A stretch of 64,000 nucleotides of DNA from Gemmatimonadales bacterium (GTDB lineage Bacteria > Gemmatimonadota > Gemmatimonadetes > Gemmatimonadales > GWC2-71-9). The notes below the pieces were generated by a model. That model saw only the letters and a list, made by a program, of their open reading frames with translations. It made no database searches and had not been told where the DNA came from. Below, one piece after another: positions 1 to 64,000 of this stretch. A program made the translations under genes and the position numbers. The stretch lies in contig DATBKD010000005.1 in assembly GCA_036556025.1 (NCBI GenBank), forward strand, positions 13,845 through 77,844. The letters are read 5' to 3'. How positions within the stretch are numbered: the stretch's first letter is position 1; every line of letters starts with the position of its first letter.

Positions 1-1504
1 GGCGAAGCGTATCACCTGGCCCTACCCGGCAATGACAATCGACCGAGTCAGTCTGACTTAGTACGGTCGCGTCGAGACTGTCCCCGCTCCGATTCACCAG
101 GATCGGAGCGAACCAGGCTTGGCTGCCCCGCCCCGCGTTCACCACTCGCCGGGTCGCACCTCGTCGTGCCGTCTCTACCAGCTTGCCTTCGAGCGCTTCA
201 CCCAGAATTCCTCCGCTGGCGGCGGTGGGCCGAACGATCGCCCAGCGAGCCTCGAAGGCATGGCCCGGCCGCACGGGAAGGTGCGCGCTGTCACCCGAGG
301 AGATGGTGAGGCCGGTGTCGTCGACTGTAAGCGCAATGGCCTCGGTCAGTCCGTTCGTCACCACCAATTCCGCCCGCGGCCGCAGGGTGATCGCCCCGAG
401 CAGGGCGGCGGCCGTCACGCCGATCAGCGCGGGCCAGAGGGCGGGACTCCCCGGGCGCCGCGCAACCGGGATCGCTTCGGTGGTAGCCTCCTCACGCCGC
501 GCACCCGCCAGCGGTGGCAGGTCCATGCCCATGGCGAGCCGCCCTGTTCGCAACGCCTCCAACAGCGCCTGCGCCGAGGGATAGCGATCTTCCTTTCGCT
601 TGGCCATGCAACGCACCACGATCCGCGACAACCAGGCGGGAATGCCATCGCGGGACAAGCTCGCCACCGGGACGGGAGCGCTCAGATGGCGATTCACAAT
701 CTCCTGGGAATCGTTGCCTTCGAATGGCGGAGCTCCGGTCAGCATCTGAAACAGCACCGCACCCATGCCATAGATGTCGGCGCGTGCATCCACGTTCCGC
801 TGACCCATCGCCTGTTCCGGACTCATATAAAGCGGAGTACCGACGATGAAGCCGGTCTCGGTCTGATGGGCCGGCCCGTCCAGAGATTTAGCGATGCCGA
901 AATCCACCAACAGGGGACGCCCGGTCCGTGCCTCGATCAGAATGTTCTCCGGCTTCACGTCTCGATGGACCAGTCCCTGTTCGTGCGCGTGCTGGAGGGC
1001 CTCCAGAATCGGCTCCGCGACCGCGAGCGTGCGCTCCACGCCCAAGGCGCCTTCGGTGCGCAAGAGCTCCCGCAGGGTTTCCCCCTCGAGATAGGGCATG
1101 GCGTAGAAGACCAGCCCTTCACCTTCGGCGACGAAATGGATGGGCACGGTGTTGGGATGGTTGAGCCGGGCGATGGCGCGGGCCTCCTGCTTGAATCGAG
1201 TGAAGGTCCCGGGCCCCCAGAGCAGATCGGAGCGGAGCACTTTCACCGCCAGGCGGCGCGCCAGATCGGTATCGAGCACTTCATAGACGTCGGCGAAGCC
1301 GCCGCGCCCGATCAGGCGGACCACTCGGTACTGGGAGCCCAGCGCGCGGCCCAGCCGCATGCCCTCGACGTCGGGCGGCGTGGGTACGGCGACCGGCAGG
1401 TGCTCTCCGGCGATCAGCACCAGGCTTCCCGGGCCGCAGCGGGGGCAGTGCGTGGCCGAATCGGAAACGGGCCCGTGGCAGGATGAGCAAACCAGCAGGG
1501 TCAC
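1..1504 (-). CDS. Hanks-type Ser/Thr protein kinase with N-terminal zinc-ribbon-like CxxC..CxxC; C-terminus lies beyond the left window edge
   Basis: Absent from the ORF track because it stays open to position 1. Hand translation of the minus strand from GTG (1504-1502) gives MTLLVCSSCHGPVSDSATHCPRCG. It continues with RLIGRGGFADVYEV (~1318-1277), LVHRDVKPENI (~973-941) and LVDFGIAKS (DFG = 904-896, in frame with 1504). I translated the last ~40 codons down to position 1 and saw no stop. The + ORF 119..1486 is its antisense shadow. Confidence 0.85.
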   Translation of the reverse strand, partial: MTLLVCSSCHGPVSDSATHCPRCGPGSLVLIAGEHLPVAVPTPPDVEGMRLGRALGSQYRVVRLIGRGGFADVYEVLDTDLARRLAVKVLRSDLLWGPGTFTRFKQEARAIARLNHPNTVPIHFVAEGEGLVFYAMPYLEGETLRELLRTEGALGVERTLAVAEPILEALQHAHEQGLVHRDVKPENILIEARTGRPLLVDFGIAKSLDGPAHQTETGFIVGTPLYMSPEQAMGQRNVDARADIYGMGAVLFQMLTGAPPFEGNDSQEIVNRHLSAPVPVASLSRDGIPAWLSRIVVRCMAKRKEDRYPSAQALLEALRTGRLAMGMDLPPLAGARREEATTEAIPVARRPGSPALWPALIGVTAAALLGAITLRPRAELVVTNGLTEAIALTVDDTGLTISSGDSAHLPVRPGHAFEARWAIVRPTAASGGILGEALEGKLVETARRGATRRVVNAGRGSQAWFAPILVNRSGDSLDATVLSQTDSVDCHCRVGPGDTLR

Positions 1505-1711
1505 GGCGCTTCTCCAGAGAGATCGCAGCCACCTCAGGTGAAGCTTAATCCCAGTCCCGGCCCGGAGTTACCGGCGAGGAGCAGGGCCGCATGGAGCGCA
1601 GGGCAACTCGGAAAACAGGCGCAAAGTGCACGAATCGGCAGTCAGAAAAGCGAATTTTGGCATTTTTTTGCCGACCCGCGAATACATTTGTGCAGGTTTG
1701 GCACGATTAGC

Positions 1712-1740
1712 TTGACACCATGGTTCCCGCCGGGTATACT
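1712..1740 (+). promoter_or_regulatory. sigma70-like promoter candidate for glnA
   Basis: TTGACA (1712-1717), a 17-nt spacer, then TATACT (1735-1740). The -10 element ends 45 nt before the glnA ATG. Confidence 0.5.
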
Positions 1741-1784
1741 GCTCCCAGCGCATTCCAACCCTTCGACCCAGCACGGGACCTCCC

Positions 1785-3248
1785 ATGGCGACCACGGCAC
1801 GCATTTCCGCTCCCCGGCGCACCTCCTCGGCCACCGAAGTCCAGAAGCTCCTCGACCTGATCAAGCAGAAAAACATCCAGGTCGTGGATGTGAAGTTCTG
1901 CGACCTTCCGGGGACGTGGCAGCATTTCTCCATCCCGGCCAACACCCTGGATGAGAGCCTGATCCGCGAGGGACTGGGTTTCGACGGCTCCTCCATCCGC
2001 GGCTTCCAGGCGATCAACGAGAGCGACATGCTGCTCATGCCGGATGTCTCGACGGCCTTCGTCGATCCGGTGCTCTCGGTGCCGACGCTGTCGCTCACCT
2101 GCGACATCTACGACCCGATCACGCTGGAGCCCTACTCCCGCGATCCCCGATTCGTTGCGTTCAAGGCCGAGGAGTATCTCCGCACCACCGGCATCGCCAC
2201 CGCCTCCTACTGGGGGCCCGAGGCGGAGTTCTTCATCTTCAACTCCGTCCGGTTCGACCAGAACGCGTTCGAGGGGTACTACCACATCGATTCGGAGGAG
2301 GGGGTCTGGAACTCCGGCCGGAACAGCGGTCCCAACCTGGGCCACCGGCCCCGGCACAAGGAAGGCTACTTCCCGGTTCCGCCGGTGGATCGGTTGCAGG
2401 ACGTGCGGTCCAAGATCATGCTCGCGATGATCGAGGCGGGCGTTCCGGTAGAAGTGCAGCACCACGAGGTCGGCACTGCGGGGCAGGCGGAGATCGACAT
2501 CAAGTTCGGCACCCTGGTCCAGACCGCCGACCGGCTAATGCTGTACAAGTACATCGTGAAGAACGTGTGTCACAACCTGGGGTACACTGCCACCTTCATG
2601 CCCAAGCCGCTTTTTGGAGACAACGGCTCGGGCATGCACTGCCATCAGTCGCTGTGGAAGGGAGACACCCCGCTGTTCTTCGACAAGGACGGCTACGCCC
2701 TCATCTCGGAGACCGCGCGGCATTACATCGGCGGACTGATCGCGCACGCCCCGGCGCTCCTGGCGATCTGTGCTCCGACCACCAACAGTTACCGCCGGCT
2801 GGTTCCCGGCTTCGAGGCGCCGGTCAACCTGATGTACTCGGCGCGCAACCGGTCGGCTATCTGCCGCATCCCGATGTATTCGACCAGTCCCAAGTCCAAG
2901 CGGGTCGAGTTCCGCGCGCCCGACCCCAGCGCGAACCCCTATCTGGCTTTTTCCGCCATGCTGATGGCCGGGCTCGACGGCATCAGGCGGAAGCTCGAGC
3001 CGCCCAAGCCGATCGACGAGGACCTGTACGAAATCCACGACGAGCGCAAGCAACTGATCAAGCAGGTGCCGGGCAGCCTCTCGGAGTCGATCGAAGCCCT
3101 GGAGAAGGACCACGACTTCCTGCTGGCCGGCGACGTGTTCACCGCCGACGTGATCGATACCTGGATCACCATGAAGCGGACCAAGGATATCGCGCCGGTG
3201 ACTCTGCGGCCGCATCCGTACGAGTTTTTCCTGTATTATGACAGCTAA
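1785..3248 (+). CDS. glnA: glutamine synthetase, type I
   Basis: 487-aa ORF. The N-terminal [19 protein letters not shown], the [12 protein letters not shown] motif, [12 protein letters not shown] and the C-terminal region are typical of GlnA. Confidence 0.97.
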
Positions 3249-3403
3249 CAGCTAACAGCTATCAGCTATCAGCTATCAGCTATCAGCTGCGCCACAGCGA
3301 CGCGACCCTCCGGCGCCTTCATCGGAGGGTCGAGTGTCTCGGACTAGCGTTAGCTGTTAGCTGTTAGCCGTCAGCTGTTAGCCGTCAGCTGTTAGCTGTT
3401 AAC
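3242..3403. repeat. E1: tandem-heptamer palindromic hairpin element filling the glnA-ilvD gap
   Basis: The left array (3242-3290) has 7 units: CAGCTAA x2, CAGCTAT x4 and CAGCTGC. The centre holds the stem-loop CGACCCTCCG (3303-3312), a 10-nt loop, then CGGAGGGTCG (3323-3332). The right array (3350-3403) reads TTAGCTG TTAGCTG TTAGCCG TCAGCTG TTAGCCG TCAGCTG TTAGCTG TTAAC, the reverse-complement units. The glnA stop TAA (3246-3248) lies in unit 1. The ilvD ATG is 9 nt after the right array. Confidence 0.9.
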
Positions 3404-3412
3404 TTTGTCCCC

Positions 3413-5089
3413 ATGCCCCCCAACCTGCGCAGCAAAGCCATCACTCAGGGCGTCGAGCGCGCGCCCAATCGGGCCATGCTTCGCGCCGTCGGCTTCGACG
3501 ACGCCGATTTCGGCAAGCCCATCATCGGAATCGCCAACGGATATAGCACCATCACGCCGTGTAATGCCGGCCTCGACCTCCTCGCGCAGCGGGCCGAGCG
3601 GGCCGCTCGCGCCGCGGGCGCCATGCCGCAGCTCTTCGGGACCATTACCGTCAGCGACGGGATCTCGATGGGCACCGAAGGCATGAAGTACTCCCTGGTC
3701 TCCCGCGAAGTCATCGCCGATTCGATCGAAACCGCCTGTGGGGCCCAGAGCATGGACGGGGTGGTGGCCATCGGAGGCTGTGACAAGAACATGCCCGGCG
3801 CGATGATCGCCATCGCCCGGATGAACATTCCGGGCATTTTCGTGTACGGCGGCACCATCAAGCCGGGCCACTATGCCGGGCGGGACCTGACCGTGGTGAG
3901 CGCCTTCGAGGCCGTCGGCCAGTACAGTGCCGGCAAGATCGACGATCGGGAGCTGGGAGAGGTCGAGCGCCGAGCCTGTCCGGGCAAAGGCTCCTGCGGC
4001 GGCATGTTCACCGCCAACACCATGTCCTCAGTGTTCGAGGCGATGGGCATGAGCCTGCCCTACTCCTCGACCATGGCCGCCGAAGACGCCGAGAAGGCCG
4101 CCAGCGCGGCCCGATCCGCCGAGGTGCTGGTGCAGGCCGTCGAGCGCGGCCTGCTGCCGCGCCAGATTCTGAGCCGCGCCGCATTCGAGAATGGCATCAG
4201 CGTCACGATGGCGCTGGGCGGATCCACCAACGCGGTGCTGCACCTGCTCGCCATCGCGCATGCGGCGGAGGTGCCGCTTGCCCTGGACGATTTCGAGATG
4301 ATTCGGGCCCGCGTCCCGGTGCTCTGCGATCTCAAGCCGTCCGGGCGGTTCGTCACTCTCGACCTGCATCACGCCGGCGGGATTCCGCAGGTGATGAAGA
4401 TGCTCCTGGCCCACGGGCTGCTGCACGGCGACGCCCTCACCATCACCGGAGAGACGGTTGCCCAGAGCCTCCGCGATGTGCCGGCGGAGCCTCGATCCGA
4501 TCAGGAGGTGATCCGCCCCTGGGGGCGCCCGCTCTACGCCCAGGGGCATCTTACGATTCTGAAAGGCAATTTGGCTCCCGAGGGAGCGGTGGCGAAGATC
4601 ACCGGCGTCAAGTCGCCGAGGATGACGGGACCCGCCCGGATCTTCGAATCGGAGGAGGCCTGCCTCGAGGCCATCCTGGGCGGCCGAATCCGGGCGGGCG
4701 ATGTGATCGTGATTCGCTACGAGGGACCTCGGGGAGGGCCCGGGATGCGGGAGATGCTAGCCCCGACGTCGGCAATCATCGGAGCCGGCCTGGGCGACTC
4801 CGTGGGTCTCATTACCGACGGCCGCTTCTCCGGTGGAACCTACGGGCTGGTTGTCGGTCATGTTGCTCCAGAGGCCGCCGTGGGCGGACCGCTGGCGCTG
4901 TTGGAGGAAGGCGATCTGGTGACCATCGATGCCGAGCGGCGGGTGCTCGAGGCGGACATCCGCAAGGACGAGCTCCAGCGGCGCCGGACGCAGTGGGCTC
5001 AACCGCAACCTCGCTATACCAGAGGCGTGCTGCACAAATATGCCAGCCACGTATCCAGCGCGAGCCTCGGCGCGGTGACCGATCTCTAG
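3413..5089 (+). CDS. ilvD: dihydroxy-acid dehydratase
   Basis: 558-aa ORF. It carries [32 protein letters not shown] and the [11 protein letters not shown] motifs of the IlvD/Edd family. Confidence 0.97.
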
Positions 5090-5105
5090 TACCCTGACGC
5101 CGGCA

Positions 5106-5735
5106 GTGCCGAGGTCGTTGCACCATGCGACCGTCTTCGGCGTCGTCGCGCTCTCCTGCCTGGTGCTCTTCGGTTGGCTCACCGCCGCGGTGGTGGCGCA
5201 GCGTACCCTGGCGTGGGATGAGCGGGTCATGCTTGCGGTCGCAGGACTGCGATCACCGGTGGTCACCTGGTGGATGAAGATCGTGAGTGCGGTGGGATCG
5301 GGAGCGGTCGAAGTCCCGGTCGGCCTGCTCCTCCTGTGGCGGCTCGTCTCGCGGGGCGCCCGGCCGGCGGCCTACGGCTACGCTTCAGCCTTGGTGAGCA
5401 GCTGGGCCCTCTACGGGCTCACCAAACTGCTGGTCCACCGTCCGCGACCACGAGTCATCTCTCATCTCGCCCATGATGCCGGCTGGTACTCCTATCCGTC
5501 GGGGCACACCATCCTCGCACCGCTGGTCTTCGTCCTCGGCGCCATCATCTGGACTCGAAGCTGGGCTCGACCGGAGGCCCGCCTGGGCCTGGTGCTGGCA
5601 GGCGTGAGCCTGTCCCTGGCAATCGCCGGTTCCCGAGTCTACCTCGGCGCCCACTATCCTACCGATGTCATTGGAGGTCTGCTGCTGGGTACTGCACTGA
5701 GCGCCGCATGGATGCCGCGGCTGACCGTGAACTAA
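5106..5735 (+). CDS. PAP2-family phosphatase (membrane)
   Basis: 209-aa ORF with a GTG start. PAP2 motifs are [14 protein letters not shown] and [13 protein letters not shown], and there are several hydrophobic segments. Confidence 0.85.
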
Positions 5736-6826
5736 CGCTCGATCACCGGTTCAACCGCGCGGCCCCAAAGAACCAGACGCGCAATCTCCTCTCCGATCTC
5801 TCGGGTTCCCAGCGACGGCGTCCCACTGATGGCAATGTCGGCAGTCCGGGCACCGGCAGCGAGGACGGCGGCGATAGCCTGCTCCACCGTGGCCGCCGCC
5901 TCGGGCAGGCCCAAGCCATATCGGAGCAGCATGGCGGCGCTGGCGATGGCCCCGATAGGGTTGGCCACCCCGCGGCCGGCAATATCCGGGGCGGAGCCGT
6001 GGACCGGTTCGAACAGACCGGGACCATCCCCGATGGAAGCGGAAGGCAACAGTCCCAGGGACCCGACCAGCACCGCCGCCTCATCCGACAGAATATCCCC
6101 GAAGAGATTCTCGGTGAGCACCACATCGAAGGCCGCCGGACTGGAGACCAGCCGCATCGCCGCGTAGTCGACATAGAGGTGCTCCAGCCGCACATCGGGA
6201 TAACCCTCAGCAACCCGGGTCACCGTTTCCCGCCAGAGCTGGGAGACCTCCAGTACGTTGGCCTTGTCCACTGAGGTCACCAGCCGGCGCCGGTTGCTCG
6301 CCGCCTCAAAGGCGACCCGCGCCACCCGCTCGATTTCCTCGACGCTGTAACGCAGAGTATTCACCGCGGCATTGGGGCCGAGGCTACGCGGCTCCCCGTA
6401 GTAGAGCCCACCGGTGAGCTCCCGCACGATGAGGAGATCGACGCGCTCAAGCCGCTCCGGTCTGAGGGGGGAGGCATGGCGCAGCGCGGGATACACGGCG
6501 ATGGGCCGGAGATTGGCGTAGGCACAGAGCAGCTTTCTCAGCGCGAGCAGACCGGCCTCCGGCCGCCGATTTCCTTCAGCTCGGCTCAGCGACGGATCTC
6601 CGACCGCTCCCAGAAGCACCGCATCCACCTGGGTGACCGCATTTCGGGTGACGGCGGGCAACGAGTCGCCCGTGAGAGCTACGCCGGCGGCCCCGATCGG
6701 GTATTCCCGCGTCTCGACGACGAACCCGAAGAGGTCGGCGGCCGCCTGAAGAACCCGAAGGGCCTCGGCGGTCACCTCCGGTCCGATCCCATCGCCGGGA
6801 AGCACCGCCAGAGAGAACCGTTTCAC
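5732..6826 (-). CDS. leuB: 3-isopropylmalate dehydrogenase
   Basis: 364-aa ORF. It has [10 protein letters not shown] near the N-terminus and [11 protein letters not shown], and its start overlaps the leuD stop by 4 nt. Confidence 0.95.
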
Positions 6827-7437
6827 CAGACCGGAACCGGTTGGTCGGCGGCACGACGCTGCTCGAACGCGGCGATTGCCGGTTCCAGTTGCAGCGTGCG
6901 CCCGATTTCGTCCAGACCCTGGAGCAACATCTCGCGGCGATAGGGATCGAGGTGGAATGGCGCCGCGAATCCCAGCGGGTCCTGGACTCGCTGCGCTCGC
7001 AGATCAACCGTGAGCTCATACCCCCCCTGCGCACTCAGCGCTCTCCGGCTCAACTCAGCGATGACGGACTCCGGCAACACCACCGGCAGCAAACCATTCT
7101 GACAGCAGTTGCCGTGGAAGATGTCAGCGAAAGAGGGAGCGAGGATGGCGCGAAACCCGTAATCGGCCAGTGCCCACGGCGCATGCTCTCGGGACGAGCC
7201 GCAACCGAAATTGGGACCGGTGATCAGAATGGTGGCTCCGCGGGCAGCGGGCTGATTCAGCTCGAACTCGGGATTGAGTGCGCCGTCGGCGAGATAGCGC
7301 CAATCATAGAAGAGGCAGGGGCCGAAGCCGGTGCGTTCGATCCGCTTCAAGAACTGCTTGGGAATGATCTGATCGGTATCGACGTTGGCTCGCGGCAGCA
7401 GTGCAACGCGACCGGAGTGGATTTCGAAGGGTTGCAT
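6823..7437 (-). CDS. leuD: 3-isopropylmalate dehydratase small subunit
   Basis: 204-aa ORF with an aconitase swivel-domain-like sequence ([15 protein letters not shown]). It lies between leuC and leuB. Confidence 0.93.
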
Positions 7438-7595
7438 ACGCCTCTCGATAACTATTCAACGCACCTTGGCATCGGAGGTCATCGATAACTTTAACGAAGA
7501 TCTACTAAGCTATTGTGATAACGGCACTTATATGCGGCGAATGAGATACGACTTGAAGCTGTATATTCACTGACGACGATCGCATATCTGCCGCA
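7438..7595 (-). other. AT-rich intercistronic spacer between leuC and leuD
   Basis: By hand count about 69 of 155 bases are G/C (~45%), against clearly GC-rich flanks. It contains short repeats: CGATAACT twice, and ATATGCG / CGCATAT plus TGCGGC / GCCGCA inverted pairs. Confidence 0.6.
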
Positions 7596-9002
7596 TTACC
7601 CTCGCATATGCTCTCGCACGTCGACCAGACAGCCTTCGATCGCTGCGGCCGCGGCCATCGTCGGACTCATCAGGTGCGTGCGCCCTCCCCTGCCCTGTCG
7701 TCCTTCAAAATTTCTATTCGACGTGGACGCGCATCGTTCACCGGGGGACAGAATATCCTCATTCATGCCGAGACACATGGAGCATCCGGGATTGCGCCAC
7801 TCGAAGCCTGCGTCAATGAAGATGCGATCCAACCCTTCGCGCTCGGCGGCGGCCTTCACCGACTGAGAGCCAGGCACCACCATCGCACGCACATGCCGGT
7901 TGACGGTTCGTCCTCGCGCGACCGCGGCGGCCTCGCGCAAGTCCTCCAGTCGGCCATTGGTGCACGATCCCAAAAACACTCGGTCCACTGGAAGCCCCCT
8001 CAGCGGTGTTCCCGGCCGGAGGTCCATGTAGTCCAGCGCGCGCCGATACGACTCCCGCTCCGCAGCAGACGGCGCCTCGGATGGGTCGGGAACTTGCTCG
8101 GTGATGTCGGCCGTCATACCGGGACTGGTTCCCCACGTCACCTGAGGACCCAAGGTTCCAGCGTCGATGAAAACGGACCGGTCGTAGTGGGCTCCCGGAT
8201 CGGGGTGGAGCTCCTGCCAAGCGCGAAGTACGGCCTCGCGGCGAGCGCCCTTGGGTGCCCGCGGCGTGCCGGCGAGATAGTCGAAGGTGACGGCATCCGG
8301 GGCGATCATCCCGGCCCGGGCGCCCGCCTCGATGGACATGTTGCAGATGGTCATCCGGCCCTCCATGGACAGGGCCGCGATGGCTTCTCCGGTGTACTCG
8401 ATAACGTGGCCGGTCGCACCCGCGGTCCCGATCCGGCGAATCAACCCGAGGATCAGATCCTTGGCCGACACGCCGGGCGCCAGCCGACCGCTGAAGTGAA
8501 TCTCCATGGTCCGCGGGCGGGACTGGACGATGCATTGAGTGGCGAGAACGTGTTCCACCTCGCTGGTGCCGATCCCGAAGGCCAACGCTCCGAATGCGCC
8601 ATGGGTCGAGGTGTGGGAGTCCCCGCAGACAATGACCATTCCCGGCTGCGTCAGCCCGAGCTCCGGCCCGATCACGTGGACAATCCCCTGCTCGGGGGCG
8701 CTGAGGTCGAACAGCTCTACCCCGAAGTCCCGGGCATTCCGCTCCAGCGCCTGCAGCTGGAGCGCGGCCGTCCGGTCGGCGATGGGGAGCCGGCGATCGC
8801 CGGTGGGAACGTTGTGATCCACCGTGGCCACGGTCAGATCCGGACGCCGCACGCGACGGCCGGCCAGCCTCAGACCCTCGAAGGCTTGGGGGGAGGTTAC
8901 CTCGTGCACCAAGTGCAGGTCCACGTAGAGCAGGGCCGGACCGTGGGGCCCCTGATGAACGACGTGTGAGTCCCAGACCTTCTCGAACAGCGTGCGCGCC
9001 AT
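7596..9002 (-). CDS. leuC: 3-isopropylmalate dehydratase large subunit
   Basis: 468-aa ORF of the aconitase family, with [23 protein letters not shown] and NRNFEGRQG. Confidence 0.96.
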
Positions 9003-9005
9003 GAT

Positions 9006-10100
9006 TCAACCGGAGACGCTGGCAGGCGAAGGCTGAGCGACAGGCTTGCGGCCCGGCTTGTCCGGCGCCAACGGGGGACTGACGGCGCCGGAGCGCTTTC
9101 CTTCCTCGGACCAGGGCATCATCGCCCGAAGCTCGGCGCCCACGCGCTCGATCTCATGGTGCTTGTCGGCCTTGCGCAGCCGCTCGAAGTTGGCTCGGCC
9201 GGCGCGGTTCTCGGTCAGCCACTCCCGGGCAAAGGATCCGTTCTGGATCTCGTCCAGAATGCGGCGCATCTCCGCGCGGGTCTCCTCCGTGATCACTCGT
9301 GGGCCGCGGGTGTAGTCCCCGTACTCGGCAGTGTCGCTGATCGAGTAGCGCATAAACTGCATCCCACCGCGGTACATGAGATCCACGATCAGCTTGAGTT
9401 CGTGCAGGCACTCGAAATAGGCCATCTCTGGGCGGTAGCCCGCGGCCGTGAGGGTTTCGAAGCCGGCTTTGACCAACGCCGTCACTCCACCACAGAGCAC
9501 CGCCTGTTCGCCGAACAGATCGGTCTCGGTCTCCTCCCTGAAGGAGGTCTCGATCACACCAGCCCGAGTACAGCCGATCCCCGCGGCGTAGGCCAGAGCG
9601 TTGGCCAGCGCCTGTCCGCTCGCATCCTGATGGATGGCCACCAGGGCCGGGACTCCCCTGCCGGCTTCAAACTCACTGCGGACCAGATGGCCCGGCGACT
9701 TCGGGGCGACCATGCTGACGTCCACCCCGGCGGGTGGCACGATCTCGCCGAAATGAATGTTGAACCCATGGGCGAACATCAGGGTCTTGCCGGGACCAAG
9801 CGCTTGCTGGATCCCGCCTTCGTACACCCCGCGAGCGTCCTGGTCCGGCACCAGCATCATGATCACGTCGGCTGCCGCGGCCGCCTCGGCCACCGGCCGC
9901 ACATCGAGCCCGGCGGCCCGGGCCCGGTCCCATGACGCACTGCCAGCGCGCAATCCGACGACCACGCGGGCACCACTGTCCCGCAGATTCAGCGCGTGGG
10001 CGTGCCCCTGGCTGCCGTAGCCGATGATGGCGAAGGCGCGGCCCGAGAGCCGCTGACGGTCCGCGGCGGAGTCGTAGAAGATGTGAACGGGCTGGGTCAT
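9006..10100 (-). CDS. ilvC: ketol-acid reductoisomerase (class I) with low-complexity C-terminal tail
   Basis: 364-aa ORF. It has [19 protein letters not shown] (Rossmann motif) and the knotted-domain sequence. About 30 extra Pro/Ser/Ala-rich residues sit at the C-terminus. Confidence 0.96.
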
Positions 10101-10200
10101 GGTCTCATCCAGTCTCAGAGTTCGTTGGGTCGTTGGATTGATTGCTGCCGCAAGTCGATAGTCACTCGTCGTTCGTCAGTAGAAGACCGACACCTTTCCT

Positions 10201-10683
10201 TCACCTACCAGCCTCTAATGCCACCGCTCCACTCCGAGCCACCTCGAGGACCTCGAAACGCTCGAGCGCGCGGATGCAGGAGAGGACGAAAGCCTCGGAG
10301 CCGGTGAGCTCTACGATCATCGCTTCAGGACTGTCGTCAACCACCGAAGCGTGATAAAGCTGGACGACGTCCAGCAGCTCACCGTAGCGCTCCGCTGGAG
10401 CGCGAACTTTGACCAGGGCCAGTTCCCGGGCCACACCGTCCTGCGCGGCAAAGGAGGTTGCTTCACGCACCCCGATCATCTTCTGCAAATGCTTCACCGC
10501 GCGATCCGCCGCGGAGTCGTCTGACTGAATCATGATGGTAAGCCTCGAAAGTCCAGGGGTCGCCGTGGGTCCCACGGCAATACTGCGCACGGGCAAGTTC
10601 CGCCGACGAATCAACCCGACGGCCCGGGTGAGCGTGATGAGGCGGTCCTCCAGCAGGACCGTAACGGCGTGGGGCGCACTCAT
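10201..10683 (-). CDS. ilvN: acetolactate synthase small (regulatory) subunit
   Basis: 160-aa ACT-domain protein (LLEDRLITLTRAVGLIRRRNLPVRSIAV). Its start overlaps the ilvB stop by 4 nt. Confidence 0.9.
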   Translation of the reverse strand: MSAPHAVTVLLEDRLITLTRAVGLIRRRNLPVRSIAVGPTATPGLSRLTIMIQSDDSAADRAVKHLQKMIGVREATSFAAQDGVARELALVKVRAPAERYGELLDVVQLYHASVVDDSPEAMIVELTGSEAFVLSCIRALERFEVLEVARSGAVALEAGR

Positions 10684-12383
10684 ACCGGCGCGAGCCGGGG
10701 CGAGATCGCTTCCGACTCGATCGGCTCGGACAGGGATGCACCCGGGGGAATCATCGGATAGACGTTGGCTTCCTGCTCGATCTGGAACTCGACCAGGGCA
10801 GGTCCCGGCCGGTCAATCGCCGCCTGGACTGCTTGCTCCACCTCGCCGGCAGTTTCCACTCGCCAGCCGGGAATCCCATACGCCTCCGCCAGGCGAACGT
10901 AATCGGGACTCCAGATCGGCGTCGCCGAGTAACGGCGTCCGTGGAAGAATTGCTGCCATTGGCGGACCATGCCCAGATATCCGTTGTTGAAGATCGCCAT
11001 CTTTACCGGGATGCCTTCCTGCACCATGGTGGCGATCTCCTGCATATTCATCTGAAACCCGCCGTCCCCGGAGATGGCCCATACCGGTTCGCCCGGCCGG
11101 GCCAGGACCACGCCCATGGCCGCGGGCACGGCAAAACCCATCGTGCCGAGCCCACCCGAGGTGATGTGGGTGTTGGGGCGCTGATAGCGGAAAAGCTTGG
11201 CAACCCACATCTGGTGCTGGCCCACGTCGGATACGATGGTGCAGCGCCCGGAGATCAGATCGATGGCCTCCAGGATCCCCTCGGGAGACAGTCCCCCCCG
11301 GAAGCTCTCGGCCCTGGGGCGCACGAAGCCAGCGATCTCCTCTCGCCACTCCTCGCAGGTGCGACTCGGCACCGCCTCGATCAGCCGACCCAGCAGCTCC
11401 CGGGCGTCGCCCACCAGAGCGACGGTGACCGGCACATTCTTGCCGATCTCGGAGGGGTCAAGCTCGAGGTGAATCAGTTTTGCGCCCCGGGCGAAACCGG
11501 CGAGGTTGCCGGTCACCCGGTCGTCGAATCGGAGTCCCACTCCAAGAATGAGATCGGCCTGCTGGATCGCGCGGTTGACGTGGACCTCGCCATGCATGCC
11601 GGGCATGCCGAGATGCAGGGGGTGGGACTCGGGAAAGCCGCTGATGCCGAGCAAGGTGGTGATGACCGGGATCCCGGTCTTTTCGGCGAACGCCCGGAGC
11701 TCGCCGTAGGCATTGCTCAGCACGATGCCGTGGCCGGCCATGATCAGAGGCCGCCTGGCCTCGGCGATGAGCTGGGCGGCGGCTTGTAAGGACGGTAAGG
11801 ACGGTAAGGCGTACCCTTCGGCAACCTTCCCGTCCTTCCCGTCCATTCCGCCTTTACCGCCCTTCCATTCCACCTTCTGGTTCTGCACGTCCTTGGGAAT
11901 ATCGATCAGGACTGGGCCGGGACGTCCCTCCTGGGCCACAGCGAACGCGTCCCGCACCACGTCGGCCAGCTCCCCGGCATCCTCGACCAGCCAGCTGTGT
12001 TTGGTGATCGGCTGGGTGATGCCGATGATGTCGGTTTCCTGGAACGCATCCCGACCCATCATCGCTCGCGCCACCTGTCCGGTAATGGCGACTACAGGGG
12101 TGTTGTCCATGTGCGCCGTGGCCAGACCGGTCACGAGATTGGTAGCGCCCGGTCCCGATGTCGCGACGCAGACTCCCGCTCGCCCGCTGGCACGAGCGTA
12201 GCCATCGGCGGCATGGGCCGCCGCCTGTTCGTGGCGGACCAGCACGTGGCGCAATCCCGGATGCTCGGGCAGTGCATGGTAAAACGGCATGATCGCGCCG
12301 CCGGGATACCCGAAGAGGATTTCGACTCCCTCGTCGAGGAGAGCCTGGCAGAGGATTTGGGCGCCGGTGAGATGCTCCGTCAT
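10680..12383 (-). CDS. ilvB: acetolactate synthase large subunit (ThDP enzyme)
   Basis: 567-aa ORF with SGPGATNLVTGLATAHMD, GGLGTMGFAVPAAMG and GDGGFQMNMQE. It contains the repeat element E2 in frame. Confidence 0.96.
   Translation of the reverse strand: MTEHLTGAQILCQALLDEGVEILFGYPGGAIMPFYHALPEHPGLRHVLVRHEQAAAHAADGYARASGRAGVCVATSGPGATNLVTGLATAHMDNTPVVAITGQVARAMMGRDAFQETDIIGITQPITKHSWLVEDAGELADVVRDAFAVAQEGRPGPVLIDIPKDVQNQKVEWKGGKGGMDGKDGKVAEGYALPSLPSLQAAAQLIAEARRPLIMAGHGIVLSNAYGELRAFAEKTGIPVITTLLGISGFPESHPLHLGMPGMHGEVHVNRAIQQADLILGVGLRFDDRVTGNLAGFARGAKLIHLELDPSEIGKNVPVTVALVGDARELLGRLIEAVPSRTCEEWREEIAGFVRPRAESFRGGLSPEGILEAIDLISGRCTIVSDVGQHQMWVAKLFRYQRPNTHITSGGLGTMGFAVPAAMGVVLARPGEPVWAISGDGGFQMNMQEIATMVQEGIPVKMAIFNNGYLGMVRQWQQFFHGRRYSATPIWSPDYVRLAEAYGIPGWRVETAGEVEQAVQAAIDRPGPALVEFQIEQEANVYPMIPPGASLSEPIESEAISPRLAPV
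11785..11867. repeat. E2: 9-nt-unit palindromic element located in frame inside ilvB
   Basis: The plus strand reads TGTAAGGAC GGTAAGGAC GGTAAGGCG (11785-11811), a centre tacccttcggca, then AACCTTCCC GTCCTTCCC GTCCATTCC GCCTTTACC GCCCTTCCA (11823-11867). On the ilvB sense strand it is translated as WKGGKGGMDGKDGK-VAEGY-ALPSLPSLQ. Confidence 0.85.
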
Positions 12384-12402
12384 CAGACAACCCTTCTTGG
12401 CA

Positions 12403-12435
12403 GAACTGCGTGAACAGGGTTTACGCGTTTCGCCA
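12403..12435. repeat. E8: minimal hairpin sharing both flanks with E4 (leuA-ilvB gap)
   Basis: GAACTGCGTGAAC (12403-12415) and CGTTTCGCCA (12426-12435) are identical to E4 positions 40447-40459 and 40493-40502. The internal hairpin is GCGTGAAC-agg-GTTTACGC (12408-12426). Confidence 0.75.
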
Positions 12436-12438
12436 ACA

Positions 12439-13995
12439 TCACACCCCCCACAGGTACACCGAGTTCAACGAGCTTGCCTCCAGCCGTTCGGCGTGGCGCG
12501 CCTTATTCAGCGCGAGCAGCAGGGCGCGGGCACTGGCCTCGACGATGTCGGTGGACGCCCCGTGGCCGGAGAGGGACTTGCCGTCGATCTTGGCCTGGAG
12601 AAAGACCTGTCCCACGCTGTCCCGCCCCGGGGTGAGGGAGCGAAGCGTCAGACTCAGGACCTCGATTTGATGGCCGATGATCTCGCTGATGGCGGCAAAG
12701 GCGGCCGCGATCGGTCCGTCACCGCTCCCCCGAGCCGAGCGCTCGCCGTTCCAGGGACCGGTCATCCGCACGTCCGCCGCCGGGGTGACGCTGCCACAGA
12801 CGACTCGCAGATGGGTGAGCTGGTACTCTTCAGGCGCGTCATGGAAAGCGCCGTGCACCAGGGCCAGCAGATCCTCGTCCAGGATCTCCCGTTTGCGATC
12901 GGCCAGGGCAATGAATTGGCGGTAGACCTCGGCGATCTGACCCTCATCCAGGTCATACCCCAGATCGCGGAACCGCCGTTCGAGCGCATGCCGACCAGAG
13001 TGTTTGCCCAGGACCAGCGTCGATCGCGGAATTCCCACCATCTCCGGGCGAATGATCTCGTAAGTCAGCCCGTTCTGGAGCATGCCGTGCTGGTGAATTC
13101 CGGCCTCGTGGGCAAAGGCATTGCGCCCGACGATGGCCTTGTTGGGCTGGGGAACGACTCCCGTGAGATAGGAGAGGAGCTGGCTGGTCCGATAGATCTC
13201 GCGGGATTCGACGTTACAGCGGAACGCGACCGCCGAGGACCGGACCTGGCCGGCCATGACGATCTCCTCCAGCGCCGCATTGCCGGCCCGCTCGCCGATG
13301 CCGTTTACGGTGCATTCGACCTGCCGGACGCCGGCCTCGATCGCTGCCAGGCTGTTGGCCACGGCCAGCCCCAGGTCGTCGTGACAGTGGGCGCTGAACA
13401 CGACCCGATCACTGCCCGGCACCCGGCTGCGAACGTCACGAAACATGGCGGCGTACTCATGCGGCAGGGCGTACCCGACGGTGTCCGGCAGATTGACGGT
13501 TCGGGCACCCTCCGCGATGGCCAGCTCCACCACCCGGCACAGGAAATCCGGATCGGAGCGGCTTGCATCTTCGGCCGAAAACTCGACGTCGTCGGTGAAG
13601 TGCCGGGCCCGGCGGATGGCGCTGCGAGCGAGATCGAGCACCTCGTCCCGGCTGATCCGCAGCTTTTCCCGGATGTGAAGGTCGGAGGTGGAGATGAAGA
13701 CGTGAAGTCGGCCACGGACCGCCTGACTCAGTGCCTCGCCGGCAAGATCGATGTCCCGCTCGTGGCAGCGGGCGAGGGCGGCGATCACCGGCCGGCGAAC
13801 CTCGGCCGCGATGTCCCGTACGCTGCGGTAGTCGCCCTCCGAGGCAGCCGGAAAACCGGCCTCGATCACATCCACGCCGAGCGCGTCGAGCTGTCGCGCG
13901 AGGCGCAGCTTCTCCTCCGCCGACAGACTGTTTCCGGGAGCCTGCTCGCCATCGCGCAAGGTGGTATCGAAGATCAGGACGTCCGTGGTGCCCAT
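12439..13995 (-). CDS. leuA: 2-isopropylmalate synthase
   Basis: 518-aa ORF with TTLRDGEQAPG and HCHDDLGLAVANSLAA, plus the C-terminal LeuA dimerisation/regulatory domain. Confidence 0.96.
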   Translation of the reverse strand: MGTTDVLIFDTTLRDGEQAPGNSLSAEEKLRLARQLDALGVDVIEAGFPAASEGDYRSVRDIAAEVRRPVIAALARCHERDIDLAGEALSQAVRGRLHVFISTSDLHIREKLRISRDEVLDLARSAIRRARHFTDDVEFSAEDASRSDPDFLCRVVELAIAEGARTVNLPDTVGYALPHEYAAMFRDVRSRVPGSDRVVFSAHCHDDLGLAVANSLAAIEAGVRQVECTVNGIGERAGNAALEEIVMAGQVRSSAVAFRCNVESREIYRTSQLLSYLTGVVPQPNKAIVGRNAFAHEAGIHQHGMLQNGLTYEIIRPEMVGIPRSTLVLGKHSGRHALERRFRDLGYDLDEGQIAEVYRQFIALADRKREILDEDLLALVHGAFHDAPEEYQLTHLRVVCGSVTPAADVRMTGPWNGERSARGSGDGPIAAAFAAISEIIGHQIEVLSLTLRSLTPGRDSVGQVFLQAKIDGKSLSGHGASTDIVEASARALLLALNKARHAERLEASSLNSVYLWGV

Positions 13996-14020
13996 ACGCG
14001 CTTTCTGTTCGGTGAAGGTG

Positions 14021-14054
14021 AAAAAAAAAGCCGCGGACTGTGAGGTCCGCGGCG
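14021..14054 (-). terminator. intrinsic terminator (attenuator) between the leader peptide and leuA
   Basis: The minus-strand RNA reads GCCGCGGAC-cucaca-GUCCGCGGC followed by nine U (A-run 14021-14029 on the plus strand). It ends 25 nt upstream of the leuA ATG. Confidence 0.8.
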
Positions 14055-14084
14055 CTGAGGATTCTGAGAGATGCTGCTGCTATC

Positions 14085-14186
14085 TCACGTGGCTCCGGTC
14101 GGCACGCCGTGGACCCCTGGCTTACCAATAAGGATGGTAAGCAGGAGGCTAAGGACGACGACGACGAGCGCGAGATTGAGCAGCAT
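14085..14186 (-). CDS. branched-chain amino acid leader peptide (33 aa)
   Basis: This is the tail of track ORF 14085..15584(-): MLLNLALVVVVLSLLLTILIGKPGVHGVPTGAT. Of the first 20 residues, 16 are Leu, Val or Ile. It sits between a promoter candidate and the terminator. An in-frame TTG 11 codons upstream is an alternative start. Confidence 0.7.
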   Translation of the reverse strand: MLLNLALVVVVLSLLLTILIGKPGVHGVPTGAT

Positions 14187-14253
14187 GGGTCCGATCGCGA
14201 TGGTCCGTTGAAACGACAACGGTGGTTGCCTCGAAAGAGCGGCAACGTTCCTG

Positions 14254-14282
14254 AGGCTAGCGTGTGCCCTGAGCACTGTCAA
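14254..14282 (-). promoter_or_regulatory. sigma70-like promoter candidate for the leader-leuA-ilv-leu operon
   Basis: On the minus strand: TTGACA (14282-14277), a 17-nt spacer, then TAGCCT (14259-14254). Confidence 0.45.
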
Positions 14283-14296
14283 GTGGGAATGACCGC

Positions 14297-14325
14297 TTGA
14301 CGGATGCGCCGTGATGCATAATAAT
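14297..14325 (+). promoter_or_regulatory. sigma70-like promoter candidate for gltB (divergent from the leu promoter)
   Basis: TTGACG (14297-14302) followed 16-17 nt later by TAATAA/AATAAT (14319-14325). It is back to back with the minus-strand promoter. Confidence 0.4.
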
Positions 14326-14430
14326 ACAGCCATGAGCTGCGCGATGCTTGCCCGAGTTCTTCCGATTAACGCTAATCTCGCCCGCCACGAGGGGGCGACC
14401 GGGTAAGCGAGCGCGTTTGCGCTATGTCCC

Positions 14431-14459
14431 GGCCCGCTCCCTAGGAGTGGGCCTTTTTT
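14431..14459 (+). terminator. intrinsic-terminator-like hairpin inside the gltB leader
   Basis: GGCCCGCTCC (14431-14440) pairs with GGAGTGGGCC (14444-14453) with one G-U pair, followed by TTTTTT (14454-14459). It ends 55 nt upstream of the gltB ATG. Two more hairpins precede it (TCGCCC/GGGCGA ~14389-14409; AGCGC/GCGCT ~14411-14424). Confidence 0.55.
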
Positions 14460-14513
14460 GTTGCCCCGACGCGGCCTCTCCGGCCGCTGGGGTCTCACAC
14501 CGCAGGAGGCACC

Positions 14514-17500
14514 ATGGCCGCCACTGGGCAGCGAATCCACCCGGCCGGTTCCCGTCAGTTCGACGCTCGCCACTCGGCCACCCCGGCGGAGCGTGCGCTC
14601 GATCCCTTCCGCGAGCATGACGCCTGCGGCGTTGGGTTGGTGGCCTGTGCCTCCGGCACCCGCTCTCATGAAGTCGTCTCGATGGCTCTCGAGGCGGTGG
14701 CCCGGGTAGCGCACCGCGGCGCCGCCTCCACCGACAACTCGGGGGATGGTGCCGGTCTGCTGACCCAGATCCCGCATCGCCTGTTCTACCGCGATGCCTA
14801 CCGTCTGGGCCTGCACCTGCAGCCGGGGCTTCCCTTCGGCGTCGGGGTCTTCTTTCTCCCGCGAGCGCCCGAGGCGCTGGCCGCCTCCGTCGAGCTGATC
14901 GAGGCGGTCCTGGCCGGGGACGGCGTGCCCTTCCTCGGCTGGCGCGATGTGCCGACCAATCTGGCGGCGCTCGGCCGAACGGCGTTGGAGTCCTGCCCCG
15001 TCATTCGCCAGGTCCTGGTAGGCCGGCCCGCGCTCGCGGCCGATGAGGAGGCGTGGGAGCGCGCGCTCTACCTTGCCCGACGAGAAATGGAGCGCCGGGC
15101 GGCGGAGCGCCAGCTGCCCGGGTTCTATGTCTGCTCCCTCTCCTGCCGCACCATCGTCTACAAGGCACTGCTCACCGGGACTCACCTCCCCGCCTTTTTC
15201 ACCGATTTCCGCTACCCCGAGTACGAGAGCGCGATCGCCGTCTTTCACCAGCGGTATTCGACCAATACGCTTCCCAGCTGGCCGCTGGCTCAACCGTTTC
15301 GCCTGCTGGCGCACAACGGCGAGATCAACACGCTCTGGGGCAACCGCAACAGCATGACCATGCGACAGCCGATGCTCGCGTCGCCGATCTGGGGCCAGAA
15401 GATCGAGCGGCTCCGCGACGCGATCTGGCGAGAAGGGAGTGACTCGGCCAGCCTCGACAACGCGATGGAGCTGCTGGTTCGTTCGGGGCGCGACCTGATC
15501 CATACCTCGATGATGATGATCCCGCAGGCGTGGGAGAAGTATTCCGATCTCGACCCCGCGGTGAAGGCGTTCTACGAGTACCACCAGTGTGTACTCGAGC
15601 CCTGGGACGGCCCGGCGGCGTTGGCCTTCACCGATGGCGTGCTGGCCGGCGCAGCGGTGGACCGGAACGGACTACGCCCCTGCCGCTACAAGGTCCGGGG
15701 CGACGGTCTGGTGGTAGCGGGTTCGGAAGTGGGCCTCGTCGACCTGGACCCGCGCGAGGTGGTGGAGTGCGGCAAGGTGGGGCCGGGAGAGATTCTGGTC
15801 GTCGACACTCGGCGACGCGAAGTGATCCGGAACGTGGATGCCAAGCGGGAAGTGGCGGGGCGGCGCCCCTACGCTCGCTGGGTGGCCCGCTACATGGCCA
15901 CGCTGGTGCCGGATCCGGCCAGGGTGCCACCGGTTCATACCGGGGAGGCCCTTCTTCGGCGGCAGCAGGTCTTCGGGTATGGCTTCGAGGACTTGCGCCT
16001 GGTACTCGATCCCATGGGCAGCGGCGGGGCAGATCCCGTCTGGAGCATGGGAGACGACACCCCAATCCCGCCGCTCTCGGCGGTGCCGCAGACCGTGTAC
16101 GCCTATTTCCGGCAGCGCTTCGCGCAGGTCACCAATCCGCCGATCGACTCCCTGCGCGAATCCATGGTGATGTCGCTGCGGATGCACCTGGGACGGAGAA
16201 GCTCGCCGCTGCTGGATCGGCCGTCCTACGCTCGAATGCTTCGTCTGGAGCACCCCGTGCTCCTGGCGGAAGAGATGGCGGCGTTGCGAAACGTTGCCGG
16301 CTTCTCCACGGTGACGCTCGATGCGGTGTTTGATGTCGCCCGAGGTGTGGATGGGCTCCATCCCGCGCTCACGGCCTTGCGACGGGCAGCGGAGCGTGCT
16401 GCCCGTCGGGGAGCGCGCATCCTGGTCATCAGCGACCGGGCCGCCGATGAACATCGAGCCCCGATTCCGATGCTGCTCGCGATCGGCGCGGTGCGACAGC
16501 ATCTGGTGCACACCGGCCTGCGCGCCCGCGTCGGACTGGTCGCCGAAGCCGGCGATGCCTTCGACATCCACCACTTCGCCACCCTCATCGGCTACGGCGC
16601 CGAGGCGGTGCATCCCTGGTTGGCGCTGGAGACGATCGAGGGACTGTTCAGCGAGGTGCGGGAACACTCGCGCCGCGAACAGGCCGACGCCGAGCCCCGG
16701 CCCAACCCCAGGGAGGCTCGCCATCGCTTCCGCACCGCCGCCGAGAAGGGACTGCTCAAGATTCTGTCCAAAATGGGAATCTCGACGCTCTCTTCCTACT
16801 GCGGAGCCCAGATTTTCGAGGTGCTTGGCCTGGGGCACGAGGTGATTTCGAGCTGCTTCTCCGGGACCGCGTCGCCCATCGGCGGCATCGGGTTCGAGGA
16901 GATCGCGGAGGACGTGTTGTCCCGCCACCGAGTCGCCTACGGCTCGGCCTCAGGATCGACGACATCGCTCCCGGACTACGGTCGAGTTCGCTTTCGCAAG
17001 GAAGGCGAGGACCACGGCTGGGCGCCGCCCGTCGTGGTCGCCCTGCAGCAGGCCATCAAAGCGCAGGGCGCCGAGGCCTACGGTGGCTTCCTGGTCAAGA
17101 ATGGCTCCCGTCGTCCCGCGGGTCCCCGCGATCTGCTCACCGTCCGGGGAGGCAATCCGATCTCACTGGACGAGGTGGAGCCTGCCGAGGCGATTCGACG
17201 CCGATTCATCTCCTCGGCCATGTCCCTCGGCGCCCTGTCGCCGGAGGCGCATGCCACGCTCTCCATCGCCATGAACCGGATGGGAGCCCGATCCAACTCC
17301 GGCGAGGGCGGCGAAGACCCGTTCAACTATCGCGCGCTTTCCGACGGAGACCGGGCGGACAACCGGATCAAGCAGGTGGCCTCCGCCCGGTTCGGCGTAA
17401 CCACGGAATACCTCATCAGGGCCGAGGAGCTGGAGATCAAGATCGTCCAGGGCGCCAAGCCCGGCGAAGGCGGTCAGCTGCCGGGTCACAAGGTCTCGGA

Positions 17501-19148
17501 GTTGATCGCGCGCCTGCGCCACGCGGTGCCGGGCATCCAGCTGATCTCACCGCCACCCCACCACGACATCTACTCGATCGAGGATCTGGCCCAACTGATC
17601 CACGACCTGAAGACGGTGAACCCGCGCGCCCGAGTCGGGGTCAAACTGGTTTCCGAAGCGGGAGTGGGCACGGTTGCCGCGGGCGTGGCCAAGGCCTATG
17701 CCGACTACGTGCTCATCGCGGGACACAATGGGGGCACCGGCGCCTCGCCGCTGTCGTCCATCAAGCACTCCGGCTCTCCCTGGGAGCTGGGCTTGGCGGA
17801 GACCCAAGCGACCCTGGTCCGCAACGGCCTCCGCCATCGGATCGAGGTCCGCACCGACGGCGGCCTGAAGACCGGACGGGACGTAATCATCGCGGCCCTA
17901 CTGGGGGCCGAGAGCTACGGATTCGGCACGGCGCCACTCGTGGCGATGGGCTGCGCCATGGCCCGCCAGTGCCACCTCAACACCTGCCCCACCGGCATTG
18001 CAACCCAACGCCCCGATCTGCGGGCGAAGTTCAAGGGTACGCCGGAGCAGGTGATCACCTACTTCACCTTCCTCGCCGAGGAAGTGCGTCAGATTCTCGC
18101 GGCGATGGGCGCGCGAAGTCTGGAGGAGATCATCGGCCGAAACGATCTGCTGGAGCGTCTGGAGCACCCCGAGCTGCCTCGCGCGCAGATGCTGGACCTG
18201 TCGGTGCTCTTCGCTCCGACGGGTGAGGAGGGCCGGCCACGCCGCCCAGCCGGGCCACTCCATCACACGCAGAATCGAAACGATCGTCCGGGGACGGTCG
18301 CGCTGGACAGCGAGATCCTGACCGATCTGCGTCCCTACCTGGAGAGCGGTCTGCCGTTTTCCGGCAGCTATCCGATCTACAACCACAACCTCGCGGTGGG
18401 CGCGCGGGTGGCCGGTGAGATCGTACAGCGCCATGGCGACGCGGCGCTGGCAGCCGGCAGCGTTCGCCTGCGGTTCACCGGGAGCGCCGGCCAGAGCTTT
18501 GGCGCGTTCAGCTGCCGCGGGATGCATCTGGAGCTGGAAGGCGAGGCGAACGATTACGTCGGGAAGGGCCTGAGCGGGGCGGAAATCACCATCCGGCCGT
18601 TCCGCCGGGCAGCCTACGCCGACGTCTCCCACCAGCACCTCATCATCGGGAATACCGTCCTCTATGGTGCGACCGGCGGCCGGCTGTTCGCGGCGGGCCA
18701 GGCCGGCGACCGCTTCGCCGTGCGCAATTCCGGAGCGGTGGCCGTCATCGAGGGAGCAGGCAATCACTGCTGCGAGTACATGACGTCCGGCATCGTCGTG
18801 GTCCTGGGACGGGCTGGCCGCAACTTTGGCGCTGGCATGTCCAATGGCGTGGCGTACGTGCTGGACGAGGCCGGAACCTTCGAGAGCCGGGTGAATCGCG
18901 ACATGGTGGAACTGGCCGACATGGAGGACCAGGACGAGGAGTTGCTTCGGCGGCTGATCCGAGAGCACGAAGAGAAGACGGTGAGCCCTCGGGCCCGGAC
19001 CCTGCTGGTGCAGTGGGAGCACTACCTGCCGCTCTTCCGCAAGGTGAGCCCCAACGGCGCCGCCGGCCTGGTCGCGGCTGCTCGGGAGGCATATCTGCAG
19101 ACCCCGGTGGTCGAGCGCGAGGAATTGGTGGCGCGGCGGACGGCCTAG
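14514..19148 (+). CDS. gltB: glutamate synthase large subunit
   Basis: 1544-aa ORF. The Ntn-amidotransferase Cys is in EHDACGVGLVA. FMN and Fe-S region motifs are present (GEGGEDP, PPPHHDIYSIEDLAQLI, CHLNTCPTGIATQ), followed by the C-terminal beta-helix domain. Confidence 0.97.
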   Translation: MAATGQRIHPAGSRQFDARHSATPAERALDPFREHDACGVGLVACASGTRSHEVVSMALEAVARVAHRGAASTDNSGDGAGLLTQIPHRLFYRDAYRLGLHLQPGLPFGVGVFFLPRAPEALAASVELIEAVLAGDGVPFLGWRDVPTNLAALGRTALESCPVIRQVLVGRPALAADEEAWERALYLARREMERRAAERQLPGFYVCSLSCRTIVYKALLTGTHLPAFFTDFRYPEYESAIAVFHQRYSTNTLPSWPLAQPFRLLAHNGEINTLWGNRNSMTMRQPMLASPIWGQKIERLRDAIWREGSDSASLDNAMELLVRSGRDLIHTSMMMIPQAWEKYSDLDPAVKAFYEYHQCVLEPWDGPAALAFTDGVLAGAAVDRNGLRPCRYKVRGDGLVVAGSEVGLVDLDPREVVECGKVGPGEILVVDTRRREVIRNVDAKREVAGRRPYARWVARYMATLVPDPARVPPVHTGEALLRRQQVFGYGFEDLRLVLDPMGSGGADPVWSMGDDTPIPPLSAVPQTVYAYFRQRFAQVTNPPIDSLRESMVMSLRMHLGRRSSPLLDRPSYARMLRLEHPVLLAEEMAALRNVAGFSTVTLDAVFDVARGVDGLHPALTALRRAAERAARRGARILVISDRAADEHRAPIPMLLAIGAVRQHLVHTGLRARVGLVAEAGDAFDIHHFATLIGYGAEAVHPWLALETIEGLFSEVREHSRREQADAEPRPNPREARHRFRTAAEKGLLKILSKMGISTLSSYCGAQIFEVLGLGHEVISSCFSGTASPIGGIGFEEIAEDVLSRHRVAYGSASGSTTSLPDYGRVRFRKEGEDHGWAPPVVVALQQAIKAQGAEAYGGFLVKNGSRRPAGPRDLLTVRGGNPISLDEVEPAEAIRRRFISSAMSLGALSPEAHATLSIAMNRMGARSNSGEGGEDPFNYRALSDGDRADNRIKQVASARFGVTTEYLIRAEELEIKIVQGAKPGEGGQLPGHKVSELIARLRHAVPGIQLISPPPHHDIYSIEDLAQLIHDLKTVNPRARVGVKLVSEAGVGTVAAGVAKAYADYVLIAGHNGGTGASPLSSIKHSGSPWELGLAETQATLVRNGLRHRIEVRTDGGLKTGRDVIIAALLGAESYGFGTAPLVAMGCAMARQCHLNTCPTGIATQRPDLRAKFKGTPEQVITYFTFLAEEVRQILAAMGARSLEEIIGRNDLLERLEHPELPRAQMLDLSVLFAPTGEEGRPRRPAGPLHHTQNRNDRPGTVALDSEILTDLRPYLESGLPFSGSYPIYNHNLAVGARVAGEIVQRHGDAALAAGSVRLRFTGSAGQSFGAFSCRGMHLELEGEANDYVGKGLSGAEITIRPFRRAAYADVSHQHLIIGNTVLYGATGGRLFAAGQAGDRFAVRNSGAVAVIEGAGNHCCEYMTSGIVVVLGRAGRNFGAGMSNGVAYVLDEAGTFESRVNRDMVELADMEDQDEELLRRLIREHEEKTVSPRARTLLVQWEHYLPLFRKVSPNGAAGLVAAAREAYLQTPVVEREELVARRTA

Positions 19149-19178
19149 GCGACCGACATAGGCTGAAGGAGGTCCAGC

Positions 19179-19220
19179 TTGACGGGAGATGTACCGGCAA
19201 ATAACTTGCTAGTCAGCAAG
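19179..19220 (+). promoter_or_regulatory. promoter candidate plus palindromic operator candidate upstream of tetR
   Basis: TTGACG (19179-19184), a 17-nt spacer, then TAACTT (19202-19207). The palindrome CTTGCT-agtc-AGCAAG (19205-19220) overlaps the -10 element. Confidence 0.4.
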
Positions 19221-19254
19221 CAAGCTCCACCACGTGAGGCCTGAGCCGCGCCTT

Positions 19255-19929
19255 ATGCCCCGACGCCCCGACAAGGAACGCAATGCCGAACGGAGCCGGG
19301 CGGCGATCCTGGACGCCGCTGAAAATCTCTTTGCCACAAAGGGTTACGACGCAACCAGCCTGAACGATGTAGGAGCCGCGGCCGGGGTCTCCCGGGGCAC
19401 GCCAGGCTACTTCTTCGGCTCGAAATCCGAGCTGTACCACGCGGTCCTGAATCGCTCCTTCACGGAGGTTCGGGATGCCGTGCGGGCCGGTCGAGCCCGG
19501 GCCCTCGCGAGCGGCGAGAGCACCGAAGCCATCCTCGCCGGCGCGGTCTCCGATTACTTCGACTTCCTGGCTGCCCGTCCCAACTTCGTCCGGTTGATCG
19601 AGCGCGAGGCGCTGAGCGGCGGCGGCTTGTTGGAGGGGGTGAATCACCTCTCCGCGGGCCAGGAAGCTCTGGCTGCCATCAGCGCTGAGCTGGGCCTGGA
19701 CGACAGTCCTTCCGGCGAGGCAGCCCAGCTCCTCCTCAGCATCATCGCTCTCTGCTGGTTCCCCCTGGTGCATGCCAGAACCGTGGCACCCGCCGTCGGG
19801 GTGAACCTGGACGACACTGAAGATTTCCGCCGGCGCAGAAGCCATGTCGTGAAGCTGGTACTTCACGGGCTCAGAGGCATGACGGCGCCGCTCACCACCA
19901 CCCTCACCGAGTCGCCGACCCATGACTGA
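19255..19929 (+). CDS. TetR/AcrR-family transcriptional regulator
   Basis: N-terminal helix-turn-helix: RAAILDAAENLFATKGYDATSLNDVGAAAGVSRGTPGYFFGSKSELY. I prefer ATG 19255; the track ORF starts at GTG 19234. Its end overlaps the next gene by 8 nt. Confidence 0.85.
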   Translation: MPRRPDKERNAERSRAAILDAAENLFATKGYDATSLNDVGAAAGVSRGTPGYFFGSKSELYHAVLNRSFTEVRDAVRAGRARALASGESTEAILAGAVSDYFDFLAARPNFVRLIEREALSGGGLLEGVNHLSAGQEALAAISAELGLDDSPSGEAAQLLLSIIALCWFPLVHARTVAPAVGVNLDDTEDFRRRRSHVVKLVLHGLRGMTAPLTTTLTESPTHD

Positions 19930-21787
19930 CCTGCTCGCTCAACCTACCCGCGTGCCTCGTACCCCGCTCGCGACCGAACAGGAAGCCAGAGAGGTCGCAG
20001 AGGCCGCTCGGGAAAAAGAGTGGGAGGCGCCGAGCTTCGTCCGCGAGCTCTTCGAAGGGTCCTTCCGGCTCGACCTGATTCACCCCTTCCCCTCGCCCGA
20101 TCCGGCCGACCTGGAGCGCGCCAGACCGTTCATGGAACGCCTCGAGCGCTTCATGAAGGAGCGGGTGGACAGCGACCGCATCGATCGGGAGGGCAAGATC
20201 CCCCCCGACGTGGTTCGAGGGCTGGGGGAGATCGGGGCATTCGGCATCAAGATCCCGGTCGAGTACGGCGGGCTCGGCCTGAGCCAGTACAGCTACACCC
20301 ATGCAATCGGCATGGTCACGAGCCAGGACGGCAGCCTCACCGCCTTGCTCTCGGCGGCGCAGTCCATCGGCGTGCCGACGCCGCTCAAGTTGTTCGGCAC
20401 CCCGGAGCAGAAGGAGCGATATCTCCCCCGATTGGCGCAGGGAGCCGTTTCCGCGTTCGCCCTGACCGAAAACCAGGTCGGCTCCGATCCCGCGGCACTC
20501 AGCACGACGGCGAAGCTGTCAGACGACGGGACCCACTACATCCTGAACGGAGAGAAGCTGTGGTGCACCAACGGCACCATAGCCGAGCTGATGGTGGTGA
20601 TGGCGCGGACCAGCCATAAGAAGATCACCGCTTTCATTGTCGAGACCGACTGGCCGGGGGTCGAGGTGGTCCAGCGGCTTCACTTCATGGGCCTCAAGGC
20701 CATCGAGAACGGGATCATTCGGTTCACCAACGTAAAGGTCCCGGTGGAGAACGTGCTCTGGGGCGAGGGCAAGGGTCTCAAGCTTGCGCTGATCACGCTG
20801 AACACCGGCAGGCTGACACTCCCTGCCTCCGCGGTCGCCGGGTCGAAGCGGGCCCTGGAAATCGCCCGGCGATGGGCAGCAGAGCGAGTGCAGTGGGGAC
20901 AGCCAATCGGCAAGCATGACGCCATCGCCCAAAAGCTCGGCCGCATGGCCGCGGACCTCTTCGCCATGGAGGCCGTTTCCGACCTGGCCTCACTCCTGGC
21001 TGACCGGGGCGACGCCGACATCCGGCTCGAAGCGGCAATGGCGAAGATGTGGAACACCGAGATGGGCTGGCGCATCGTGGATGACACCCTGCAGATCAAG
21101 GGCGGCCGCGGGTACGAAACGGCCGACAGCCTTCGGAGCCGGGGCGAGCGACCGGATGCGGTCGAGCGGATGATGCGAGACTTTCGCATCAACCTCATCT
21201 TCGAAGGCTCCAGCGAAATCATGCGGCTCTTCATCGCCCGCGAGGCGGTGGACACCCATATGAAGGTGGCAGGCGAGCTCATTGACCCGCGGGTGCCACC
21301 GGCCAGGAAGGTTCCGGCATTCCTCAAGGCCGGACTGTTCTACGCCACCTGGTATCCCAAGCTCTGGTTGGGTTGGGGCCGCTGGCCGCGGTACGGAGCA
21401 TTCGGCCCGCTCGCCACCCACGTGCGTTTTGTGGATCGGTCCTGCCGTCGTCTGGCTCGGAGCCTCTTCCACTGCATGGTGCGGTTCGGACCCAAGCTGG
21501 AGAAGCGCCAGGCGGTACTTGGTCGCCTGGTAGAGATCGGCGCGGAGCTGCTGGCGATCACGGCCGCCTGCAGCCGCGCGCACGCGATCGCCGCCCGGAG
21601 TCAGGCCGCCGAGGTGGAGGGCCGCAGCGCGGTGGAGCTGGCTGACGTCTTCAGCCGCTATGCCCGACGGCGGGTGGAGGAGCGCTTCGCAGCGGTATTC
21701 GATAATGACGACGTCGCTACGTACCGGCTGGCGCAGGGCGTGCTGCAGGGCAAGCACGCATGGATGGAGCGGGGGATGGTTTCTTAG
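19922..21787 (+). CDS. acyl-CoA dehydrogenase family protein (long form with C-terminal extension)
   Basis: 621-aa ORF with AFALTENQVGSDPAAL, NGEKLWCTNG and QIKGGRGYET, motifs typical of the ACAD fold. Confidence 0.88.
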   Translation: MTDLLAQPTRVPRTPLATEQEAREVAEAAREKEWEAPSFVRELFEGSFRLDLIHPFPSPDPADLERARPFMERLERFMKERVDSDRIDREGKIPPDVVRGLGEIGAFGIKIPVEYGGLGLSQYSYTHAIGMVTSQDGSLTALLSAAQSIGVPTPLKLFGTPEQKERYLPRLAQGAVSAFALTENQVGSDPAALSTTAKLSDDGTHYILNGEKLWCTNGTIAELMVVMARTSHKKITAFIVETDWPGVEVVQRLHFMGLKAIENGIIRFTNVKVPVENVLWGEGKGLKLALITLNTGRLTLPASAVAGSKRALEIARRWAAERVQWGQPIGKHDAIAQKLGRMAADLFAMEAVSDLASLLADRGDADIRLEAAMAKMWNTEMGWRIVDDTLQIKGGRGYETADSLRSRGERPDAVERMMRDFRINLIFEGSSEIMRLFIAREAVDTHMKVAGELIDPRVPPARKVPAFLKAGLFYATWYPKLWLGWGRWPRYGAFGPLATHVRFVDRSCRRLARSLFHCMVRFGPKLEKRQAVLGRLVEIGAELLAITAACSRAHAIAARSQAAEVEGRSAVELADVFSRYARRRVEERFAAVFDNDDVATYRLAQGVLQGKHAWMERGMVS

Positions 21788-21851
21788 GAGAACCGTTCGT
21801 CCTTCCGCCAGCCCATTCTATCTTTACTCTCACCCAGATCCAGGACCGCGC

Positions 21852-22244
21852 ATGCCCATCGCCGAAGGCAAGACGCTTCCGTTCGTTGGACCCGAAACGG
21901 TCGACGTCGGTGTGCTGGAGACCTTCGAGTACGCCGGACCCGACCAGGAGATCGTCACCGAAACCCGCGAGTTCAGCCCGGTATGTCCTTACAGTGGGCT
22001 GCCGGACTTCGCCACGCTCCGGATCGTCTACGTGCCCGCCGATCGTTGCGTCGAACTCAAGAGCCTCAAGTACTACGTCACCAGCTACCGGAACGTCGGC
22101 ATCTTCCAGGAGCACGCCACCGCAAAGATCGCTGAGGATCTCTTTCAGGTGCTCCGGCCTCAGCGGCTTCAGGTAACCACCATCTATAACACCCGCGGCG
22201 GGTTCGATACCACCTGCACAGTGCAGTTGCCGCAGCGAGGCTAG
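21852..22244 (+). CDS. queF: NADPH-dependent 7-cyano-7-deazaguanine (preQ0) reductase
   Basis: Internal ATG 21852 of track ORF 21660..22244. The 130-aa product has FSPVCPYSGLPDF (catalytic Cys) and the VELKSLKYY QueF motif. Confidence 0.9.
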   Translation: MPIAEGKTLPFVGPETVDVGVLETFEYAGPDQEIVTETREFSPVCPYSGLPDFATLRIVYVPADRCVELKSLKYYVTSYRNVGIFQEHATAKIAEDLFQVLRPQRLQVTTIYNTRGGFDTTCTVQLPQRG

Positions 22245-22266
22245 CCGGTCCCGTCCGCTCTCCTCC

Positions 22267-23787
22267 TCAGTCCGTCGTCACTCGCTGGCTCGGCCGATTG
22301 GGCACCCGCTCCGGGGTGCGCTTCGGACCTCGCGGCAGCAGCTGCGGCAAGTTGGCCAACTCGTAGGCCGTCACGGCCATCACTGCTGCCGCCTGTTTGA
22401 GGTCACCCTCGACCGCCTTGTCAAACGTGTCGCTCTGCGAGTGATGCGTGTGGGGATACCCTCTAGGCAGCTGATCGAAGTTGAATGCCGGCACGCCGTA
22501 CGGCAGGAACGACAGATGGTCGGTTCCCATCTTGCTGGCGTGACGGATGGCGGAGGCGTTCAGGGAGTTCACCGGCGCCAGCAGGTCGCGCCACAATCCC
22601 TCCAGATCGTCCCTTCCCTGCAGCGCTTGTCCGGTGATCGCGCCGGTGCCGTTGTCCAACACCAGCACCGCTTGAATGCTGTCGGCCTCGGACGCGTGCC
22701 CGGCCGCATACGCGCGGGAACCCAGGAGCCCTTCCTCTTCTCCGCTGAATAGAATGAATCGGATCGTCCGCTTGGGCTGGAGGCCCGATTGGGCGATGAC
22801 TCGGGCCGCCTCCAGGACCACCATTGATCCGGTGCCGTTGTCGGTCACGCCGGTTCCCAGATCCCAACTGTCGAGATGAGCGCCGAGGACCACCACCTGA
22901 CCGGGTCGCTCGGTACCCCGGAGATCGGCCACGGTGTTCCACTGTTGTACTGGAGTATGCCCGGTCCGATTGGTCACCTTGCCTTCGATGCGAGGGGTAA
23001 CACCGGCCCGAATGAGCCGCTCGAGCTGGGCGTAGTCCTCATGGGCAATCACCACGCTGGGCAGGGGCGAGACTCGATTGGGAGAGCCGCTCATGGTCAT
23101 GAGCGCGTGCTCCTTCGAGCCGTCCAGGAGAGTGCCGAGGGCCCCGGCGCTCTTGAGGAGATAGGGCAAATCGATTTGGAACTGTCTCCGGGCGAAGACG
23201 GCCGGGGGTGACGTATCGGCGGTGATCGAGTTCCGCAGGCGGACTCTCTCGGCCAGCTGGGCCGAGTCCTCCGGGGTCATCGCAGGCCCATCCGGATTCC
23301 ACAGCGGATAGGCCGGCCGGGGAAGCACCCAGGCGCCCTTCACTCGATTGCGGTATACGGCAAGACTCTCCGGCGTGCTGAGGTCGGTCAGCACGACGGG
23401 CCCAGCCAGTTGCTTTCCGCCGGTTCCCGCGGTCCAGGCCCAGCTGTGGCCGGTGACCCAACGGGTAAATGGCTGGAGCAGGCGAAGGGCCACCTGGCCC
23501 CGCTCCCAGGTCACGCCGAACTGGTAGGGCTCGAGCCGGGCGGTCAAACCGTACTGCTGAAACCGCTCGGCGGTCCAATCGTTGGCTCGGCGCATGGCGG
23601 CGGAGCCGGTGAGCCGCGGGCCGATCACGTCGGCCAGATGTTGCAGGTTGGCCATGACCTCCGAATGATCCATGGCCTGGGCCATCAGAGTGCCGGCTCC
23701 CGAGGTATCCACTGTCGTTTGGGCGGGAAGCCGACCGGAGAAGGCCGGAGTGAGGAGGGCGACAAGAAGCGTCAGGCGAGTGACCAT
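22267..23787 (-). CDS. M28-family aminopeptidase, secreted
   Basis: The start is trimmed to ATG 23787 (MVTRLTLLVALLTPAFSG, a signal peptide). M28 metal-site context: VLGAHLDSWDLGTGVTDNGTGS and FSGEEEGLLGS. Confidence 0.85.
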   Translation of the reverse strand: MVTRLTLLVALLTPAFSGRLPAQTTVDTSGAGTLMAQAMDHSEVMANLQHLADVIGPRLTGSAAMRRANDWTAERFQQYGLTARLEPYQFGVTWERGQVALRLLQPFTRWVTGHSWAWTAGTGGKQLAGPVVLTDLSTPESLAVYRNRVKGAWVLPRPAYPLWNPDGPAMTPEDSAQLAERVRLRNSITADTSPPAVFARRQFQIDLPYLLKSAGALGTLLDGSKEHALMTMSGSPNRVSPLPSVVIAHEDYAQLERLIRAGVTPRIEGKVTNRTGHTPVQQWNTVADLRGTERPGQVVVLGAHLDSWDLGTGVTDNGTGSMVVLEAARVIAQSGLQPKRTIRFILFSGEEEGLLGSRAYAAGHASEADSIQAVLVLDNGTGAITGQALQGRDDLEGLWRDLLAPVNSLNASAIRHASKMGTDHLSFLPYGVPAFNFDQLPRGYPHTHHSQSDTFDKAVEGDLKQAAAVMAVTAYELANLPQLLPRGPKRTPERVPNRPSQRVTTD

Positions 23788-23951
23788 GGGTGGGTTCCTT
23801 GGTAGCCTTGGTCGAGAACACCGCTTAGAATCTGCTCGAAAGTCAGAGTGCTGCCCCGAGGTAGAGCAGCGCGCCGAACCGGGTGGCGGTTGCAACCCCG
23901 CCGAAGTTATACTCGGTGCCGCAGCGCAGCATCCCACCCGAGGCGCCGTCC

Positions 23952-25250
23952 ATGAGGAGCCGGCTCGTGCCCAAGGAATCGCTCACCGTCACCGACAATC
24001 GCACCGGCCGCAGCTATGAACTCCCCGTGGTGGACGGCACCATCCGGGCTGTCGATCTCCGCCAGATCAAGACGTCCGAGGACGACTTCGGACTTATGAC
24101 GTACGATCCGGCGTTCATGAACACCGCCGCCTGCCGGAGCGCCATCACCTACATTGACGGGGACAAGGGGATTCTGCGGTACCGGGGCTATCCCATCGAG
24201 CAGCTGGCGGAGCAATCGACCTTTCTGGAAGTGGCGTATCTTCTGTGCGCAGGCGAGCTGCCCACCCGGGACCAGCTCACGCGGTGGAACGAGGAGATCA
24301 CCTACCACACCTACGTTCACACCAACATCACCAAGTTCCTCGAGGGCTTCCGCTATGACGCTCACCCGATGGGCATGCTGCTCGGCGTGGTGGGCGCACT
24401 GTCGACGTTCTATCCCGACGCCAAGCACATCCAGGACCCGGCCAACCGATATCTCCAGCGGGTCCGGCTCCTGGCGAAGGCGCCGACTATCGCCGCGTTC
24501 GCCTTCCGCCACTCGCGGGGTCTGCCGTTCGTGTTCCCCGACAACGATCTGGGGTACATTGCCAACTTCGTCAACATGACCTTCAGCATCGGTGGCCGTC
24601 ACAAGCCCAACCCGGTGCTGCAGCGGGCCCTCGAAATTCTGCTCATCCTCCACGCCGACCACGAGCAGAACTGCTCCACCAGCGCGGTCCGATCGGTCGG
24701 GTCGTCGCATGTGGATCCGTTCTCCGCCGTCTCCGCCGGCATCGCCGCACTCTACGGGCCCCTCCACGGCGGAGCCAATGAAGCCGTCCTCAGCATGCTC
24801 GACGAGATCGGCGACAAGAAGGAGATTCCCTCGTTCATCGAGAAGGTCAAAGGGGGCTCCGACCGATTGATGGGGTTCGGCCACCGGGTGTACAAGTCCT
24901 ACGATCCGCGGGCCAAACTGATCAAGAAGGTCGCCTACGACGTCTTCGAGCAGACCGGCCTCAATCCCAAGCTCGAAATCGCCCTCGAGCTGGAGCGGAT
25001 CGCCCTGGAGGACGATTACTTCATCAAACGCAAGCTGTACCCGAACGTGGATTTCTATTCCGGGCTGATCTACCAGGCCATGGGCTATCCCACCGAGTAT
25101 TTCACCGTTCTCTTTGCTCTGGGGCGCATGCCCGGATGGCTGGCCCAGTGGGAAGAGATGTTGCTGGACAAGGACCAGAAGATCGCCCGGCCGCGCCAGG
25201 TGTACATCGGCAACCAGGAACGGCCCTATGTACCGCTCGACCGACGGTGA
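23952..25250 (+). CDS. gltA: citrate synthase
   Basis: The start is trimmed to ATG 23952. It carries [23 protein letters not shown] and [13 protein letters not shown]. Confidence 0.95.
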
Positions 25251-25254
25251 TGTC

Positions 25255-27207
25255 ATGACTGAACAGATCGATACCCTGCTTTCCGAAAAGCGACGCTTCC
25301 CCTGTACCCAGGAGTTCGCGGCACGAGCAGCGGCCACCGCGTCCCTTTACGTCGCGGGCCAGGACTGGAAGCGTTTCTGGGAGGACCAGGCGCGTGAGCT
25401 CGAGTGGATGTCACTCTGGACCCGAGCGCTGGATTGGAAGCCACCCCATGCCCGCTGGTTCGTCGGCGGCAAGCTCAATGCATCGGCGAACTGTCTCGAC
25501 CGCCACGTACGCGGCCCCCGCCGCAACAAGGCGGCGCTCATCTGGGAGGGCGAGCCCGGCGACCGGCGAACCCTGACCTACTGGGAGCTGTCGCGTGAGG
25601 TGGGCCGCTGCGCCAACGCGCTCAGGCGGCTGGGCATCCGCAAGGGAGATCGGGTGGCGATCTATCTGCCCATGATCCCCGAGGCGGTGATCACCATGCT
25701 TGCCTGCGCCCGGATCGGCGCGGTCCATTCGGTGGTGTTCGGCGGCTTCTCGGCGGAGTCCCTACGAGACCGAATCAACGACGCCGGCGCGGTCGCCCTC
25801 ATTACCGCCGATGGCGGCTGGCGCCGGGGCAACGTCCAGCCGCTCAAGCGCATGGCCGATACCGCCCTGGCGGAAACTCCCACCATCAAGCACTGCGTGG
25901 TGGTGCGTCGGGGAGTCGGCGCCGGCGGCGACGAGTCGTTCGCCAAGATGGTGGACGGGCGGGACCACTGGTGGCACGACCTGCTGGAGCGCGAGGAGGC
26001 CCACAGCAAGCCCGAGCCGATGGAAGCCGAGGATCTGCTGTTCATCCTCTACACCTCGGGAACGACCGGGAAGCCCAAAGGCATCGTCCACACCACGGGC
26101 GGCTATCTCACGCACGTCACTTCGACCACCAGGTATGTCTTCGACCTGCGGGACGAGGACGTGTTCTGGTGTACGGCCGACATCGGCTGGGTCACCGGGC
26201 ATTCCTACGTCGTGTATGGTCCTCTCTCCAACGGCGCGACCGTCTTCATGTACGAGGGGGCCCCCGACTGGCCCGAGCGGGATCGGTTCTGGCGCATGGT
26301 GGAGACCTACGGTGTCACCGTCCTGTATACCGCGCCGACTGCGATCCGAGCGTTCATGAAGTGGGGCACCGAACACCCCAAGCGGCATGACCTCTCCACC
26401 CTTCGGCTGCTGGGCAGTGTGGGAGAGCCGATCAATCCAGAAGCCTGGATGTGGTATCACGAGCACATCGGCAGAGAGCGCTGCCCCATCGTAGACACCT
26501 GGTGGCAAACCGAAACGGGCGGCATCATGATCACGCCGCTCCCGGGCGTCATCACCACCAAGCCCGGCTCGGCGACGATCGCCTACCCGGGGATCAGGCC
26601 AGAGCTGGTGGATAACCAGGGGAACAAGCTGGACTCCGGAGGCGGCTTTCTCACCATCGCGGAGCCCTGGCCGGGGATGTTGCGCACGATCTACGGAGAT
26701 GACGAGCGCTACCGCCAGGTCTATTGGAGTCGGTTTCCCGGCCGCTACTTCACCGGCGACGGCGCCAAGCTGGACGAGGACGGCTACTGGTGGCTCCTCG
26801 GGCGGGTGGACGACGTCCTCAATGTCGCGGGACACCGCATCGGCACCATGGAGGTAGAGAGTGCGCTGGTCGATCACCAGGCGGTGGCGGAGGCCGCCGT
26901 CGTGGGGCGCGTCGACGAGCTCAAAGGGCAGGCGCTGGCGGCGTTCGTGACCCTCAAGGATGGGCGGAAGGGATCAGCCGACCTCAAGAACGACCTCAAG
27001 GCTCATGTGACCCAGAAGATCGGGGCCATTGCCAAGCCGGACGATATCTTCTTCGCCGCCGATCTGCCCAAGACCCGGAGCGGCAAAATCATGCGGCGGC
27101 TGCTCAAGGACATCGCCGAAGGCCGCGCCCTGGGCGACACGACCACCCTGGCTGACCCCGCGGTGGTCGGCAGGCTCAGAGATCAATACGAGGCCGAAGA
27201 AGCCTGA
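25255..27207 (+). CDS. acs: acetyl-CoA synthetase
   Basis: The start is trimmed to ATG 25255 ([15 protein letters not shown]). It has [19 protein letters not shown] and the C-terminal SGKIMRRLL. Confidence 0.95.
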
Positions 27208-27268
27208 ACACGGCCGGGTCGCGCCTCCAGAGCACGGTGCTGCACTGCTGCGCTTTCCATTCTCTTTG

Positions 27269-27297
27269 TTGCGCTGCAACATGACCGCCCGTATATT
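27269..27297 (+). promoter_or_regulatory. promoter candidate for phaEC carrying a TGCAAC box
   Basis: TTGCGC (27269-27274), a 17-nt spacer, then TATATT (27292-27297). The spacer contains GCGCTGCAACATG (27271-27283) and the palindrome GTTGC-gct-GCAAC (27268-27280). Confidence 0.4.
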
Positions 27298-27350
27298 CCG
27301 CCCTTGCCCTGAATTCCCCCTCAGCGCGGCTTAAGGACGCAGGAAGCGCA

Positions 27351-28319
27351 ATGGTCAAAGCGGGCGAAGCCCCTCTCACCTGGGGCCAAGAATGGATGGA
27401 CGCGAACCGCCGCTACTGGGAGGCGTGGCGAAGCCTGTTTCACCAGACCCAGGAGTCCCCCGCCGCTTCAGCTGCCGGGTGGGCCCAGTCCATGCAGCAG
27501 TGGTTCAGCCTCATGGCCCCGCCGCTGCCGCCCACCTCCCGCGACATCTTCGATCGACTGACCGAGCAGGCCGCGGTCTTCCAGCAGTTCGGGGAGCAGC
27601 TCAGCGCCAGCCTCAGTCAGTTCAACGGCTCCGCCGACGGCGGCCTCGCGGCGTTCTGGAAGCTGCCGCTGGATACCTGGAGCCGGACGGTGTCCAGCGC
27701 CTCGATCTTCCCCGGCGACTTCCTGGAAAGTCACAAGCCGGACGTCTGGCATCGGCTGGCGGATGACGTTCACCGCGATCTCGAACGCTTTCTCTCCGTC
27801 CCCGGCCTGGGTTATACCCGCGAAGCGCAGGAAGAGGGGCAAGAGCTGATTCGCTTGGCATTGGAGTATCAGCGTGCCCTCCAGACCTACGCGGCAACCT
27901 TTCGATCTCTCGGCCCGGAAACCCTGACCCGACTCCAGCAGCGCCTCGCCGAACGGGCCGAGCCGGTCACCACTCTGCGTGCTCTCTACGATCTCTGGGT
28001 GGATACGAGCGAGGAGGTCTACCTCGAGCTGGTGGAGACCGAGGCCCACGCGCTGGCCTACGGCCGGATGGTGAATGCCTTGATGGCCCTCAAGAACCAC
28101 GGCCGGAACATGGTGGACGAGATGGTCGGTGCCTTGGGCATGCCCACGCGGCACGGGCTGAACACCCTGCAGCGGCGGCAGCAGGAGCTGCGACGCGAGC
28201 TCGTCGCCTTGCGGCGCGAGCTGGGAGAGGCGCGCTCGGTGCGCAACGAAGTGGTCGAGCTGCGGCGAGAGCTCGAGGAGCTGCGCAAGACGACCCGCAG
28301 AAAATCCAAGGAGGCATGA
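27351..28319 (+). CDS. phaE: class III PHA synthase subunit PhaE
   Basis: 322-aa ORF immediately upstream of, and overlapping by 4 nt, a class III phaC. The N-terminal W/Q-rich region (RRYWEAWRSL...WAQSMQQWF) resembles PhaE as I remember it from Allochromatium. Confidence 0.8.
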   Translation: MVKAGEAPLTWGQEWMDANRRYWEAWRSLFHQTQESPAASAAGWAQSMQQWFSLMAPPLPPTSRDIFDRLTEQAAVFQQFGEQLSASLSQFNGSADGGLAAFWKLPLDTWSRTVSSASIFPGDFLESHKPDVWHRLADDVHRDLERFLSVPGLGYTREAQEEGQELIRLALEYQRALQTYAATFRSLGPETLTRLQQRLAERAEPVTTLRALYDLWVDTSEEVYLELVETEAHALAYGRMVNALMALKNHGRNMVDEMVGALGMPTRHGLNTLQRRQQELRRELVALRRELGEARSVRNEVVELRRELEELRKTTRRKSKEA

Positions 28320-29386
28320 CCGTGCTGCCGCTGCAGATCAGCCCGGAGCGGGCGTTCGAGGAGATTCGGGACTTCGGGATCAAGCTCCAACGGGGGCTGC
28401 GTGCGCTGAGCGAGCTGGGCGAGATCGAGGTCGGAGCGTCTCCCAAGGAAGCGGTATATCAGGAAGACAAGCTGGTCCTCTATCATTTTCATCCACTGGT
28501 GCCGGCGACCAACCCGATTCCGGTGTTGATCGTCTACGCCCTGGTGAATCGCCCGTACATGGTGGACCTCCAGGAAGACCGGTCCATCGTGCGGAGCCTG
28601 CTGCAGGGCGGCCTCGATGTCTATTTGATCGACTGGGGATACCCGGACGCGGCCGATCGCTATCTCACGCTGGACGATTACATCAACGGATACCTGGACC
28701 GGTGCGTCGATGTGGTGCGCGAGCGCCATGGCCTTCCCGCCGTCACCCTCCTCGGTATTTGTCAGGGCGGCACCTTCAGTCTCTGCTACAGTGCTCTGCA
28801 CCCGGAGAAGGTGCGAAACCTGATCACGACGGTGACTCCGGTGGACTTCCACGCCGGCACCAACCTGCTCTCCCAATGGGTTCGCCATCTGGATGTGGAC
28901 TTGCTGGTGGATACTCTGGGTAATGTTCCGGGCGAGCTGCTCAACTGGACCTACCTCGGGCTCAAGCCGTTTCGCCTGACGGGGCAGAAATACCTCGACC
29001 TGGTGAACCTGCTCGACGACCCGGTTCAAGCGAAGAATTTCGTCCGGATGGAAAAGTGGGTGTTCGACAGTCCGGATCAGGCAGGTGAGGCGTTCCGCCA
29101 GTTCATCAAGGATTTCTATCAACGGAACGGGTTGATCAAGGGTGAGGTTCGCATCGGCCTCGAACGGGTGGATTTGAGGCGGGTGACCATGCCCGTGCTC
29201 AACATTTTCGCCGCCGACGATCATCTGGTTCCTCCGGCGGCCTCCCGGCCGCTGGAGCAGTACGTCGGAACCGGCGACTACCGCGCCATCGAATTTCCCG
29301 GAGGCCACATCGGGATTTACGTGAGCGGCAAGTCGCAGAAGCTGATCCCGCCGGCGATCTGCCAATGGCTGGCGGAACGGACATGA
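28316..29386 (+). CDS. phaC: class III PHA synthase catalytic subunit PhaC
   Basis: 356-aa ORF. The lipase-like box GICQGG carries the catalytic Cys. The size and the pairing with phaE are typical of class III. Confidence 0.9.
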   Translation: MTVLPLQISPERAFEEIRDFGIKLQRGLRALSELGEIEVGASPKEAVYQEDKLVLYHFHPLVPATNPIPVLIVYALVNRPYMVDLQEDRSIVRSLLQGGLDVYLIDWGYPDAADRYLTLDDYINGYLDRCVDVVRERHGLPAVTLLGICQGGTFSLCYSALHPEKVRNLITTVTPVDFHAGTNLLSQWVRHLDVDLLVDTLGNVPGELLNWTYLGLKPFRLTGQKYLDLVNLLDDPVQAKNFVRMEKWVFDSPDQAGEAFRQFIKDFYQRNGLIKGEVRIGLERVDLRRVTMPVLNIFAADDHLVPPAASRPLEQYVGTGDYRAIEFPGGHIGIYVSGKSQKLIPPAICQWLAERT

Positions 29387-30150
29387 GCCGTAGACCAGCC
29401 GGGCCTCGGGCGAGGCTCGCGCTGGTCACCGGAGGGACCGGAGGGATCGGCACCGAGATCTGCCGCCAGCTCGCCACAGCGGGGCACCGCGTGGCCACCA
29501 CCTACGTGGCCGCCGAGGCACCGCTGGCCAGGCGGTGGCAGCGGGACCGGCGAGCCGAAGGGCAAGAGCCCGAGCTGGTCGAGTGCGATGTCGCCTCGTT
29601 CGAGAGTTGCACCACCATGGCGGAGGACATCAAAGCCAGACTTGGAACGGTGGAGATCCTGGTCAACTGCGCCGGGATTACCCGGGACAAGACCTTAGCG
29701 AAGATGGAACCGGCCCAGTGGTCGGCCGTGCTGGACACCAACCTGAACGGGGCGTTCAACGTCACCCGCCAGCTGATCGACGGCATGATCGAGCGGCGGT
29801 TCGGCCGGATTGTCTGCATCTCTTCCGTCAACGGCCAGCGGGGGCAGTTCGGGCAGACCAACTATTCCGCCGCCAAGGCCGGACTGTTCGGCTTCACCCG
29901 GGCCCTGGCGCTGGAGGTCGCGGCCGACGGCATCACGGTCAATACCGTGTCCCCGGGGTATGTGGACACCAGCATGGTTGCAGCCATTCCCAAGGACATC
30001 CGGGAGGCGATCATCCGGAGGATTCCGGTCGGCCGGCTGGCTCACCCTGGAGAGATTGCCCGGGCGGTGAGCTTCCTGGTGGCGGACGAGAGTGGCTATA
30101 TCACGGGGGCGAACCTGGCGGTGAACGGGGGGCTGTACCTGGGCTCTTGA
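29383..30150 (+). CDS. phaB: acetoacetyl-CoA reductase (SDR)
   Basis: ATG 29383 overlaps the phaC TGA (ATGA); the track ORF starts at 29365. It has VTGGTGGIG, NCAGITRD, YSAAKAG and PGYVDTSM. Confidence 0.88.
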   Translation: MSRRPAGPRARLALVTGGTGGIGTEICRQLATAGHRVATTYVAAEAPLARRWQRDRRAEGQEPELVECDVASFESCTTMAEDIKARLGTVEILVNCAGITRDKTLAKMEPAQWSAVLDTNLNGAFNVTRQLIDGMIERRFGRIVCISSVNGQRGQFGQTNYSAAKAGLFGFTRALALEVAADGITVNTVSPGYVDTSMVAAIPKDIREAIIRRIPVGRLAHPGEIARAVSFLVADESGYITGANLAVNGGLYLGS

Positions 30151-30203
30151 CAGCCGCAAGCGCGATGGCTATGCTGCGATGCAACAATTGATGCAGTGCA
30201 GCA
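30147..30203 (+). promoter_or_regulatory. promoter candidate for the phasin gene with overlapping TGC/GCA-rich inverted repeat (PhaR operator candidate)
   Basis: TTGACA (30147-30152), a 17-nt spacer, then TATGCT (30170-30175). The inverted repeat TGCTGC (30172-30177) ... GCAGCA (30198-30203) encloses GCGATGCAACAAT (30176-30188). Confidence 0.45.
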
Positions 30204-30229
30204 TTCCACCCTGAGAGCAGGAGCCACGT

Positions 30230-30619
30230 ATGCCGCCCGAGATCCTCGACCACTGGACCAAGTTCACCCGGACGGCCCTGGACGCCGTCAAGGAGCTGGT
30301 CGAGCTCAATACCAAGCTCTTGGAACGCTCGTCGGAGCAGCAGTTCGAGCTGGCCCATGCGTCGCTCGATGCCGGTGTCAAGGGCGCCCAGTTGGTGAGC
30401 GAGCCCCGCAGCTACAAGGACTACGTCAACGGCCAGACCGCGCTGGTCACCGAGTACGGTGATCGGGTGCTCAAGATTGTGCGCCGGGGAAACGAAGTCG
30501 CAGCCGAGCTGCGCGAGGAGTACGCCGGCTGGATCGAAGGCAAGGTCCGGGAGGTCTCAGCCCAGGCCCGGAGCTCGGGTCCCACCGCCGCTCCGACCAC
30601 GGGGAAGAAGGTCGCCTAG
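30230..30619 (+). CDS. phaP: phasin-family PHA granule protein
   Basis: 129-aa helical, Ala/Glu/Lys-rich protein directly after phaECB. The call rests on context and composition; no catalytic motif is expected. Confidence 0.7.
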   Translation: MPPEILDHWTKFTRTALDAVKELVELNTKLLERSSEQQFELAHASLDAGVKGAQLVSEPRSYKDYVNGQTALVTEYGDRVLKIVRRGNEVAAELREEYAGWIEGKVREVSAQARSSGPTAAPTTGKKVA

Positions 30620-30639
30620 GTCCGTTGTAATGTGGGGAA

Positions 30640-30667
30640 CGGCCGCAGCCCATCAGCGCTGCGGCCG
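30640..30667. terminator. GC-rich hairpin between the convergent phasin gene and phaR (bidirectional terminator candidate)
   Basis: CGGCCGCAGC (30640-30649), an 8-nt loop, then GCTGCGGCCG (30658-30667). It overlaps the last phaR codons. There are no clean U-tracts. Confidence 0.4.
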
Positions 30668-31204
30668 CGATCCTTTCCGCTTGGGGCCGGACGCTTTGGT
30701 CGCCGGCTTAGCGGTCCGTCGGTTGGGCTTGCTGGTTTCTCCCCTTCCCTCTCCCCCTTCACCTTCCGCTCCCCCAAACCAGGTGCCCTGAACATCGGTC
30801 CACAGGGCCAGGTTCCGGCGCGCCAGATCGGTCATCGCGCCCAGGGCGTCCTGGGCCATCACGTCGTCGAGATGCCGGCGAAACAGCCGTTGCTGCTCCC
30901 CAAACGCGGCGAGGCTGCGCTGAAGGAACTCGGAGGCGAGCCCCTGCACCGCATCGCCGTAGAACCGGATGATCTGGGTGAGAATCGGAATGGTGAAGAT
31001 CGGCTGACCCGCTTCCTCCTGCTCCGCAATGATCTGGAGCAGGACGCTGCGGGTGAGGTCCTCATCAGTCTTGGCGTCCCGGATGACGAACTGGACTCCG
31101 TCCAGCACCAGGCGCCGCACGTCCTCGAGGGTGATGTACTTGCTCGCGGCCGTGTCGTACAGGCGCCGATTGGGGTACTTCTTGATCACGCGAGGCTCGC
31201 TCAT
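30653..31204 (-). CDS. phaR: PHA synthesis repressor PhaR
   Basis: 183-aa ORF. It has the hallmark N-terminus IKKYPNRRLYDTAASKYITLEDV and a basic, low-complexity C-terminal tail. Confidence 0.92.
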   Translation of the reverse strand: MSEPRVIKKYPNRRLYDTAASKYITLEDVRRLVLDGVQFVIRDAKTDEDLTRSVLLQIIAEQEEAGQPIFTIPILTQIIRFYGDAVQGLASEFLQRSLAAFGEQQRLFRRHLDDVMAQDALGAMTDLARRNLALWTDVQGTWFGGAEGEGGEGRGETSKPNRRTAKPATKASGPKRKGSRPQR

Positions 31205-31238
31205 ACCGTCTCTTCGCCGCCCTCTGACGCCGACTGGA

Positions 31239-33101
31239 TCAACCCGGCGACGACTCGTCTCCTTCCAGATAGGTATATCCCTCCAATCCCGCCACGAAAT
31301 CGGCGATGAACCGGTTCGCGTCCGTCCGGGAGAGATCCTTCGCGTTGCTCACCTTCCGGCGGAAGGTCGCCAGCAGGTCGGAGGCCTGAAACTGGACGTA
31401 GTTGAGCACCTCGGTGACAGTGTCACCGTGAACCAGATGGGTGATTTCGTAGCCCTGGTCGGTCAGGCGGACGTGAACCGCATTGGTGTCACCGAACAGA
31501 TTGTGCAGATCGCCCAAAATTTCCTGATAGGCGCCGGTGAGGAAAATGCCGAGGATGTAGGGCTGGTCCTCGCTCACCGGATGCAGCTCGAGCGAGGGCT
31601 TGCCCTTGCGTCCCCCGGCGAACCGATCGATGACCCCGTCCGAATCGCAGGTCATGTCCTGCAGAGTCCCCCGCCGGGTGGGCGGCTCATTCAGCCGGTG
31701 AATCGGCATGATGGGGAAGAGCTGGTCGATTGCCCAATTGTCCGGCAGCGACTGGAAGACCGAGAAGTTGCAGAAGTAGCGATCGACCAGGGCCGCCTCG
31801 ATGTGCGCGGTGATCTCCGGGAAGGCGGTCTTGTCCTCCCCGATGGCCTGCAGGAGCGCGTGCAGCGTGGCCAGATAGAGCTGCTCGGCATCGGCCTTGT
31901 CGCGCAAGGAGAAGACCCCGCTGGAGAAGAACTCCTGGGTCCGCTCTTTGGCGAAGATCGCATCGTGGAAGACTTCCTCGATGCGGTCAGTGGTGAGTCC
32001 CTCCAGGTTTTCCGACATCTCCACCAGCAACGGGTGGGGGTCCTCCCTCAATGGGGGCGGGCTGGGCTCGATCTGGGATTCGACATCCGTCACGCTCACC
32101 AGCAGGAGCGCGTGATGCGCCGTGAGGGCGCGTCCCGATTCCGAGATGATGTGCGGCATCGGGAGGTCCTCCGTCCGGCAGGCGGTCCCGATGGTATACA
32201 CGACGTCGTTGGCATACTCCCGCAGCGTGTAGTTGACGCTGGCGGAGCGGGTGGACCGGGAACCATCGTAGTCCACCCCAAGTCCACCGCCCACGTCCAC
32301 ATGAGTCAGATCGAATCCCATCCCGCGCAGCTCGGCGTAATAGCGGGTGATCTCCTCCAGTCCAGCCTTGACGTGGCGGATGTCGGTGATCTGGCTGCCG
32401 AGGTGGAAGTGCACCAGCCGGAGAATCTCCTTTCGCCCCAGCCGGTCCAGCTGATCCAGGAGACGCATCAGCTCGACCGCGGAGAGCCCGAACTTGGAGC
32501 GTTCGCCCCCGCTCTTGGCCCAGCGCCCCGAGCCCTCGGTCGCGAGCTTGATGCGCACCCCGGCGGTCGGCTGGACCCCGATGTCGTCGGCGACCTTGAG
32601 CAGCACGTCCAGCTCGTTGAGCTGCTCCAGCACCACGATCACCGTGTGGCCCAGCTTCTGCCCCATAAGGGCCAGGCGCATGAACTCCTCGTCCTTGTAC
32701 CCGTTGCATACGATGAGATGGCTGGTGTTCTCGTTCAGGCCCAGTACCGCCTGGAGCTCCGGCTTGCTGCCGCACTCGAGCCCCACGCCGTGCGGCGCTC
32801 CAAACTCGACGATCTCCTGCATCACATGGCGCTGCTGATTGACCTTGACCGGATAGACCGTCGTGTAGGTCCCGCCGTAGCCGAACTCTTTGATGGCGTT
32901 CTCGAACTCGCCGGAGAGCGCCTCGATGCGGGAGCGAAGGATGTCGGAGAACCGGAGCAGGAGGGGAAGGCCGACGCCCTGGGCCTGAAGATCCATCGCC
33001 AGGTTGTAGAGATCGAGTCCACGCTTCCGGTTGGCATCAGGGTGTACGGTCACGTGCCCTTCCGCGCTTACCCGGAAGTAGCCCAGACCCCAGCCGCTCA
33101 T
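31239..33101 (-). CDS. speA: biosynthetic arginine decarboxylase
   Basis: 620-aa ORF with WGLGYFRV, the YPVKVNQQ PLP-lysine context and VDVGGGLGVDYDGS. Confidence 0.95.
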   Translation of the reverse strand: MSGWGLGYFRVSAEGHVTVHPDANRKRGLDLYNLAMDLQAQGVGLPLLLRFSDILRSRIEALSGEFENAIKEFGYGGTYTTVYPVKVNQQRHVMQEIVEFGAPHGVGLECGSKPELQAVLGLNENTSHLIVCNGYKDEEFMRLALMGQKLGHTVIVVLEQLNELDVLLKVADDIGVQPTAGVRIKLATEGSGRWAKSGGERSKFGLSAVELMRLLDQLDRLGRKEILRLVHFHLGSQITDIRHVKAGLEEITRYYAELRGMGFDLTHVDVGGGLGVDYDGSRSTRSASVNYTLREYANDVVYTIGTACRTEDLPMPHIISESGRALTAHHALLLVSVTDVESQIEPSPPPLREDPHPLLVEMSENLEGLTTDRIEEVFHDAIFAKERTQEFFSSGVFSLRDKADAEQLYLATLHALLQAIGEDKTAFPEITAHIEAALVDRYFCNFSVFQSLPDNWAIDQLFPIMPIHRLNEPPTRRGTLQDMTCDSDGVIDRFAGGRKGKPSLELHPVSEDQPYILGIFLTGAYQEILGDLHNLFGDTNAVHVRLTDQGYEITHLVHGDTVTEVLNYVQFQASDLLATFRRKVSNAKDLSRTDANRFIADFVAGLEGYTYLEGDESSPG

Positions 33102-33440
33102 GTTGTACAGCTTTTCTGCGTCCTTCGTGGTCCAGGCAGGGGGTGCAACCGTTGTAGCGATAGGGCGGCTCCTGCAAAGGGCGAAGCGGCAATTGTAATG
33201 AGATCAGTAGGTGAGGGAAAGCGGCGCGGGAGCCGTTTGCGTCCGCCAGTAGCGCCGGCGCTACAACGTGACCCGCCGGTCCTACCTGCAGTTCGTCGCA
33301 CTGGGCCGTAACGCCTTGGTGGCGGCCCCTGGAGCTGCCATTGACCCCGGGCATGAAGGTCGCGTTTCTCACCGTCGCAAAACTGAGGATTGCCTGAAGC
33401 AAGAACTTGCATCATCGGTAAATCTTCGACGGGGGCTCAC

Positions 33441-34118
33441 ATGGCCGCACCCAGCTTGATAGCCAATCGGCGGTTCTCGCATTCCCTCCGGCTCCGCTTG
33501 CAGGTCATCTTCGCTCGTGCCTGGGAAACGCTGGCAGAAACTCATTGCACGCAGGCAGTCGGCTTCGTCCGCCGGCTTCGAACCTGGATGCCGCTAGACG
33601 AGGCGTTGGATCGCTATTTCAGGGAGGTCGGGGTACCGGCCGCGATGCAGGAGACCGTCCGGGCACGGGCCCTGATCGCGCTCGCGCCGATGTTGGAAGA
33701 CGGGCCGGAGCCGGAAACTCGCGTGGCCGGCTGGAGCGCCCTGCGGCCCGACCAGATGATCGAAACGCTGAAGCGTCGAGCTCAGTATGTGGAGGAGGTC
33801 AACCTCGAGTGCCGGCTCGCGGCCTCGCTGTGCGATGAGGCGACCGCGACCACGCACCTGCGGATGGCGTTGGAGACGGCCGAGCTTCTGGCCGGCGAGG
33901 TGCCGCCGGATGAAGCCATCATGCACTACATCCGGACCTTCAATCTCCCCTCGATTGAGGCTCAGCTGGTTTTCCGCCGGGCGATGGCGCAGTGGGCGGA
34001 GCGGCATTCGCCCATTGCCGAAGCCTGGACGGCGACCGTCGAGCTCCGGGTCTGCGCCAGCGCTCCGCAGCTGGAGATTCCCGCGCGCTTTCGATTGGGG
34101 TTGCGCGCGGCGGGGTGA
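33441..34118 (+). CDS. hypothetical protein (predicted all-alpha, no motif recognised)
   Basis: I prefer ATG 33441; the track ORF starts at TTG 33390. Codon third positions are strongly G/C-biased like neighbouring genes, and no competing long ORF is present. I recognise no family. Confidence 0.55.
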   Translation: MAAPSLIANRRFSHSLRLRLQVIFARAWETLAETHCTQAVGFVRRLRTWMPLDEALDRYFREVGVPAAMQETVRARALIALAPMLEDGPEPETRVAGWSALRPDQMIETLKRRAQYVEEVNLECRLAASLCDEATATTHLRMALETAELLAGEVPPDEAIMHYIRTFNLPSIEAQLVFRRAMAQWAERHSPIAEAWTATVELRVCASAPQLEIPARFRLGLRAAG

Positions 34119-34132
34119 CCTCCGACCCAGTT

Positions 34133-34183
34133 CCCGTACGGGCCCGGTGTATCTTTCGGCAAGCCCGAGCCGGGCCGTACGGG
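34133..34183 (+). other. long imperfect hairpin immediately upstream of the M50 protease gene
   Basis: CCCGTACGGGCCCGG (34133-34147) pairs with CCGGGCCGTACGGG (34170-34183) with one bulge. The stem ends 7 nt before ATG 34191. Confidence 0.6.
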
Positions 34184-34190
34184 GGCAGCA

Positions 34191-35276
34191 ATGAGATGGT
34201 CATTCAGCATCGGACGGATCGCGGGGACGGACGTCAAGGTGCACCTAACCTTCCTGCTCCTCGTGGCGTACCTGGCGTGGGGCGGGTATCAGGAAGGCGG
34301 GTCGGCCGGCGCAATCGGGCGGACGCTTTTCATCCTCGGCTTATTCCTCTGCGTTCTCCTGCATGAATTCGGTCACATCCTCATGGCCCGGCGCTTCGGG
34401 GTGCGAACCCCCGACGTCATTCTGCTACCCATCGGTGGAGTCGCTCGTCTGGAACGATTGCCGGACCGTCCGCGCGAGGAGTTCCTGATCGCTGTGGCGG
34501 GGCCGGCGGTCACCTTGCTGATCGCCGCCGTCCTCTACCTCGGTATTCTGGCCGCTGGCGGCACCCCTGGCCTGCCGGATGAGAACCTGGCCAACGTGCC
34601 CTATTTCACCCAGCTGCTCTGGGCTAACGTCGTGCTCCTGGGATTCAATCTGATCCCGGCATTTCCCATGGACGGCGGCCGCGTCCTTCGGGCACTTCTG
34701 GCGAGCCGGCTGGGATTGGTCAGGGGGACCCGAGTGGCCGCCTCCGTGGGTCAGGTGCTGGCGATCGTGGGCGGGCTCTATGGGCTGAGCGGCGGCCCCC
34801 CGATGCTGGTGCTCATTGCGTTCTTCGTGTTCCTGGGGGCGAGCGCGGAGGCCTCGGCGGTGGAGACCCGGATCGCAGGCGAGGGACTCCGGGTGGCCCA
34901 GATGATGGTCACGGATTTTCGAACTATTCCCGTCTATGCGACACTATCGCAAGCCGTGGAGCTGCTGCTCTCGGGAGAGCAGCGGGAATTTCCGGTGATG
35001 GACAATCTCGGGCGGACCGAAGGGATTCTGACTCGAGACAACCTCATTCGCGGGTTGAGCCACCGCGGGCCCAATTCCACCGTAGCCGAGGCGATGACCG
35101 CAAATGCGCCCAGCGTTCCCCCGACGTTGGGCTTCCAGGAGGCGCTGGACCGGCTCCGCTCCAGCGGTCTTCCCGCGCTGCCGGTGATCGACCAAGGCGG
35201 GTCGCTCGTGGGCCTGCTCACCCTGGACAACATCACCGATCTGCTGCTGATCCGGCGCGCCCGGCCCGCCCGGTAA
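34191..35276 (+). CDS. M50 (site-2 protease-like) metalloprotease with C-terminal CBS pair
   Basis: 361-aa ORF. HEFGHILMARRF (HExxH) sits in a membrane segment, followed by NLIPAFPMDGGR and then two CBS-like repeats. Confidence 0.88.
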   Translation: MRWSFSIGRIAGTDVKVHLTFLLLVAYLAWGGYQEGGSAGAIGRTLFILGLFLCVLLHEFGHILMARRFGVRTPDVILLPIGGVARLERLPDRPREEFLIAVAGPAVTLLIAAVLYLGILAAGGTPGLPDENLANVPYFTQLLWANVVLLGFNLIPAFPMDGGRVLRALLASRLGLVRGTRVAASVGQVLAIVGGLYGLSGGPPMLVLIAFFVFLGASAEASAVETRIAGEGLRVAQMMVTDFRTIPVYATLSQAVELLLSGEQREFPVMDNLGRTEGILTRDNLIRGLSHRGPNSTVAEAMTANAPSVPPTLGFQEALDRLRSSGLPALPVIDQGGSLVGLLTLDNITDLLLIRRARPAR

Positions 35277-35288
35277 CCGTTCCCCGGG

Positions 35289-37208
35289 TTAACGCGACAA
35301 GGTATTGTTGGACCGATCAACGTCGGGCAGCGCCTTGCGCGGATCGACCACCACCCGCGTCACCGGCTTCCCGCTTTTCACCCGAAAGGCAAACCGGGGC
35401 CCCAGGTTCCACATCTCTACCGGCAGCCGCACCCGCTCGGTCGTGCTGTCCGCATAGGTGAGGTCCATCTCCAGCGGCAGGGTCATGGTCCCGCGATTGG
35501 ACAGGAACACCTTCTCGCTTCCCTCAACCGCGCGGACCGAGTCCACCGACTGGTCCAATCGAGCCGTGGTGTAGATCCAGTCCCGCCAGAAGAAATCCAA
35601 GTCCATTCCCGATGCTCCGCGCATGAGCCTGAAGAAGTCGGCAGGGGTCGGGTGCTTGAAGGCCCAGGTACGGAGGTACTCCCGGAAAGCAGCGTCGAAG
35701 CGCTCCTTCCCCAGCACCTCGTAGCGCAGGGTCTGCATCATGAGCGCCGGCTTTTGGTAGCCGGTCCAGAACAGGTCCTTGGACTCCACCGGCCGCAGGA
35801 TGAGTGGTTGTTCCTGCCCGGGGATGGCATGGTCGGGGTAGAGATGGAGCGGGTGGACCTCGATGCTGTCGCCGTAGGGCGTGCCGGCGAAGTATCGCGC
35901 GGCATTGCCCAGGTCGATGAAGGTGTTGAATCCTTCGTCCATCCAGGGATAGAGCCGCTCGTTGGATCCCACCACCATCGGCACCCACTGATGGCCCAGC
36001 TCGTGCGCCAGAACCCACTGCCGCTCCTCCCGGCTCGGCGCCCGCGGATCAAAGGTCATCATGGGATACTCCATTCCCTCGATGGGACCCTCGATGCTGG
36101 TGATGTGACTGTAGGGATAGGGAAACCACTGCTCGCTGTAGTATCGAAGCCCTTCGCGCACCATCCGGTTGGCTTCCTCCCATTCGGGGGCGGTCGGCCG
36201 GTACAGGGTGCTGACGATGATGCCCTTGTAGCCGCTCGCGTCCCAACGGAAGTTGGGTGCCGCGGCGAAGGCGAAGTCCCGGACGCTGTCCGCGGCGAAT
36301 CGCCAGGTGAGCTGCCCCCGATTGACCGGACGGGTCCGCTCGGGATGGCCCGCTTCCTCCGCCGTGATCACGGCGACCGCCTCGGCGGACCGGCGGGCGC
36401 GGGCGAGGCGTGCGCGCTGCGCTGGAGTCAGGACCTCGAGAGGGTTCTGCAGCCTTCCCGTCGCATCCACGATGTAGTCCGCGGGGACCGTGATCGCCAC
36501 GTCGAAGCTGCCGTACTCCAGGTAGAACTCGCCGGCCCCGATGTAGGGCTCATGGTTCCAGCCACGGACGTCGTCGTAGACCACGACCCGGGGGTACCAT
36601 TGACCCATCTCGTACAGGGTGCCGTCCCGCCCCATTCGGCCGGCGCCATAGTCGGGCACGGTGAACCGCCATCCGACCTCCAGATCCAGCGCCGCTCCTG
36701 GAGCGAGGGGATCTGGCAGATCCACCCGCATGGTGGTCCCAAAGATCTGAGGCCGCAGGTCTCTGGCTCCAAGCCGGAGCCGCTCGACGGTCAGCCCTCC
36801 GGGGAAGCCCTTGCAGGAAAAATCGAAGGTCGAGCCCAGAAACATGAGCGGAGGCTGATCCAGGGTCTCGGTGATGCTGGTCTTGCCACAGATGTTCTGC
36901 TCGAGGAACAGCCACAAGTACGGCAGCGAGTCAGGTGAGCGATTGAGATAGTGAATCGTCTCGACCCCGCGTAGCTCGTGCGAATCCGGCTCCAGCGTGG
37001 CCCTGATCCGGTAGTCCGCCCGCTGCTGCCAGTAGCGTGGTCCCGGGCGCCCGGAGCCGGTCCGCAGCAGGGTGGGGCTCGGAAGAGCCAGCGGGCGAAA
37101 GGGAGAGAGCGTGACGCTGGTGTCCCCCGTCGGTGGGTGGCCTTGAGCTCGGACGGAGCCGGCGCCGAAGACAATGCCGAGCGCAATGGCGGCGGTGAGA
37201 CGAAGCAT
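35289..37208 (-). CDS. M1-family metallopeptidase, secreted
   Basis: 639-aa ORF with an N-terminal signal peptide. HELGHQW followed by WMDEGFNTF gives the HExxH-(18)-E gluzincin signature. Confidence 0.88.
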   Translation of the reverse strand: MLRLTAAIALGIVFGAGSVRAQGHPPTGDTSVTLSPFRPLALPSPTLLRTGSGRPGPRYWQQRADYRIRATLEPDSHELRGVETIHYLNRSPDSLPYLWLFLEQNICGKTSITETLDQPPLMFLGSTFDFSCKGFPGGLTVERLRLGARDLRPQIFGTTMRVDLPDPLAPGAALDLEVGWRFTVPDYGAGRMGRDGTLYEMGQWYPRVVVYDDVRGWNHEPYIGAGEFYLEYGSFDVAITVPADYIVDATGRLQNPLEVLTPAQRARLARARRSAEAVAVITAEEAGHPERTRPVNRGQLTWRFAADSVRDFAFAAAPNFRWDASGYKGIIVSTLYRPTAPEWEEANRMVREGLRYYSEQWFPYPYSHITSIEGPIEGMEYPMMTFDPRAPSREERQWVLAHELGHQWVPMVVGSNERLYPWMDEGFNTFIDLGNAARYFAGTPYGDSIEVHPLHLYPDHAIPGQEQPLILRPVESKDLFWTGYQKPALMMQTLRYEVLGKERFDAAFREYLRTWAFKHPTPADFFRLMRGASGMDLDFFWRDWIYTTARLDQSVDSVRAVEGSEKVFLSNRGTMTLPLEMDLTYADSTTERVRLPVEMWNLGPRFAFRVKSGKPVTRVVVDPRKALPDVDRSNNTLSR

Positions 37209-37349
37209 CGTCGGTAACTCCGGGTCAGAGGCGGCCGATCAACTTACCCTCGCCCCGGGCCCACACAAGGCGCGACGCCCCTGGAAAAATCTGGTGCGTC
37301 CACGCATCCTACACCGCGCTGACCTGATTCATCCCCTGGAGGAGCATCC

Positions 37350-38219
37350 ATGATCCCTCGCTCGCTTGGCGGCCTCGTAGCCGTCCTCCTGTCTTTGGGC
37401 GCCTGCAAGTCCGAGCGCTCCAACTTGACATCTACAGCCGCCAGTCAGCCGCCAGCGGCTGCCCCGGCAGCGGCGGCCAACCCCGTGACCTTTACCGCCA
37501 CGGACTACAAGTTCTCCGGTCCATCCCAGATCCCGGCGGGCCTGACGGTCTTCAGCCTCCACAATCAAGGGAAGGAACTGCACCACCTGGTCATCGTCCG
37601 GCTGGACCAGGGTCGGACCCTCGACAGCCTGCTCGCTGCCCTCAAGCATCCCGGCCCGCCGCCGGCATGGCTTCATTTCGTGGGAGGCCCCAACGCCACC
37701 GAGCCGGGGTCCGAGTCCAACTCCACCACCGTGTTGCAGCCGGGGCACTACGCCGTGCTGTGCTTCATTCCCACAGCCGCGGGCGTTCCTCACGTCGCCA
37801 AGGGAATGGTCGGCGGTCTGGAGGTGACTCCGGCGACTACCCCGGAGGCGACCGCCGCCCCGGCCGACATCATCATCAAGCTGAACGATTATTCCTTCGA
37901 CCTCTCCGCGCCTCTCACGGCGGGGAAGCATACGATTCGGGTGCAGAACGATGGCCCGCAGACCCACGAGGTCGTCCTGGCGCAATTCCTCCCTGGGAAA
38001 TCGCTCAAGGACCTGGAGGCCTGGGAAAAGGGGGGAGAGAAGGGGCCACTTCCGGCCAAGTTTCTCGGCGGGGTCTCTCCACTGGATAAGGGTGAGTCGG
38101 GGCAATTCACTTTGACCGTGGAGCCGGGCGATTACTCTCTTCTCTGTTTCCTGCCCGACGCGAAAGATGGGAAGCCGCACTTGATGCACGGGATGGTGAA
38201 ACCGCTCAAGGTGAGTTAG
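37350..38219 (+). CDS. lipoprotein with two cupredoxin-like repeats (putative metal-binding)
   Basis: The signal and lipobox are LLSLGAC. There are two internal repeats, each with N.G...H..V and G.Y...CF.P......PH...GM. The C..H..M spacing resembles type-1 copper ligands but with a longer loop. Confidence 0.6.
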   Translation: MIPRSLGGLVAVLLSLGACKSERSNLTSTAASQPPAAAPAAAANPVTFTATDYKFSGPSQIPAGLTVFSLHNQGKELHHLVIVRLDQGRTLDSLLAALKHPGPPPAWLHFVGGPNATEPGSESNSTTVLQPGHYAVLCFIPTAAGVPHVAKGMVGGLEVTPATTPEATAAPADIIIKLNDYSFDLSAPLTAGKHTIRVQNDGPQTHEVVLAQFLPGKSLKDLEAWEKGGEKGPLPAKFLGGVSPLDKGESGQFTLTVEPGDYSLLCFLPDAKDGKPHLMHGMVKPLKVS

Positions 38220-38233
38220 CGGCGCCGTCGCAG

Positions 38234-39610
38234 GTGGCGGCAGTCGAGCGCTCCAGCCGAATGCCGGTGTCCGCTGATGCCGCCTTCGCGTGGCACCAGC
38301 GCCCGGGCGCATTCGAGCGGCTCTTGCCGCCCTGGGAACGAGTCCAGGTCGTCGAACGGCGAGGTGGGCTGGAGGACGGCGGGGAGGTCGTGCTTCGGGT
38401 CCACTTCGGGCCAGTCACCTTTCGTTGGCTGGCCCGCCACCGGGACTACGTACAGGACCGCCAGTTCGCCGATGAGCAGGTGGAGGGGCCCTTCTCCCAC
38501 TGGTTGCATCGGCACGTCTTCGAGCCCGAGGGGGCGAACGCCAGCCGCCTGACCGATCGTATCGAATTCTCCCTGCCCCTCGGTCCGGCGGGCGCCGCCT
38601 TGAGCGACTGGGCTATCCGCTCCCGACTCGAGCGGATGCTGCAGTACCGGCATCGCCTGCTGCAGGATGACCTCAAGGCCCACCAGAGAGCTCCTCAGCA
38701 GAGCCTAAACGTGCTCGTGACCGGCTCGAGCGGGCTAGTGGGCAGCTCCCTGATCCCCTTCCTCACCACCGGGGGACATCGGGTCACCCGGCTGGTGCGT
38801 CGCACGCCGCGCAGCGGAGAAATTCAGTGGGATCCTTCGGCAGGCCGACTGGATCCCGCTGAGCTCGAAGGGATCGATGCCGTCGTGCACCTCGCGGGCG
38901 AGAACCTCGCCGCCCGCTGGTCGCCGGCGCGCAAACGGGCCATCCGCGATAGCCGAGTTTCGGCCACGCGCCTGCTGGCGCACGCGGTCGCCCAGTTGCA
39001 GCGTCGCCCTCGAGTCCTGGTCTCGACGTCCGCGGTCGGGGTTTATGGCAACCGCGGGGACCAGGTTCTCACCGAGACCGACGCAGACTCGGCCACACCG
39101 CCCGATTTCCTGGTCGACGTGGTCCGGGAGTGGGAGGCGGCGACCGAACCGGCTCGAGCGGCAGGCATACGGGTGGTGCTGCTTCGATCGGGATTAGTAC
39201 TCTCCCCGGCCGGCGGTGTGCTCGGGAGGATGTTGCCCGCCTTCCGGATGGGGGCTGGCGGTCGCCTCGGTTCTGGCCGGCAGTGGATGAGTTGGATCGC
39301 CATCGACGACACCATCGGCGCCATTCATCACGCCTTGACGACCGATAGCCTCTCGGGCCCGGTGAATGCGACCGCACCCAATCCGGTCACCAATCGGGAG
39401 TTTGCAGCCACTCTGGGGCGGGTGCTGGGACGCCCGGCGGTCTTGCCCGCGCCGGCCACTGCCCTGCGGCTGGCCTTTGGAGAAATGGCGGACGTTGCCC
39501 TGCTGGCAGGTGCTCGAGTCGTCCCGGCTCGGCTGACCCAAAGTGGCTACCAATTCCGACATCCGCACCTCGAAGACGCGCTGAGGTTTGTGCTTGGACG
39601 TGAGAAGTAA
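38234..39610 (+). CDS. SRPBCC-domain / NAD-dependent epimerase (TIGR01777, DUF1731-type) fusion protein
   Basis: 458-aa ORF with a GTG start. The N-terminus AFAWHQRPGAFERLLPPW is START/SRPBCC-like, followed by VLVTGSSGLVGSSL (Rossmann motif) and a DUF1731-like C-terminus. Its stop codon lies inside E3. Confidence 0.8.
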   Translation: MAAVERSSRMPVSADAAFAWHQRPGAFERLLPPWERVQVVERRGGLEDGGEVVLRVHFGPVTFRWLARHRDYVQDRQFADEQVEGPFSHWLHRHVFEPEGANASRLTDRIEFSLPLGPAGAALSDWAIRSRLERMLQYRHRLLQDDLKAHQRAPQQSLNVLVTGSSGLVGSSLIPFLTTGGHRVTRLVRRTPRSGEIQWDPSAGRLDPAELEGIDAVVHLAGENLAARWSPARKRAIRDSRVSATRLLAHAVAQLQRRPRVLVSTSAVGVYGNRGDQVLTETDADSATPPDFLVDVVREWEAATEPARAAGIRVVLLRSGLVLSPAGGVLGRMLPAFRMGAGGRLGSGRQWMSWIAIDDTIGAIHHALTTDSLSGPVNATAPNPVTNREFAATLGRVLGRPAVLPAPATALRLAFGEMADVALLAGARVVPARLTQSGYQFRHPHLEDALRFVLGREK

Positions 39611-39723
39611 GGAGTGAGAAGTGAGAGGTAAGAAGGCCACCGCCCTCCAGGTACGCTTGGCGCAGCGGGGGCCCTTCTCACCTCTTACTGCTCACATCTC
39701 ACTTCTCACTTCTTACTTCCTTC
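39600..39723. repeat. E3: tandem-heptamer palindromic hairpin element upstream of queC
   Basis: The left array is GTGAGAA GTAAGGA GTGAGAA GTGAGAG GTAAGAA (39600-39634). The centre contains CCCTCC and the mini-hairpin CCAGG-tacg-CTTGG (39647-39660). The right array is TTCTCAC CTCTTAC TGCTCAC ATCTCAC TTCTCAC TTCTTAC TTCCTTC (39675-39723). The upstream stop TAA (39608-39610) lies in unit 2. The queC ATG is 21 nt after the right array. Confidence 0.9.
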
Positions 39724-39744
39724 CCACTGGCCTACTTTTCCCCG

Positions 39745-40446
39745 ATGCTCACGCCGACCGCCGTCGTCCTCCTGAGCGGGGGGATGGACTCTACTACTAC
39801 GGCCGCGATCGCCCAGGACCGCGGTTTCGATGTCTGCGCCCTGAGCTTCCGCTACGGCCAGAGGCACTCGATCGAGCTCGAGGCGGCCCGCCGGGTGGCC
39901 CAACGTCTCAGGATTCGGCGCCATGTGGTGCTGGATATCGACTTGCGCGCCCTCGGCGGCTCCGCCCTCACCGGCGACCTGGCGATACCCAAGGACACGC
40001 CTCCCAGCCAGATCGGCGAACGCATTCCGCCGACCTACGTGCCGGCCCGGAATACCGTCTTCCTCTCCTTCGCCCTTGGTCTGGCCGAGGTCACCGGCTC
40101 GCGAGACATCTTTATCGGGGCCAACGCGATGGATTACAGCGGCTATCCCGACTGCCGGCCGGAGTACCTCCAGGCTTTCGAGCAAATGGCCAATCTTGCC
40201 ACCAGGGCCGGAGTCGAAGGCCACCGGATCACGATCCACGCTCCTCTGATCGCCCTCAGCAAGCGAGAGATCGTGCGGCAGGGGATTTCGCTCGGCATCG
40301 ACTTCGCCCTCACCTGGACCTGTTATGATCCCGGGCCGGACGGTCTGGCCTGTGGCCATTGCGAGGCCTGCCAGCTTCGGCTCAAGGGCTTCCGCGAGGC
40401 AGGGATGGAGGATCCACTGAAGTATCAGGACGTCGAGGTAGTCTGA
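39745..40446 (+). CDS. queC: 7-cyano-7-deazaguanine synthase
   Basis: 233-aa ORF with the [14 protein letters not shown]-loop and the C-terminal Zn cluster [10 protein letters not shown]. Confidence 0.95.
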
Positions 40447-40529
40447 GAACTGCGTGAACCGCAAACTGTGAAACGTGAAGGCTGGTCATTCTCGTTTCGC
40501 CACTCACGTTTCACCTTTCACGCTTCACG
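40443..40529. repeat. E4: heptamer palindromic element filling the queC-queE gap
   Basis: The left array has loose units CTGAGAA CTGCGTGAA CCGCAAA CTGTGAA ACGTGAA (40443-40479). The right array is CTCACG TTTCACC TTTCACG CTTCACG (40503-40529). The queC stop TGA (40444-40446) lies in unit 1. The queE ATG is 4 nt after the right array. Confidence 0.8.
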
Positions 40530-40533
40530 GTCT

Positions 40534-41172
40534 ATGGCCTACGCCGTCAAGGAGATCTACTACACCCTGCAGGGTGAAGGGGCCAACGCCGGCCGGGCTG
40601 CGGTGTTCTGCCGTTTTGCGGGGTGCAACCTGTGGAGTGGACGGGAGCAGGACCGCGCCGAAGCCGTCTGCCGTTTCTGCGATACCGATTTCGTGGGCAT
40701 CGACGGGCCGGGGGGTGGCAAGTTCGCCACTGCCTCGGAGCTGGCGGGTGCCGTGGCCTCGGTCTGGCCGGCCGATTACCAGACCGACCGTCGGTTTGTC
40801 GTCTGTACCGGGGGGGAGCCGTTGCTGCAGCTCGATCGGCCCCTGCTCGAGGCGCTGCACGCGGAGGGATTCGAGGTGGCGGTCGAGACCAACGGGACAG
40901 TTCCACCACCAGCGGGAATCGATTGGCTCTGCGTGAGCCCCAAGGCCGAGGCGGCGCTCGTCGTGGCGGAGGGCGACGAGCTCAAGCTGGTGTACCCTCA
41001 GGAGGGGGCCGAGCCGGAGCGATTCGAGCGACTTCGTTTTCGCCACTTCTTCCTGCAACCCATGGACGGTCCGTCGCGGGAATCCAATACCGAGGAGGCG
41101 CTGCGCTACTGCTTGAGCCACCCGCTATGGCGGCTCAGTTTGCAGACCCATAAGCTTCTCGGAATCCCGTGA
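40534..41172 (+). CDS. queE: 7-carboxy-7-deazaguanine synthase (radical SAM)
   Basis: The start is trimmed to ATG 40534 (MAYAVKEIYYTLQGEGANAGRAAVFCRFAGCNLW...CRFCDT). The upstream part of track ORF 40468..41172 is a translation of the E4 arm. Confidence 0.93.
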   Translation: MAYAVKEIYYTLQGEGANAGRAAVFCRFAGCNLWSGREQDRAEAVCRFCDTDFVGIDGPGGGKFATASELAGAVASVWPADYQTDRRFVVCTGGEPLLQLDRPLLEALHAEGFEVAVETNGTVPPPAGIDWLCVSPKAEAALVVAEGDELKLVYPQEGAEPERFERLRFRHFFLQPMDGPSRESNTEEALRYCLSHPLWRLSLQTHKLLGIP

Positions 41173-41792
41173 CGATGCACGGATACTCCGACCGCATTAA
41201 CCACGCGTTCGCCTTCGCCGCCAAGTACTATGGCGCGGTCGCCCCGGCCGGATCGGGCATGGACTACCTGGCGCATCCCGCCAACGTGGCTATCATCCTC
41301 GCCCGCTACGATTGCGAGCAGGTCACGGTCGTGGCCGGGATCCTGCACCACGTCCTGGAGGAGACCGCGGCGCACAAGCGATCGGTTCTGGAGCACAAGA
41401 TCGCAGAGAAGTTCGGTTCGGTCACTCTGGCGATCGCGCGGGATGCCATCGAGCCCAAATATGACCACCGCGGGATTGAGCGGCCCTGGCAGGGCTGCAA
41501 AGCGGAATACCTGACCCAACTGGCGACAGCCGAGCCGCGGGCGCTGGACATCTGTGTCGCCGACGAAATTCACGGATGCGGCTCAACCATGACTGCGATC
41601 CGGCGGTTGGGCGTCGAGTACGTACGCACCGTCTCGCGGGCGACGTCCGAACAGACCATCTGGTGGTATCGGTCTCTGCTGGAAGTGCTGGACGCGCGGC
41701 CCGACTGGCCCCGGCGGGAAATGCTCTCGGAGCTCAGAATCATGAGTGCGGATCTGGTGCGGAGTCTGCGCCATACGGAGGAGGAAGTCTGA
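41169..41792 (+). CDS. HD-superfamily protein related to the RelA/SpoT hydrolase domain, with altered catalytic residues
   Basis: 207-aa ORF. Its GTG start overlaps the queE TGA (GTGA). AHPANVAIIL...VVAGILHHVLEET aligns by eye to the SpoT-type HP..VA.IL...AALLHDV.EDT, but reads HH and EE instead of HD and ED. Confidence 0.65.
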   Translation: MTMHGYSDRINHAFAFAAKYYGAVAPAGSGMDYLAHPANVAIILARYDCEQVTVVAGILHHVLEETAAHKRSVLEHKIAEKFGSVTLAIARDAIEPKYDHRGIERPWQGCKAEYLTQLATAEPRALDICVADEIHGCGSTMTAIRRLGVEYVRTVSRATSEQTIWWYRSLLEVLDARPDWPRREMLSELRIMSADLVRSLRHTEEEV

Positions 41793-41803
41793 AGCAAGTT
41801 CTC

Positions 41804-43300
41804 TTGACGGCGATCGTCCTCGCCGGGTTCGCGTGCAGTGGTCCGCGCCCGCCTGAGCCACTCAATCCGGTCCGATTCCTCCTCATCAACGATGTCTACG
41901 TGGCCGACACCATGGCCGACGGCCGTGGAGGACTGGCGCGGGTCGCGACGGTGCGCACTCGCCTCGCCGACCAGGGGCCGATTCTGTTCGTTCTCGCCGG
42001 CGACGTGCTGAGCCCGAGTCTGCTAAGCAAGTACTACAGCGGGCGCCAGATGGTCGAGGCGATGAATGCAGCCAAGCTCGACTATGCCACATTCGGCAAC
42101 CACGAGTTCGAGCTGGACCACGACACCCTGGTGGCCCGAATCGCCGCCTCGAATTTCAAGTGGATCTCGAGCAACTGCACCGAGACCAATGGCACGCCTT
42201 TCCCCAAGGTCATCCCCTGGGACACCCTCCGGGTCTCCGGGCACAAAGTGGGACTGTTCGGCCTAACCCTGATTGGTAACTATCGCCGCTATGTCCGATG
42301 CGCCAACCCGGACAGCGCAGCCCATATCGCGATCGACACCCTGAGCGCACTCGGCGCCGATCTCATTGTGGGAATCACCCACCAGACGATCGCCGCGGAC
42401 CGTGACCTGCTGTCCCGGGAGCCCAAGCTCGACCTCATCCTCGGCGGCCACGAGCACGAGGCCCACGATTCCGTGATCTCCGGGAGACACATCCTCAAGG
42501 CCGACGCCAACGCCCGTACGGCCCAATTCGTAACCTTGTGGGGTGGCAAGGGTCAGTGGCGTCAGGCGGTGGGCCTGGTCCCGATCGACTCCCGCCTGCC
42601 TTCGGACACCGCGGTAAGCCGCCTCGTGGAGGATTGGGAAGACAGTTTGCGGCAGCGCCTGGGACCGGAGCGGGCTGTGGCCACCACCACCGCGCCGATC
42701 GACGCGCGGGACGAGGTCTCGCGCAAGCGGGAGTCGGCCCTCGGCGACCTGGTTGCGGACGCCATCCGGGCTGAGACCGGAGCCGATGTGGCCTTGATCA
42801 ATGCCGGATCAATGCGCCTAGACGACGTGATCCGCCCCGGGTCCCTAACTAACTACCAGCTTGAATCCATCTTCCTATTTGCCGACGAGACGAGGGTCGT
42901 GACCTTTCCCATGGCCGGGGCCAGGCTTCGAGAGCTCCTGGAGCATGGCGTTTCCGATTCGGCGTTGGGCAAGGGGGCCTTTCTTCAGGTCTCCGGGGTC
43001 ACCTTCACCTATGATCAGGCACGGCCCTCCGGAAAGCGCCTGGTCGGCGAGATCCGGCGGGCAGGAGGAGGCCCGATCTCGGCCAACGATACCGTCCGGG
43101 TGGCATTCGACGCCTATCCTGCCTGCCAGGGCGGCGATGGCTACCAAGTCCCGGAGGCGGCCACCAGCTGCCCGGCCGGTGATGCCGCCCCCCGGGCGGT
43201 GGACCTTCTTATGCGCTATCTGGCGGACTCGCTCGGGGGGCAAGTCAAGCCACCGAGCGAAGGGAGAATCCTGCGGTCTGGAAACACAAATCCCGGCTGA
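41804..43300 (+). CDS. bifunctional metallophosphatase / 5'-nucleotidase, secreted
   Basis: It has a calcineurin-like N-domain (NDVYVAD, GDVLSPS, GNHEFE, GGHEHE) and a 5'-nucleotidase C-domain. The start is uncertain: TTG 41804, or CTG 41789 that overlaps the upstream TGA and follows GGAGGAGGA. The track start 41576 would overlap the HD gene by 217 nt. Confidence 0.85.
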   Translation: MTAIVLAGFACSGPRPPEPLNPVRFLLINDVYVADTMADGRGGLARVATVRTRLADQGPILFVLAGDVLSPSLLSKYYSGRQMVEAMNAAKLDYATFGNHEFELDHDTLVARIAASNFKWISSNCTETNGTPFPKVIPWDTLRVSGHKVGLFGLTLIGNYRRYVRCANPDSAAHIAIDTLSALGADLIVGITHQTIAADRDLLSREPKLDLILGGHEHEAHDSVISGRHILKADANARTAQFVTLWGGKGQWRQAVGLVPIDSRLPSDTAVSRLVEDWEDSLRQRLGPERAVATTTAPIDARDEVSRKRESALGDLVADAIRAETGADVALINAGSMRLDDVIRPGSLTNYQLESIFLFADETRVVTFPMAGARLRELLEHGVSDSALGKGAFLQVSGVTFTYDQARPSGKRLVGEIRRAGGGPISANDTVRVAFDAYPACQGGDGYQVPEAATSCPAGDAAPRAVDLLMRYLADSLGGQVKPPSEGRILRSGNTNPG

Positions 43301-43591
43301 GCAGGGCTCGCCGGGACCGGCAGCTTTAGCAGTTTTGATCACCCAGGCTGCAAAGCCGAACTCCCTGGGGCCCCGAAGGGCTATGTCCATTCTATGCCGC
43401 AAGAAAGGTAGCCATGCGGGTCCGGCGAATCAACCCTCCGGTCCCTTGGGGCGGCTCGGCTTTCTCTTCGCCTTCAAAGTCTCGACCCCTGCCGCGGACA
43501 CACTTTCGTACCTGCGCGCGGGTCTTGCCGCGCGGACCTTTAGCCGGTCTCTCCGGCTCCCTTCAACCGCTGGGTACTGGTATTATATGCC

Positions 43592-44926
43592 ATGGGTTTA
43601 ACACCTGCGACTCCGCTCGTCACCCTGCCCAGCGCCTTTGCCGCCGCCTGTCGGCTGTCGCGGACAGAGGGCGAGCTGTTCGAGCGATGTCGAGCAGCCC
43701 TGAGCCGCAGGTTCCACAGTGAGCGAATCTGGTTCAGCCTGGTCTCTCCCACCGCCAACCTCCAAAAGATCGGCCCCGAGCAGGGGTTGGATAGCGCAGC
43801 CGAGGTAGCCCGCCTGGGCAGCGGGGAGACCGAGGTCATCATTCACGCCGATCCCTCGGTCGCCGGCGAGATGCGCGCCGTGGCCATGCCTTTGGCACTG
43901 GGGCTCAGCGTGGTGCTCGAGCTGCGAAGCATCCTCCTGGAGCGCCAGGCCGCGCTGGACGATGCGGTGTTCCAGCTCCGAGCGCTGCGCCAGGTTGCCC
44001 GGCTCCTCTCCTCGGTCCATTCGGTGGAGGAGACGGAGCAGCTCATCCTGGACTTCATGGCGGAGGTGTTCTTCGCCTGGTGGGCCTGTCTCTATCGGCC
44101 GGAAGCTGAGGCGTACACTCCCAAGGTCTTCCGCTCGCTCAACGACCGGCTGCGGCCGGCGTCCATCAACAAGACCGCACTGGACCAGGTGCTTCCGGCC
44201 GGCAGCGCTTCGGCCGGCGCGGACGACGCCGGTGTGGCCAGCCTGGTGGGGCCGGGCGCCGAATTGGTGGTCCCTCTCGATGCCGGGGCGGAGAGGATGG
44301 CGGTGCTGGTCCTGGGGTCCAGGATCAGTGACAAGCTGTATGGCCGGGCCGAGCTGGAGCTTGCCGGCACGCTGTCCTTCGCGGCTGCCATCGCGCTCAA
44401 GAACTCCGAGCTGGTGGAGCAGCTGCACAGTGCCGCCACGACGGACGAGCTCACCGGCCTGTACAACCGGCGAGCTCTCGAGGAGCGCCTTGCCGCCGAG
44501 ATCTCCCGCAGCCTGCGGCACCAGCTACACACCAGCGTCCTCCTGCTCGACCTCGATAGGTTCAAGAGCGTCAACGACACCCTGGGGCACGCTGCCGGCG
44601 ATCGCCTGCTGATCCAGGTCGCTCGGGTGCTGCGGCAGCAGTGTCGGGCGCTGGATGTCGTCGGCCGACTCGGCGGTGATGAGTTCCTCGTCATCTTGCC
44701 GATGACCAAGCCGGCCGAAGCGCAAGTGTTCGTGGCTCGCGTCCAGGCCAACCTGCGCGATATGGAGAAGGACAATCCGGAGTTCGGCCCGTGCACTCTG
44801 AGCATGGGAATCGCCGAATCTCCCCGCCATGGTACGACGGTGAGCAGCATCCTGGCCGCGGCCGATACCGCCCTCTACAAGGCCAAACGCGGAGGCCGGA
44901 ACACCGTCGAAATCGCGGACAGCTAG
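43592..44926 (+). CDS. diguanylate cyclase (GGDEF) with GAF-like N-terminal region
   Basis: 444-aa ORF with TGLYNRRALEE, DLDRFKSVNDTLGHAAGD and RLGGDEFLVILP. Confidence 0.9.
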   Translation: MGLTPATPLVTLPSAFAAACRLSRTEGELFERCRAALSRRFHSERIWFSLVSPTANLQKIGPEQGLDSAAEVARLGSGETEVIIHADPSVAGEMRAVAMPLALGLSVVLELRSILLERQAALDDAVFQLRALRQVARLLSSVHSVEETEQLILDFMAEVFFAWWACLYRPEAEAYTPKVFRSLNDRLRPASINKTALDQVLPAGSASAGADDAGVASLVGPGAELVVPLDAGAERMAVLVLGSRISDKLYGRAELELAGTLSFAAAIALKNSELVEQLHSAATTDELTGLYNRRALEERLAAEISRSLRHQLHTSVLLLDLDRFKSVNDTLGHAAGDRLLIQVARVLRQQCRALDVVGRLGGDEFLVILPMTKPAEAQVFVARVQANLRDMEKDNPEFGPCTLSMGIAESPRHGTTVSSILAAADTALYKAKRGGRNTVEIADS

Positions 44927-44932
44927 CCCTTC

Positions 44933-45478
44933 ATGGCACCTCCGGAGTTCACCTTTCTTGGTGACGCCGTGTGGCTCGACTTCGTCAACAGCGCGCGCGG
45001 TCGAGAGCCGGATCCGCCCGATCTGCTGCCTGATGCCCCGGCATTCGAGCGCTGGGCCGGTGCCCTCCATCTCGAGAACGACGGCAAGGAGAGGTCGTTC
45101 AGCGCGGTGCGCCGGTTTCGCGATCAGCTCACCGAGCTGGCCGAAGCCCTCCATCACGGACTGCAGCTTCCCGCCGCCTCCATCGAAGCCGTCAACGACG
45201 TTCTGAGCCGAACCCCCGGGAATCACCAGCTCACCCGCATCAACGGAGAGTGGCGGCTTCGGTTTGCGCCCGCCCGCATGCTCACCGCCATCGAGACCAT
45301 CGCGCGGTCGGCTGCCGCCACCTTGGCCGACCCGCAAGTCATCGTGCGGCGCTGCGCCGGACAGAACTGCAGTCTGTTTTTCACCGACGCCTCACCCAAC
45401 CAGTCCCGGCTCTGGTGCAGCCCGGCCTTTTGTGGCTGGCACGCCCGGATCGAGCGCCGGCGGGGACTGCTGCGCTGA
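44933..45478 (+). CDS. ABATE / CGNR-type zinc-finger domain protein
   Basis: 181-aa ORF. The C-terminal Cys cluster RCAGQNCSLFFTDAS...RLWCSPAFCGWHARIERRR resembles zf-CGNR, with CGWH in place of CGNR. Confidence 0.6.
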   Translation: MAPPEFTFLGDAVWLDFVNSARGREPDPPDLLPDAPAFERWAGALHLENDGKERSFSAVRRFRDQLTELAEALHHGLQLPAASIEAVNDVLSRTPGNHQLTRINGEWRLRFAPARMLTAIETIARSAAATLADPQVIVRRCAGQNCSLFFTDASPNQSRLWCSPAFCGWHARIERRRGLLR

Positions 45479-47229
45479 CTACCCCCGACCCTCTCAGCGC
45501 GTTCGAGCGCACCCGCGAGGCACTGGGCACCCGCTATCGGTTGGAACGCATTGTCGCGGCCTCGGCGGAGCGGGTGTTGTTCGAAGCGGTTGACGAGATC
45601 CTCAAGCGCCGGGTCAGCCTGCGGATCAATTTTTACCAGGATCCGACCGTTCGCACCTGGTTTCTGCGAGAGGCGGAAGCGCTTGGACAGCTTGATCATC
45701 CGGCAATCCGGCATGTGTACGACGCCGGTGTCATCGGAAACATGGCCTACCGGGTGGGTAACTGGATCGAGGGCGAAGGGCTCGACCAGGCGATTCAGCG
45801 GGGCCCCCGCCCGATTCCAACGGTCCTGGCCCTGGCTCGCGACCTCCTCGGGGCACTGGAGCATGCCCATCTGCACGGGATCGTGGTGCGGAGGATTGTT
45901 CCGACCTCGGTGATTCTGAGTCCGGGCGGGCGCGGGACCGTCACCGACCTTCGATTCTGCAGCTATGTGCTTCCGGTCATCCCCCAAGGCGCCGTGCCAT
46001 CGGGGCAGGTGTACATGGCTCCCGAGGTGCGAGGGGGTGCGGTGGGCGATCCTACGGGCGACGTCTATACCGCGGGCGCGCTGCTGTATTTCGCGGTCAC
46101 CGGGCGGGAGCCGTCACTGGACAGCCGAGAGCTGAGGCGCCCCACCGAGGTCCGGCCTACCTGCCCCCGGGCGATCGAGCGCATCGTGCTGCGGGCCCTG
46201 CAGCAAGTTCCTCAGGACCGGTATCTCACGGCCGCTGAGATGCTCGAAGATCTGGCGACGGATGCGGGGACGTTCGAGACCCGAGCGGTCACCGTAGGCG
46301 AGGCGCGCCTCATCGGTACCGAAGATCGGGCCCGATGGGAACAGCGGCTGCGGCGGGCGCTGGGCGACGACTACGAGCTGCTCGAGCTTCTGGGGGCCGG
46401 TGGCTTTGGACGGGTCTACCGAGTGCGGGACCTGCACCTGGAGCGCGAGGTGGCCCTCAAGGTGCTGCATCCCGTGTTGACTCGCGATCCGGAGGTGGTG
46501 GAGCGTTTTCGCCGGGAAGCCCAGTTGGCCGCCGGGCTCAGCCACCCGAACATCGTGAACATTTACGACATTGCCGGCCGGTCAGGCCTGATCTGGTACA
46601 CGATGGAGCTGATCGACGGGCCGAATCTGGCGCAGTTGGTGGAGCGGGAAGGGCCCCTCTCGCTCGACCAGGTTATCCGGTTGCTTCGCGAGGCCCTGTC
46701 GGCCCTGGCCCACGCTCACGGCTCGGGGCTGGTGCACCGCGACATCAAGCCGGAGAACATGCTGATCGAGCGGGACGGCAGCCTTAAAATCACGGATTTT
46801 GGGTTGGCCCTGGCGCTTCGGGGAAAATTCGGTGGCGCCACCAGTCAAAGCGGAACGCCGCAGTTCGCCAGCCCGGAGCAGCTGCTAGGGGAGCGGGTCG
46901 ACCAGCGCTCGGATCTCTACAGTCTTGCCGCAGTTGCGTATTACGCGCTGCTTGGGGCCGCCCCATTCCCCGGGCTCACCGCCGAGCAGGTGCTGGCCAA
47001 ACAGACCACTAACCAGTTTCCCACCTCCCGAGGCCGCCGGGATGATGTCAGCGGGGCGTTGGAATCCGTGTTGGACCGTGCTCTGAGCTCCGATGTCGAA
47101 AGCCGGTATCCCTCCGCGGCCGAGTTCCTACAGGCCCTGAATCGGGCGGTCGAAGGCACCTCACGGGAGGCGGTGGCGGACTGGGCCCGGGCCGCCGCCC
47201 GCTGGCTCCGCGGTTCCCCCCTTGACTAA
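45415..47229 (+). CDS. tandem pseudokinase + Ser/Thr kinase protein
   Basis: The first domain is degenerate: AASAER replaces the Gly loop, VSLRI replaces VAIK, VRRIVPTS replaces HRDxKxxN and DLR replaces DFG. The second domain is canonical: GAGGFGRVY, VALKVL, HRDIKPENM, DFG and SPEQ. The start is uncertain: GTG 45415, TTG 45430, or CTG 45475 overlapping the upstream TGA. The track start 45250 overlaps the CGNR gene by 229 nt. Confidence 0.85.
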   Translation: MQPGLLWLARPDRAPAGTAALTTPDPLSAFERTREALGTRYRLERIVAASAERVLFEAVDEILKRRVSLRINFYQDPTVRTWFLREAEALGQLDHPAIRHVYDAGVIGNMAYRVGNWIEGEGLDQAIQRGPRPIPTVLALARDLLGALEHAHLHGIVVRRIVPTSVILSPGGRGTVTDLRFCSYVLPVIPQGAVPSGQVYMAPEVRGGAVGDPTGDVYTAGALLYFAVTGREPSLDSRELRRPTEVRPTCPRAIERIVLRALQQVPQDRYLTAAEMLEDLATDAGTFETRAVTVGEARLIGTEDRARWEQRLRRALGDDYELLELLGAGGFGRVYRVRDLHLEREVALKVLHPVLTRDPEVVERFRREAQLAAGLSHPNIVNIYDIAGRSGLIWYTMELIDGPNLAQLVEREGPLSLDQVIRLLREALSALAHAHGSGLVHRDIKPENMLIERDGSLKITDFGLALALRGKFGGATSQSGTPQFASPEQLLGERVDQRSDLYSLAAVAYYALLGAAPFPGLTAEQVLAKQTTNQFPTSRGRRDDVSGALESVLDRALSSDVESRYPSAAEFLQALNRAVEGTSREAVADWARAAARWLRGSPLD

Positions 47230-47333
47230 ATGCGGCCGGAACGCAGATTTGTCCGCGCGAATACCGCCCTCGTAGGAGCTTCGATCATTCAGTAACGATC
47301 TAAGGACCCGGGAGCTCGCCAACGGGTCTTTCA

Positions 47334-47370
47334 TTTTTTATGACGCAGGATGGGCCTGCGCTCATAAAAA
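47334..47370 (+). other. 16-bp hairpin in the putative cold-shock gene 5' leader
   Basis: TTTTTTATGACGCAGG, loop atggg, then CCTGCGCTCATAAAAA, with one bulged G. It ends 57 nt upstream of the csp ATG. Confidence 0.55.
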
Positions 47371-47427
47371 CTCGGTGTGCCGGACCAGCGGCACCCGACG
47401 CAGTCAAACAAACATGGAGTAGGAGCA

Positions 47428-47640
47428 ATGGCTCGCACCCTCGGCACGGTGAAGTGGTTCAACGACGCAAAAGGTTTTGGTTTCATCACTCCGGAGAACG
47501 GGGACAAAGACTGCTTTGTCCATCACACCGCCATCAAGGCGGAAGGCTTCCGCAGCCTTTCCGAGGGTGACAGGGTGGAGTTCGACATCGTGCAGGGTGC
47601 AAAGGGCCCCGCCGCCGAGAACGTCATCAAGGTGAAGTAA
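47428..47640 (+). CDS. cspA: cold-shock protein (CspA family)
   Basis: The start is trimmed to ATG 47428 (preceded by GGAGTAGGAG). [15 protein letters not shown] and DCFVHHTAI correspond to RNP1 and RNP2. Confidence 0.95.
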
Positions 47641-47655
47641 GCTGGCCGCAAACGA

Positions 47656-47689
47656 ACGGGCCGCTCAGGTGAGCGGCCCGTTTCCTTTG
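47656..47689 (+). terminator. intrinsic terminator candidate after the cold-shock gene
   Basis: ACGGGCCGCTC, loop aggt, then GAGCGGCCCGT (47656-47681), followed by the T-rich TTCCTTTG. Confidence 0.6.
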
Positions 47690-47690
47690 C

Positions 47691-47806
47691 TGGCTATCAG
47701 CTAACAGCTATCAGCCAATCTCAATACTTTCGACCCTCCGATGTGGCTACCGGAGGATCAAAGCAGGTGGAGTAGCTGTTAGCCGATAGCTGATAGCTCC
47801 TAGCTT
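47691..47806. repeat. E5: tandem-heptamer palindromic element (same unit and core as E1) between the convergent cold-shock gene and infA
   Basis: The left array is TGGCTAT CAGCTAA CAGCTAT CAGCCAA (47691-47718). The core is CGACCCTCCG (47731-47740), a 10-nt loop, then CGGAGGATCA (47751-47760). The right array is GTAGCTG TTAGCCG ATAGCTG ATAGCTC CTAGCTT (47772-47806). The infA stop codon (47805-47807) abuts or overlaps the last unit. Confidence 0.88.
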
Positions 47807-48023
47807 ATTTGTGCCTGTAGATCACCCGCCCCCGCGTCAGATCGTATGGTGATAGCACCACACTCACCCGGTCGCCTTCGAGGACGCGAATCTTGAATTT
47901 GCTCATCTTCCCGGCGGCATACGCCAGGATCTCGTGGCCGTTCTCCAGCATCACCCGATAATTCCGATCGGGCAACACCTCGGTCACGACTCCCTCCATT
48001 TCGATCCCTTCTTCCTTGGCCAT
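47805..48023 (-). CDS. infA: translation initiation factor IF-1
   Basis: 72-aa [43 protein letters not shown]..., with an S1-like fold. GGAGGG precedes the ATG. Confidence 0.97.
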
Positions 48024-48127
48024 CCACGCCCTCCACTGGGATCAACCTGCATCCGGTTGCAAGCGCACCGGCTTGACGGGCGTGGAATCTGGCTCGCCCG
48101 CCCCGAGGAAGCAACTGCGCGAGTGCC

Positions 48128-49849
48128 TTACGAGGCTTTCCTTACGGGGAGCCGGCTGCGGGTCTGCTCGATCTGCTTCTCGACCAGCTCTACCAAAGTG
48201 CCGATGGTATCGGCATCGAAGCTGAGCTCGGCGCCCGCCACCCGGTACATCTCGGGGAGGCTTCGCACGGCGCCCAGGGCAAGCGCCTCCCGATAACGGG
48301 CTACCGCCCTTTGCGGGTCCTCCAGGCTGTTGCGCCAGACCTGGAGAGCGCCGACCTGAGCAATGCCATACTCGATGTAGTAGAATGGATACTGGAAGAT
48401 GTGCAGTTGCCGATACCAGCGGGCCACCCGCTCGCCCTCGAGTCCCGACCAGTCCACTCCCCGTTCAAACCGGCTGCGAATGCGAAGCCACTCCTCGTCT
48501 CTGGCTGCCGCATCGCCGCCCTTCCCGCTGCTGTAGATCCAGGTCTGGAACGCGTCAACCGAGGCAATGTGCACCAGGCTGAGAAGCACGTCCTCGAGGT
48601 GCTCCAGCCAGGCACTCCAGTGATCTTCGGGGGTGAAGTAGCCGGTCGGCTGAACCAGGTGCCCCGCTGCCAGCAGCTCCATGGACATGGAGGCAAGCTC
48701 GGCCGCCTCCGAGCCGGTATGCCGTTGCCAGACGAACGGCTGTGCATGGGCCGCAAAGGCATGGAAGGCGTGACCCGCCTCGTGCAGCAGGGTCATCACA
48801 TCATCCACCAGGCCCACCGCGTTCATGAAGATGAATGGCCGGCCGCGGAACTGGAGCGTCTCACAGTAACCACCCGGTGCCTTGCCCTTGCGACTCTCCA
48901 GGTCGAGGAGTCGTTCATCGATCATCGTCTGAAATTGCCGGCCAAGTGCCGGGTCGACCTGTTCGAACACCCGCTGCGCCTTGCTGGTAAACTCGGCGCT
49001 CGTCTGAAAGGGGCGAAGCGGAGTGGCCCGGTAGGGATCGACGGCCAAGTCCCACGGCCGCAGGACCGAGAGGCCCAAGCGGCGCCGCCGCACGTCCAGG
49101 ATGCGCCCCACTGCCGGCGCGACTGTCTGTTCGATGGCGCGGTGGAACCGCTCGCAGTCGGCGGGGGTGTAGTCGAACCGGAACTTCGCCGGGAAGATAT
49201 AGTCGCGAAAGTTGGCGAAGCCGGAGTTGGCGGCAGCCCGCTGCCGCAGCCCGTACATCCGGTCGAACAAGCCGGCCAGGGCATCGTGTTGGTCGATGTA
49301 CGGCTGGGTCGCCGCCCGGAAGGCGCGCTCCCGCACTGCTCGATCGGGACTCTTGAGAAACGGCTGGAGCTGAGGCAGGGGGCGCTCTTCCCCGTCCCAC
49401 TCCACCGTCATCGAACCGGTGATTCGCTGGTAGCGGGCGCTCAGCTCCTCCAGTTCGGCGAACAGCGGAACGTTCTCCTCGCGAAAGATCTCGATCGAAG
49501 TCCGAAACCGGGCCAGAGTGGTTTGGAGCTGCGGAGTGGTGTAACCCGACTCAACCAGCCGGCGAGCCAGCTCCACACTGCGCTCCTCCATGCGGGGCAA
49601 GATCTCGGTGCTGAAGCGCAGATGATCGGCTTCCTTGGCCGCATCGGAGGTGTCGATGGTATAGGCAATCATCGCCTGGGCGGCAGCCTCACCGACCAGC
49701 TCCTCCAGGGTGGACCACTCGTGCAACCAGCCCTCGATCGCCTCCGCCGGAAGCGGGCGCCGGGCGAGCTCATCGAAGTAGGGGGAAATATCCTGCCACC
49801 GCGCCTTGGCCAGCGCGGCGGGGGACGAGGGCAACACTGAAACGGTCAC
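48128..49849 (-). CDS. M3-family oligoendopeptidase (PepF-like)
   Basis: 573-aa ORF with a GTG start. HEAGHAFH is the zinc motif, and the overall pattern is M3B-like. Confidence 0.88.
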   Translation of the reverse strand: MTVSVLPSSPAALAKARWQDISPYFDELARRPLPAEAIEGWLHEWSTLEELVGEAAAQAMIAYTIDTSDAAKEADHLRFSTEILPRMEERSVELARRLVESGYTTPQLQTTLARFRTSIEIFREENVPLFAELEELSARYQRITGSMTVEWDGEERPLPQLQPFLKSPDRAVRERAFRAATQPYIDQHDALAGLFDRMYGLRQRAAANSGFANFRDYIFPAKFRFDYTPADCERFHRAIEQTVAPAVGRILDVRRRRLGLSVLRPWDLAVDPYRATPLRPFQTSAEFTSKAQRVFEQVDPALGRQFQTMIDERLLDLESRKGKAPGGYCETLQFRGRPFIFMNAVGLVDDVMTLLHEAGHAFHAFAAHAQPFVWQRHTGSEAAELASMSMELLAAGHLVQPTGYFTPEDHWSAWLEHLEDVLLSLVHIASVDAFQTWIYSSGKGGDAAARDEEWLRIRSRFERGVDWSGLEGERVARWYRQLHIFQYPFYYIEYGIAQVGALQVWRNSLEDPQRAVARYREALALGAVRSLPEMYRVAGAELSFDADTIGTLVELVEKQIEQTRSRLPVRKAS

Positions 49850-49889
49850 GAGAACTCCCAGGTCACGAGCGATCCGGTCGAGGCTCCGA

Positions 49890-49918
49890 GATATACCCGG
49901 AGCAGATTACCATGTCTA
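49890..49918 (-). promoter_or_regulatory. sigma70-like promoter candidate for the M3 peptidase gene
   Basis: On the minus strand: TAGACA (49918-49913), a 17-nt spacer, then TATATC (49895-49890). Confidence 0.3.
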
Positions 49919-49939
49919 TCATCGACGGCAAGGCCGAGC

Positions 49940-51817
49940 TTACGAAGTTCCGGCGGTGCGGTCGTGGCGGTAATAGAGATAGGCAAGCGACAGCATGACG
50001 AAGCCGAGCAGAAAAACCGATCCAATCCGGTAGAGCGCATCGAGCGAGGACAGGTCGAAAAAGACGACCTTCACGATCGCGAGCCCAGCGACCGTAAGGC
50101 CGGCCACCCGAACCGGCTTGAGCGCGCGCCCGAAGCCGAGCGCGACCAGCGTCGCCGCGAAGACCAGCCACCAGGCGCTGACGGCCAGCCCGCCGGCCAG
50201 AGCGGCATTTTCCATCGAGATACTCCGCAGCTCAAAGAACCGGCGAATCTCTGCCGTGACGCCGAACAGCAGCATCATCCCGGCGACGGTCCAGAGCGCG
50301 TTCCTCATCAGCCGGGTGTTCTCCCTGGCCGGGTCTCCTTTCCACAGCCCCGCGGCCAGCACCACAGTGCCGGCGATGCTGCCCCACTGCGCCAACGCCC
50401 AGGGTCCCACGAAAGCGGGATCCGCCGCCGTCCGCCGGGCCAGAGCGCCATTGAACAGGTACTCGAGAGCAAATGCCAGGGTCACGGAGCCGTACCAGCG
50501 ACCATCGGTCCGGTCCAAGCGATGATCCAAGGCCGGCCAGAGCAGGGCGAGGCCAAGCAGCAGCCAAACGCGAGCGACCCCGTCCCATTGGGCCATGGGT
50601 GCTACAGCGGCCGCGGCCGCTCCCACCAGGGCAAAGGCCGGGAGGGGACGCAGGTAACCGACGAGAAGATAGGGCACGGCCACAAGCAGAGGAACCAGCT
50701 CCCGGTGCTCGCGAAATCGCTCGGGGGCGATGGTGTGGAGAGCCCAACCCAACAGCAACGGAGTGGTGAAGAAATAGAGGGTTTCCCCCGCTGACCAGCC
50801 GGGGCCGGTTCCTTGAGGAGCGAGGTCCAGCGGGAGCACCTGAGGCCGCCGAAGTCCGTGCCACCAGACCGGCGCGGAGAGCACCACGGCCGCCGCCAGG
50901 ATCGGCCAGTGATGGTGCATGCGGTCATTGGCCGCGGCGAGAAACCACCACCCTCCCGAGAACGTGAGGAAACGCGTCTCCCACCACCGTTCCCGGAGAC
51001 CGATGTATAGTCCGGCTGTTCCACCGATCATCCCGAAGAGCAGGACGGCCCAGGGCACCGCGCGATCCGCGGCACCCGCCGTCCCCACCCCGAAGTAGCT
51101 GGCTGCCACGACCAGCATGGCCAGGCGCCACCCACGGCGCGCGGCAACCAGGCCAAGGCCGGCAGCCATGCTGGCCAGATAGAGCAGGAGAAGGTTCGCG
51201 TTGGACCGATCATGTCCCAGGAGAACCGGCGCGAGAAAGGCACCGAGCGCAGCTGTGGTGCCCAGAGCTTCCACGTTGATGGCGTAGGCGATCATGGCGA
51301 GGGCGATCGAGACCAACGCCAGGCCGACGATGCCGATGAACGAGGGGACCACACCGTAGAGGCGGGACGCCGCCCAGACACTCAGGTAAATGATTCCTGC
51401 CCCGCAGCCGATCAAAGCCGCACCGTAGGTCCGATAGCGCGACTGCAGCCGCCAGCCGATGGCTCCGACGATCACTCCTGCACCGACCCCACCGATGCAG
51501 CGCATGACCGGGGTGATCCAGTTTCGGTCGAAGGAGAGCTTGAGTAGGTAGCCCATGGCGGTGATCAGGGCCGCCACGCCTACCGCGAGCAGCCCTCGCT
51601 GGCCAATCCATTGCTCCGAGGTGAGATGGCTCTTCGGCCGCGGGCCCGGAGGTGGAATCGGCGGGGCAGCGGCCGCCGGCGCGGCCGCTGGTCGGGGAGG
51701 GGGCGGAGCGAGCGGTGCGGCCGGAGCTGCAGCAGCTCTTCCGGCAAGCTCCCGGATCAGCGATTCAAGAACAGCCACCCGCTGCTCCAGACGGTCGATC
51801 CGATCGTCCGGACTCAC
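49940..51817 (-). CDS. DUF2339-like polytopic membrane protein
   Basis: 625-aa ORF. An N-terminal coiled segment (RIDRLEQRVAVLESLIRELAGR) and a Pro/Ala-rich linker are followed by many hydrophobic segments. The family assignment is from memory of the DUF2339 architecture. Its GTG start overlaps the MFS stop (GTGA). Confidence 0.6.
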   Translation of the reverse strand: MSPDDRIDRLEQRVAVLESLIRELAGRAAAAPAAPLAPPPPRPAAAPAAAAPPIPPPGPRPKSHLTSEQWIGQRGLLAVGVAALITAMGYLLKLSFDRNWITPVMRCIGGVGAGVIVGAIGWRLQSRYRTYGAALIGCGAGIIYLSVWAASRLYGVVPSFIGIVGLALVSIALAMIAYAINVEALGTTAALGAFLAPVLLGHDRSNANLLLLYLASMAAGLGLVAARRGWRLAMLVVAASYFGVGTAGAADRAVPWAVLLFGMIGGTAGLYIGLRERWWETRFLTFSGGWWFLAAANDRMHHHWPILAAAVVLSAPVWWHGLRRPQVLPLDLAPQGTGPGWSAGETLYFFTTPLLLGWALHTIAPERFREHRELVPLLVAVPYLLVGYLRPLPAFALVGAAAAAVAPMAQWDGVARVWLLLGLALLWPALDHRLDRTDGRWYGSVTLAFALEYLFNGALARRTAADPAFVGPWALAQWGSIAGTVVLAAGLWKGDPARENTRLMRNALWTVAGMMLLFGVTAEIRRFFELRSISMENAALAGGLAVSAWWLVFAATLVALGFGRALKPVRVAGLTVAGLAIVKVVFFDLSSLDALYRIGSVFLLGFVMLSLAYLYYRHDRTAGTS

Positions 51818-53052
51818 GAGACCCCAGCCTCCTGCTTGGCAGCGGTTGCAGCGGGCACCCGGCCGTCGGCGCTGATCTGGAACGCCATGATGCCTACCAA
51901 AGCGACGTATCCCCCTGCGACATAGAAGGGCCAGCCGTGACCAATGCGCTGGAAGATGGTAGTGGCGAGAAGCGGCGCGCCTACGCGCGCTAGACCGGCA
52001 AAGGTCTGCGCGACACCCATCGTGGTGCCCAGTTCGCCCGGATCAGAGTAGCGAGACATGAGGGATGTCGTGGCCGGGAACAGCAGCGCCGTCCCGATCG
52101 GCACCAGCGGTATGACCGCGGCCAAGGTCCAGAGATCCCTCGGCATAGGATACAGCACCAGCCCAAGGGCGAGAAGGGCGGTCCCCGTGCGCATCGTCCA
52201 GACCTCGCCGAGGCGATCCACGATCGGGCCCAGGAGCAGGCTGCGCATGACCAGCGACAGCGCTCCGATGTACGCGAAGATAGGTCCGATGTTCGCCTCG
52301 GTCAGCCGGAACTCCGCACCCAGGTACAAGGCCAGCACCGACGTCATGGACGAGAACGCCAGCATCCCCACGCCGTAGATCCAGATCAGGCGCGACACCG
52401 GTTGCGCCGGATGGCGCACCACCAGCCACGCCGGGTGCCAGAGGGGCCTGTGCGGCGGCCTGCCGACGGCGGCTGCGCGGCTCCGCGACTCAGGTAGCCA
52501 TTTCCAGGCGAACCCCACATTCAACAGACACAGGGCCGCGGCAACCAGCCCCGGGACCTCATGGCCGAAGTGGAAAGCGAACGAGCCCAGGGCCGGGCCC
52601 AGAATCACACCGGCCGAGGTGGCGGCCGAGAGCCAGCCCAGGGCTCGGGCCCGATCCTTGGGCTCGATGGAATCGGCCACGTACGCCTGGGCCACTCCGG
52701 TCGTGCCGCCGCCGGCCCCCTGCACGATTCGCGATGCCAGCAGCAGCCAGACGCTGTCGGCAAAACTGAACACGACGTAGGCAATGGCCGACGCACTCAA
52801 GCCGATCAGCAGGGCCGGCCGACGCCCATAGCGATCGGAGACCCGCCCCCACACCGGGGCGGCGAGCAGCTGCGCGATGGAGAACGAGGCGATCAGCTGG
52901 CCGACCGTTTCGGGCGAGGCGTTCAGCTTGAGGGCGTAGAACGGCAGCAGCGGGAGCACGATCATGAAGCCGATCATGTCCACGAAGTTGACCGCGATCA
53001 GCACCGCCAGCCGCCGGAAGTTGGCACCCGGGCCAGGCCCGGCCAGCTTCAT
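51814..53052 (-). CDS. MFS transporter
   Basis: The start is trimmed to ATG 53052, which overlaps the permease TGA (ATGA). The 412-aa product has about 12 hydrophobic segments and the MFS motif A GRVSDRYGRRPALL. Confidence 0.88.
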   Translation of the reverse strand: MKLAGPGPGANFRRLAVLIAVNFVDMIGFMIVLPLLPFYALKLNASPETVGQLIASFSIAQLLAAPVWGRVSDRYGRRPALLIGLSASAIAYVVFSFADSVWLLLASRIVQGAGGGTTGVAQAYVADSIEPKDRARALGWLSAATSAGVILGPALGSFAFHFGHEVPGLVAAALCLLNVGFAWKWLPESRSRAAAVGRPPHRPLWHPAWLVVRHPAQPVSRLIWIYGVGMLAFSSMTSVLALYLGAEFRLTEANIGPIFAYIGALSLVMRSLLLGPIVDRLGEVWTMRTGTALLALGLVLYPMPRDLWTLAAVIPLVPIGTALLFPATTSLMSRYSDPGELGTTMGVAQTFAGLARVGAPLLATTIFQRIGHGWPFYVAGGYVALVGIMAFQISADGRVPAATAAKQEAGVS

Positions 53053-54707
53053 CCGCCACTCCCTCGCTCGGCGCCGAGCGCGAAGACCGCGGCACTCACC
53101 AGCATGAGTACCACGCCGTAGGCCGCCGCGACTCCCACGTCGGACTGGCGCAGACTGGAGAGAATCTCGAGTGAGATAGGCCGGGTGTCGTAGGTGTACA
53201 GCATGATGGAGGTCACGAAATCTCCGAACGCAGTCACAAAGGCGAGGCTGGCTCCGGCCACAAGAGCCGGCCGCAGCAGCGGAAGAACGACTCGCCTCAG
53301 AGTTCGCGCTCGACCCGCCCCGAGGCTGGCGGACGCCTCCTCCAGGGAGGGATCCAGCGCCCGGAAACCCGCGAAGATCGCCCGGCTGGTGATCGGCAGG
53401 TTCCTTACGAGGTAGGCCAGGGGAAGGATCCAGACCGTCCCCACCAGGATGAACCGGCCAGCCGCCGGTGCGTGGACACTGAAGGCCGCCGCCAGCGCAA
53501 TGGCGAACACGGTTCCCGGCACCGCCCACGGGAGCGCCAGAAGTCCCTCGATGAGCCGAGCGCCCCGGAGCCGCCCTCGCGCACTGACGACGCCGCCCAG
53601 AAGCGCAATCGCGACCGCCGCGACGGTCGCCGCGGTGGCCAGCCACAGACTATTGAGCAGCGGGCGCACTCGGACAGGATCGTGAACCAGCGCCAGATAG
53701 TTCGCCAGCGTATACGCCGGCGGAAGCGGCTCCGTAGTCCAAGTCCCGACCGGCACAAACGAGACCAGCAGAAGGGTGAGGTGCGGAAGCAAGAGGACGC
53801 CGGCGAATCCCCAGGCGAAGACGGTAAGCAGCCGGCGGGTCAGCGGGTGGCGCAACGGAATGCGGGCCGGCGCGACGCCCTTCCTTCCGCCCGCCGGGTT
53901 ATCCGGGGCGTGGGTGCCGCGGAGCAGCCAGAGGGCGAGCAGGGCGAGAATGGTGAGCGAGATGGTTTCCACCATCGCAAGCTCGTTCTCGCCGTTGAGG
54001 CGGGTGGCGACGATCTGGGTCGTCATCACCCGATAGCCTCCCCCAAAGATGTAGGGCGCACTGAAGGAGGCCAACGAGGTCATGAAGGTGAGAATTGCGG
54101 CGCCGGTGAGCGAGGGATACAGCTGGGGCAAAACCACCCGCCTCAGGGTACGCCAGCGGCCGGCTCCAAGACTGGCGGCCGCCTCGTAGAGCGAGAGGTC
54201 CAGGGAGGCCAGCCCGGCGCGACCGAAGAGATAGAAGTAGACGTACATCGAGTAGGCGTGAACCAGAAGAATCGCCCACGCCCCCTGAAATTGCCACGGC
54301 GGGTTTTCGAGACGGAGAAGCCGCTGAACCAGCAGCGAGACGAACCCGGTCTCACCATAGAGAAAGAGAAAGGCCATCACGCCGACCAGCGGCGGGAGCA
54401 CTGCCGGGAGCGCCACCAGCCCTCCCAGGATTCGGCCGCCGGGCAGCTCATAGCGGGCAAGGAGGACAGCGAGCGGAAGACCAATCGCCGCGGCGAGCAC
54501 CACACTCGCCAGGGAGATCCACAGGCTGCCCCACAGGGCTTGCCACTCGCTGGGGCGCTGGAAGAACTGCCGCACGTATGCCAGCGTCCAACCGGAAGGC
54601 TCATGCAGGCCTTCGATCAGCACCAGGATGATGGGATAGACCACCAGCCAGAGCAGCAGCAGGAGGAGGCCCACGGCAGCGATTCGTGCCGCTCGGGGGC
54701 CGGTCAC
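53049..54707 (-). CDS. ABC transporter permease, fused two-domain (iron(III)/thiamine-type)
   Basis: 552-aa ORF with two repeats of a 6-TM permease module carrying EAA-like loops (YEAAASLGAGRWRTLRRVVLP and LEEASASLGAGRARTLRRVVLP). Its GTG start overlaps the ATPase stop. Confidence 0.88.
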   Translation of the reverse strand: MTGPRAARIAAVGLLLLLLWLVVYPIILVLIEGLHEPSGWTLAYVRQFFQRPSEWQALWGSLWISLASVVLAAAIGLPLAVLLARYELPGGRILGGLVALPAVLPPLVGVMAFLFLYGETGFVSLLVQRLLRLENPPWQFQGAWAILLVHAYSMYVYFYLFGRAGLASLDLSLYEAAASLGAGRWRTLRRVVLPQLYPSLTGAAILTFMTSLASFSAPYIFGGGYRVMTTQIVATRLNGENELAMVETISLTILALLALWLLRGTHAPDNPAGGRKGVAPARIPLRHPLTRRLLTVFAWGFAGVLLLPHLTLLLVSFVPVGTWTTEPLPPAYTLANYLALVHDPVRVRPLLNSLWLATAATVAAVAIALLGGVVSARGRLRGARLIEGLLALPWAVPGTVFAIALAAAFSVHAPAAGRFILVGTVWILPLAYLVRNLPITSRAIFAGFRALDPSLEEASASLGAGRARTLRRVVLPLLRPALVAGASLAFVTAFGDFVTSIMLYTYDTRPISLEILSSLRQSDVGVAAAYGVVLMLVSAAVFALGAERGSGG

Positions 54708-55780
54708 GGTGTGGGCTCCGGGAAGAGGTGAATGCCGCCCCCCGCGCGACGGCTGGGCATGACGCCGACCTGTTCACCGATCCGAACTGCCTGGTGCGGT
54801 GCGACGACCTCGATGGCGGCGCCGCTCCCCTCTACCACGACAGTGTAGAGGGCAGACGGTCCCACGAAGCGTCGCTCCCGAACGGTGGCGCTGAGAGCAC
54901 CCGCGGCCGGTGGCGTCAGCCGAAGCGCCTCGGGTCGCACCAGCATCAGGGCTGGTCCCGGAGGTACGGGCGGGCCGTCCTCCCGGCGCTCCACGTCCCA
55001 CTCAGCCGGGCCGATCCGCACCCGGGTCCCCTGTTCGCCCCGGCCAAGGACCTCGACCCGGAGACTACTGGATCGTCCCACGAACCGAGCGACGAAGGGA
55101 TTGGCCGGGGTGACGTACAACTCGTCCGGAGTTCCGGCCTGTTCCAGCCGGCCCTGGCACAGAACCGCTACCCGATCGCCCAGATCGAAGGCCTCGTCCT
55201 GTTCGTGGGTGACCAGAATCGTCGTGATGCCGACCCGCCGGATCACGTCCCGAATTTCGCGCCGAGTCCGCTCACGAAGGGTGGGATCGAGGTTGGAGAG
55301 AGGCTCGTCCAGGAGGAGCACCCTCGGCTCCGGCGCCAGCGCCCGGGCCAGTGCGACCCGCTGCTGTTGCCCGCCAGACAGCTGCGAGATCTTTCGCCGC
55401 TCGAAGCCCTCCAGGTCCACCAGCGTGAGCGCCCGGGCCACGCGGCGGTCCAGCTCGTCCCCGCGCACCCCGAGCGACTCCAGACCGAACGCCACGTTGC
55501 TGCCGGCATCCAGGTGGGGAAAGAGAGCATAGTGCTGAAAGACCATTCCGAACCGCCGAGCCACCGGCTCGAGCTGGGTAACATCTTCGCCATCTACCAG
55601 CACCCGACCCCCGTCGGGCACCTCGAATCCGGCCAGGAGCCGGAGCGTGGTGGTCTTCCCGCTGCCGCTGGGGCCAAGCAGAGCCAGCATCTCGCCGCGG
55701 TTCAGCGAAAGCGTCAAACCGTCGACCGCCAGGGTGCCGTCGAAGCGCTTGACCAGATCCTGAAGCTGGAGAAACGTCAC
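54704..55780 (-). CDS. ABC transporter ATP-binding protein
   Basis: GTG 55780 overlaps the binding-protein TGA (GTGA). It has Walker A GPSGSGKTT, the signature LSGGQQQRVALARAL and Walker B LLLDEPLSNLD. Confidence 0.92.
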   Translation of the reverse strand: MTFLQLQDLVKRFDGTLAVDGLTLSLNRGEMLALLGPSGSGKTTTLRLLAGFEVPDGGRVLVDGEDVTQLEPVARRFGMVFQHYALFPHLDAGSNVAFGLESLGVRGDELDRRVARALTLVDLEGFERRKISQLSGGQQQRVALARALAPEPRVLLLDEPLSNLDPTLRERTRREIRDVIRRVGITTILVTHEQDEAFDLGDRVAVLCQGRLEQAGTPDELYVTPANPFVARFVGRSSSLRVEVLGRGEQGTRVRIGPAEWDVERREDGPPVPPGPALMLVRPEALRLTPPAAGALSATVRERRFVGPSALYTVVVEGSGAAIEVVAPHQAVRIGEQVGVMPSRRAGGGIHLFPEPTP

Positions 55781-56943
55781 CGCTTTCCCGTGTTGCGCAC
55801 GTGCCGGTCCCAGTAGCTCATCCAGGCGGTCCCATTGCGAGCGAGCAGGTCCCAGTCCATGTGAGTCACCACCATCTGGCTCTCCACCTGTGCCACCCAC
55901 GCGGGAATTCGGTCGCTTGGCAGGTCGCGCCTGGCCGGAAGCCGAAATACTCGGTCGGCAGCGAGCAACTGACCTTCCTCGCTGCCCACGTAGTCGATGA
56001 ACGCCCTGGCGGCCTCGGCGTGGTGACAACCCTTGACCAGGCCGATCGCGTCGTCGATCACCACGGTTCCGCTGGTCGGAAAGACATAGTCGAAGGGCAG
56101 TCCTTTGGACCGGCTGATCAACACATCCGGAAGATCCCACAAGGTCAGGAGTCCCTCGCCCCGGGCGAGCCGGGCATCGAGGATCGCCGGGTTCAAGGTG
56201 TACGCCTTGGTCTGGCCGTCCAGCCGCCTGAGCCAGGCGATGCCTTGAGTGGTGTCGCCCGTCTCCCGAAGACTGCGCACCAGGATGAGGCCCCAGATCG
56301 CACGCATGGTACCGCTCGCCATGGGATCGCGGATCAGGATCTTGCCGCTCCAGCGCGGAGCGAGCACCTCGTCCCAATCCTTGGGCGCGCGCTCCCGGGA
56401 CAGCAGCCGATCATTGAACGCAATCACCACCGGCGTGCGGTAAACCGGATAGTACAGATCATTCGGGCCCACGCCACCGGTGCCCACATGATCCGCCCAG
56501 GCGGGACGATACGGGGCCAGCAGCGAATCCTTGACGCCGCGGTCAAAAATCGTGGTGGGCCCGCCGAACCACACGTCCGCCTGGGGGTTGACCCGCTCGA
56601 ACCGTAACCGATCGAGGATCTCCTGGGATCCCATGTCGAGCCAGCGCACGTCAATGTCCGGCCGCTTGGCCTCGAAGGCATGCTCCAGCAGCGTGAGCTG
56701 ATCTCGGCCGTGGGGCGAGTAGAGGACGAGGGGGGTCCGGTGGTCGGAGGTGCAGGCGGTAAGGACGGGAAGGGCGGTAAGGGCGGTAAGGACGGGAAGG
56801 ACGGTAATGACGGGAAGGACGGGAAGGACGGGAAGGACGGGAAGGGCGGGAAGGCACACGACGAGGGACCTACTCGCGTGTTTCCGAAACCAACGCAGTA
56901 GGTCCCTCCCTTCGCTGGGGATCACGCTCGAGGTTCTTCGCAC
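55777..56943 (-). CDS. ABC transporter periplasmic substrate-binding lipoprotein (iron(III)-type family 1 binding protein)
   Basis: The mature domain starts around PLVLYSPHGRDQ. The lipobox is LTAC. The only in-frame start codons between the upstream gene's stop and the mature domain are GTG 56943 (preceded by AGAGGA), GTG 56925 and GTG 56859, and all lie upstream of the 9-nt array. The array is therefore translated as LPALPVLPVLPVLPVITVLPVLTALTALPVLTAC. Confidence 0.8.
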   Translation of the reverse strand: MRRTSSVIPSEGRDLLRWFRKHASRSLVVCLPALPVLPVLPVLPVITVLPVLTALTALPVLTACTSDHRTPLVLYSPHGRDQLTLLEHAFEAKRPDIDVRWLDMGSQEILDRLRFERVNPQADVWFGGPTTIFDRGVKDSLLAPYRPAWADHVGTGGVGPNDLYYPVYRTPVVIAFNDRLLSRERAPKDWDEVLAPRWSGKILIRDPMASGTMRAIWGLILVRSLRETGDTTQGIAWLRRLDGQTKAYTLNPAILDARLARGEGLLTLWDLPDVLISRSKGLPFDYVFPTSGTVVIDDAIGLVKGCHHAEAARAFIDYVGSEEGQLLAADRVFRLPARRDLPSDRIPAWVAQVESQMVVTHMDWDLLARNGTAWMSYWDRHVRNTGKR

Positions 56944-56999
56944 TCTCTGTCCTCTGCCTCCCTTCCCCGTCCTTACCGCCCTTCCCGCCCTTCTCGCCC
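56758..56999. repeat. E6: 9-nt-unit palindromic element between the PIG-L gene and the ABC binding-protein gene
   Basis: The left array has 11 units of GG(G/T)AAGG(A/G)C (56758-56856). The centre is the 12-bp stem GAGGGACCTACT (56863-56874), a 22-nt loop, then AGTAGGTCCCTC (56897-56908). The right array has 4-5 units including GTCCTTACC GCCCTTCCC GCCCTTCTC (56958-56999). The upstream gene's TAA (complement of 56973-56975) lies inside a unit. Confidence 0.9.
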
Positions 57000-59648
57000 A
57001 TGCGCCAAGGCTAGCAGATTGGCGAACAGGCGGAAGGCGCCGGGAACGCCGGCCGGCAGCTGCCGGAAAAAGCTGAGCCCGGTGTAGACGTAGGTTCCCT
57101 TCCCTGCCCGGGCGATGAGAAGTCCGCCTTCGAGCGGCGCATCGCCCGCATCGTGGGTCTCCAGGATCGGCCGATAGGCCCGGTCCCAACTCCGCGCGAA
57201 GTACAGACCTCGCTCCTGGATCCAACCCTGCCAATCGGATGGCTCCAGCCGGTTAGGCCGCATCACAACCAGGTCCTGCGGGGTCAGGACCCGCACCGGT
57301 GCGGTTTCATCGGTCACCCTGTCGTGCACCACCATGGACTGACCCGCTGGCGCGCCGGCAAAGCCACTGCTCTGACCCGGCGGTTGAAGTGCGGGCCCTC
57401 CCACGGTCATGGAGTAGGGCGCAAAGCCCCCGTGGAAAAAGAACTGCTGCTGGTACTGGACGATGAGCAGCCCGCCGTCGCGGAGGTACTGCAGCAGTCG
57501 ATCGTTGTTCTCTACCAGGGCGGAGTCGGTTTCATAGGCCCGGGGGCCGACGACGATGGCGTCATAGCGGTGAAGGTCGGCATGCTCCAGCGTCTGCCTA
57601 TCGAGAAGCACGACGGGCACACCGACTTCTTCGAGTGCTTCAGGAACCTGATCCGCCGCCCCTCGGACATAGCCGACCCGAGCCAGCTGGGGAAGAGCGA
57701 CCGGACTCAGTCGAACGGTCGCGGTCGCCGCACGGATATAGGAACGGGGACGGATGTGCGGATAGGCGACGGTATAGTCGCCGACGTCATAGTCCCGGCC
57801 CAGAGTGTCTCGGGCAACCGCTCGGATCTGCGCGGTCACCTTCCGCGATGCCGCAGGCGGCCGCACCTGGAAGATGAAGGTCTCCCTCTGATCCTCCCGC
57901 TCCAGCCGGAAGGACTGCTGCGGCACCGGCGGCCACCCCTGGGGTAACATGAGCCGGACCCGGCCGGCCGTGGTGTCCTTGGCCCCGTGGGTCAGAGTGA
58001 CGATAAGCCGATGGGTCTTAGGCGCCAGCGTGGGCCATAGCTCCATGGAGGGCTCGAGCTTGACATCCACTCGCGGCACCACGGTGAGCGGCCGGCGGAT
58101 CTCGCCGCGTGCCTGATCGACCGTGCGGAAGACCACCTCCCGCTCCACGGTGAACCGCCCTGCACTGTCCATTACCGTGAACCTGCCACTCAGCGTCGGT
58201 GGGGCGAACGGGAGCCCCCGCACCTCGGGCGGCGCGCCGTCCCACCGGTAGAGGGCAGTCCCCGCAGGGTCCAGGCTGAAGTACGGGGTAGTAGTCTGGT
58301 CGCCGGCTACGACTGTGATCTGGGACCTCATCATCTGCCCTGGGCCGACCGGCCTCTCTTCGCCGTCCGGTCCCCGAATGGTCCATCCGTCGCCGGCCGC
58401 AAGTCGGATGGCAACCCGCGCCGCCCGGCCGGATGGATTCCATACGGTCAGCAGGGCGTGAACCTCCTGCCCCGGAACAATCCTGTCGTCATCGGCCACG
58501 GCGTCGAAAACGAGGGGTGACGCGGCTTCGGCAGCGGCGTCGAGGTGCCGCAGCTGGTCGGCCTCAGCGGCACTGGGACCCGAGGACCAGGCATTGCCAC
58601 TGGCCTTGGGCGGAAGATCGGACTCGAACTCTTGTCGAAGTGAGATCAGTCTGGCGGCGAGATTTGAGTCTGCCAACCTTGCCGGCCGGAGCGCTCCCAG
58701 CTTTCGGGCCAGGTCGGACCACGCGGCCGGCGTCGTGGGCCTGCCGGCCGACGAGGAGGCGGTGCGTGGATCGGCCGCTGCGAGCGTGGTATCGATTCCG
58801 TCCCACAGACCGCCCGCACCCAGGCGACTCCGGTCCTGCCACAAGGCCAGCCGTATGGGAGAGGGTCCCATGTCCTGAAGCCGTCCCATGTCTTGCGAGC
58901 GATGCAGGCTTCGCCCTGCCATCGCAATCTGATGGAATGACTTGCCGACAGCTGGATCGAGGACGCCTCCCTCGAGGGTGAGCGTCGTGGATCCGCTGTC
59001 GAACCGGGTGCTGCGATAGAGCTTGATCGGGGTCCAGGCCGCCAGATGCTCCTCCCGCTCCAACTCGGGAAAGGCCGACGAGTCCCCGGCGATCCGAAAC
59101 GCCTCCTGGGATGCCCATCCCGCCGCTTGATGCTGCCCGTGGCCATCGCGCGGGGTCCCACTGAACACCGACACGACGATCTGAGGACGAAACCGGCGGA
59201 TGACGCGAACCACATCTTTGAGGATTGTGTCCTTGGACCAGTGCTGCCAGGTCTCGTCCAAGGTCTTGGAGTACCCGAAATCGTAGGCCCGGGTAAAATA
59301 CTGCCGCGCTCCATCCAGTCGGCGAGCGGCCAGGAGCTCCTCGGTGCGAATCAGTCCCAGAGCTTCCCCCAGCTCCGGGCCGATCAGATTCTGGCCACCC
59401 TCGCCGCGGTTGAGCGACAGGTAGGCTGCTTCGGAGCCCATGCCCCGCACGAGGACGGTCAGCAGCTCGGTATCCTCGTCGTCCGGGTGGGCGCCGATCA
59501 TCAGCACCCGCTTGTAGTGCCCCAGAAACCGGAGCTCCCGGTCCAGAGCGACGATACCGCCGGTGGACGGCGGCTCCAGTTGAGCCGATGCGGCGGGAGC
59601 GATGGCGAAACCGAAGAGCGCGGAGAGGGCGATGAGCCTGCGAGGCAA
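56973..59648 (-). CDS. PIG-L/LmbE-family deacetylase fused to a large C-terminal region, secreted
   Basis: 891-aa ORF with a TTG start and a signal peptide (MPRRLIALSALFGFAIAPAASA). It has VLMIGAHPDDEDTELL, the PIG-L motif. The C-terminal 8 residues GREGREGR are encoded by the E6 right arm. Confidence 0.82.
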   Translation of the reverse strand: MPRRLIALSALFGFAIAPAASAQLEPPSTGGIVALDRELRFLGHYKRVLMIGAHPDDEDTELLTVLVRGMGSEAAYLSLNRGEGGQNLIGPELGEALGLIRTEELLAARRLDGARQYFTRAYDFGYSKTLDETWQHWSKDTILKDVVRVIRRFRPQIVVSVFSGTPRDGHGQHQAAGWASQEAFRIAGDSSAFPELEREEHLAAWTPIKLYRSTRFDSGSTTLTLEGGVLDPAVGKSFHQIAMAGRSLHRSQDMGRLQDMGPSPIRLALWQDRSRLGAGGLWDGIDTTLAAADPRTASSSAGRPTTPAAWSDLARKLGALRPARLADSNLAARLISLRQEFESDLPPKASGNAWSSGPSAAEADQLRHLDAAAEAASPLVFDAVADDDRIVPGQEVHALLTVWNPSGRAARVAIRLAAGDGWTIRGPDGEERPVGPGQMMRSQITVVAGDQTTTPYFSLDPAGTALYRWDGAPPEVRGLPFAPPTLSGRFTVMDSAGRFTVEREVVFRTVDQARGEIRRPLTVVPRVDVKLEPSMELWPTLAPKTHRLIVTLTHGAKDTTAGRVRLMLPQGWPPVPQQSFRLEREDQRETFIFQVRPPAASRKVTAQIRAVARDTLGRDYDVGDYTVAYPHIRPRSYIRAATATVRLSPVALPQLARVGYVRGAADQVPEALEEVGVPVVLLDRQTLEHADLHRYDAIVVGPRAYETDSALVENNDRLLQYLRDGGLLIVQYQQQFFFHGGFAPYSMTVGGPALQPPGQSSGFAGAPAGQSMVVHDRVTDETAPVRVLTPQDLVVMRPNRLEPSDWQGWIQERGLYFARSWDRAYRPILETHDAGDAPLEGGLLIARAGKGTYVYTGLSFFRQLPAGVPGAFRLFANLLALAHGREGREGR

Positions 59649-59651
59649 GAG

Positions 59652-59854
59652 GTCGAGAGGTTAGAAGTTAGCAGTGAGCAGTGAGCAGTGAATAGTGAGC
59701 AGTGAGTAGGAGCCAGTGAGCAGTGGATCGACGGAGCAACCTCCATAATGCCGTGCGCGGGAACGGCCTCGGGGAGCTACTTCTTACTTTTCACGCGTTA
59801 CCGCACGGCGCACTGCTTTCGGCTTTCTCACTCCTTACTGCTGACTGCTATCTC
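59652..59854. repeat. E7: tandem-heptamer palindromic element between a small membrane-protein gene and the PIG-L gene
   Basis: The left array (59652-59728) has about 11 units, including GGTTAGA AGTTAGC AGTGAGC AGTGAGC AGTGAAT AGTGAGC AGTGAGT AGGAGCC AGTGAGC. The centre has GGAG-caac-CTCC (59733-59744). The right array (59776-59854) is good at the outer end (TTCTCAC TCCTTAC TGCTGAC TGCTATC) and degenerate toward the centre. The upstream stop TAG (complement of 59848-59850) lies in the outer unit. The downstream TTG start (59648) is 3 nt beyond the other array. Confidence 0.85.
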
Positions 59855-60351
59855 GGCGCGGCGCCAAGAGGCGTCTCCTGGATGGAGCGCCGCAGATCGG
59901 GATGCCGAAGCCAGAGATACAGCCCCATGCAGAACGCCGCCAAGGTGTTGGCCGAGACCACGGCCCAGAAGGGGAAGAGCTCGTTGGTGCGCTCGGAGAA
60001 GATCGCCAGCACCCCGTAGAACATGACCTCGAACACCAGGAACACCGGCAAAAGCGCGTAGCGTACAACCGGGTTCTCGGTTCCCCAATGCACCAGGGCG
60101 ACGAGCCCCATGCCGATCAAGGCAAAGACGATGAAGTGAAAAGCAGTGTACACCACGATGGAGCCGAAGAGCAGGTGTGTGGTGTCAGGGGTCTTATCCC
60201 CGAAGAGTACAACCTGGCCCAGTAGGCTCGGCGTCTGGAAGGGATGTCCGGCGATCAGGTCGAGAACGAAAAACCAGGCGGCGACCGCCAATCCGCCGAT
60301 AACGCCGACATCTGTGCCCTCTGAAATAACCGAGTGGCGACTGTCGGGCAT
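59848..60351 (-). CDS. small 4-TM membrane protein, unknown family (paralog 1)
   Basis: 167-aa ORF with four hydrophobic segments. By-eye alignment shows it is clearly homologous to the next gene (shared GVIGxLxVAxWxFVxD, FALxGMGLxxLVH and WxRHPxLRRS). Confidence 0.7.
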   Translation of the reverse strand: MPDSRHSVISEGTDVGVIGGLAVAAWFFVLDLIAGHPFQTPSLLGQVVLFGDKTPDTTHLLFGSIVVYTAFHFIVFALIGMGLVALVHWGTENPVVRYALLPVFLVFEVMFYGVLAIFSERTNELFPFWAVVSANTLAAFCMGLYLWLRHPDLRRSIQETPLGAAPR

Positions 60352-60509
60352 GAAAGCCTCCCGCTGAAGCCGGAGATGTCGAGCTGATGAACCCGCGGCG
60401 CCGGTGCCCCCGAGCCGCGGCCCGCGGGCTCGAATCCGCGGGCGCCGCGACGGTGCGGCCGTCTATTCACAGTGGCGGTGCGCTGTCAGGACCGCAAGTC
60501 TCCAGGCCA

Positions 60510-61046
60510 TTACACCCGGGGGGCACCGGGAGGATGGGGTGGCGCCCTCCCTTCCGCACCCAGCGCTGACTCGTCGAAGGAACGCCGCAGGCGAGGATGC
60601 CGGCTCCACAGAAAGCCCGCCATCGCGAGCACGCCAACCAGACTCCCACCGATAACCGACCAGAGCGGCAACCGGTTTCCGCTGGCCGTGGTCAGCATAA
60701 AGGTCATGCCGGCGAAGAAGCAGAACGCCACCACCAGGCCGAGCCAGACGCCCATTCGGAGAGTGGGGTTTCGAGTGGATTGGTGGACCAACAGGGTCAA
60801 TCCCATGCCCACGAGGGCAAACAGAACGAAGTGGACCAGGGTGTAGCCCAGGAGCACCGACGGCAGGATCGGCTGGATTCCCGGTCTCAGGCTGCCATGG
60901 AACAGGAATTTGCCCAGGACGCTGGGAGTGTACAGCGGCCGCCCGCTCGCCGCGTCGAACACGAAATACCAGATGGCGACGATCAGAGCTCCGATGACCC
61001 CGGTGACCACGCCCTCTCGGACGGTGGAATGTTCCCGAACCTGCAT
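60510..61046 (-). CDS. small 4-TM membrane protein, unknown family (paralog 2)
   Basis: The start is trimmed to ATG 61046 (MQVREHSTVREG...). It is a paralog of 59848..60351. Confidence 0.7.
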   Translation of the reverse strand: MQVREHSTVREGVVTGVIGALIVAIWYFVFDAASGRPLYTPSVLGKFLFHGSLRPGIQPILPSVLLGYTLVHFVLFALVGMGLTLLVHQSTRNPTLRMGVWLGLVVAFCFFAGMTFMLTTASGNRLPLWSVIGGSLVGVLAMAGFLWSRHPRLRRSFDESALGAEGRAPPHPPGAPRV

Positions 61047-61133
61047 GGCGACCCCCGATAGCCAGACGTAGGGCGGAGATATGCCGCCCTCCTCCACTGT
61101 CGGGCGGCGAGCGGCCGTAAGATGTGTCGGGGG

Positions 61134-61445
61134 TCACCGGCAGCGCGGGCAGGGACAGCTCTGCAGCAGCCGCTCGAAGGTGTAGATCCCGGTACTGTGC
61201 CCATCGCTCCAGTGCACTCGAAGGCCGTAAGCGCCTACCAGTGCGATGGAAAGCGGTCGGATATCGGTCGAGATGCTTCCCGGGTCCAGGAGCGGCCGCC
61301 CGGTCATCTCTTCAATGCAGGCGGCGCAAGGGCAGGCCAGGCGCAGCGCACGAGCCGGATAAAAGGCGACGTGTCCGGACTGATCCCACTCCACCTGGAG
61401 GCCGTCGTCCTGGCGAGTGATGGCATAGGGAATTGGATTGGCCAT
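61134..61445 (-). CDS. DUF971 (gamma-butyrobetaine hydroxylase N-terminal-like) zinc-binding domain protein
   Basis: The start is trimmed to ATG 61445 (MANPIPYAI...). The pattern [28 protein letters not shown]...[17 protein letters not shown] is typical of DUF971. Confidence 0.75.
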
Positions 61446-61500
61446 ACCGAGCATGATAGTGGCTATATTCCGCCCATCGCCAACTTCCGCCAAGACCGCC

Positions 61501-64000
61501 ATGCCGCCAAAGAGTTCCGATCCATTCAACGCCCGCGCATCCCTCTCGCTCGGCGGCAGCAAAGCCGTCGTTTACCGCCTGGGCGAGCTGGCCCGGCAGG
61601 GTCTCGCCGATCTCGACCGACTCCCCTTCTCCATTCGGGTACTGCTGGAAAACACCCTGCGACACGCCGGACGGGGAATCGTGAACGAGATGCACGTTCG
61701 CGAACTGGGCAAGGCGGGCGGCAAGGGGAAAGGCCAGACGCCCGGCGAGGTGCCGTTCATGCCAGCCCGGGTAGTTCTACAGGACTTCACCGGGGTGCCC
61801 TGCGTCGTGGACCTCGCGGCGATGCGCGACGCCATGGCGCGGATGCAGGGTGACCCCGCCCGGATCAATCCGGTCGTGCCCTGCGACTTGGTGATCGATC
61901 ACTCGGTTCAGGTGGATTATTACGGCTCGGAACGGGCGTTCAAGCTCAATGTCGAGCTCGAGCTCGAACGCAACCGGGAACGGTATCAGCTTCTCAAGTT
62001 CGCCCAGCGCGCGTTTCACGGGTTCCGGGTGGTCCCCCCGGGCACCGGGATCGTGCACCAGGTCAACCTGGAGTATCTGGCACCCGTGGTGCAGCTGCGG
62101 GAGCAGTTTGGCGAGCTCACGGCCTACCCCGACACCCTGGTCGGGACCGACTCACACACCACCATGATCAACGGCCTCGGGGTGCTCGGCTGGGGCGTAG
62201 GCGGCATCGAGGCTGAGGCGGTCATGCTGGGTCAACCGTACTTCATGCTGGTGCCCGAGGTCATCGGCATGAAGCTGACGGGAGCGCTTCCACTGGGAAC
62301 TACTGCGACCGATCTGGTCTTGCAGGTCACCCAGATGCTGCGGAAGAAGGGCGTCGTCGACAAGTTCGTCGAGTTCTACGGCCCAGGCCTCACTTCCCTT
62401 CCCGTCGCCGACCGCGCCACCATCGGCAACATGGCTCCGGAGTACGGGGCCACCATGGGATTCTTCCCCGTAGACAAGGAGACTCTGCGGTACCTGGAGG
62501 GCACCGGGCGTCCTCGGGAGCTGGTCGAGATGGTGGAACGCTATTGCAAGGAGCAGGGTCTCTTTCGGACCGATGCCACTCCGGATCCCCAGTTCACCGA
62601 TACCTTGCAGCTCGATCTCTCGACCGTCACGCCGAGCCTCGCCGGCCCGCGCCGCCCCCAGGACCTCGTACCACTCACTCAACTCCGGCGGAATTTCCTG
62701 GTGAATCTGCCGGGGCTGATGAGCGCGGCTACCCCGGCTGCCCGGAAGGAGTTGGCCCAAAGCACTTATTCCCGGTGGATGGGTGAGGGCGGTGCCAACG
62801 TAACCATCGGGGGGCATGGCGCCAACGGTGGCACGCCCGAAGCCGACCCCGACGCGCCACCGGTCGTGAAGGGGTTGCTCGAGGGATCGGAAATCGAGCT
62901 ACACGACGGATCGGTCGTTATCGCGGCCATCACCAGCTGCACCAACACTTCCAATCCCTCGGTCATGATCGGCGCCGGGCTCCTGGCCAAGAAAGCGGTG
63001 GAGCGGGGGCTCCGCACCAAACCGTGGGTGAAGACCAGCCTTGCGCCGGGATCGAGGGTCGTGACCGACTACCTCGAGGGATCCGGGCTGCTTCCCTACC
63101 TCGAGCAACTCCGCTTCAACACCGTGGGCTACGGCTGCACCACCTGCATCGGGAACAGCGGCCCGCTTCCCGAGGCGGTCGGCCAGCTCATCGACGAGCA
63201 TGCCCTGGTCACGGCCGCCGTGTTGAGCGGCAATCGTAACTTCGAGGCCCGCATTCACCCCCAAGTGCGGGCGAACTATCTGGCCTCGCCCATGCTCGTG
63301 GTTGCGTTCGCGCTCGCGGGACGGGTGGACATCGACCTCGCCAGCGAGCCGCTGGGCAACGGACGGGACGGCCGCCCGGTGTACCTGCAGGACATTTGGC
63401 CCTCATCCGAAGAGGTCCGGGCGACAGTCACGGGATCACTCAAGCCGGAGTTGTTCGAGCGGCGCTACGCTTCCGTATTTGAAGGCGACGAATCTTGGCA
63501 GCAGCTCCCGGTGCCGGGCGGTAGCCGGTACGCCTGGGACGCGGATTCTACCTATGTGCAGGAGCCGCCCTTCTTCACGGACCTATCACCCGAACCGCAG
63601 CCCCTCAGCGACGTTGCGGGGGCCCGGGTGCTGGCCGTACTGGGCGATTCGGTCACCACCGATCACATCTCGCCTGCCGGCTCTATTCCCAAGAACGGGC
63701 CCGCCGCCCGGTACCTGCGGGAACATGGGGTCGAGCAGCCCGACTGGAATACCTTCGGATCGCGAAGAGGCAATCACCAGGTGATGATGCGCGGCACTTT
63801 CGGCAACGTGCGCATCGTCAACGCGCTGGTGCCAGGGAAGGAAGGCAACTGGACTCTGCACTTTCCCACGGGCGAGGTGATCTCCATCTACGATGCGGCG
63901 ATGCGGTACCAGGCGGCCGGCACGCCGCTGATCATCCTGACCGGGCAGGAGTACGGCACCGGTTCCAGCCGCGACTGGGCAGCCAAGGGGCCGGCGCTAC
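61501..64000 (+). CDS. acnA: aconitate hydratase A, 3' end beyond the right window edge
   Basis: Not in the track because it is open to the window end. Hand translation from ATG 61501 gives [82 protein letters not shown] and [10 protein letters not shown]. Confidence 0.93.

Follow-up and report, generated by a model that had tools for sequence, protein, structure and literature searches.

The DNA analysed here is a 64-kb window from the MAG of a soil Gemmatimonadales bacterium, in which eight loci (E1 to E8) carry what the first-pass annotation called tandem-oligomer palindromes, arrays of short units facing arrays of the reverse-complement units. These elements are real: Tandem Repeats Finder recovered the arrays where they had been placed, an inverted-repeat finder paired the arms of the arrays over 28-48 nt at 79-96% complementarity, and the eight loci form one architectural family. 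The fold energy of each element was compared with 200 dinucleotide shuffles. The expectation that the arms would pair better than shuffled sequence was borne out for E1, E2, E3, E5 and E6, all of which are strong hairpins (z -4 to -9), but not for E8 (z -2.7), E7 (z -2.2) and E4 (z -2.1), each of which is non-significant taken alone. Folding of every intergenic gap revealed no additional strong elements in the window, a search of the whole window against Rfam gave zero matches at the gathering score, and the window contains no tRNA or tmRNA genes.

E1 (3242-3403) lies between glnA and ilvD and folds with an MFE of -94.4 kcal/mol (z -9.4). Tandem Repeats Finder resolved its left arm (3242-3288, CAGCTAA/T units) as 6.7 copies of CAGCTAT and its TTAGCTG-type right arm (3345-3403) as an array at 3345-3401 of 8.3 copies of TAGCTGT; the first unit contains the TAA stop codon of glnA, and variant units in one arm are not mirrored in the other. 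The same unit forms the heptamer arms of E5 (47691-47806; z -4.2; arrays at 47693-47715 and 47773-47798 by Tandem Repeats Finder), which sits between convergent cold-shock and infA genes. E3 (39597-39723; z -7.7), between an epimerase/DUF1731 gene and queC, has heptamer arms in which GTGAGAA/GTAAGGA units stand opposite TTCTCAC-type units (39600-39635, 5.1 copies of GTGAGAA, facing 39674-39719, 6.6 copies of CTTCTCA), and is unchanged in four metagenome contigs from the same population. The weaker E4 (40443-40529), between queC and the next gene, is built of GTGAA/TTCAC-type units and is likewise identical in contigs of that population. It has a 13-mer and a 10-mer, GAACTGCGTGAAC and CGTTTCGCCA, in common with E8 (12403-12435), an unexpanded, minimal hairpin that follows the leuA stop and precedes the ilvB start. 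E7 (59652-59854) lies between two minus-strand genes; its left array (59666-59725) comprises 8.6 copies of AGTGAGC by Tandem Repeats Finder, the inverted-repeat finder paired 59666-59691 with 59828-59853, and the complementary right arm is partly decayed, as had been noted.

The two remaining elements have 9-mer arms. E2 (11785-11867, minus strand; z -4.3) lies in frame inside ilvB, with arrays resolved by Tandem Repeats Finder at 11786-11809 facing 11825-11866. The left arm of E6 (56757-56999; z -6.9), 10.9 copies of CGGGAAGGA at 56757-56854 by the same program, codes for (LPV)n within the signal-like N-terminal region of a minus-strand solute-binding protein, and its right arm (56960-56999) supplies the C-terminal residues GREGREGR* to the 891-aa gene upstream. 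The overlap with coding sequence, in frame within ilvB for E2 and over coding ends for the arms of E6 and the first unit of E1, had gone unnoticed in the first-pass annotation.

The centres of the hairpins are heterogeneous. They had been described as usually having a stem-loop of their own, which holds for some elements, but this feature is optional, and a centre may be one of at least two conserved types or only a 7-nt loop, as in the coreless elements of L030. Core A occupies 3303-3332 in E1 (CGACCCTCCG-loop-CGGAGGGTCG) and 47731-47760 in E5; the 64-kb window has only these two copies, with no further occurrence of the exact 9-mer of the core. Many Gemmatimonadota MAGs also have tandem-arm hairpins with core A at their centre. 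Core B was found in E6 (56863-56908; GAGGGACCTACT...AGTAGGTCCCTC followed by CTTCGCTGGGGAT) and recurs in another Gemmatimonadales MAG as the centre of an unrelated heptamer-arm hairpin (L074, 6787-7018). A single conserved centre for the family was rejected, as core A is present in just two of the eight window elements and in 1 of the 71 hairpins of an unbiased sample.

A high copy number had been predicted from the density of elements in the window, and related Gemmatimonadales contigs totalling about 1 Mb indeed contain approximately 9 per 100 kb. The inverted-repeat scan covered 794 kb of Gemmatimonadales contigs linked to ilvB and returned 71 matches, compared to about 1 in shuffles, after an initial score threshold of 22 proved too strict and was replaced. 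Among short-unit tandem arrays, 103 of 139 (~74%) stand in inverted arrangement. The units themselves do not unify the family. A continuum of single substitutions had been proposed to link those of the window, but relatives have dozens of unrelated units, among them GGCTCTA, GGATTGC, GGGGCTC, TGCGGAA, GAACGCG and GGCGGTAA. Common to the family are the period (mostly 7, within a range of 7 to 11), a position at gene junctions and a chirality in which the G-rich arm comes first on both strands. The G-rich arm was 5' in 50 of 51 periodic-arm hairpins with marked skew (binomial p = 5e-14), compared to 6 G-rich-first and 5 C-rich-first among non-periodic hairpins. Half-detected arrays agree, with the partner to the right of G-rich arrays and to the left of C-rich ones. 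Stop codons in all frames were considered as a cause of the chirality and rejected, the 5' arm being free of stops in 14 of 35 intergenic elements.

Comparison of orthologous sites indicates that the hairpins evolve in place, with compensatory turnover of their arms. At the glnA|ilvD site, the window and L126 have core A in common and their spacers are homologous, but the arms differ: CAGCTAW faces TTAGCTG in the window, and in L126 GGCTCTA faces TAGAGCC. Polymorphism in unit number, which had been anticipated, was found between two assemblies of the same population: the left arm of E1 is exactly one 7-nt unit shorter in a metagenome contig, and only that arm changed, a difference that we count in favor of slippage. 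At the E8 site, L125, L142, L146 and L148 have full heptamer-arm hairpins with an outer stem (GAACAGCGTGAAC...GTTCACGCAGTTC) that is the same as, or closely related to, that of E8; the outer stem common to E8 and the full tandem-arm hairpins of relatives is GAACNGCGTGAAC. We count this contrast between a minimal and a full version with a common outer stem in favor of expansion from a small hairpin. A hairpin upstream of ilvB throughout the order was expected and rejected, since only approximately 10 of 74 relatives, the closer ones, have it. Presence and absence also differ between relatives. The window junction at 21786-21810 has a mini-hairpin (GGAGAACCGTTCGTCCTTCCGCC), a remnant or precursor, where the orthologous junction of L126 has a 147-nt hairpin with 11-mer arms, whose right-arm end ...CCTTCCGCC is still present in the window; upstream of the queF-like gene, the window has an empty site. 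Intergenic copies are thus dispensable over short timescales. As had been claimed, units are common to several loci of one genome: L165 has three loci with near-identical arms and differing centres, one of them the ilvB linker.

Such sharing between loci might indicate MITE- or REPIN-like non-autonomous mobile elements, with arms acting as TIRs and elements or cores transposing into existing hairpins. E1 and E5 have both unit and core A in common, the MAG STL-GEM5 carries three core-A elements, all with the TTAGCTG unit, cores A and B are found at unrelated loci of different genomes, E4 and E8 have their 13-mer, and the ilvB linker of L165 has been exchanged for the arm type of neighboring loci. 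We nonetheless regard mobility as improbable. No target-site duplication was present at any copy inspected (E1, E5 and the L165 copies included), and copies have either arms or centre in common, never both, so that nothing acts as a single transposing unit; E1 and E5 have unrelated spacers, and at orthologous sites the arms change in place while the core is kept. Furthermore, core A (CGACCCTCCG...CGGAGGGTCG) begins with CGAC and lacks the GTAG or CGTC tetranucleotide that, in the available text of PMC3733652, marks the palindrome end of REP superfamilies.

The elements start 0-15 nt from the upstream stop codon, with most measured distances between -14 and +8 nt, and end 5-30 nt ahead of the next start codon, and most lie within operons, for example at leuA|ilvB, ilvC|leuC and leuD|leuB. 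A bias in junction orientation was rejected: co-directional, convergent and divergent junctions numbered 16, 3 and 2, compared to a baseline of 70, 16 and 14%, and one of the "divergent" junctions is a gene-calling error inside ilvB. The close spacing behind stop codons would suit bidirectional Rho-independent terminators or attenuators with lengthened stems, as would core A: at many loci its GC-rich stem has A-rich sequence to the left and T-rich sequence to the right, and in other phyla the same stem is an ordinary terminator-like hairpin. A pyrimidine-rich 3' arm also gives a weak RNA:DNA hybrid. However, the window has canonical U-tract terminators at 14431-14453 and 14053-14030, as well as one identified by eye at 47659-47690, immediately before E5, whereas the arms of the elements have no U-tract. 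The terminator scan, which covered positions 1-20000, flagged only a 5-bp sub-hairpin in E1 and nothing in E2 or E8, and E3 to E7, judged by reading the sequence, have no T-run after their arms. Since canonical terminators occur elsewhere in the organism, termination does not require the hairpins. The majority of copies are found inside operons right ahead of the following start codon, and one is within ilvB. Termination therefore seems highly improbable as their role.

The ilvB gene (acetolactate synthase; 10680-12383, minus strand) encodes a protein with 100% identity to an NCBI Gemmatimonadales AHAS large subunit, and E2 encodes ...WKGGKGGMDGKDGKVAEGYALPSLPSL... in its interdomain linker, after DIPKDVQ and ahead of the next motif, RPLI. 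In 43 of 81 ilvB orthologs, no other 100-nt window of the gene is as stable as the linker, where chance predicts ~5%, and linker hairpins have a median z of -2.6 across orthologs. Their sequences are unrelated and cannot be aligned; even L158, 87% identical in ilvB DNA, has an unrelated palindrome there. The linker hairpin thus persists across the order while its sequence turns over. It is the sole secure internal coding site, as the GC3-based gene caller is crude and most other "coding" hairpins turned out on inspection to be junctions with read-through tails.

We tentatively favor the view that these are hairpin microsatellites, which evolve in place, grow by slippage, keep their arms complementary and probably act on operon mRNA in the manner of REP/BIME elements, although we would not call this assured. 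The seed would be a small gene-junction hairpin, either ordinary or a dispersed REP-like core such as core A, or, in ilvB, a hairpin located in the sequence-tolerant interdomain linker. Each arm would gain and lose 7-9-nt units by slipped-strand events, which would lengthen the stem and continually remodel it; because a single repeated unit per arm lets the arms pair in any register, whole-unit indels would leave the stem intact. The unit would change while both arms remain complementary, and arm sequence would occasionally be copied between loci of one genome. Presumably transcribed within operons, the elements may serve as intercistronic RNA hairpins that protect 3' ends or partition polycistronic mRNA. 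With the G-rich arm first, the C-rich arm would be paired as soon as it is made, and the chirality may exist because a C-rich arm emerging first would be an exposed Rho-loading site.

The in-frame hairpin of ilvB is hard to reconcile with a 3'-end protector or processing site, and fits maintenance at the DNA level without any function at least equally well. Nearly as likely as the microsatellite view is a function-free DNA palindrome that maintains itself: small hairpins in tolerant places would grow by replication slippage, quasipalindrome correction, in which intrastrand template switching occurs from one arm to the other, and ectopic conversion between arrays would keep them palindromic, and selection would merely purge harmful copies. 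Quasipalindrome correction by template switching is established in E. coli. The sites are indeed tolerant ones (junctions, read-through C-terminal tails, a signal-peptide h-region and the ilvB linker), the linker hairpin is found order-wide though an RNA role in a translated region is unlikely, and the presence/absence differences, the match of orientation to the junction baseline and the copying of arms between loci all agree with such a process. However, strict G-rich-first chirality would have to be accounted for separately, for instance by supposing that fold-back or stalling is confined to G-rich nascent strands. Deletion is also the usual fate of long palindromes, so their persistence at unconstrained intergenic sites requires a strong regenerating bias, and the unmirrored variant units of E1 imply that templating between arms is at best occasional.

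A bolder proposal is that a dedicated, previously undescribed mutational process writes and renews the palindromes. In that case the elements would not be REP-like functional hairpins but a new, self-renewing class of structural repeat that Xanthomonas also has. The candidate process is hairpin-templated (fold-back or template-switch) synthesis by a polymerase that meets the G-rich array after copying the complementary arm. It would jointly explain the G-rich-first chirality, the complementarity despite unit change and the copying of arms between loci, and if true it would mean that a palindrome can survive for the lifetime of an order in the linker of an essential gene. We consider this proposal doubtful.

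The earlier statement that no described element combines tandem arrays with inversion was too strong. The architecture is not unprecedented, although its only precedent, in Xanthomonas, is sketchy in the available text of Rehm et al. 2015 (PMC4692102); literature searches found no prior description in Gemmatimonadota. According to that text, Xanthomonas genomes have 70-75 convergent inverted (GGGAATC)n pairs each, and approximately 90% of the arrays in X. campestris and X. axonopodis are intergenic, on average 28 nt past the upstream ORF. They are transcribed and lie between the same gene pairs in two species with varying length and sequence (PMC4692102). In the same text the pairing is mentioned in passing without analysis, and the arrays are interpreted via G-quadruplex formation. 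The elements described here resemble these in that heptamer arrays lie close together on opposite strands, in the convergent, G-rich-first order (here 50 vs. 1), and in being intergenic, just past the upstream ORF, at locations conserved while length and sequence vary. As far as the available text of that paper goes, they differ in three respects. Xanthomonas has essentially one unit (GGGAATC or GGGANTN), whereas here there are many, most without GGG and many incapable of forming G4 (e.g., CAGCTAA, GTGAGAA, GGCTCTA, TGCGGAA, GAACGCG); some centres here are conserved dispersed core hairpins, whereas no core is mentioned for Xanthomonas; and one site here is both coding and conserved.

Like the REP, BIME and REPIN sequences of Enterobacteria and Pseudomonas, the elements are high-copy imperfect palindromes at gene junctions within operons, and cores A and B may be comparable to dispersed hairpins of the REP type. 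REP/BIME elements are thought to stabilise upstream mRNA and to bind gyrase or IHF, and REPs have partner RAYT transposases. Unlike REPs, which have a fixed 20-40-nt consensus and stems that are not tandem-unit arrays, most elements here lack a core of that kind and have no sequence in common. Rickettsia palindromic elements (RPE) are palindromic repeats tolerated in frame in coding genes, as is E2 within the ilvB ORF, but RPEs are 100-150 nt long, share a family consensus and occur in many genes, whereas E2 represents one orthologous linker without conserved sequence. In Nostoc, short mobile repeats were reportedly seen within heptamer arrays by Elhai and colleagues in 2008. Cyanobacterial STRR and Beggiatoaceae arrays are, like those here, abundant intergenic heptamers near gene ends with variable unit number (PMC4679880). 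Those arrays are direct, the TAACTGA arrays of Beggiatoaceae comprising 169 direct sets and one inverted (MacGregor 2015, PMC4679880), whereas about three quarters of ours are in inverted pairs. Intrastrand-triplex motifs (PMC4666352) were rejected as a different motif class, and fungal mitochondrial "palindromic microsatellites" (PMC7218506) as merely a loose analogy.

Among long simple repeats in bacteria, heptamers show the strongest over-representation. Because about three quarters of the heptamer repeats here are palindromes of fixed handedness, the problem of the repeats and that of the hairpins may be one. The ilvB linker, with ~80 independent sequence versions of the "same" hairpin in a conserved gene, is a natural experiment that could distinguish templated self-repair from selection acting on the structure of RNA or DNA. 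In practical terms, the elements break short-read assemblies, and several metagenome contigs used in this analysis stop at or near such a hairpin. In Gemmatimonadota, a phylum abundant in soil, the elements also give predicted proteins spurious C-terminal tails, N-terminal repeats and low-complexity linkers.

Tandem Repeats Finder confirmed, at the positions proposed, the arrays that the first-pass annotation had described as tandem-oligomer palindromes at eight loci of the window (E1-E8), each an array of short tandem units, a centre and an array of reverse-complement units. An inverted-repeat finder upheld the pairing as well; the arms measure 28-48 nt, and their complementarity is 79-96%. 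When fold energies were scored against 200 dinucleotide shuffles, E1, E3, E6, E2 and E5 (z of -9.4, -7.7, -6.9, -4.3 and -4.2, respectively) fell far beyond the shuffle range, and E8, E7 and E4 (-2.7, -2.2 and -2.1) were individually weak. Folding all intergenic gaps of the window, whose G+C content is 65%, revealed no further strong elements; no tRNA genes were found in it, and an Rfam search of it gave zero matches at the gathering score. A plain hairpin lacking tandem units (CCCGTACGGGCCCGG...CCGGGCCGTACGGG; z of -2.1) occupies a 72-nt co-directional gap at 34129-34183. Elsewhere, about 6 kb (50001-56000) has a plus-strand AT skew of 0.18-0.29, compared with roughly -0.1 to +0.1 in most other parts of the window, and contains a 1.2-kb gap (51818-53048) in which our crude gene caller placed no gene.

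Most of the elements are intergenic. E1 is flanked by glnA and ilvD, E3 by an epimerase/DUF1731 gene and queC, E5 by the convergent cold-shock and infA genes, E6 by a PIG-L-family gene and a gene for a solute-binding protein, and E7 by two minus-strand genes; E8 separates the leuA stop from the start of ilvB, and E4 follows queC. Coding sequence is touched by three of them. In E1, the opening CAGCTAA unit contains the stop codon of glnA. In E6, the upstream 891-aa PIG-L-family protein takes its C-terminal GREGREGR* from the right arm (56973-56999), and the left arm (56757-56865, minus strand) encodes (LPV)n...LTAC in the predicted, lipoprotein-signal-like N-terminal region of the solute-binding protein. 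E2 lies wholly and in frame within ilvB, where it encodes WKGGKGGMDGKDGKVAEGYALPSLPSL, flanked by the DIPKDVQ motif and then the RPLI motif; the ilvB product matches, at 100% identity, an NCBI protein with the annotation 'MAG TPA ... Gemmatimonadales bacterium'.

Several familiar identities were considered and rejected. Canonical terminators are ruled out, as the hairpins carry no U-tracts; normal terminators with long T-tracts do occur in the window at 14431-14453 (+) and 14030-14053 (-), and another, recognized by eye, follows the cold-shock gene directly upstream of E5 (47659-47690, +). The usual MITEs are excluded because no target-site duplication was seen and copies have arms or centre in common, never both together. 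The published REP tags do not fit either, since the small hairpin at the centres of E1 and E5 (core A) begins with CGAC, not GTAG or CGTC. A bias in junction orientation was likewise discarded: 16 co-directional, 3 convergent and 2 divergent junctions do not depart from the 70/16/14% baseline.

A scan of species-representative genomes for core A (CGACCCTCCG-N4-16-CGGAGGRTC) returned at least 119 loci. Among the matches listed, those in most phyla are ordinary GC hairpins, and about 25 belong to Gemmatimonadota MAGs, where most are bounded on both sides by inverted tandem arrays with a unit that varies by locus (TTAGCTG, GCGGTAA, GTGAGAC, GATCGGY, CGGGACGG, GGCGGTAR, GTCGCAG). Searching metagenomes with the ilvB protein provided a sample without bias to any repeat, namely 80 contigs of 71-88% amino-acid identity totalling 794 kb. 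The relatives, numbered L001 and onwards and all of them MAGs or metagenome contigs, were assigned by similarity alone, and genes outside the window were called with a simple GC3-based caller. An ungapped finder detected 71 inverted repeats in the 794 kb and 1 in shuffles at the same threshold; the family extends well past the window, in keeping with the high copy number that the eight loci had suggested. Arms were periodic in 55 of 94 hairpins from the window and both Gemmatimonadota samples, with a period of 7 in 41, 8 in 10, 10 in 3 and 9 in 1. In a census of 139 TRF arrays (period 5-12, at least 3 copies), 62 belonged to TRF-detected inverted pairs and 41 more had a complementary partner (at least 12/14 bases) no more than 260 nt away, so that about 74% of arrays are in an inverted arrangement.

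Centres are optional and variable, from a mere 7-nt loop in L030 to the unique centres of other elements. Within the window, exact copies of core A are confined to E1 and E5; of the 71 hairpins in the unbiased sample, 1 has this core. E6 contains a second core type (GAGGGACCTACT...AGTAGGTCCCTC.CTTCGCT.GGGAT; core B), which is also central in an unrelated heptamer-arm element of another MAG (L074). Centres or stand-alone hairpins of GTCATTCCGAGCGAAGCGAGGGATC or GTCGTCCCGAGCGCAGCGAGGGA type (L144 8045-8130, L145 4912-4994, the centre of L126 311-457, L074 6830-6950) recur in different contigs and seem to represent a REP-like repeat that is widespread and akin to core B.

The handedness of periodic-arm hairpins is almost invariant. 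Left-arm GC skew exceeded +0.2 in 50 and was below -0.2 in 1 (binomial p = 5e-14), compared with 6 and 5 among non-periodic hairpins, and half-detected arrays follow the same G-rich-first order. Since the two strands of a palindrome read alike, each of them obeys the order 5'-(G-rich units)n-centre-(C-rich units)n-3', independently of the direction of transcription or replication. We propose that the elements fold within operon mRNA as stems of 25-50 bp and may act like REP/BIME hairpins. Whichever strand is transcribed, a C-rich, G-poor arm that emerged first would offer Rho a naked loading site, whereas after a G-rich arm the C-rich arm would be paired at once; avoidance of such a site may have imposed the chirality. 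A nearly equal alternative is that only harmlessness is selected and that intrastrand template switching restores complementarity, although this accounts less readily for the chirality and for the long persistence of elements at junctions free of constraint.

Orthologous junctions record how the arms evolve. In E1 the window and a same-population contig differ by a single 7-nt unit, confined to the left arm, and E3 and E4 are unchanged across four such contigs. In the syntenic contig L126 (ilvB 88% identical), the glnA-ilvD site shares core A with the window and has spacers homologous to those of E1, but the arms on both sides are GGCTCTA/TAGAGCC rather than the CAGCTAW/TTAGCTG of the window. 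Here the E1 array has overwritten the last codon and stop of glnA: the window gene ends ...YYDS* (3239-3250), its AGC TAA belonging to the first CAGCTAA unit, whereas that of L126 ends ...YYDT* (19160-19176), with ACT TGA ahead of the array. At the leuA-ilvB junction, L125, L142, L146 and L148 have heptamer arms of 26-44 nt, and the outer stem of their hairpins, GAACAGCGTGAAC...GTTCACGCAGTTC, is the entire E8 of the window, which points to expansion from a small hairpin. A hairpin is present at this junction in only about 10 of 74 contigs, and upstream of a queF-like gene a 147-nt element in L126 corresponds to a 23-nt remnant in the window; presence/absence data favor selection for harmlessness alone. 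A near-identical arm, GGGGCTCGGGGTTCGGGRTYCGGGGCTCG, occurs at three sites in L165 (the ilvB linker, the ilvC-leuC junction and a third site) with different centres. L158, 87% identical in its ilvB DNA, has an unrelated plain palindrome in the linker, the one stretch of the gene that fails to align. The arms are thus microsatellite-like arrays in which whole units are gained and lost, unit changes affect both arms together, arm sequence moves among loci, and handedness stays fixed; the stem survives such gain and loss because the arrays pair in any register. Growth would occur by replication slippage, and Mrazek's proposal, as cited in PMC4679880 and PMC4692102, ties heptamers to the polymerase footprint.

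Among 120 ilvB homologs, the stretch bounded by DIPKDVQNQK and AARLIAEAQRPLI is hypervariable. In a recurring pattern, a half rich in Gly/Lys/Arg/Asp precedes one rich in Pro/Ser/Leu/Ala, which is what a G-rich arm and then a C-rich arm encode. Folding the DNA of 81 orthologs revealed a long in-frame hairpin in most: the linker had z < -2 in 51 (median -2.6) and surpassed every other 100-nt window of the whole gene in stability in 43, against about 5% by chance. Arms consist of tandem units in L125/L126 (GGCGGTAA), L127/L128 (GTCGGTCA), L144 (GGCGGACC), L145 (GGCGGTCG) and also L142; L181, L184 and L188 have plain long palindromes. The 9-mer GG(T/G)AAGG(A/G)C is common to E2 and E6, although relatives use other units in the linker. 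The linker is a secure internal coding location, and this case also favors template switching under selection for harmlessness. Other hairpins that the crude caller placed in coding sequence were, where inspected, junctions at which the upstream ORF reads through as a C-terminal tail (for example ilvC-leuC, leuD-leuB and leuB-ilvD). The ilvC, leuD and leuB ORFs of L158 (12990-13112, 15100-15200) and L172 (11948-12040) have no stop before the hairpin, and reading through both arms gives predicted low-complexity C-terminal tails of 30-40 aa.

Our literature search found no description of such elements in Gemmatimonadota. The closest likeness is in Xanthomonas, where Rehm et al. 2015 (PMC4692102) report 183-186 (GGGAATC)n arrays per genome, of which 70-75 cases form close inverted pairs, 'always' one per strand and convergent, alike in architecture and handedness to the elements described here. 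Those arrays are intergenic, about 28 nt past the upstream ORF, and transcribed; the same genes flank them in two species, with length and sequence differing. In that paper the pairing is mentioned in passing and interpreted through G-quadruplexes, and the authors found no function. Relative to that account, the many units, core hairpins, explicit chirality rule, compensatory turnover at orthologous sites, copying between loci and order-wide coding hairpin in ilvB are new. In contrast, the heptamer arrays of cyanobacteria and Beggiatoaceae are direct and almost never inverted (MacGregor 2015, PMC4679880).

Finally, several contigs begin or end close to an element: L001 starts about 45 nt before E1 and L030 about 55 nt before its own hairpin, L029 stops about 70 nt after its own, and L126 about 140 nt after the glnA-ilvD element. 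These ends suggest, without proving, that tandem-arm hairpins break short-read assemblies.

Follow-up and report, generated by a model that had tools for sequence, protein, structure and literature searches.

Background

The Rickettsia palindromic elements (RPE) were reportedly described by Ogata et al. in 2000. RPE insertions are roughly 100–150 bp long and add tens of residues relative to orthologs. Summaries of the RPE are given in PMC3733652 and PMC10969869. A second group is that of the REP and REPIN elements, imperfect palindromes of 20–40 nt with a GTAG or CGTC tag at one end, dispersed in many copies through genomes that have a cognate RAYT (Y1 transposase) gene. REPs are short and GC-rich, and most lie in gaps between ORFs that are unidirectional or convergent (Di Nocera et al. 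2013, PMC3733652). Intragenic REPs are insertions that encode 20–30 aa and are found chiefly in genes for replication and repair (PMC3733652). According to the RAREFAN and REPORTH work, REPINs are inherited vertically and last for millions of years within bacterial lineages.

Nostoc (GGGGA[CT]T, the STRR type) and Xanthomonas (GGGAATC) have inverted arrays built of G-rich heptamers in tandem (Rehm et al. 2015, PMC4692102). These arrays are dispersed through the genome. Often two of them converge from opposite strands and are capable of forming a stem-loop; they are found near or overlapping the ends of ORFs, vary in copy number and include a few intragenic cases (PMC4692102). Their potential to form G-quadruplexes has been discussed, and they are under-represented on coding strands; no array serving as an inter-domain linker of an enzyme, and no conserved coding slot, is reported there (PMC4692102). 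Coding palindromes are also present in the mitochondrial genes of Nematomorpha, where perfect repeats of up to 284 bp have both arms translated (PMC6649704).

Here we investigate a palindromic array inside ilvB in a stretch of 64,000 nucleotides (the window) from a Gemmatimonadales MAG. MAGs and metagenome contigs are the data basis throughout. Among the top-ranked matches for literature on repeats in Gemmatimonadetes or Gemmatimonas, the taxon is not mentioned. A sequence-only reading of this DNA had named the RPE as the only well-known parallel, which is too narrow, as intragenic REPs (PMC3733652) and the Xanthomonas and Nostoc arrays (PMC4692102) are also known.

Results and Discussion

The host gene and the element

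Three Pfam domains (TPP_enzyme_N at residues 6–121, M at 199–334 and C at 386–533), similarity to solved AHAS structures (best PDB matches 3e9y/1ybh, E = 6e-140; E. coli IlvB 6lpi, E = 2e-135) and the adjoining ilvN and ilvC identify the host gene as that of a biosynthetic AHAS large subunit (IlvB/IlvI).

10680..12383, minus strand: ilvB, large subunit of biosynthetic acetolactate synthase, 567 aa (ORF, Pfam, PDB); carries the element
10201..10683: ilvN, next after ilvB
9006..10100: ilvC, after ilvN
11825..11867, minus strand: sense 5' G-rich arm, about 4.7 copies of the 9-nt unit GG[GT]AAGG[AG]C, translated (W)KGGKGGMDGKDGK (TRF 11825–11866, period 9)
11810..11824, minus strand: 15-nt centre, encoding most of VAEGY
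11785..11809, minus strand: sense 3' C-rich arm, 2.7 copies of CCTTACCGT, translated ALPSLPSLQ (TRF 11786–11809, 100% matches)
11790..11844, minus strand: core hairpin, arms 11790–11809 and 11825–11844, 18 of 20 positions complementary

On the sense (minus) strand the G-rich array GGAAGGGCGGTAAAGGCGGAATGGACGGGAAGGACGGGAAGG is followed by the 15-nt centre and then by GCCTTACCGTCCTTACCGTCCTTAC, exactly the order of G-rich array, short centre and C-rich partner that had been read from the letters. Positions 11785–11867 are ilvB residues 173–200 of 567 aa and are translated as WKGGKGGMDGKDGKVAEGYALPSLPSLQ, which bears out the description of a palindromic tandem-unit element read in frame within ilvB. 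TRF finds (GTAAGGACG)x2.7 at 11786–11809 and (CCTTCCCGC)x4.7 at 11825–11866. The top inverted repeat pairs 11790–11809 with 11825–11844 (20 nt, 90% complementary, gap of 15 nt), its two mismatches being G.A, and the centre together with the inner arm ends makes up the apical stem-loop of the fold. The G-rich arm has three GGG runs besides many GG runs. Two details of the sequence-only reading need correction: the stem is about 21–24 bp rather than about 27 bp, and the sense-strand units are not free of stop codons in every frame, a TAA being present in sense frame 2 within GGTAAAGG.

Positions 11785–11867 lack a GTAG or CGTC tag, no T-run or U-tract lies 3' of the stem, and the sequences on either side (...GGTGGAATGG and AAGCCGCC...) hold no flanking direct repeat. 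A search of the whole window against Rfam at gathering thresholds gave zero matches. An intrinsic terminator is ruled out, as the stem has no T-run following it. A MITE is also ruled out, since there is no target-site duplication and the arms consist of tandem arrays instead of IS-like terminal inverted repeats. The element is not an artefact of assembly: assemblies of two other JGI metagenomes contain the identical 567-aa IlvB, and in one of those two contigs (L165) the linker DNA is base-for-base identical to that of the window.

The DNA repeat dictates the linker peptide

The RNA of the element folds at -44.7 kcal/mol (z = -4.48; 0 of 200 shuffles equal it) and the DNA at -24.2 kcal/mol (z = -4.71). 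Complementarity of the two halves, on which the sequence-only reading depended, lies above codon-shuffled expectation. None of 1000 shuffles of codon order equalled the element in inverted-repeat score or in folding energy, and among 1000 synonymous redraws of the same peptide 4 matched the score and 70 the energy. The C-rich arm also contains three TTA leucine codons, a codon used for 0 of 631 leucines in 11 other genes of the window. Because of these three TTA codons, and because complementarity exceeds that of codon redraws and order shuffles, the DNA repeat dictates the linker peptide and not vice versa.

Could selection on the protein have produced the same pattern? A low-complexity linker, first Gly/Lys-rich and then Leu/Pro/Ser-rich, would be favoured in that case and complementarity would be a by-product. 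The fairly stable folds of the same-peptide redraws (mean -34.5 kcal/mol), 70 of which match the observed energy, are in keeping with this. Against it are the rarity of redraws that reach the inverted-repeat score, the TTA codon otherwise unused in the sampled genes, the unrelated linker peptides of close orthologs, and the translation of the same DNA unit in another frame at 56757–56854, where it gives LPV, not the LPS of ilvB. We regard protein-level selection as highly improbable.

A linker of ordinary length

The element falls between the Pyr and central domains, as had been proposed: the Pfam N domain ends at residue 121, strands continue to about residue 172, and the M domain begins at residue 199. 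The segment from PKDV to RPL is 44 aa in the window IlvB and 42 aa in Arabidopsis AHAS (3e9y/1ybh), and IlvB orthologs are 560–577 aa long. Palindrome-bearing linkers average 47.6 aa and the others 42.6 aa, a difference of 5 aa. On these comparisons the repeat evidently fills a linker of ordinary, canonical length with no net insertion.

The sequence-only reading had left it to alignment whether the segment is an insertion, a replacement or lineage-specific. Insertion is not supported and lineage specificity is, for the linker peptides are hypervariable and unrelated even between orthologs of 80–93% identity. Residues 176–193 are modelled as a low-confidence coil with pLDDT below 50 (AlphaFold2, 24-sequence alignment), in a mediocre model (mean pLDDT 66) that gives weak support for a coil at these residues. 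Since the linker is hypervariable, is modelled as coil and has the length seen in solved AHAS, the slot is best read as a structurally permissive linker, at the protein surface, that joins the Pyr domain to the central one.

Like an RPE, the element is a palindromic hairpin-forming repeat translated in frame at a tolerant position of a functional conserved gene. RPEs add residues, whereas the 44 aa against 42 aa and the ortholog lengths show that this is not an RPE-style insertion. The ilvB arms are also built of 9-nt tandem units, and the slot is filled across the order by differing sequences. Unit make-up and the Gemmatimonadales host would place the element outside the Rickettsia families RPE-1 to RPE-8. 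Long inverted repeats within protein-coding sequence, with both arms translated, are shared with the Nematomorpha, though the latter are mitochondrial and differ in mechanism and taxon. In-frame palindromic repeats are extended past Rickettsia to a soil phylum that is abundant but has been little studied, and repeat-derived hairpins can constitute the inter-domain linker of an essential conserved enzyme, beyond mere insertion.

The ilvB slot across the Gemmatimonadales

An inverted-repeat score of at least 12 was found in 73 of 158 unique Gemmatimonadales ilvB linkers (46%), against 0.33% of 1814 control windows from the same coding sequences. The palindrome always starts directly after the conserved K-x-E-W codons. 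No palindrome is present in 54% of the orthologs, including whole clades such as cluster 31, and their linkers are similarly long.

The unit types are clade-specific and include GGCGGTAA, GGGGCAGC, GGCGGACC, GGTCGGAC, GGTGTCG and GGGGCTC. Relatives in cluster 24 with at least 88% identity outside the linker carry differing repeat types. Most tandem-unit types retain a core, GGCGG, similar to the conserved flank AAGGCGGAGTGG; GGGGCTC, GATGGTCC and CCCCGGGCTCGCGCCCGGGG do not. Non-tandem palindromes occupy the slot too, for example GTAGGGGCGCAG-CATG-CTGCGCCCCTAC, and in L123, L126, L132 and L139 the palindrome GTAGGGGCGCAG...CTGCGCCCCTAC is a true GTAG-tagged one. The likeness to REPs and REPINs includes these tagged palindromes of relatives; the window element differs in having no GTAG or CGTC tag and in being composed of tandem units.

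The 9-nt period keeps the reading frame, as the sequence-only reading noted, but the persistence of such elements in a gene does not depend on it. The arrays in the slot of relatives are mostly 8-mers (25), with four 7-mers and one 10-mer, so an essential 9-nt period is ruled out. In the 8-mer GGCGGTAA arrays (L082, L081, L163, L164, L031) all units that would place TAA in frame read TAT or TAC. Because this holds wherever the TAA would be in frame, translation of the repeat demands stop-codon avoidance alone.

Compared with L161, the nearest relative of the window, four-fold sites are 62% identical and the linker core 76%. Hyper-rapid turnover of the linker is not claimed, as the core changes no faster than these sites. 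In most lineages the arms are still complementary, which at 62% four-fold identity points to active maintenance of the arms. Where sense-strand stems are mismatched in orthologs, A.C (78) outnumbers the G.U-compatible G.T (38).

Repeats shared within the window and within genomes

The 16-nt pattern GGKAAGGRCGGKAAGG, with at most one mismatch, has 15 matches in the window, all within 11785–11840 or 56758–56995 (chance expectation 0.01), in agreement with the earlier claim of a unit common to ilvB and a second, intergenic element. The 64 kb thus contain two sites with the ilvB unit; the strong elements of the class number six.

3241..3399: inverted 7-mer arrays CAGCTAT / TAGCTGT around a central hairpin, glnA–ilvD spacer; same class, other unit
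39597..39712: inverted 7-mer arrays GTGAGAA / CTTCTCA, between co-directional ORFs; same class
47693..47798: GCTATCA / TAGCTGA arrays, same family as 3241–3399; same class
56757..56999, minus strand: sole other site in the window with the ilvB 9-nt unit (TRF, motif scan)
59666..59853: 7-mer AGTGAGC x8.6, inverted partner degenerate, with a minus-strand ORF on each side; same class

At the second site about 10.9 copies (56757–56854, with more than four GGG runs) and 4.3 copies (56960–56999) enclose a 105-nt centre with its own hairpin. The G-rich arm (minus strand) overlaps the final codons and TAA stop of a PIG-L-family gene (56973..59648), and the C-rich arm shares the reading frame of an ORF for a solute-binding protein, at its N-terminus. 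The central hairpin at 47693–47798, CGACCCTCCG...CGGAGG, is similar to that of 3241–3399. The other class members in the window are in spacers, with co-directional genes on both sides in every case except one, and are in this respect REP-like. Inverted tandem-array pairs number 160 in 2.1 Mb of Gemmatimonadales loci. The Xanthomonas and Nostoc arrays are matched by the head-to-tail ilvB unit (TRF period 9, 2.7 + 4.7 copies) and by close, convergent arrays capable of forming a stem-loop; the difference is that Gemmatimonadales units are 7–10 nt long, with many different sequences per genome.

Does the same genome share repeats between loci? The ilvB unit or palindrome is also present, in frame, in the C-terminal tail of IlvC in L009, L028, L044, L021, L026, L095, L032/L102 and L121. 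L123 has an identical 28-nt GTAG palindrome in its ilvB linker and ilvC tail, and the two copies of L116 differ at a few positions. In the leuA–ilvB spacer, L080 carries its ilvB unit and L064 a related array of GGCGG-type 8-mers. Matching 7-, 8- and 10-mer units in both places occur in at least 10 genomes, and the mean number of shared 10-mers is 2.54 within a genome against 0.52 across genomes. Sharing of units between loci is documented in a minority of genomes only; at most loci there is no second copy of the ilvB unit within flanks of up to 20 kb, a length at which such a negative says little, and in the window neither the IlvC tail nor the leuA–ilvB spacer has significant structure (z = +1.2 and +0.2).

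These observations bear on a purely in situ origin, by which an ancestral G-rich stretch (AAGGCGGAGTGG...) would have been expanded by slippage, made palindromic by template switching and passed on by vertical descent with no exchange, any likeness to other elements being convergence of G-rich units. The flank-like GGCGG core, the largely clade-specific repeat types and the lack of a second copy in most of the examined flanks are what such an origin would leave. The identical palindrome of L123, the matching units of at least 10 genomes, the pattern common to ilvB and 56757–56999 and the non-GGCGG types that fill the same slot argue the other way, and make an origin wholly in place doubtful.

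Maintenance of the hairpin

We consider that the ilvB segment is probably a REP-like or tandem-array repeat in a permissive coding slot, its hairpin kept by the dynamics of the element. The segment would be a copy of a genome-wide hairpin-forming class, represented in this lineage by inverted arrays of short tandem units and similar in function to the REPs and REPINs and to the heptamer arrays of Nostoc and Xanthomonas. The slot may have been colonised early within the order and its content repeatedly homogenised or overwritten, through gene conversion or transposition-like copying, by whichever repeat family is active in the genome. Hairpin-templated (quasipalindrome) template switching and slippage would keep the arms complementary, rather than selection for an IlvB-specific function, and the consequence for IlvB would be a neutral, flexible Gly/Lys/Pro-rich loop. 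The slot is best read as a long-lived, tolerated parking place for genomic repeats and not as a one-off insertion.

A hairpin at one exact coding position order-wide despite complete turnover is also what selection for structure predicts, and its location at a domain boundary is suggestive of function. Is the hairpin, then, under selection as a structure that acts in cis on ilv-leu, at the level of mRNA or DNA? Slower ribosomes at the Pyr/central boundary could aid co-translational folding, or the hairpin could act in mRNA stability or processing in the leuA-ilvB-ilvN-ilvC operon; any hairpin-forming repeat would suffice, so that sequence turns over while structure stays. The occupation of the same codons by a palindrome in 46% of orthologs under near-saturated neutral divergence, the fixed start behind K-x-E-W, further palindromes at fixed points of the operon (IlvC tail and leuA–ilvB spacer) and the strength of the hairpin (-44.7 kcal/mol) speak for such a structure. 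However, more than half of the orthologs, cluster 31 among them, have linkers of similar length and no palindrome. The excess of A.C over G.T mismatches is the reverse of G.U tolerance in mRNA, both mismatches of the window stem are G.A, the stem has neither a U-tract behind it nor an Rfam family match, and the same repeats are found at unrelated loci such as 56757–56999. Selection for the structure itself is on balance unlikely, and the suggestion in the sequence-only reading that the hairpin might be a translational pause site finds no support in the mismatch counts or in repeats that are also placed in the IlvC tail and in spacers.

With the repeat reading preferred, a coding slot can last across an order while its content changes in step with repeats of the same genome. 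It offers a natural system in which structure-level maintenance (template switching, conversion, palindrome homing) can be set against functional constraint. Caution is needed in annotation, alignment and phylogeny, as repeat DNA makes up the IlvC tail and the IlvB linker, which is hypervariable.

A further, rather improbable reading is that the palindromes are modular selected cis-elements at fixed ilv-leu points, read by a genome-specific trans factor or by the translation or decay machinery. If so, the units would co-evolve across the slots of one genome, and through the ilvB copy the folding of AHAS, domain by domain, would be coupled to the speed of translation or the fate of the mRNA. 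In a related reading the hairpins may be homing targets, with new repeat families overwriting old ones at orthologous slots.

The fixed points to which the cis-element reading refers are the spacer between leuA and ilvB, the domain boundary of IlvB and the tail of IlvC.

The ilvB repeat and its host gene

The open reading frame at 10680..12383 on the minus strand encodes a 567-aa biosynthetic acetolactate synthase large subunit (IlvB) from a Gemmatimonadales MAG, with leuA before ilvB and ilvN and ilvC after it. Its closest solved relatives are the plant, E. coli and yeast AHAS, and Pfam assigns three domains to it.

Residues 6-121, TPP_enzyme_N
Residues 199-334, TPP_enzyme_M
Residues 386-533, TPP_enzyme_C

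The palindromic repeat (11785-11867) encodes residues 173-200, the connector joining the Pyr domain to the central domain, as the sequence-only reading had guessed. Residues 176-193 are low-confidence coil in an AF2 model that is poor overall (mean pLDDT 66). On the sense (minus) strand a G-rich array, GGAAGGGCGGTAAAGGCGGAATGGACGGGAAGGACGGGAAGG, is followed by a 15-nt centre and then by GCCTTACCGTCCTTACCGTCCTTAC. TRF reports 2.7 copies of a 9-nt unit at 11786-11809, with 100% matches, and 4.7 copies at 11825-11866. The top inverted repeat pairs 11790-11809 with 11825-11844, complementary at 18 of 20 positions with 15 nt separating the arms. The computed fold reaches -44.7 kcal/mol as RNA (z = -4.5, with none of 200 shuffles as good) and -24.2 kcal/mol as DNA (z = -4.7). 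This complementarity is above codon-shuffled expectation: no codon-order shuffle in 1000 matches the observed inverted-repeat score or energy, and only 4 of 1000 synonymous redraws of the same peptide match the score. An assembly artefact is ruled out, because the identical 567-aa protein was independently assembled in two further metagenomes and the linker DNA of L165, the sole such contig with retrievable DNA, is identical to that of the window.

The length of the linker is unremarkable. From PKDV to the conserved RP/KP there are 44 aa in the window IlvB versus 42 aa in Arabidopsis AHAS (3e9y/1ybh; alignment), and orthologs at 80-93% identity are 560-577 aa long. The repeat fills a linker of ordinary length and is not an insertion, a departure from the paradigm of the Rickettsia palindromic elements (RPEs) with which it had been compared.

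Repeat DNA and reading frame

It is the repeat DNA that dictates the linker peptide. The C-rich arm holds three TTA leucine codons, compared with 0 of 631 leucine codons in eleven other long window genes, and at 56757-56854, where the frame is different, the 9-nt unit gives LPV in place of LPS. Selection at the protein level we consider very improbable. One earlier statement about the frame did not survive. The units are not free of stop codons in every frame, as a TAA lies in sense-strand frame 2 within GGTAAAGG. A frame-neutral 9-nt period is not required, since the arrays in ilvB linkers are built mainly of 8-mers (25), with four 7-mers, two 9-mers and one 10-mer; outside these linkers 7-mers predominate (88). 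In linker arrays of the 8-mer GGCGGTAA, each unit with a would-be in-frame TAA reads TAT or TAC (L082, L081, L163, L164 and L031; L-numbers denote ortholog loci), which results in a recurrent RRYGG peptide. Stop-codon avoidance has left a clear mark on the repeat DNA here, and translation filters linker repeats for stop codons only.

The linker across Gemmatimonadales

The 165 Gemmatimonadales ilvB loci compared, all from MAG or metagenome contigs with short flanks, gave 158 distinct linker sequences. Alignment bore out a lineage-specific linker, hypervariable within proteins that are 72-93% identical overall, and showed no inserted segment. Inverted repeats scoring at least 12 occur in 73 of the 158 linkers (46%) versus 0.33% of 1814 size-matched control windows from the same genes. 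The palindrome always lies directly behind the conserved K-x-E-W codons, and linkers that carry one are on average only about 5 aa longer. Its sequence is clade-specific, and certain clades have a linker without a palindrome.

Palindrome units in the ilvB linker
Window and two nearest relatives: GG[GT]AAGGAC 9-mers
Sister lineages of the window: GGCGGTAA or GGCGGTAC
Other clades: GGGGCAGC, GGCGGACC, GGTCGGAC, GGTCAGTC, GATGGTCC
7-mers: GGTGTCG, GGGGCTC
10-mer: GGCGGGAGCA
More distant clades, non-tandem palindromes: GTAG-tagged REP GTAGGGGCGCAG-CATG-CTGCGCCCCTAC; CCCCGGGCTCGCGCCCGGGGTCAG

At L034 10498-10537 the linker is only 13 aa (QTQKLEYAAGRAE); its variable part is missing, as is the L..AA.LIA helix after it. 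A deletion mediated by the hairpin or the repeats, a pseudogene or an error of assembly could each account for this.

Compared with its nearest relative, L161, the window is only 62% identical at four-fold sites, which is near saturation, yet the linker arms remain 85-100% complementary, so arm complementarity needs active upkeep. Is the hairpin itself selected, as a translational pause or for mRNA fate? We regard this as unlikely. Rfam has no match, no U-tract follows the stem of the ilvB element, and over half of the orthologs lack the hairpin. Sense-strand stem mismatches in the 73 linker hairpins are A.C in 78 cases versus G.T in 38, an excess that gives no sign of G.U tolerance in mRNA; both mismatches in the window stem are G.A.

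Matching units in other slots of the ilv operon

In at least 10 genomes the ilvB-linker unit recurs about 3 kb downstream of ilvB, where it builds a palindrome in the 3'-terminal part of ilvC. There it is translated as the C-terminal tail of IlvC (KARI) after MMPWSEEGK, with the stop codon beyond the palindrome. Further loci have palindromic tandem arrays between leuA and ilvB, just ahead of the ilvB start.

Units at ilvB linker and ilvC tail, and arrays in the leuA-ilvB spacer (coordinates within each locus)
L009, L028, L044, L021, L026, L095: GGGGCAGC in linker and tail
L032, L102: a 10-mer common to linker and tail
L121: GGGGCTC common to linker and tail
L123: 28-nt GTAG palindrome, identical in linker and tail
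L116: linker and tail copies differing at a few positions
L080 6678-6782: spacer array, unit as in the linker
L064 4309-4439: spacer array, GGCGG-type, related to that of the linker
L063 9868-9998: spacer array
L008 1627-1687: spacer array

The window IlvC has a 34-aa tail past KARI_C in which just a 10-bp stem is left (about 9061-9092), with no significant structure in the tail (z = +1.2).

Shared 10-mers average 2.54 within the same genome versus 0.52 across genomes. Together with the recurrence of linker units in the ilvC tail and leuA-ilvB spacer, this argues for repeats that would be exchanged or jointly mobilised within a genome, as documented in a minority of genomes, and disfavours a purely ilvB-specific origin. 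Purely in-situ descent is improbable. We infer instead that the ilvB element probably belongs to a population of REP-like, tandem-array repeats and has come to rest in a permissive coding slot. The slot would have been colonised early and its content then overwritten or homogenised by whichever repeat family was active in that genome, while slippage and hairpin-templated template switching would uphold arm complementarity. Such switching, as quasipalindrome correction, is reportedly known from the E. coli genetics of Ripley and of Lovett.

Comparison with known repeats

The ilvB element works as intragenic REPs (PMC3733652) and RPEs do, being a translated palindromic repeat. It differs from RPEs in adding no length and belonging to no RPE sequence family, and from REPs in carrying neither a GTAG nor a CGTC tag, although the same slot in relatives holds a tagged REP. 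In structure it matches the convergent arrays of tandem heptamers from Xanthomonas and Nostoc (PMC4692102). Among the papers listed by our literature searches, none deals with such elements in Gemmatimonadota. Three features appear to be new: tandem-unit palindromes as the inter-domain linker of an enzyme, an order-wide conserved coding slot with sequence turnover, and units that co-vary between coding slots of one operon.

Related elements in the window

The unit was correctly said to be shared with an intergenic element, E6: matches to GGKAAGGRCGGKAAGG, with at most one mismatch, are confined to the ilvB element and 56758-56995, with 0.01 expected by chance. Six inverted repeats in the window are strong (score at least 14), and every one is made of tandem units.

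3241-3399, glnA-ilvD spacer
11790-11844, ilvB, the only one wholly inside coding sequence
39597-39712, spacer
47693-47790, spacer between convergent ORFs
56811-56996, spacer
59666-59853, spacer

Apart from the one between convergent ORFs, the spacer repeats lie between co-directional genes, and this placement is the typical REP distribution (PMC3733652). The elements at 3241-3399 and 47693-47798 have their 7-mer (CAGCTAT / GCTATCA) in common and resemble each other in the central hairpin, CGACCCTCCG...CGGAGG[GA]TC. It therefore seems that every element type joins arms of tandem units to a central stem-loop unique to it. At 40450-40530 a weaker repeat of this class, with GTGAAAC-type and then GTTTCAC-type 7-mers, lies in a short spacer before an ORF starting near 40537.

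The element at 56757-57000 (minus strand), which has the 9-nt unit of ilvB, reaches into the genes on either side. In one of them, the PIG-L-family ORF 56973..59648, the protein ends in ...HGREGREGR and the TAA stop lies within a GGCGGTAAGG unit. The element's long C-rich arm shares the frame of a solute-binding-protein ORF (...VVCLPALPVLPVLPVLPVITVLPVLTALTALPVLTAC|TSDHR), and the VVCLPALPVLPVLPVLPVITVLPVLTALTALPVLTAC stretch, directly before the SBP domain, resembles the signal peptide of a lipoprotein, LTAC being the lipobox; repeat DNA may encode a signal peptide here.

Directly upstream of the repeat at 47693 is a terminator-like GC-rich hairpin with a T-run (47655-47690; GGGCCGCTCAGGTGAGCGGCCCGTTTCCTTT). 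A block of minus-strand ORFs at 48001-56000 stands out by an unusually high AT skew (+0.16 to +0.23); most of the rest of the window has about +/-0.05, and the adjacent 56-64 kb bins have +0.06 and +0.10.

Follow-up and report, generated by a model that had tools for sequence, protein, structure and literature searches.

A putative Leu/Val/Ile leader-peptide attenuator upstream of the leuA-ilvBNC-leuCDB operon in Gemmatimonadales

The seven-gene operon leuA-ilvBNC-leuCDB of this Gemmatimonadales bacterium is very probably preceded by a ribosome-mediated leader-peptide attenuator, which would adjust its transcription according to how much charged tRNA for Leu, Val and Ile is available. We note that the mechanism is textbook, and that what is new, as judged from sequence, is a sequence-distinct, lineage-specific element in Gemmatimonadota. 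The element lies in the window, by which we mean the whole stretch of 64,000 nucleotides that was analyzed, and its pattern exceeds chance. The 236-nt leader folded at -96.9 kcal/mol (z = -7.2), with none of 200 shuffles as stable, a consensus scan of minus-strand positions 5100 to 14300 found the leader hairpin as the sole terminator-like site, and the same arrangement recurred in 74 out of 74 sequences.

In the proposed mechanism, transcription would start from the TTGACA-N17-TAGCCT promoter and a ribosome would translate the 33-codon leader. If branched-chain amino acids run short, this ribosome would stall within codons 2-20 and segment 2 (GGUCCACGGCG) would stay naked, while the stop-codon hairpin would fold and draw segment 2 near segment 3. 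On leaving the polymerase, segment 3 (CGCCGCGGACC) would then pair with segment 2, so that no terminator forms and the seven genes are transcribed. In this stalled state, segment 2 and the stop-codon hairpin would be pre-formed and would capture segment 3 before segment 4 exists. When amino acids are plentiful, the ribosome would pass segment 2 and reach the stop codon during synthesis of segments 3 and 4. Formation of the local 3:4 hairpin with its U-tract would then prevail, and transcription would stop 25 nt 5' of leuA. The decision would be kinetic: by the time segments 3 and 4 emerge, the unstalled ribosome would be within or just leaving segment 2, and a long-range helix that has to close around it would fold more slowly than the local 3:4 hairpin. 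Without translation, upstream ORF sequence would take segment 2 and termination would follow, at least in the window. We infer the timing of the switch, the roles of the two small hairpins, the most important amino acid and the behavior in vivo.

The locus and its relatives

The gene upstream of leuA is gltB (NCBIfam), which is divergent and separated from leuA by an intergenic region of 518 nt, so the leader hairpin cannot serve to terminate a preceding co-directional gene. Inside the seven-gene cluster, a consensus scan of the minus strand found zero terminator-like or promoter-like sites. The gene order leuA-ilvBNC-leuCDB was colinear in 42 of the 43 loci long enough to tell, and gltB was divergent from leuA in 47 out of 49. 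The uninterrupted cluster and its conserved order are in line with the original prediction that a single attenuator controls all seven genes.

Relatives were gathered with the LeuA protein, taking one genome per species, which yielded 80 loci. All were metagenome-assembled genomes of Gemmatimonadales/Gemmatimonadota, with LeuA proteins 77-94% identical. The 73 loci with about 200 nt or more 5' of leuA, together with the window, made up a leader set of 74 sequences, which we aligned (alignment A2). The original prediction had proposed checking whether the peptide and hairpins are conserved upstream of leuA in relatives, and they are: the ORF, the terminator and an in-ORF copy of the terminator 3' arm were present in all 74 sequences. 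Three blocks of A2 were invariant, namely CCGCGGCG within the ORF (segment 2), GCCGCGG (segment 3) and CCGCGG (segment 4). A strict motif search for the three segments found no further copy in the window, and this pattern also misses the window's own element because of CCACGGCG in its segment 2. The same strict motif matched a single site at the attenuator in each of 41 loci out of 80, and two loci (L022 and L032) gave one extra match each.

Table 1. Coordinates of predicted features in the window
Feature	Position	Strand	Basis and remarks
-35 box TTGACA	14282-14277	minus	Read directly; CTTGAC at least 90% conserved in 72 relatives
-10-like box TAGCCT	14259-14254	minus	Read directly; 17-nt spacer after the -35 box
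Leader ORF, 33 codons + TGA	14186-14085	minus	Read directly; MLLNLALVVVVLSLLLTILIGKPGVHGVPTGAT; ATG at 14186, TGA at 14087-14085
Leu/Val/Ile codon run, codons 2-20	14183-14126	minus	Read directly
In-ORF hairpin CUCCUGCUUACC / GGUAAGCCAGGGG	14147-14114	minus	Predicted; candidate pause or protector hairpin; 14147-14136 with 14126-14114 (A2 columns 64-75 with 85-97)
Segment 2, GGUCCACGGCG	14115-14105	minus	Antiterminator 5' strand; near copy of terminator 3' arm
Stop-codon hairpin GAGAU-loop-AUCUC	14086-14068	minus	Predicted; 14086-14082 with 14072-14068
Segment 3, CGCCGCGGACC	14054-14044	minus	Terminator 5' arm, common to the antiterminator
Intrinsic terminator, 9-bp GC stem, 6-nt loop, U9	14053-14021	minus	Read directly and consensus scan; GCCGCGGAC (14053-14045), loop CUCACA, GUCCGCGGC (14038-14030), U9 (14029-14021)
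Controlled cluster leuA-ilvB-ilvN-ilvC-leuC-leuD-leuB	5732-13995	minus	
leuA	12439-13995	minus	NCBIfam equivalog match
ilvB	10680-12383	minus	NCBIfam equivalog match
ilvN	10201-10683	minus	NCBIfam equivalog match
ilvC	9006-10100	minus	NCBIfam equivalog match
leuC	7596-9002	minus	NCBIfam equivalog match
leuD	6823-7437	minus	NCBIfam equivalog match
leuB	5732-6826	minus	NCBIfam equivalog match
gltB-side uORF	14332-14406	plus	MSCAMLARVLPINANLARHEGATG
gltB-side conserved terminator + T6	stem 14431-14453	plus	Consensus scan

The promoter TTGACA-N17-TAGCCT lies where it had been predicted, and both of its boxes were nearly invariant in 72 relatives. Within the second box, which reads TAGCCT or TAGGCT, the T, A, C and T were the nearly invariant positions. 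A consensus promoter scan did not call the leader promoter, since TAGCCT matches TATAAT at only three out of six positions. The leader ATG of five relatives lies 5-6 nt after the end of the TAGCCT/TAGGCT box. This distance supports the box as the probable true -10 element and suggests that the leader may be translated leaderless in those five relatives.

Leader codons and the amino acids they may sense

The 33-codon ORF of the original prediction was present, but its content of Leu, Val and Ile was slightly lower than claimed, at 15 of the first 20 residues rather than 16 (17 of all 33). An ATG ORF of 27-37 codons, starting between -171 and -204 relative to leuA, was found in every one of the 74 sequences, and in all of them the first half is rich in Leu, Val and Ile and a GC hairpin then follows. 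The peptides themselves have drifted, with 73 distinct leader peptides in 74 genomes.

Codon usage within the hydrophobic run points to selection on the codons. At 12 of 14 aligned codons of the run, position 2 was T in 76-100% of sequences, while position 1 was the most variable and switched among Leu (C), Val (G) and Ile (A). This three-base periodicity is as expected from selection for NUN codons, not for an RNA helix. In their best 16-residue window, leaders averaged 12.4 Leu, Val or Ile residues, compared with 8.3 ± 1.5 in controls, for which ordinary proteins of the same genomes supplied their most hydrophobic 16-residue windows (a small sample of 27 windows). By percentage, the leader windows held 77% Leu/Val/Ile, 3% Ala and 0.9% Phe, versus approximately 52%, 18% and 8% in those 27 control windows. 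A generic membrane helix therefore describes the leader peptide poorly.

These data bear on the reading of the ORF as a genuine small hydrophobic membrane peptide, in which case the hairpin would end the peptide's own transcript and leuA would be expressed by leaky read-through or from another promoter. The N-terminal 20 residues do resemble a transmembrane helix, and the JGI gene caller also predicts the leader ORF. We nevertheless find this reading highly improbable. The peptide is far more specific for Leu, Val and Ile than ordinary hydrophobic stretches are, with Ala, Phe and Gly depleted, and it takes 73 different forms. Its C-terminal part tolerates frameshifts: in three relatives (L009, L040 and L078) this part is shifted out of frame and the CCGCGGCG nucleotides are still kept, which argues that it is not selected as protein. 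Synonymous sites show that the conserved in-ORF bases, which copy a terminator arm, are kept as RNA, and the consensus scan found zero promoter-like sites between the terminator hairpin and leuA. Searches of Pfam and NCBIfam at E values up to 10 with three leader peptides, from the window and two relatives, returned no relevant match. Leaders of the enterobacterial ilv and leu operons are among the curated leader-peptide families of Pfam-A and NCBIfam. Overall, we see signs that the leader ORF is read as codons and not selected as a protein, as an attenuator leader would be.

Which of the three amino acids such an attenuator would sense is a separate question. Within the best 16-residue window, 48% of residues were Leu, 22% Val and only 7.6% Ile, and many relatives have only one to three Ile codons in the leader. 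The Leu codon CTT accounted for 35% of leader Leu codons versus 7% in the genes of the window, a five-fold enrichment. This rare codon encodes Leu, and together with the composition it favors an attenuator that is real but in effect senses leucine, or leucine plus valine, rather than all three amino acids. We consider such a restricted sensor possible but on balance unlikely, because Val runs (GUC three to four times) are among the best-conserved leader codons, the rare codon ATT is enriched as well (42% in leaders versus 18% in the genes of the window), and the ilvBNC genes of the operon also serve Val and Ile synthesis. The enrichment of CTT and ATT is consistent with the slow codons of classical attenuators, although the needs of RNA pairing could explain it equally well.

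Alternative RNA structures and ribosome position

The terminator with its U9 tract was present as originally described, with 25 nt between the end of the U-tract and the leuA ATG at 13995. Its hairpin has a predicted energy of -19.8 kcal/mol and was paired in 92.9% of alignment cells across 73 distinct sequences. In relatives, the U-tract comprised four to nine T in the 11 nt 3' of the stem and was interrupted in many. The claimed complementarity of segments 2 and 3 also stands, as GGUCCACGGCG pairs with CGCCGCGGACC at 10 out of 11 positions. Eight bases within the ORF, CCGCGGCG, are a copy of the terminator 3' arm, and the GCCGCG of segment 3, which was invariant in the 74 sequences, can pair with either segment 2 or segment 4. 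The proposed choice between antiterminator (2:3) and terminator (3:4) was supported by conserved complementarity in the alignment, in which the antiterminator was paired in 92.6% of cells compared with 34-49% when the partner columns were slid by one to three positions as a control.

Segment 2 occupies codons 24-28, and its invariant bases span Val-Arg-Gly-Val codons. The synonymous third positions of this segment were identical in 45 out of 45 genomes. At four-fold sites of invariant LeuA residues in the same genomes, by comparison, the mean major-base frequency was 0.61 and none of 121 sites was invariant. This difference indicates that segment 2 is constrained as RNA. In effect, one 8-nt sequence (CCGCGGCG and its complement) is frozen in three places, and each copy must pair with another. 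Few compensatory changes were seen and the covariation score of the antiterminator in A2 was not above that of shuffles, both of which follow from the invariant core of segments 2, 3 and 4. A three-way compensatory change (U/A/U in segments 2, 3 and 4) in two relatives, L060 and L073, preserves both helices. Applied to the whole alignment, RNAalifold recovered only a 7-pair core of the terminator; the other helices were specified and counted.

Two further hairpins are predicted in the leader. The in-ORF hairpin was paired in 81.9% of cells and showed changes on both sides in 8 of its 12 pairs. The stop-codon hairpin was paired in 77% of cells, with GAGAC/GUCUC changed to GAGAU/AUCUC in the window, and a more distant clade has a different hairpin in its place. 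We also sought a conserved 1:2 protector helix across the 74 sequences and found none. The upstream partner of segment 2 varied, ranging from codon -3 to codon 13, and at least six of the eight core nucleotides of segment 2 were paired upstream in only 55 of the 74 sequences. On these folds, a classical protector helix outside the window is not established.

Equilibrium folds of the complete leader with ribosome masks always gave the terminator and were uninformative. We therefore folded nascent transcripts up to the terminator loop, before segment 4, with 30 nt masked as the ribosome. For the window with no ribosome, a long hairpin (-61.3 kcal/mol) holds segment 2, and segment 3 remains available to the terminator. 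An A site at codons 3-19 leaves segment 3 paired with segment 2; at codons 21-23, the ribosome covers segment 2 and segment 3 is released once more. Stalls from codon 3 to about codons 17-19 let the antiterminator form in every one of the 74 sequences, with its partner centered on codons 24-28. Masked folds of every sequence thus predict the stalled state of the switch that had been proposed, in which stalling frees segment 2 and would favor read-through.

The folds say less about the opposite state. A ribosome mask at the stop codon did not prevent the antiterminator in most sequences, since segment 2 ends 17 nt upstream, at the trailing edge of a terminating ribosome, and a ribosome at the stop codon barely covers it. 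The amino-acid-plentiful branch of the mechanism consequently rests on kinetics and sterics. The spacing from the end of segment 2 to the stop codon was 17 nt in 58 of the 74 sequences, and this conservation suggests that the distance matters.

The terminator/antiterminator switch could also be real but set by something other than a ribosome, such as an RNA-binding protein, a small-molecule riboswitch or uncharged tRNA, with the ORF incidental. In 49 of the 74 sequences, minimum-energy folding gives the antiterminator even without a ribosome, so a factor that stabilizes the terminator or sequesters segment 2 could be the signal. Only 39 of the 74 have a Shine-Dalgarno-like trinucleotide ahead of the leader ATG. 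We regard a signal of this kind as improbable. Neither a T-box nor any other Rfam family was matched: the whole 64-kb window gave no match at gathering score, and a search of 13900-14600 at E values up to 10 gave only weak hits, mostly to small RNAs, with 15-24 bits against gathering scores of 41-112. Moreover, the ATG, the in-frame stop and the periodicity of T at position 2 are kept while the peptide drifts, a pattern that an aptamer or protein-binding site would not give, and the Leu/Val/Ile bias of the codons matches the products of the operon. A translating ribosome remains the signal that we favor.

Comparison with known leaders and the divergent gltB leader

The multivalent leader of the E. 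coli ilvGMEDA operon (ilvL) attenuates in response to Leu, Val and Ile and encodes a peptide of about 32 residues. The leader described here resembles it in peptide length, in the crowding of Leu, Val and Ile codons into the N-terminal half, in a tail containing Gly and Pro, and in an intrinsic terminator whose 5' arm is also used by the antiterminator, and in both a single attenuator would serve three branched-chain amino acids. It differs in the genes controlled, leuA-ilvBNC-leuCDB, and in showing zero detectable sequence relationship to ilvL in Pfam, NCBIfam or Rfam. Unlike in ilvL, the antiterminator takes its 5' strand from within the ORF, with 17 nt left before the stop, and a conserved protector helix was not found. 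In the leuL and ivbL leaders of E. coli and Salmonella, the terminator is relieved by stalls at codons for Leu (leu) or for Val and Leu (ilvBN). As in these leaders, a terminator upstream of leuA or ilvB would be relieved by a stalled ribosome, but those leaders carry a short consecutive run of codons for one or two amino acids, whereas here 15 Leu/Val/Ile codons are spread over 19 positions. Membership in the T-box, Leu_leader, Thr, His, Trp and Phe leader, Lactococcus leu/phe leader and ilvB-OMG families was rejected, with no Rfam match to any of them at gathering score in the window or at E values up to 10 in 13900-14600.

In Bacillus subtilis, the ilv-leu operon is instead controlled by a T-box that senses uncharged tRNA directly, and a T-box match is absent here (Rfam). 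The ilv-leu operon of Staphylococcus aureus has a leucine-rich attenuator peptide (PMC5794164). With both of these operons our locus shares a single leader, conditional termination and fused ilv and leu genes. The gene order differs, as Firmicutes ilv-leu operons run ilvB...leuABCD and leuA comes first here. Attenuators with a uORF upstream of ilvB have been described as the Corynebacterium ilvB-II motif, the ilvB-OMG motif and the Leptospira ilvB motif (PMC10272879), and uORF attenuators have been reported or proposed for leuA and ilvB leaders in Actinobacteria (PMC1262725). All of these, like the present element, are lineage-specific conserved RNAs with an in-frame start and stop, a peptide rich in branched-chain amino acids and terminator/antiterminator alternatives, and were found by comparative genomics. 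Their sequences and structures are different from those of the present element, whose first gene is leuA. As far as seen, the element appears to be confined to Gemmatimonadales.

A full-text literature search for Gemmatimonadetes, Gemmatimonas or Gemmatimonadota together with attenuation or leader peptides, with subscription-only surveys outside its scope, found no such report, which agrees with the original guess that the arrangement is undescribed for this lineage within that same scope. Gemmatimonadota are a soil phylum of wide distribution; few members have been cultured, and hardly any of its gene regulation has been characterized. The element would extend classical leader-peptide attenuation to this phylum, although a specialist would not be surprised by it, the mechanism itself being textbook. 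For study in this phylum it would also supply a conserved set of parts: the leader ORF, the antiterminator and terminator, and the promoter, whose TAGCCT -10 box is unusual. The alignment of 74 sequences could seed an RNA family, which would stop the leader ORF from being annotated as a hypothetical protein. A broader reading, possible but less likely than not, is that the leuA-gltB intergenic region comprises two back-to-back ribosome-mediated attenuators, one a Leu/Val/Ile family absent from Rfam and the other an undescribed one facing gltB, the gene for glutamate synthase. If this is true, the phylum would couple both nitrogen assimilation and branched-chain amino acid synthesis to tRNA charging by leader-peptide attenuation.

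The plus-strand half of the intergenic region, towards gltB (attenuator-like leader, 14297-14513), was equally conserved and had no Rfam match. Its promoter reads CGCTTGAC-N17-TGCATAATAAT, and an ATG 5-8 nt later opens a uORF of 21-24 codons; this short distance from the -10 box suggests that the uORF may be translated leaderless. The uORF contains conserved Asn codons. Of the 43 relatives with the same -10 box, 37 have a conserved GGG-TAA at the end of the uORF. Within the 3' end of the uORF, GGGAGCGACCGGG is complementary to the 5' arm of the terminator that follows. In mask folds, the gltB-side terminator arm paired into the uORF in 36 of 39 sequences when the ribosome was placed at the last Asn codon, compared with only 12 of 40 when it was placed at the stop codon.

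Spacing between promoter and leuA leader ORF

Among the related Gemmatimonadales loci, the distance from the -10-like box (TAGCCT or TAGGCT) to the ATG of the Leu/Val/Ile-rich leader ORF upstream of leuA differed. At five loci (L002, L009, L024, L034, and L050), the box falls within the 12 nt preceding this ATG and ends just 5–6 nt before it. Because of this spacing, the leader ORF at these five loci would be carried on a leaderless mRNA. Other relatives, and the window with them, have a variable insert of 50–90 nt separating the two elements.

Many relatives have a conserved motif, GCATAAAGTT, downstream of the -10 box and ahead of the leader ATG; one clade carries its reverse complement instead. 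The motif is absent from this interval in the window. Possible roles for it are a second -10-like element and a binding site for a protein.

The gltB leader in the opposite half of the intergenic region

The divergent gene gltB is preceded by a leader of its own, with a conserved promoter (TTGACG-N17-AATAAT) and an upstream ORF (uORF) of 21–24 codons that starts 5–8 nt past it. Asn accounts for 9% of uORF residues across relatives, and the 5' arm of the conserved terminator is complementary to the 3' end of the uORF. When nascent transcripts were folded with the ribosome footprint masked, the modeled leader appeared to behave like an attenuator. Rfam returned no match for it, and the more distant clade (L052–L080) lacks this arrangement of promoter, uORF, and terminator.

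Features of the leader regions and operon gaps
Feature	Position	Strand	Remarks
gltB leader	14297-14513	+	conserved promoter, uORF, terminator
gltB leader uORF	14332-14406	+	window copy, MSCAMLARVLPINANLARHEGATG
gltB leader terminator	14431-14453 plus T6	+	conserved
GTG ORF, 499 aa	14085-15584	-	same frame as leuA leader; mechanical ORF list
leuC/leuD gap, 158 nt	7438-7595	-	unusually long; putative leuD start
ilvN/ilvC gap, 100 nt	10101-10200	-	unusually long; putative ilvC start
GCATAAAGTT motif	alignment A1, columns about 140-155		examples L017, L041, L057
AAGTTTATGC form of motif	alignment A1, columns about 140-155		examples L064, L070, L074, L075

Operon gaps and reading frames

A consensus scan of the minus strand in both gaps of the putative operon found no terminator-like or promoter-like site. 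The 499-aa GTG ORF passes antisense through gltB; we rejected it as a gene, as it is an artefact of high G+C content. At three loci (L009, L040, and L078), indels change the reading frame across the C-terminal third of the leuA leader peptide, yet the CCGCGGCG nucleotides are kept despite the frameshift.
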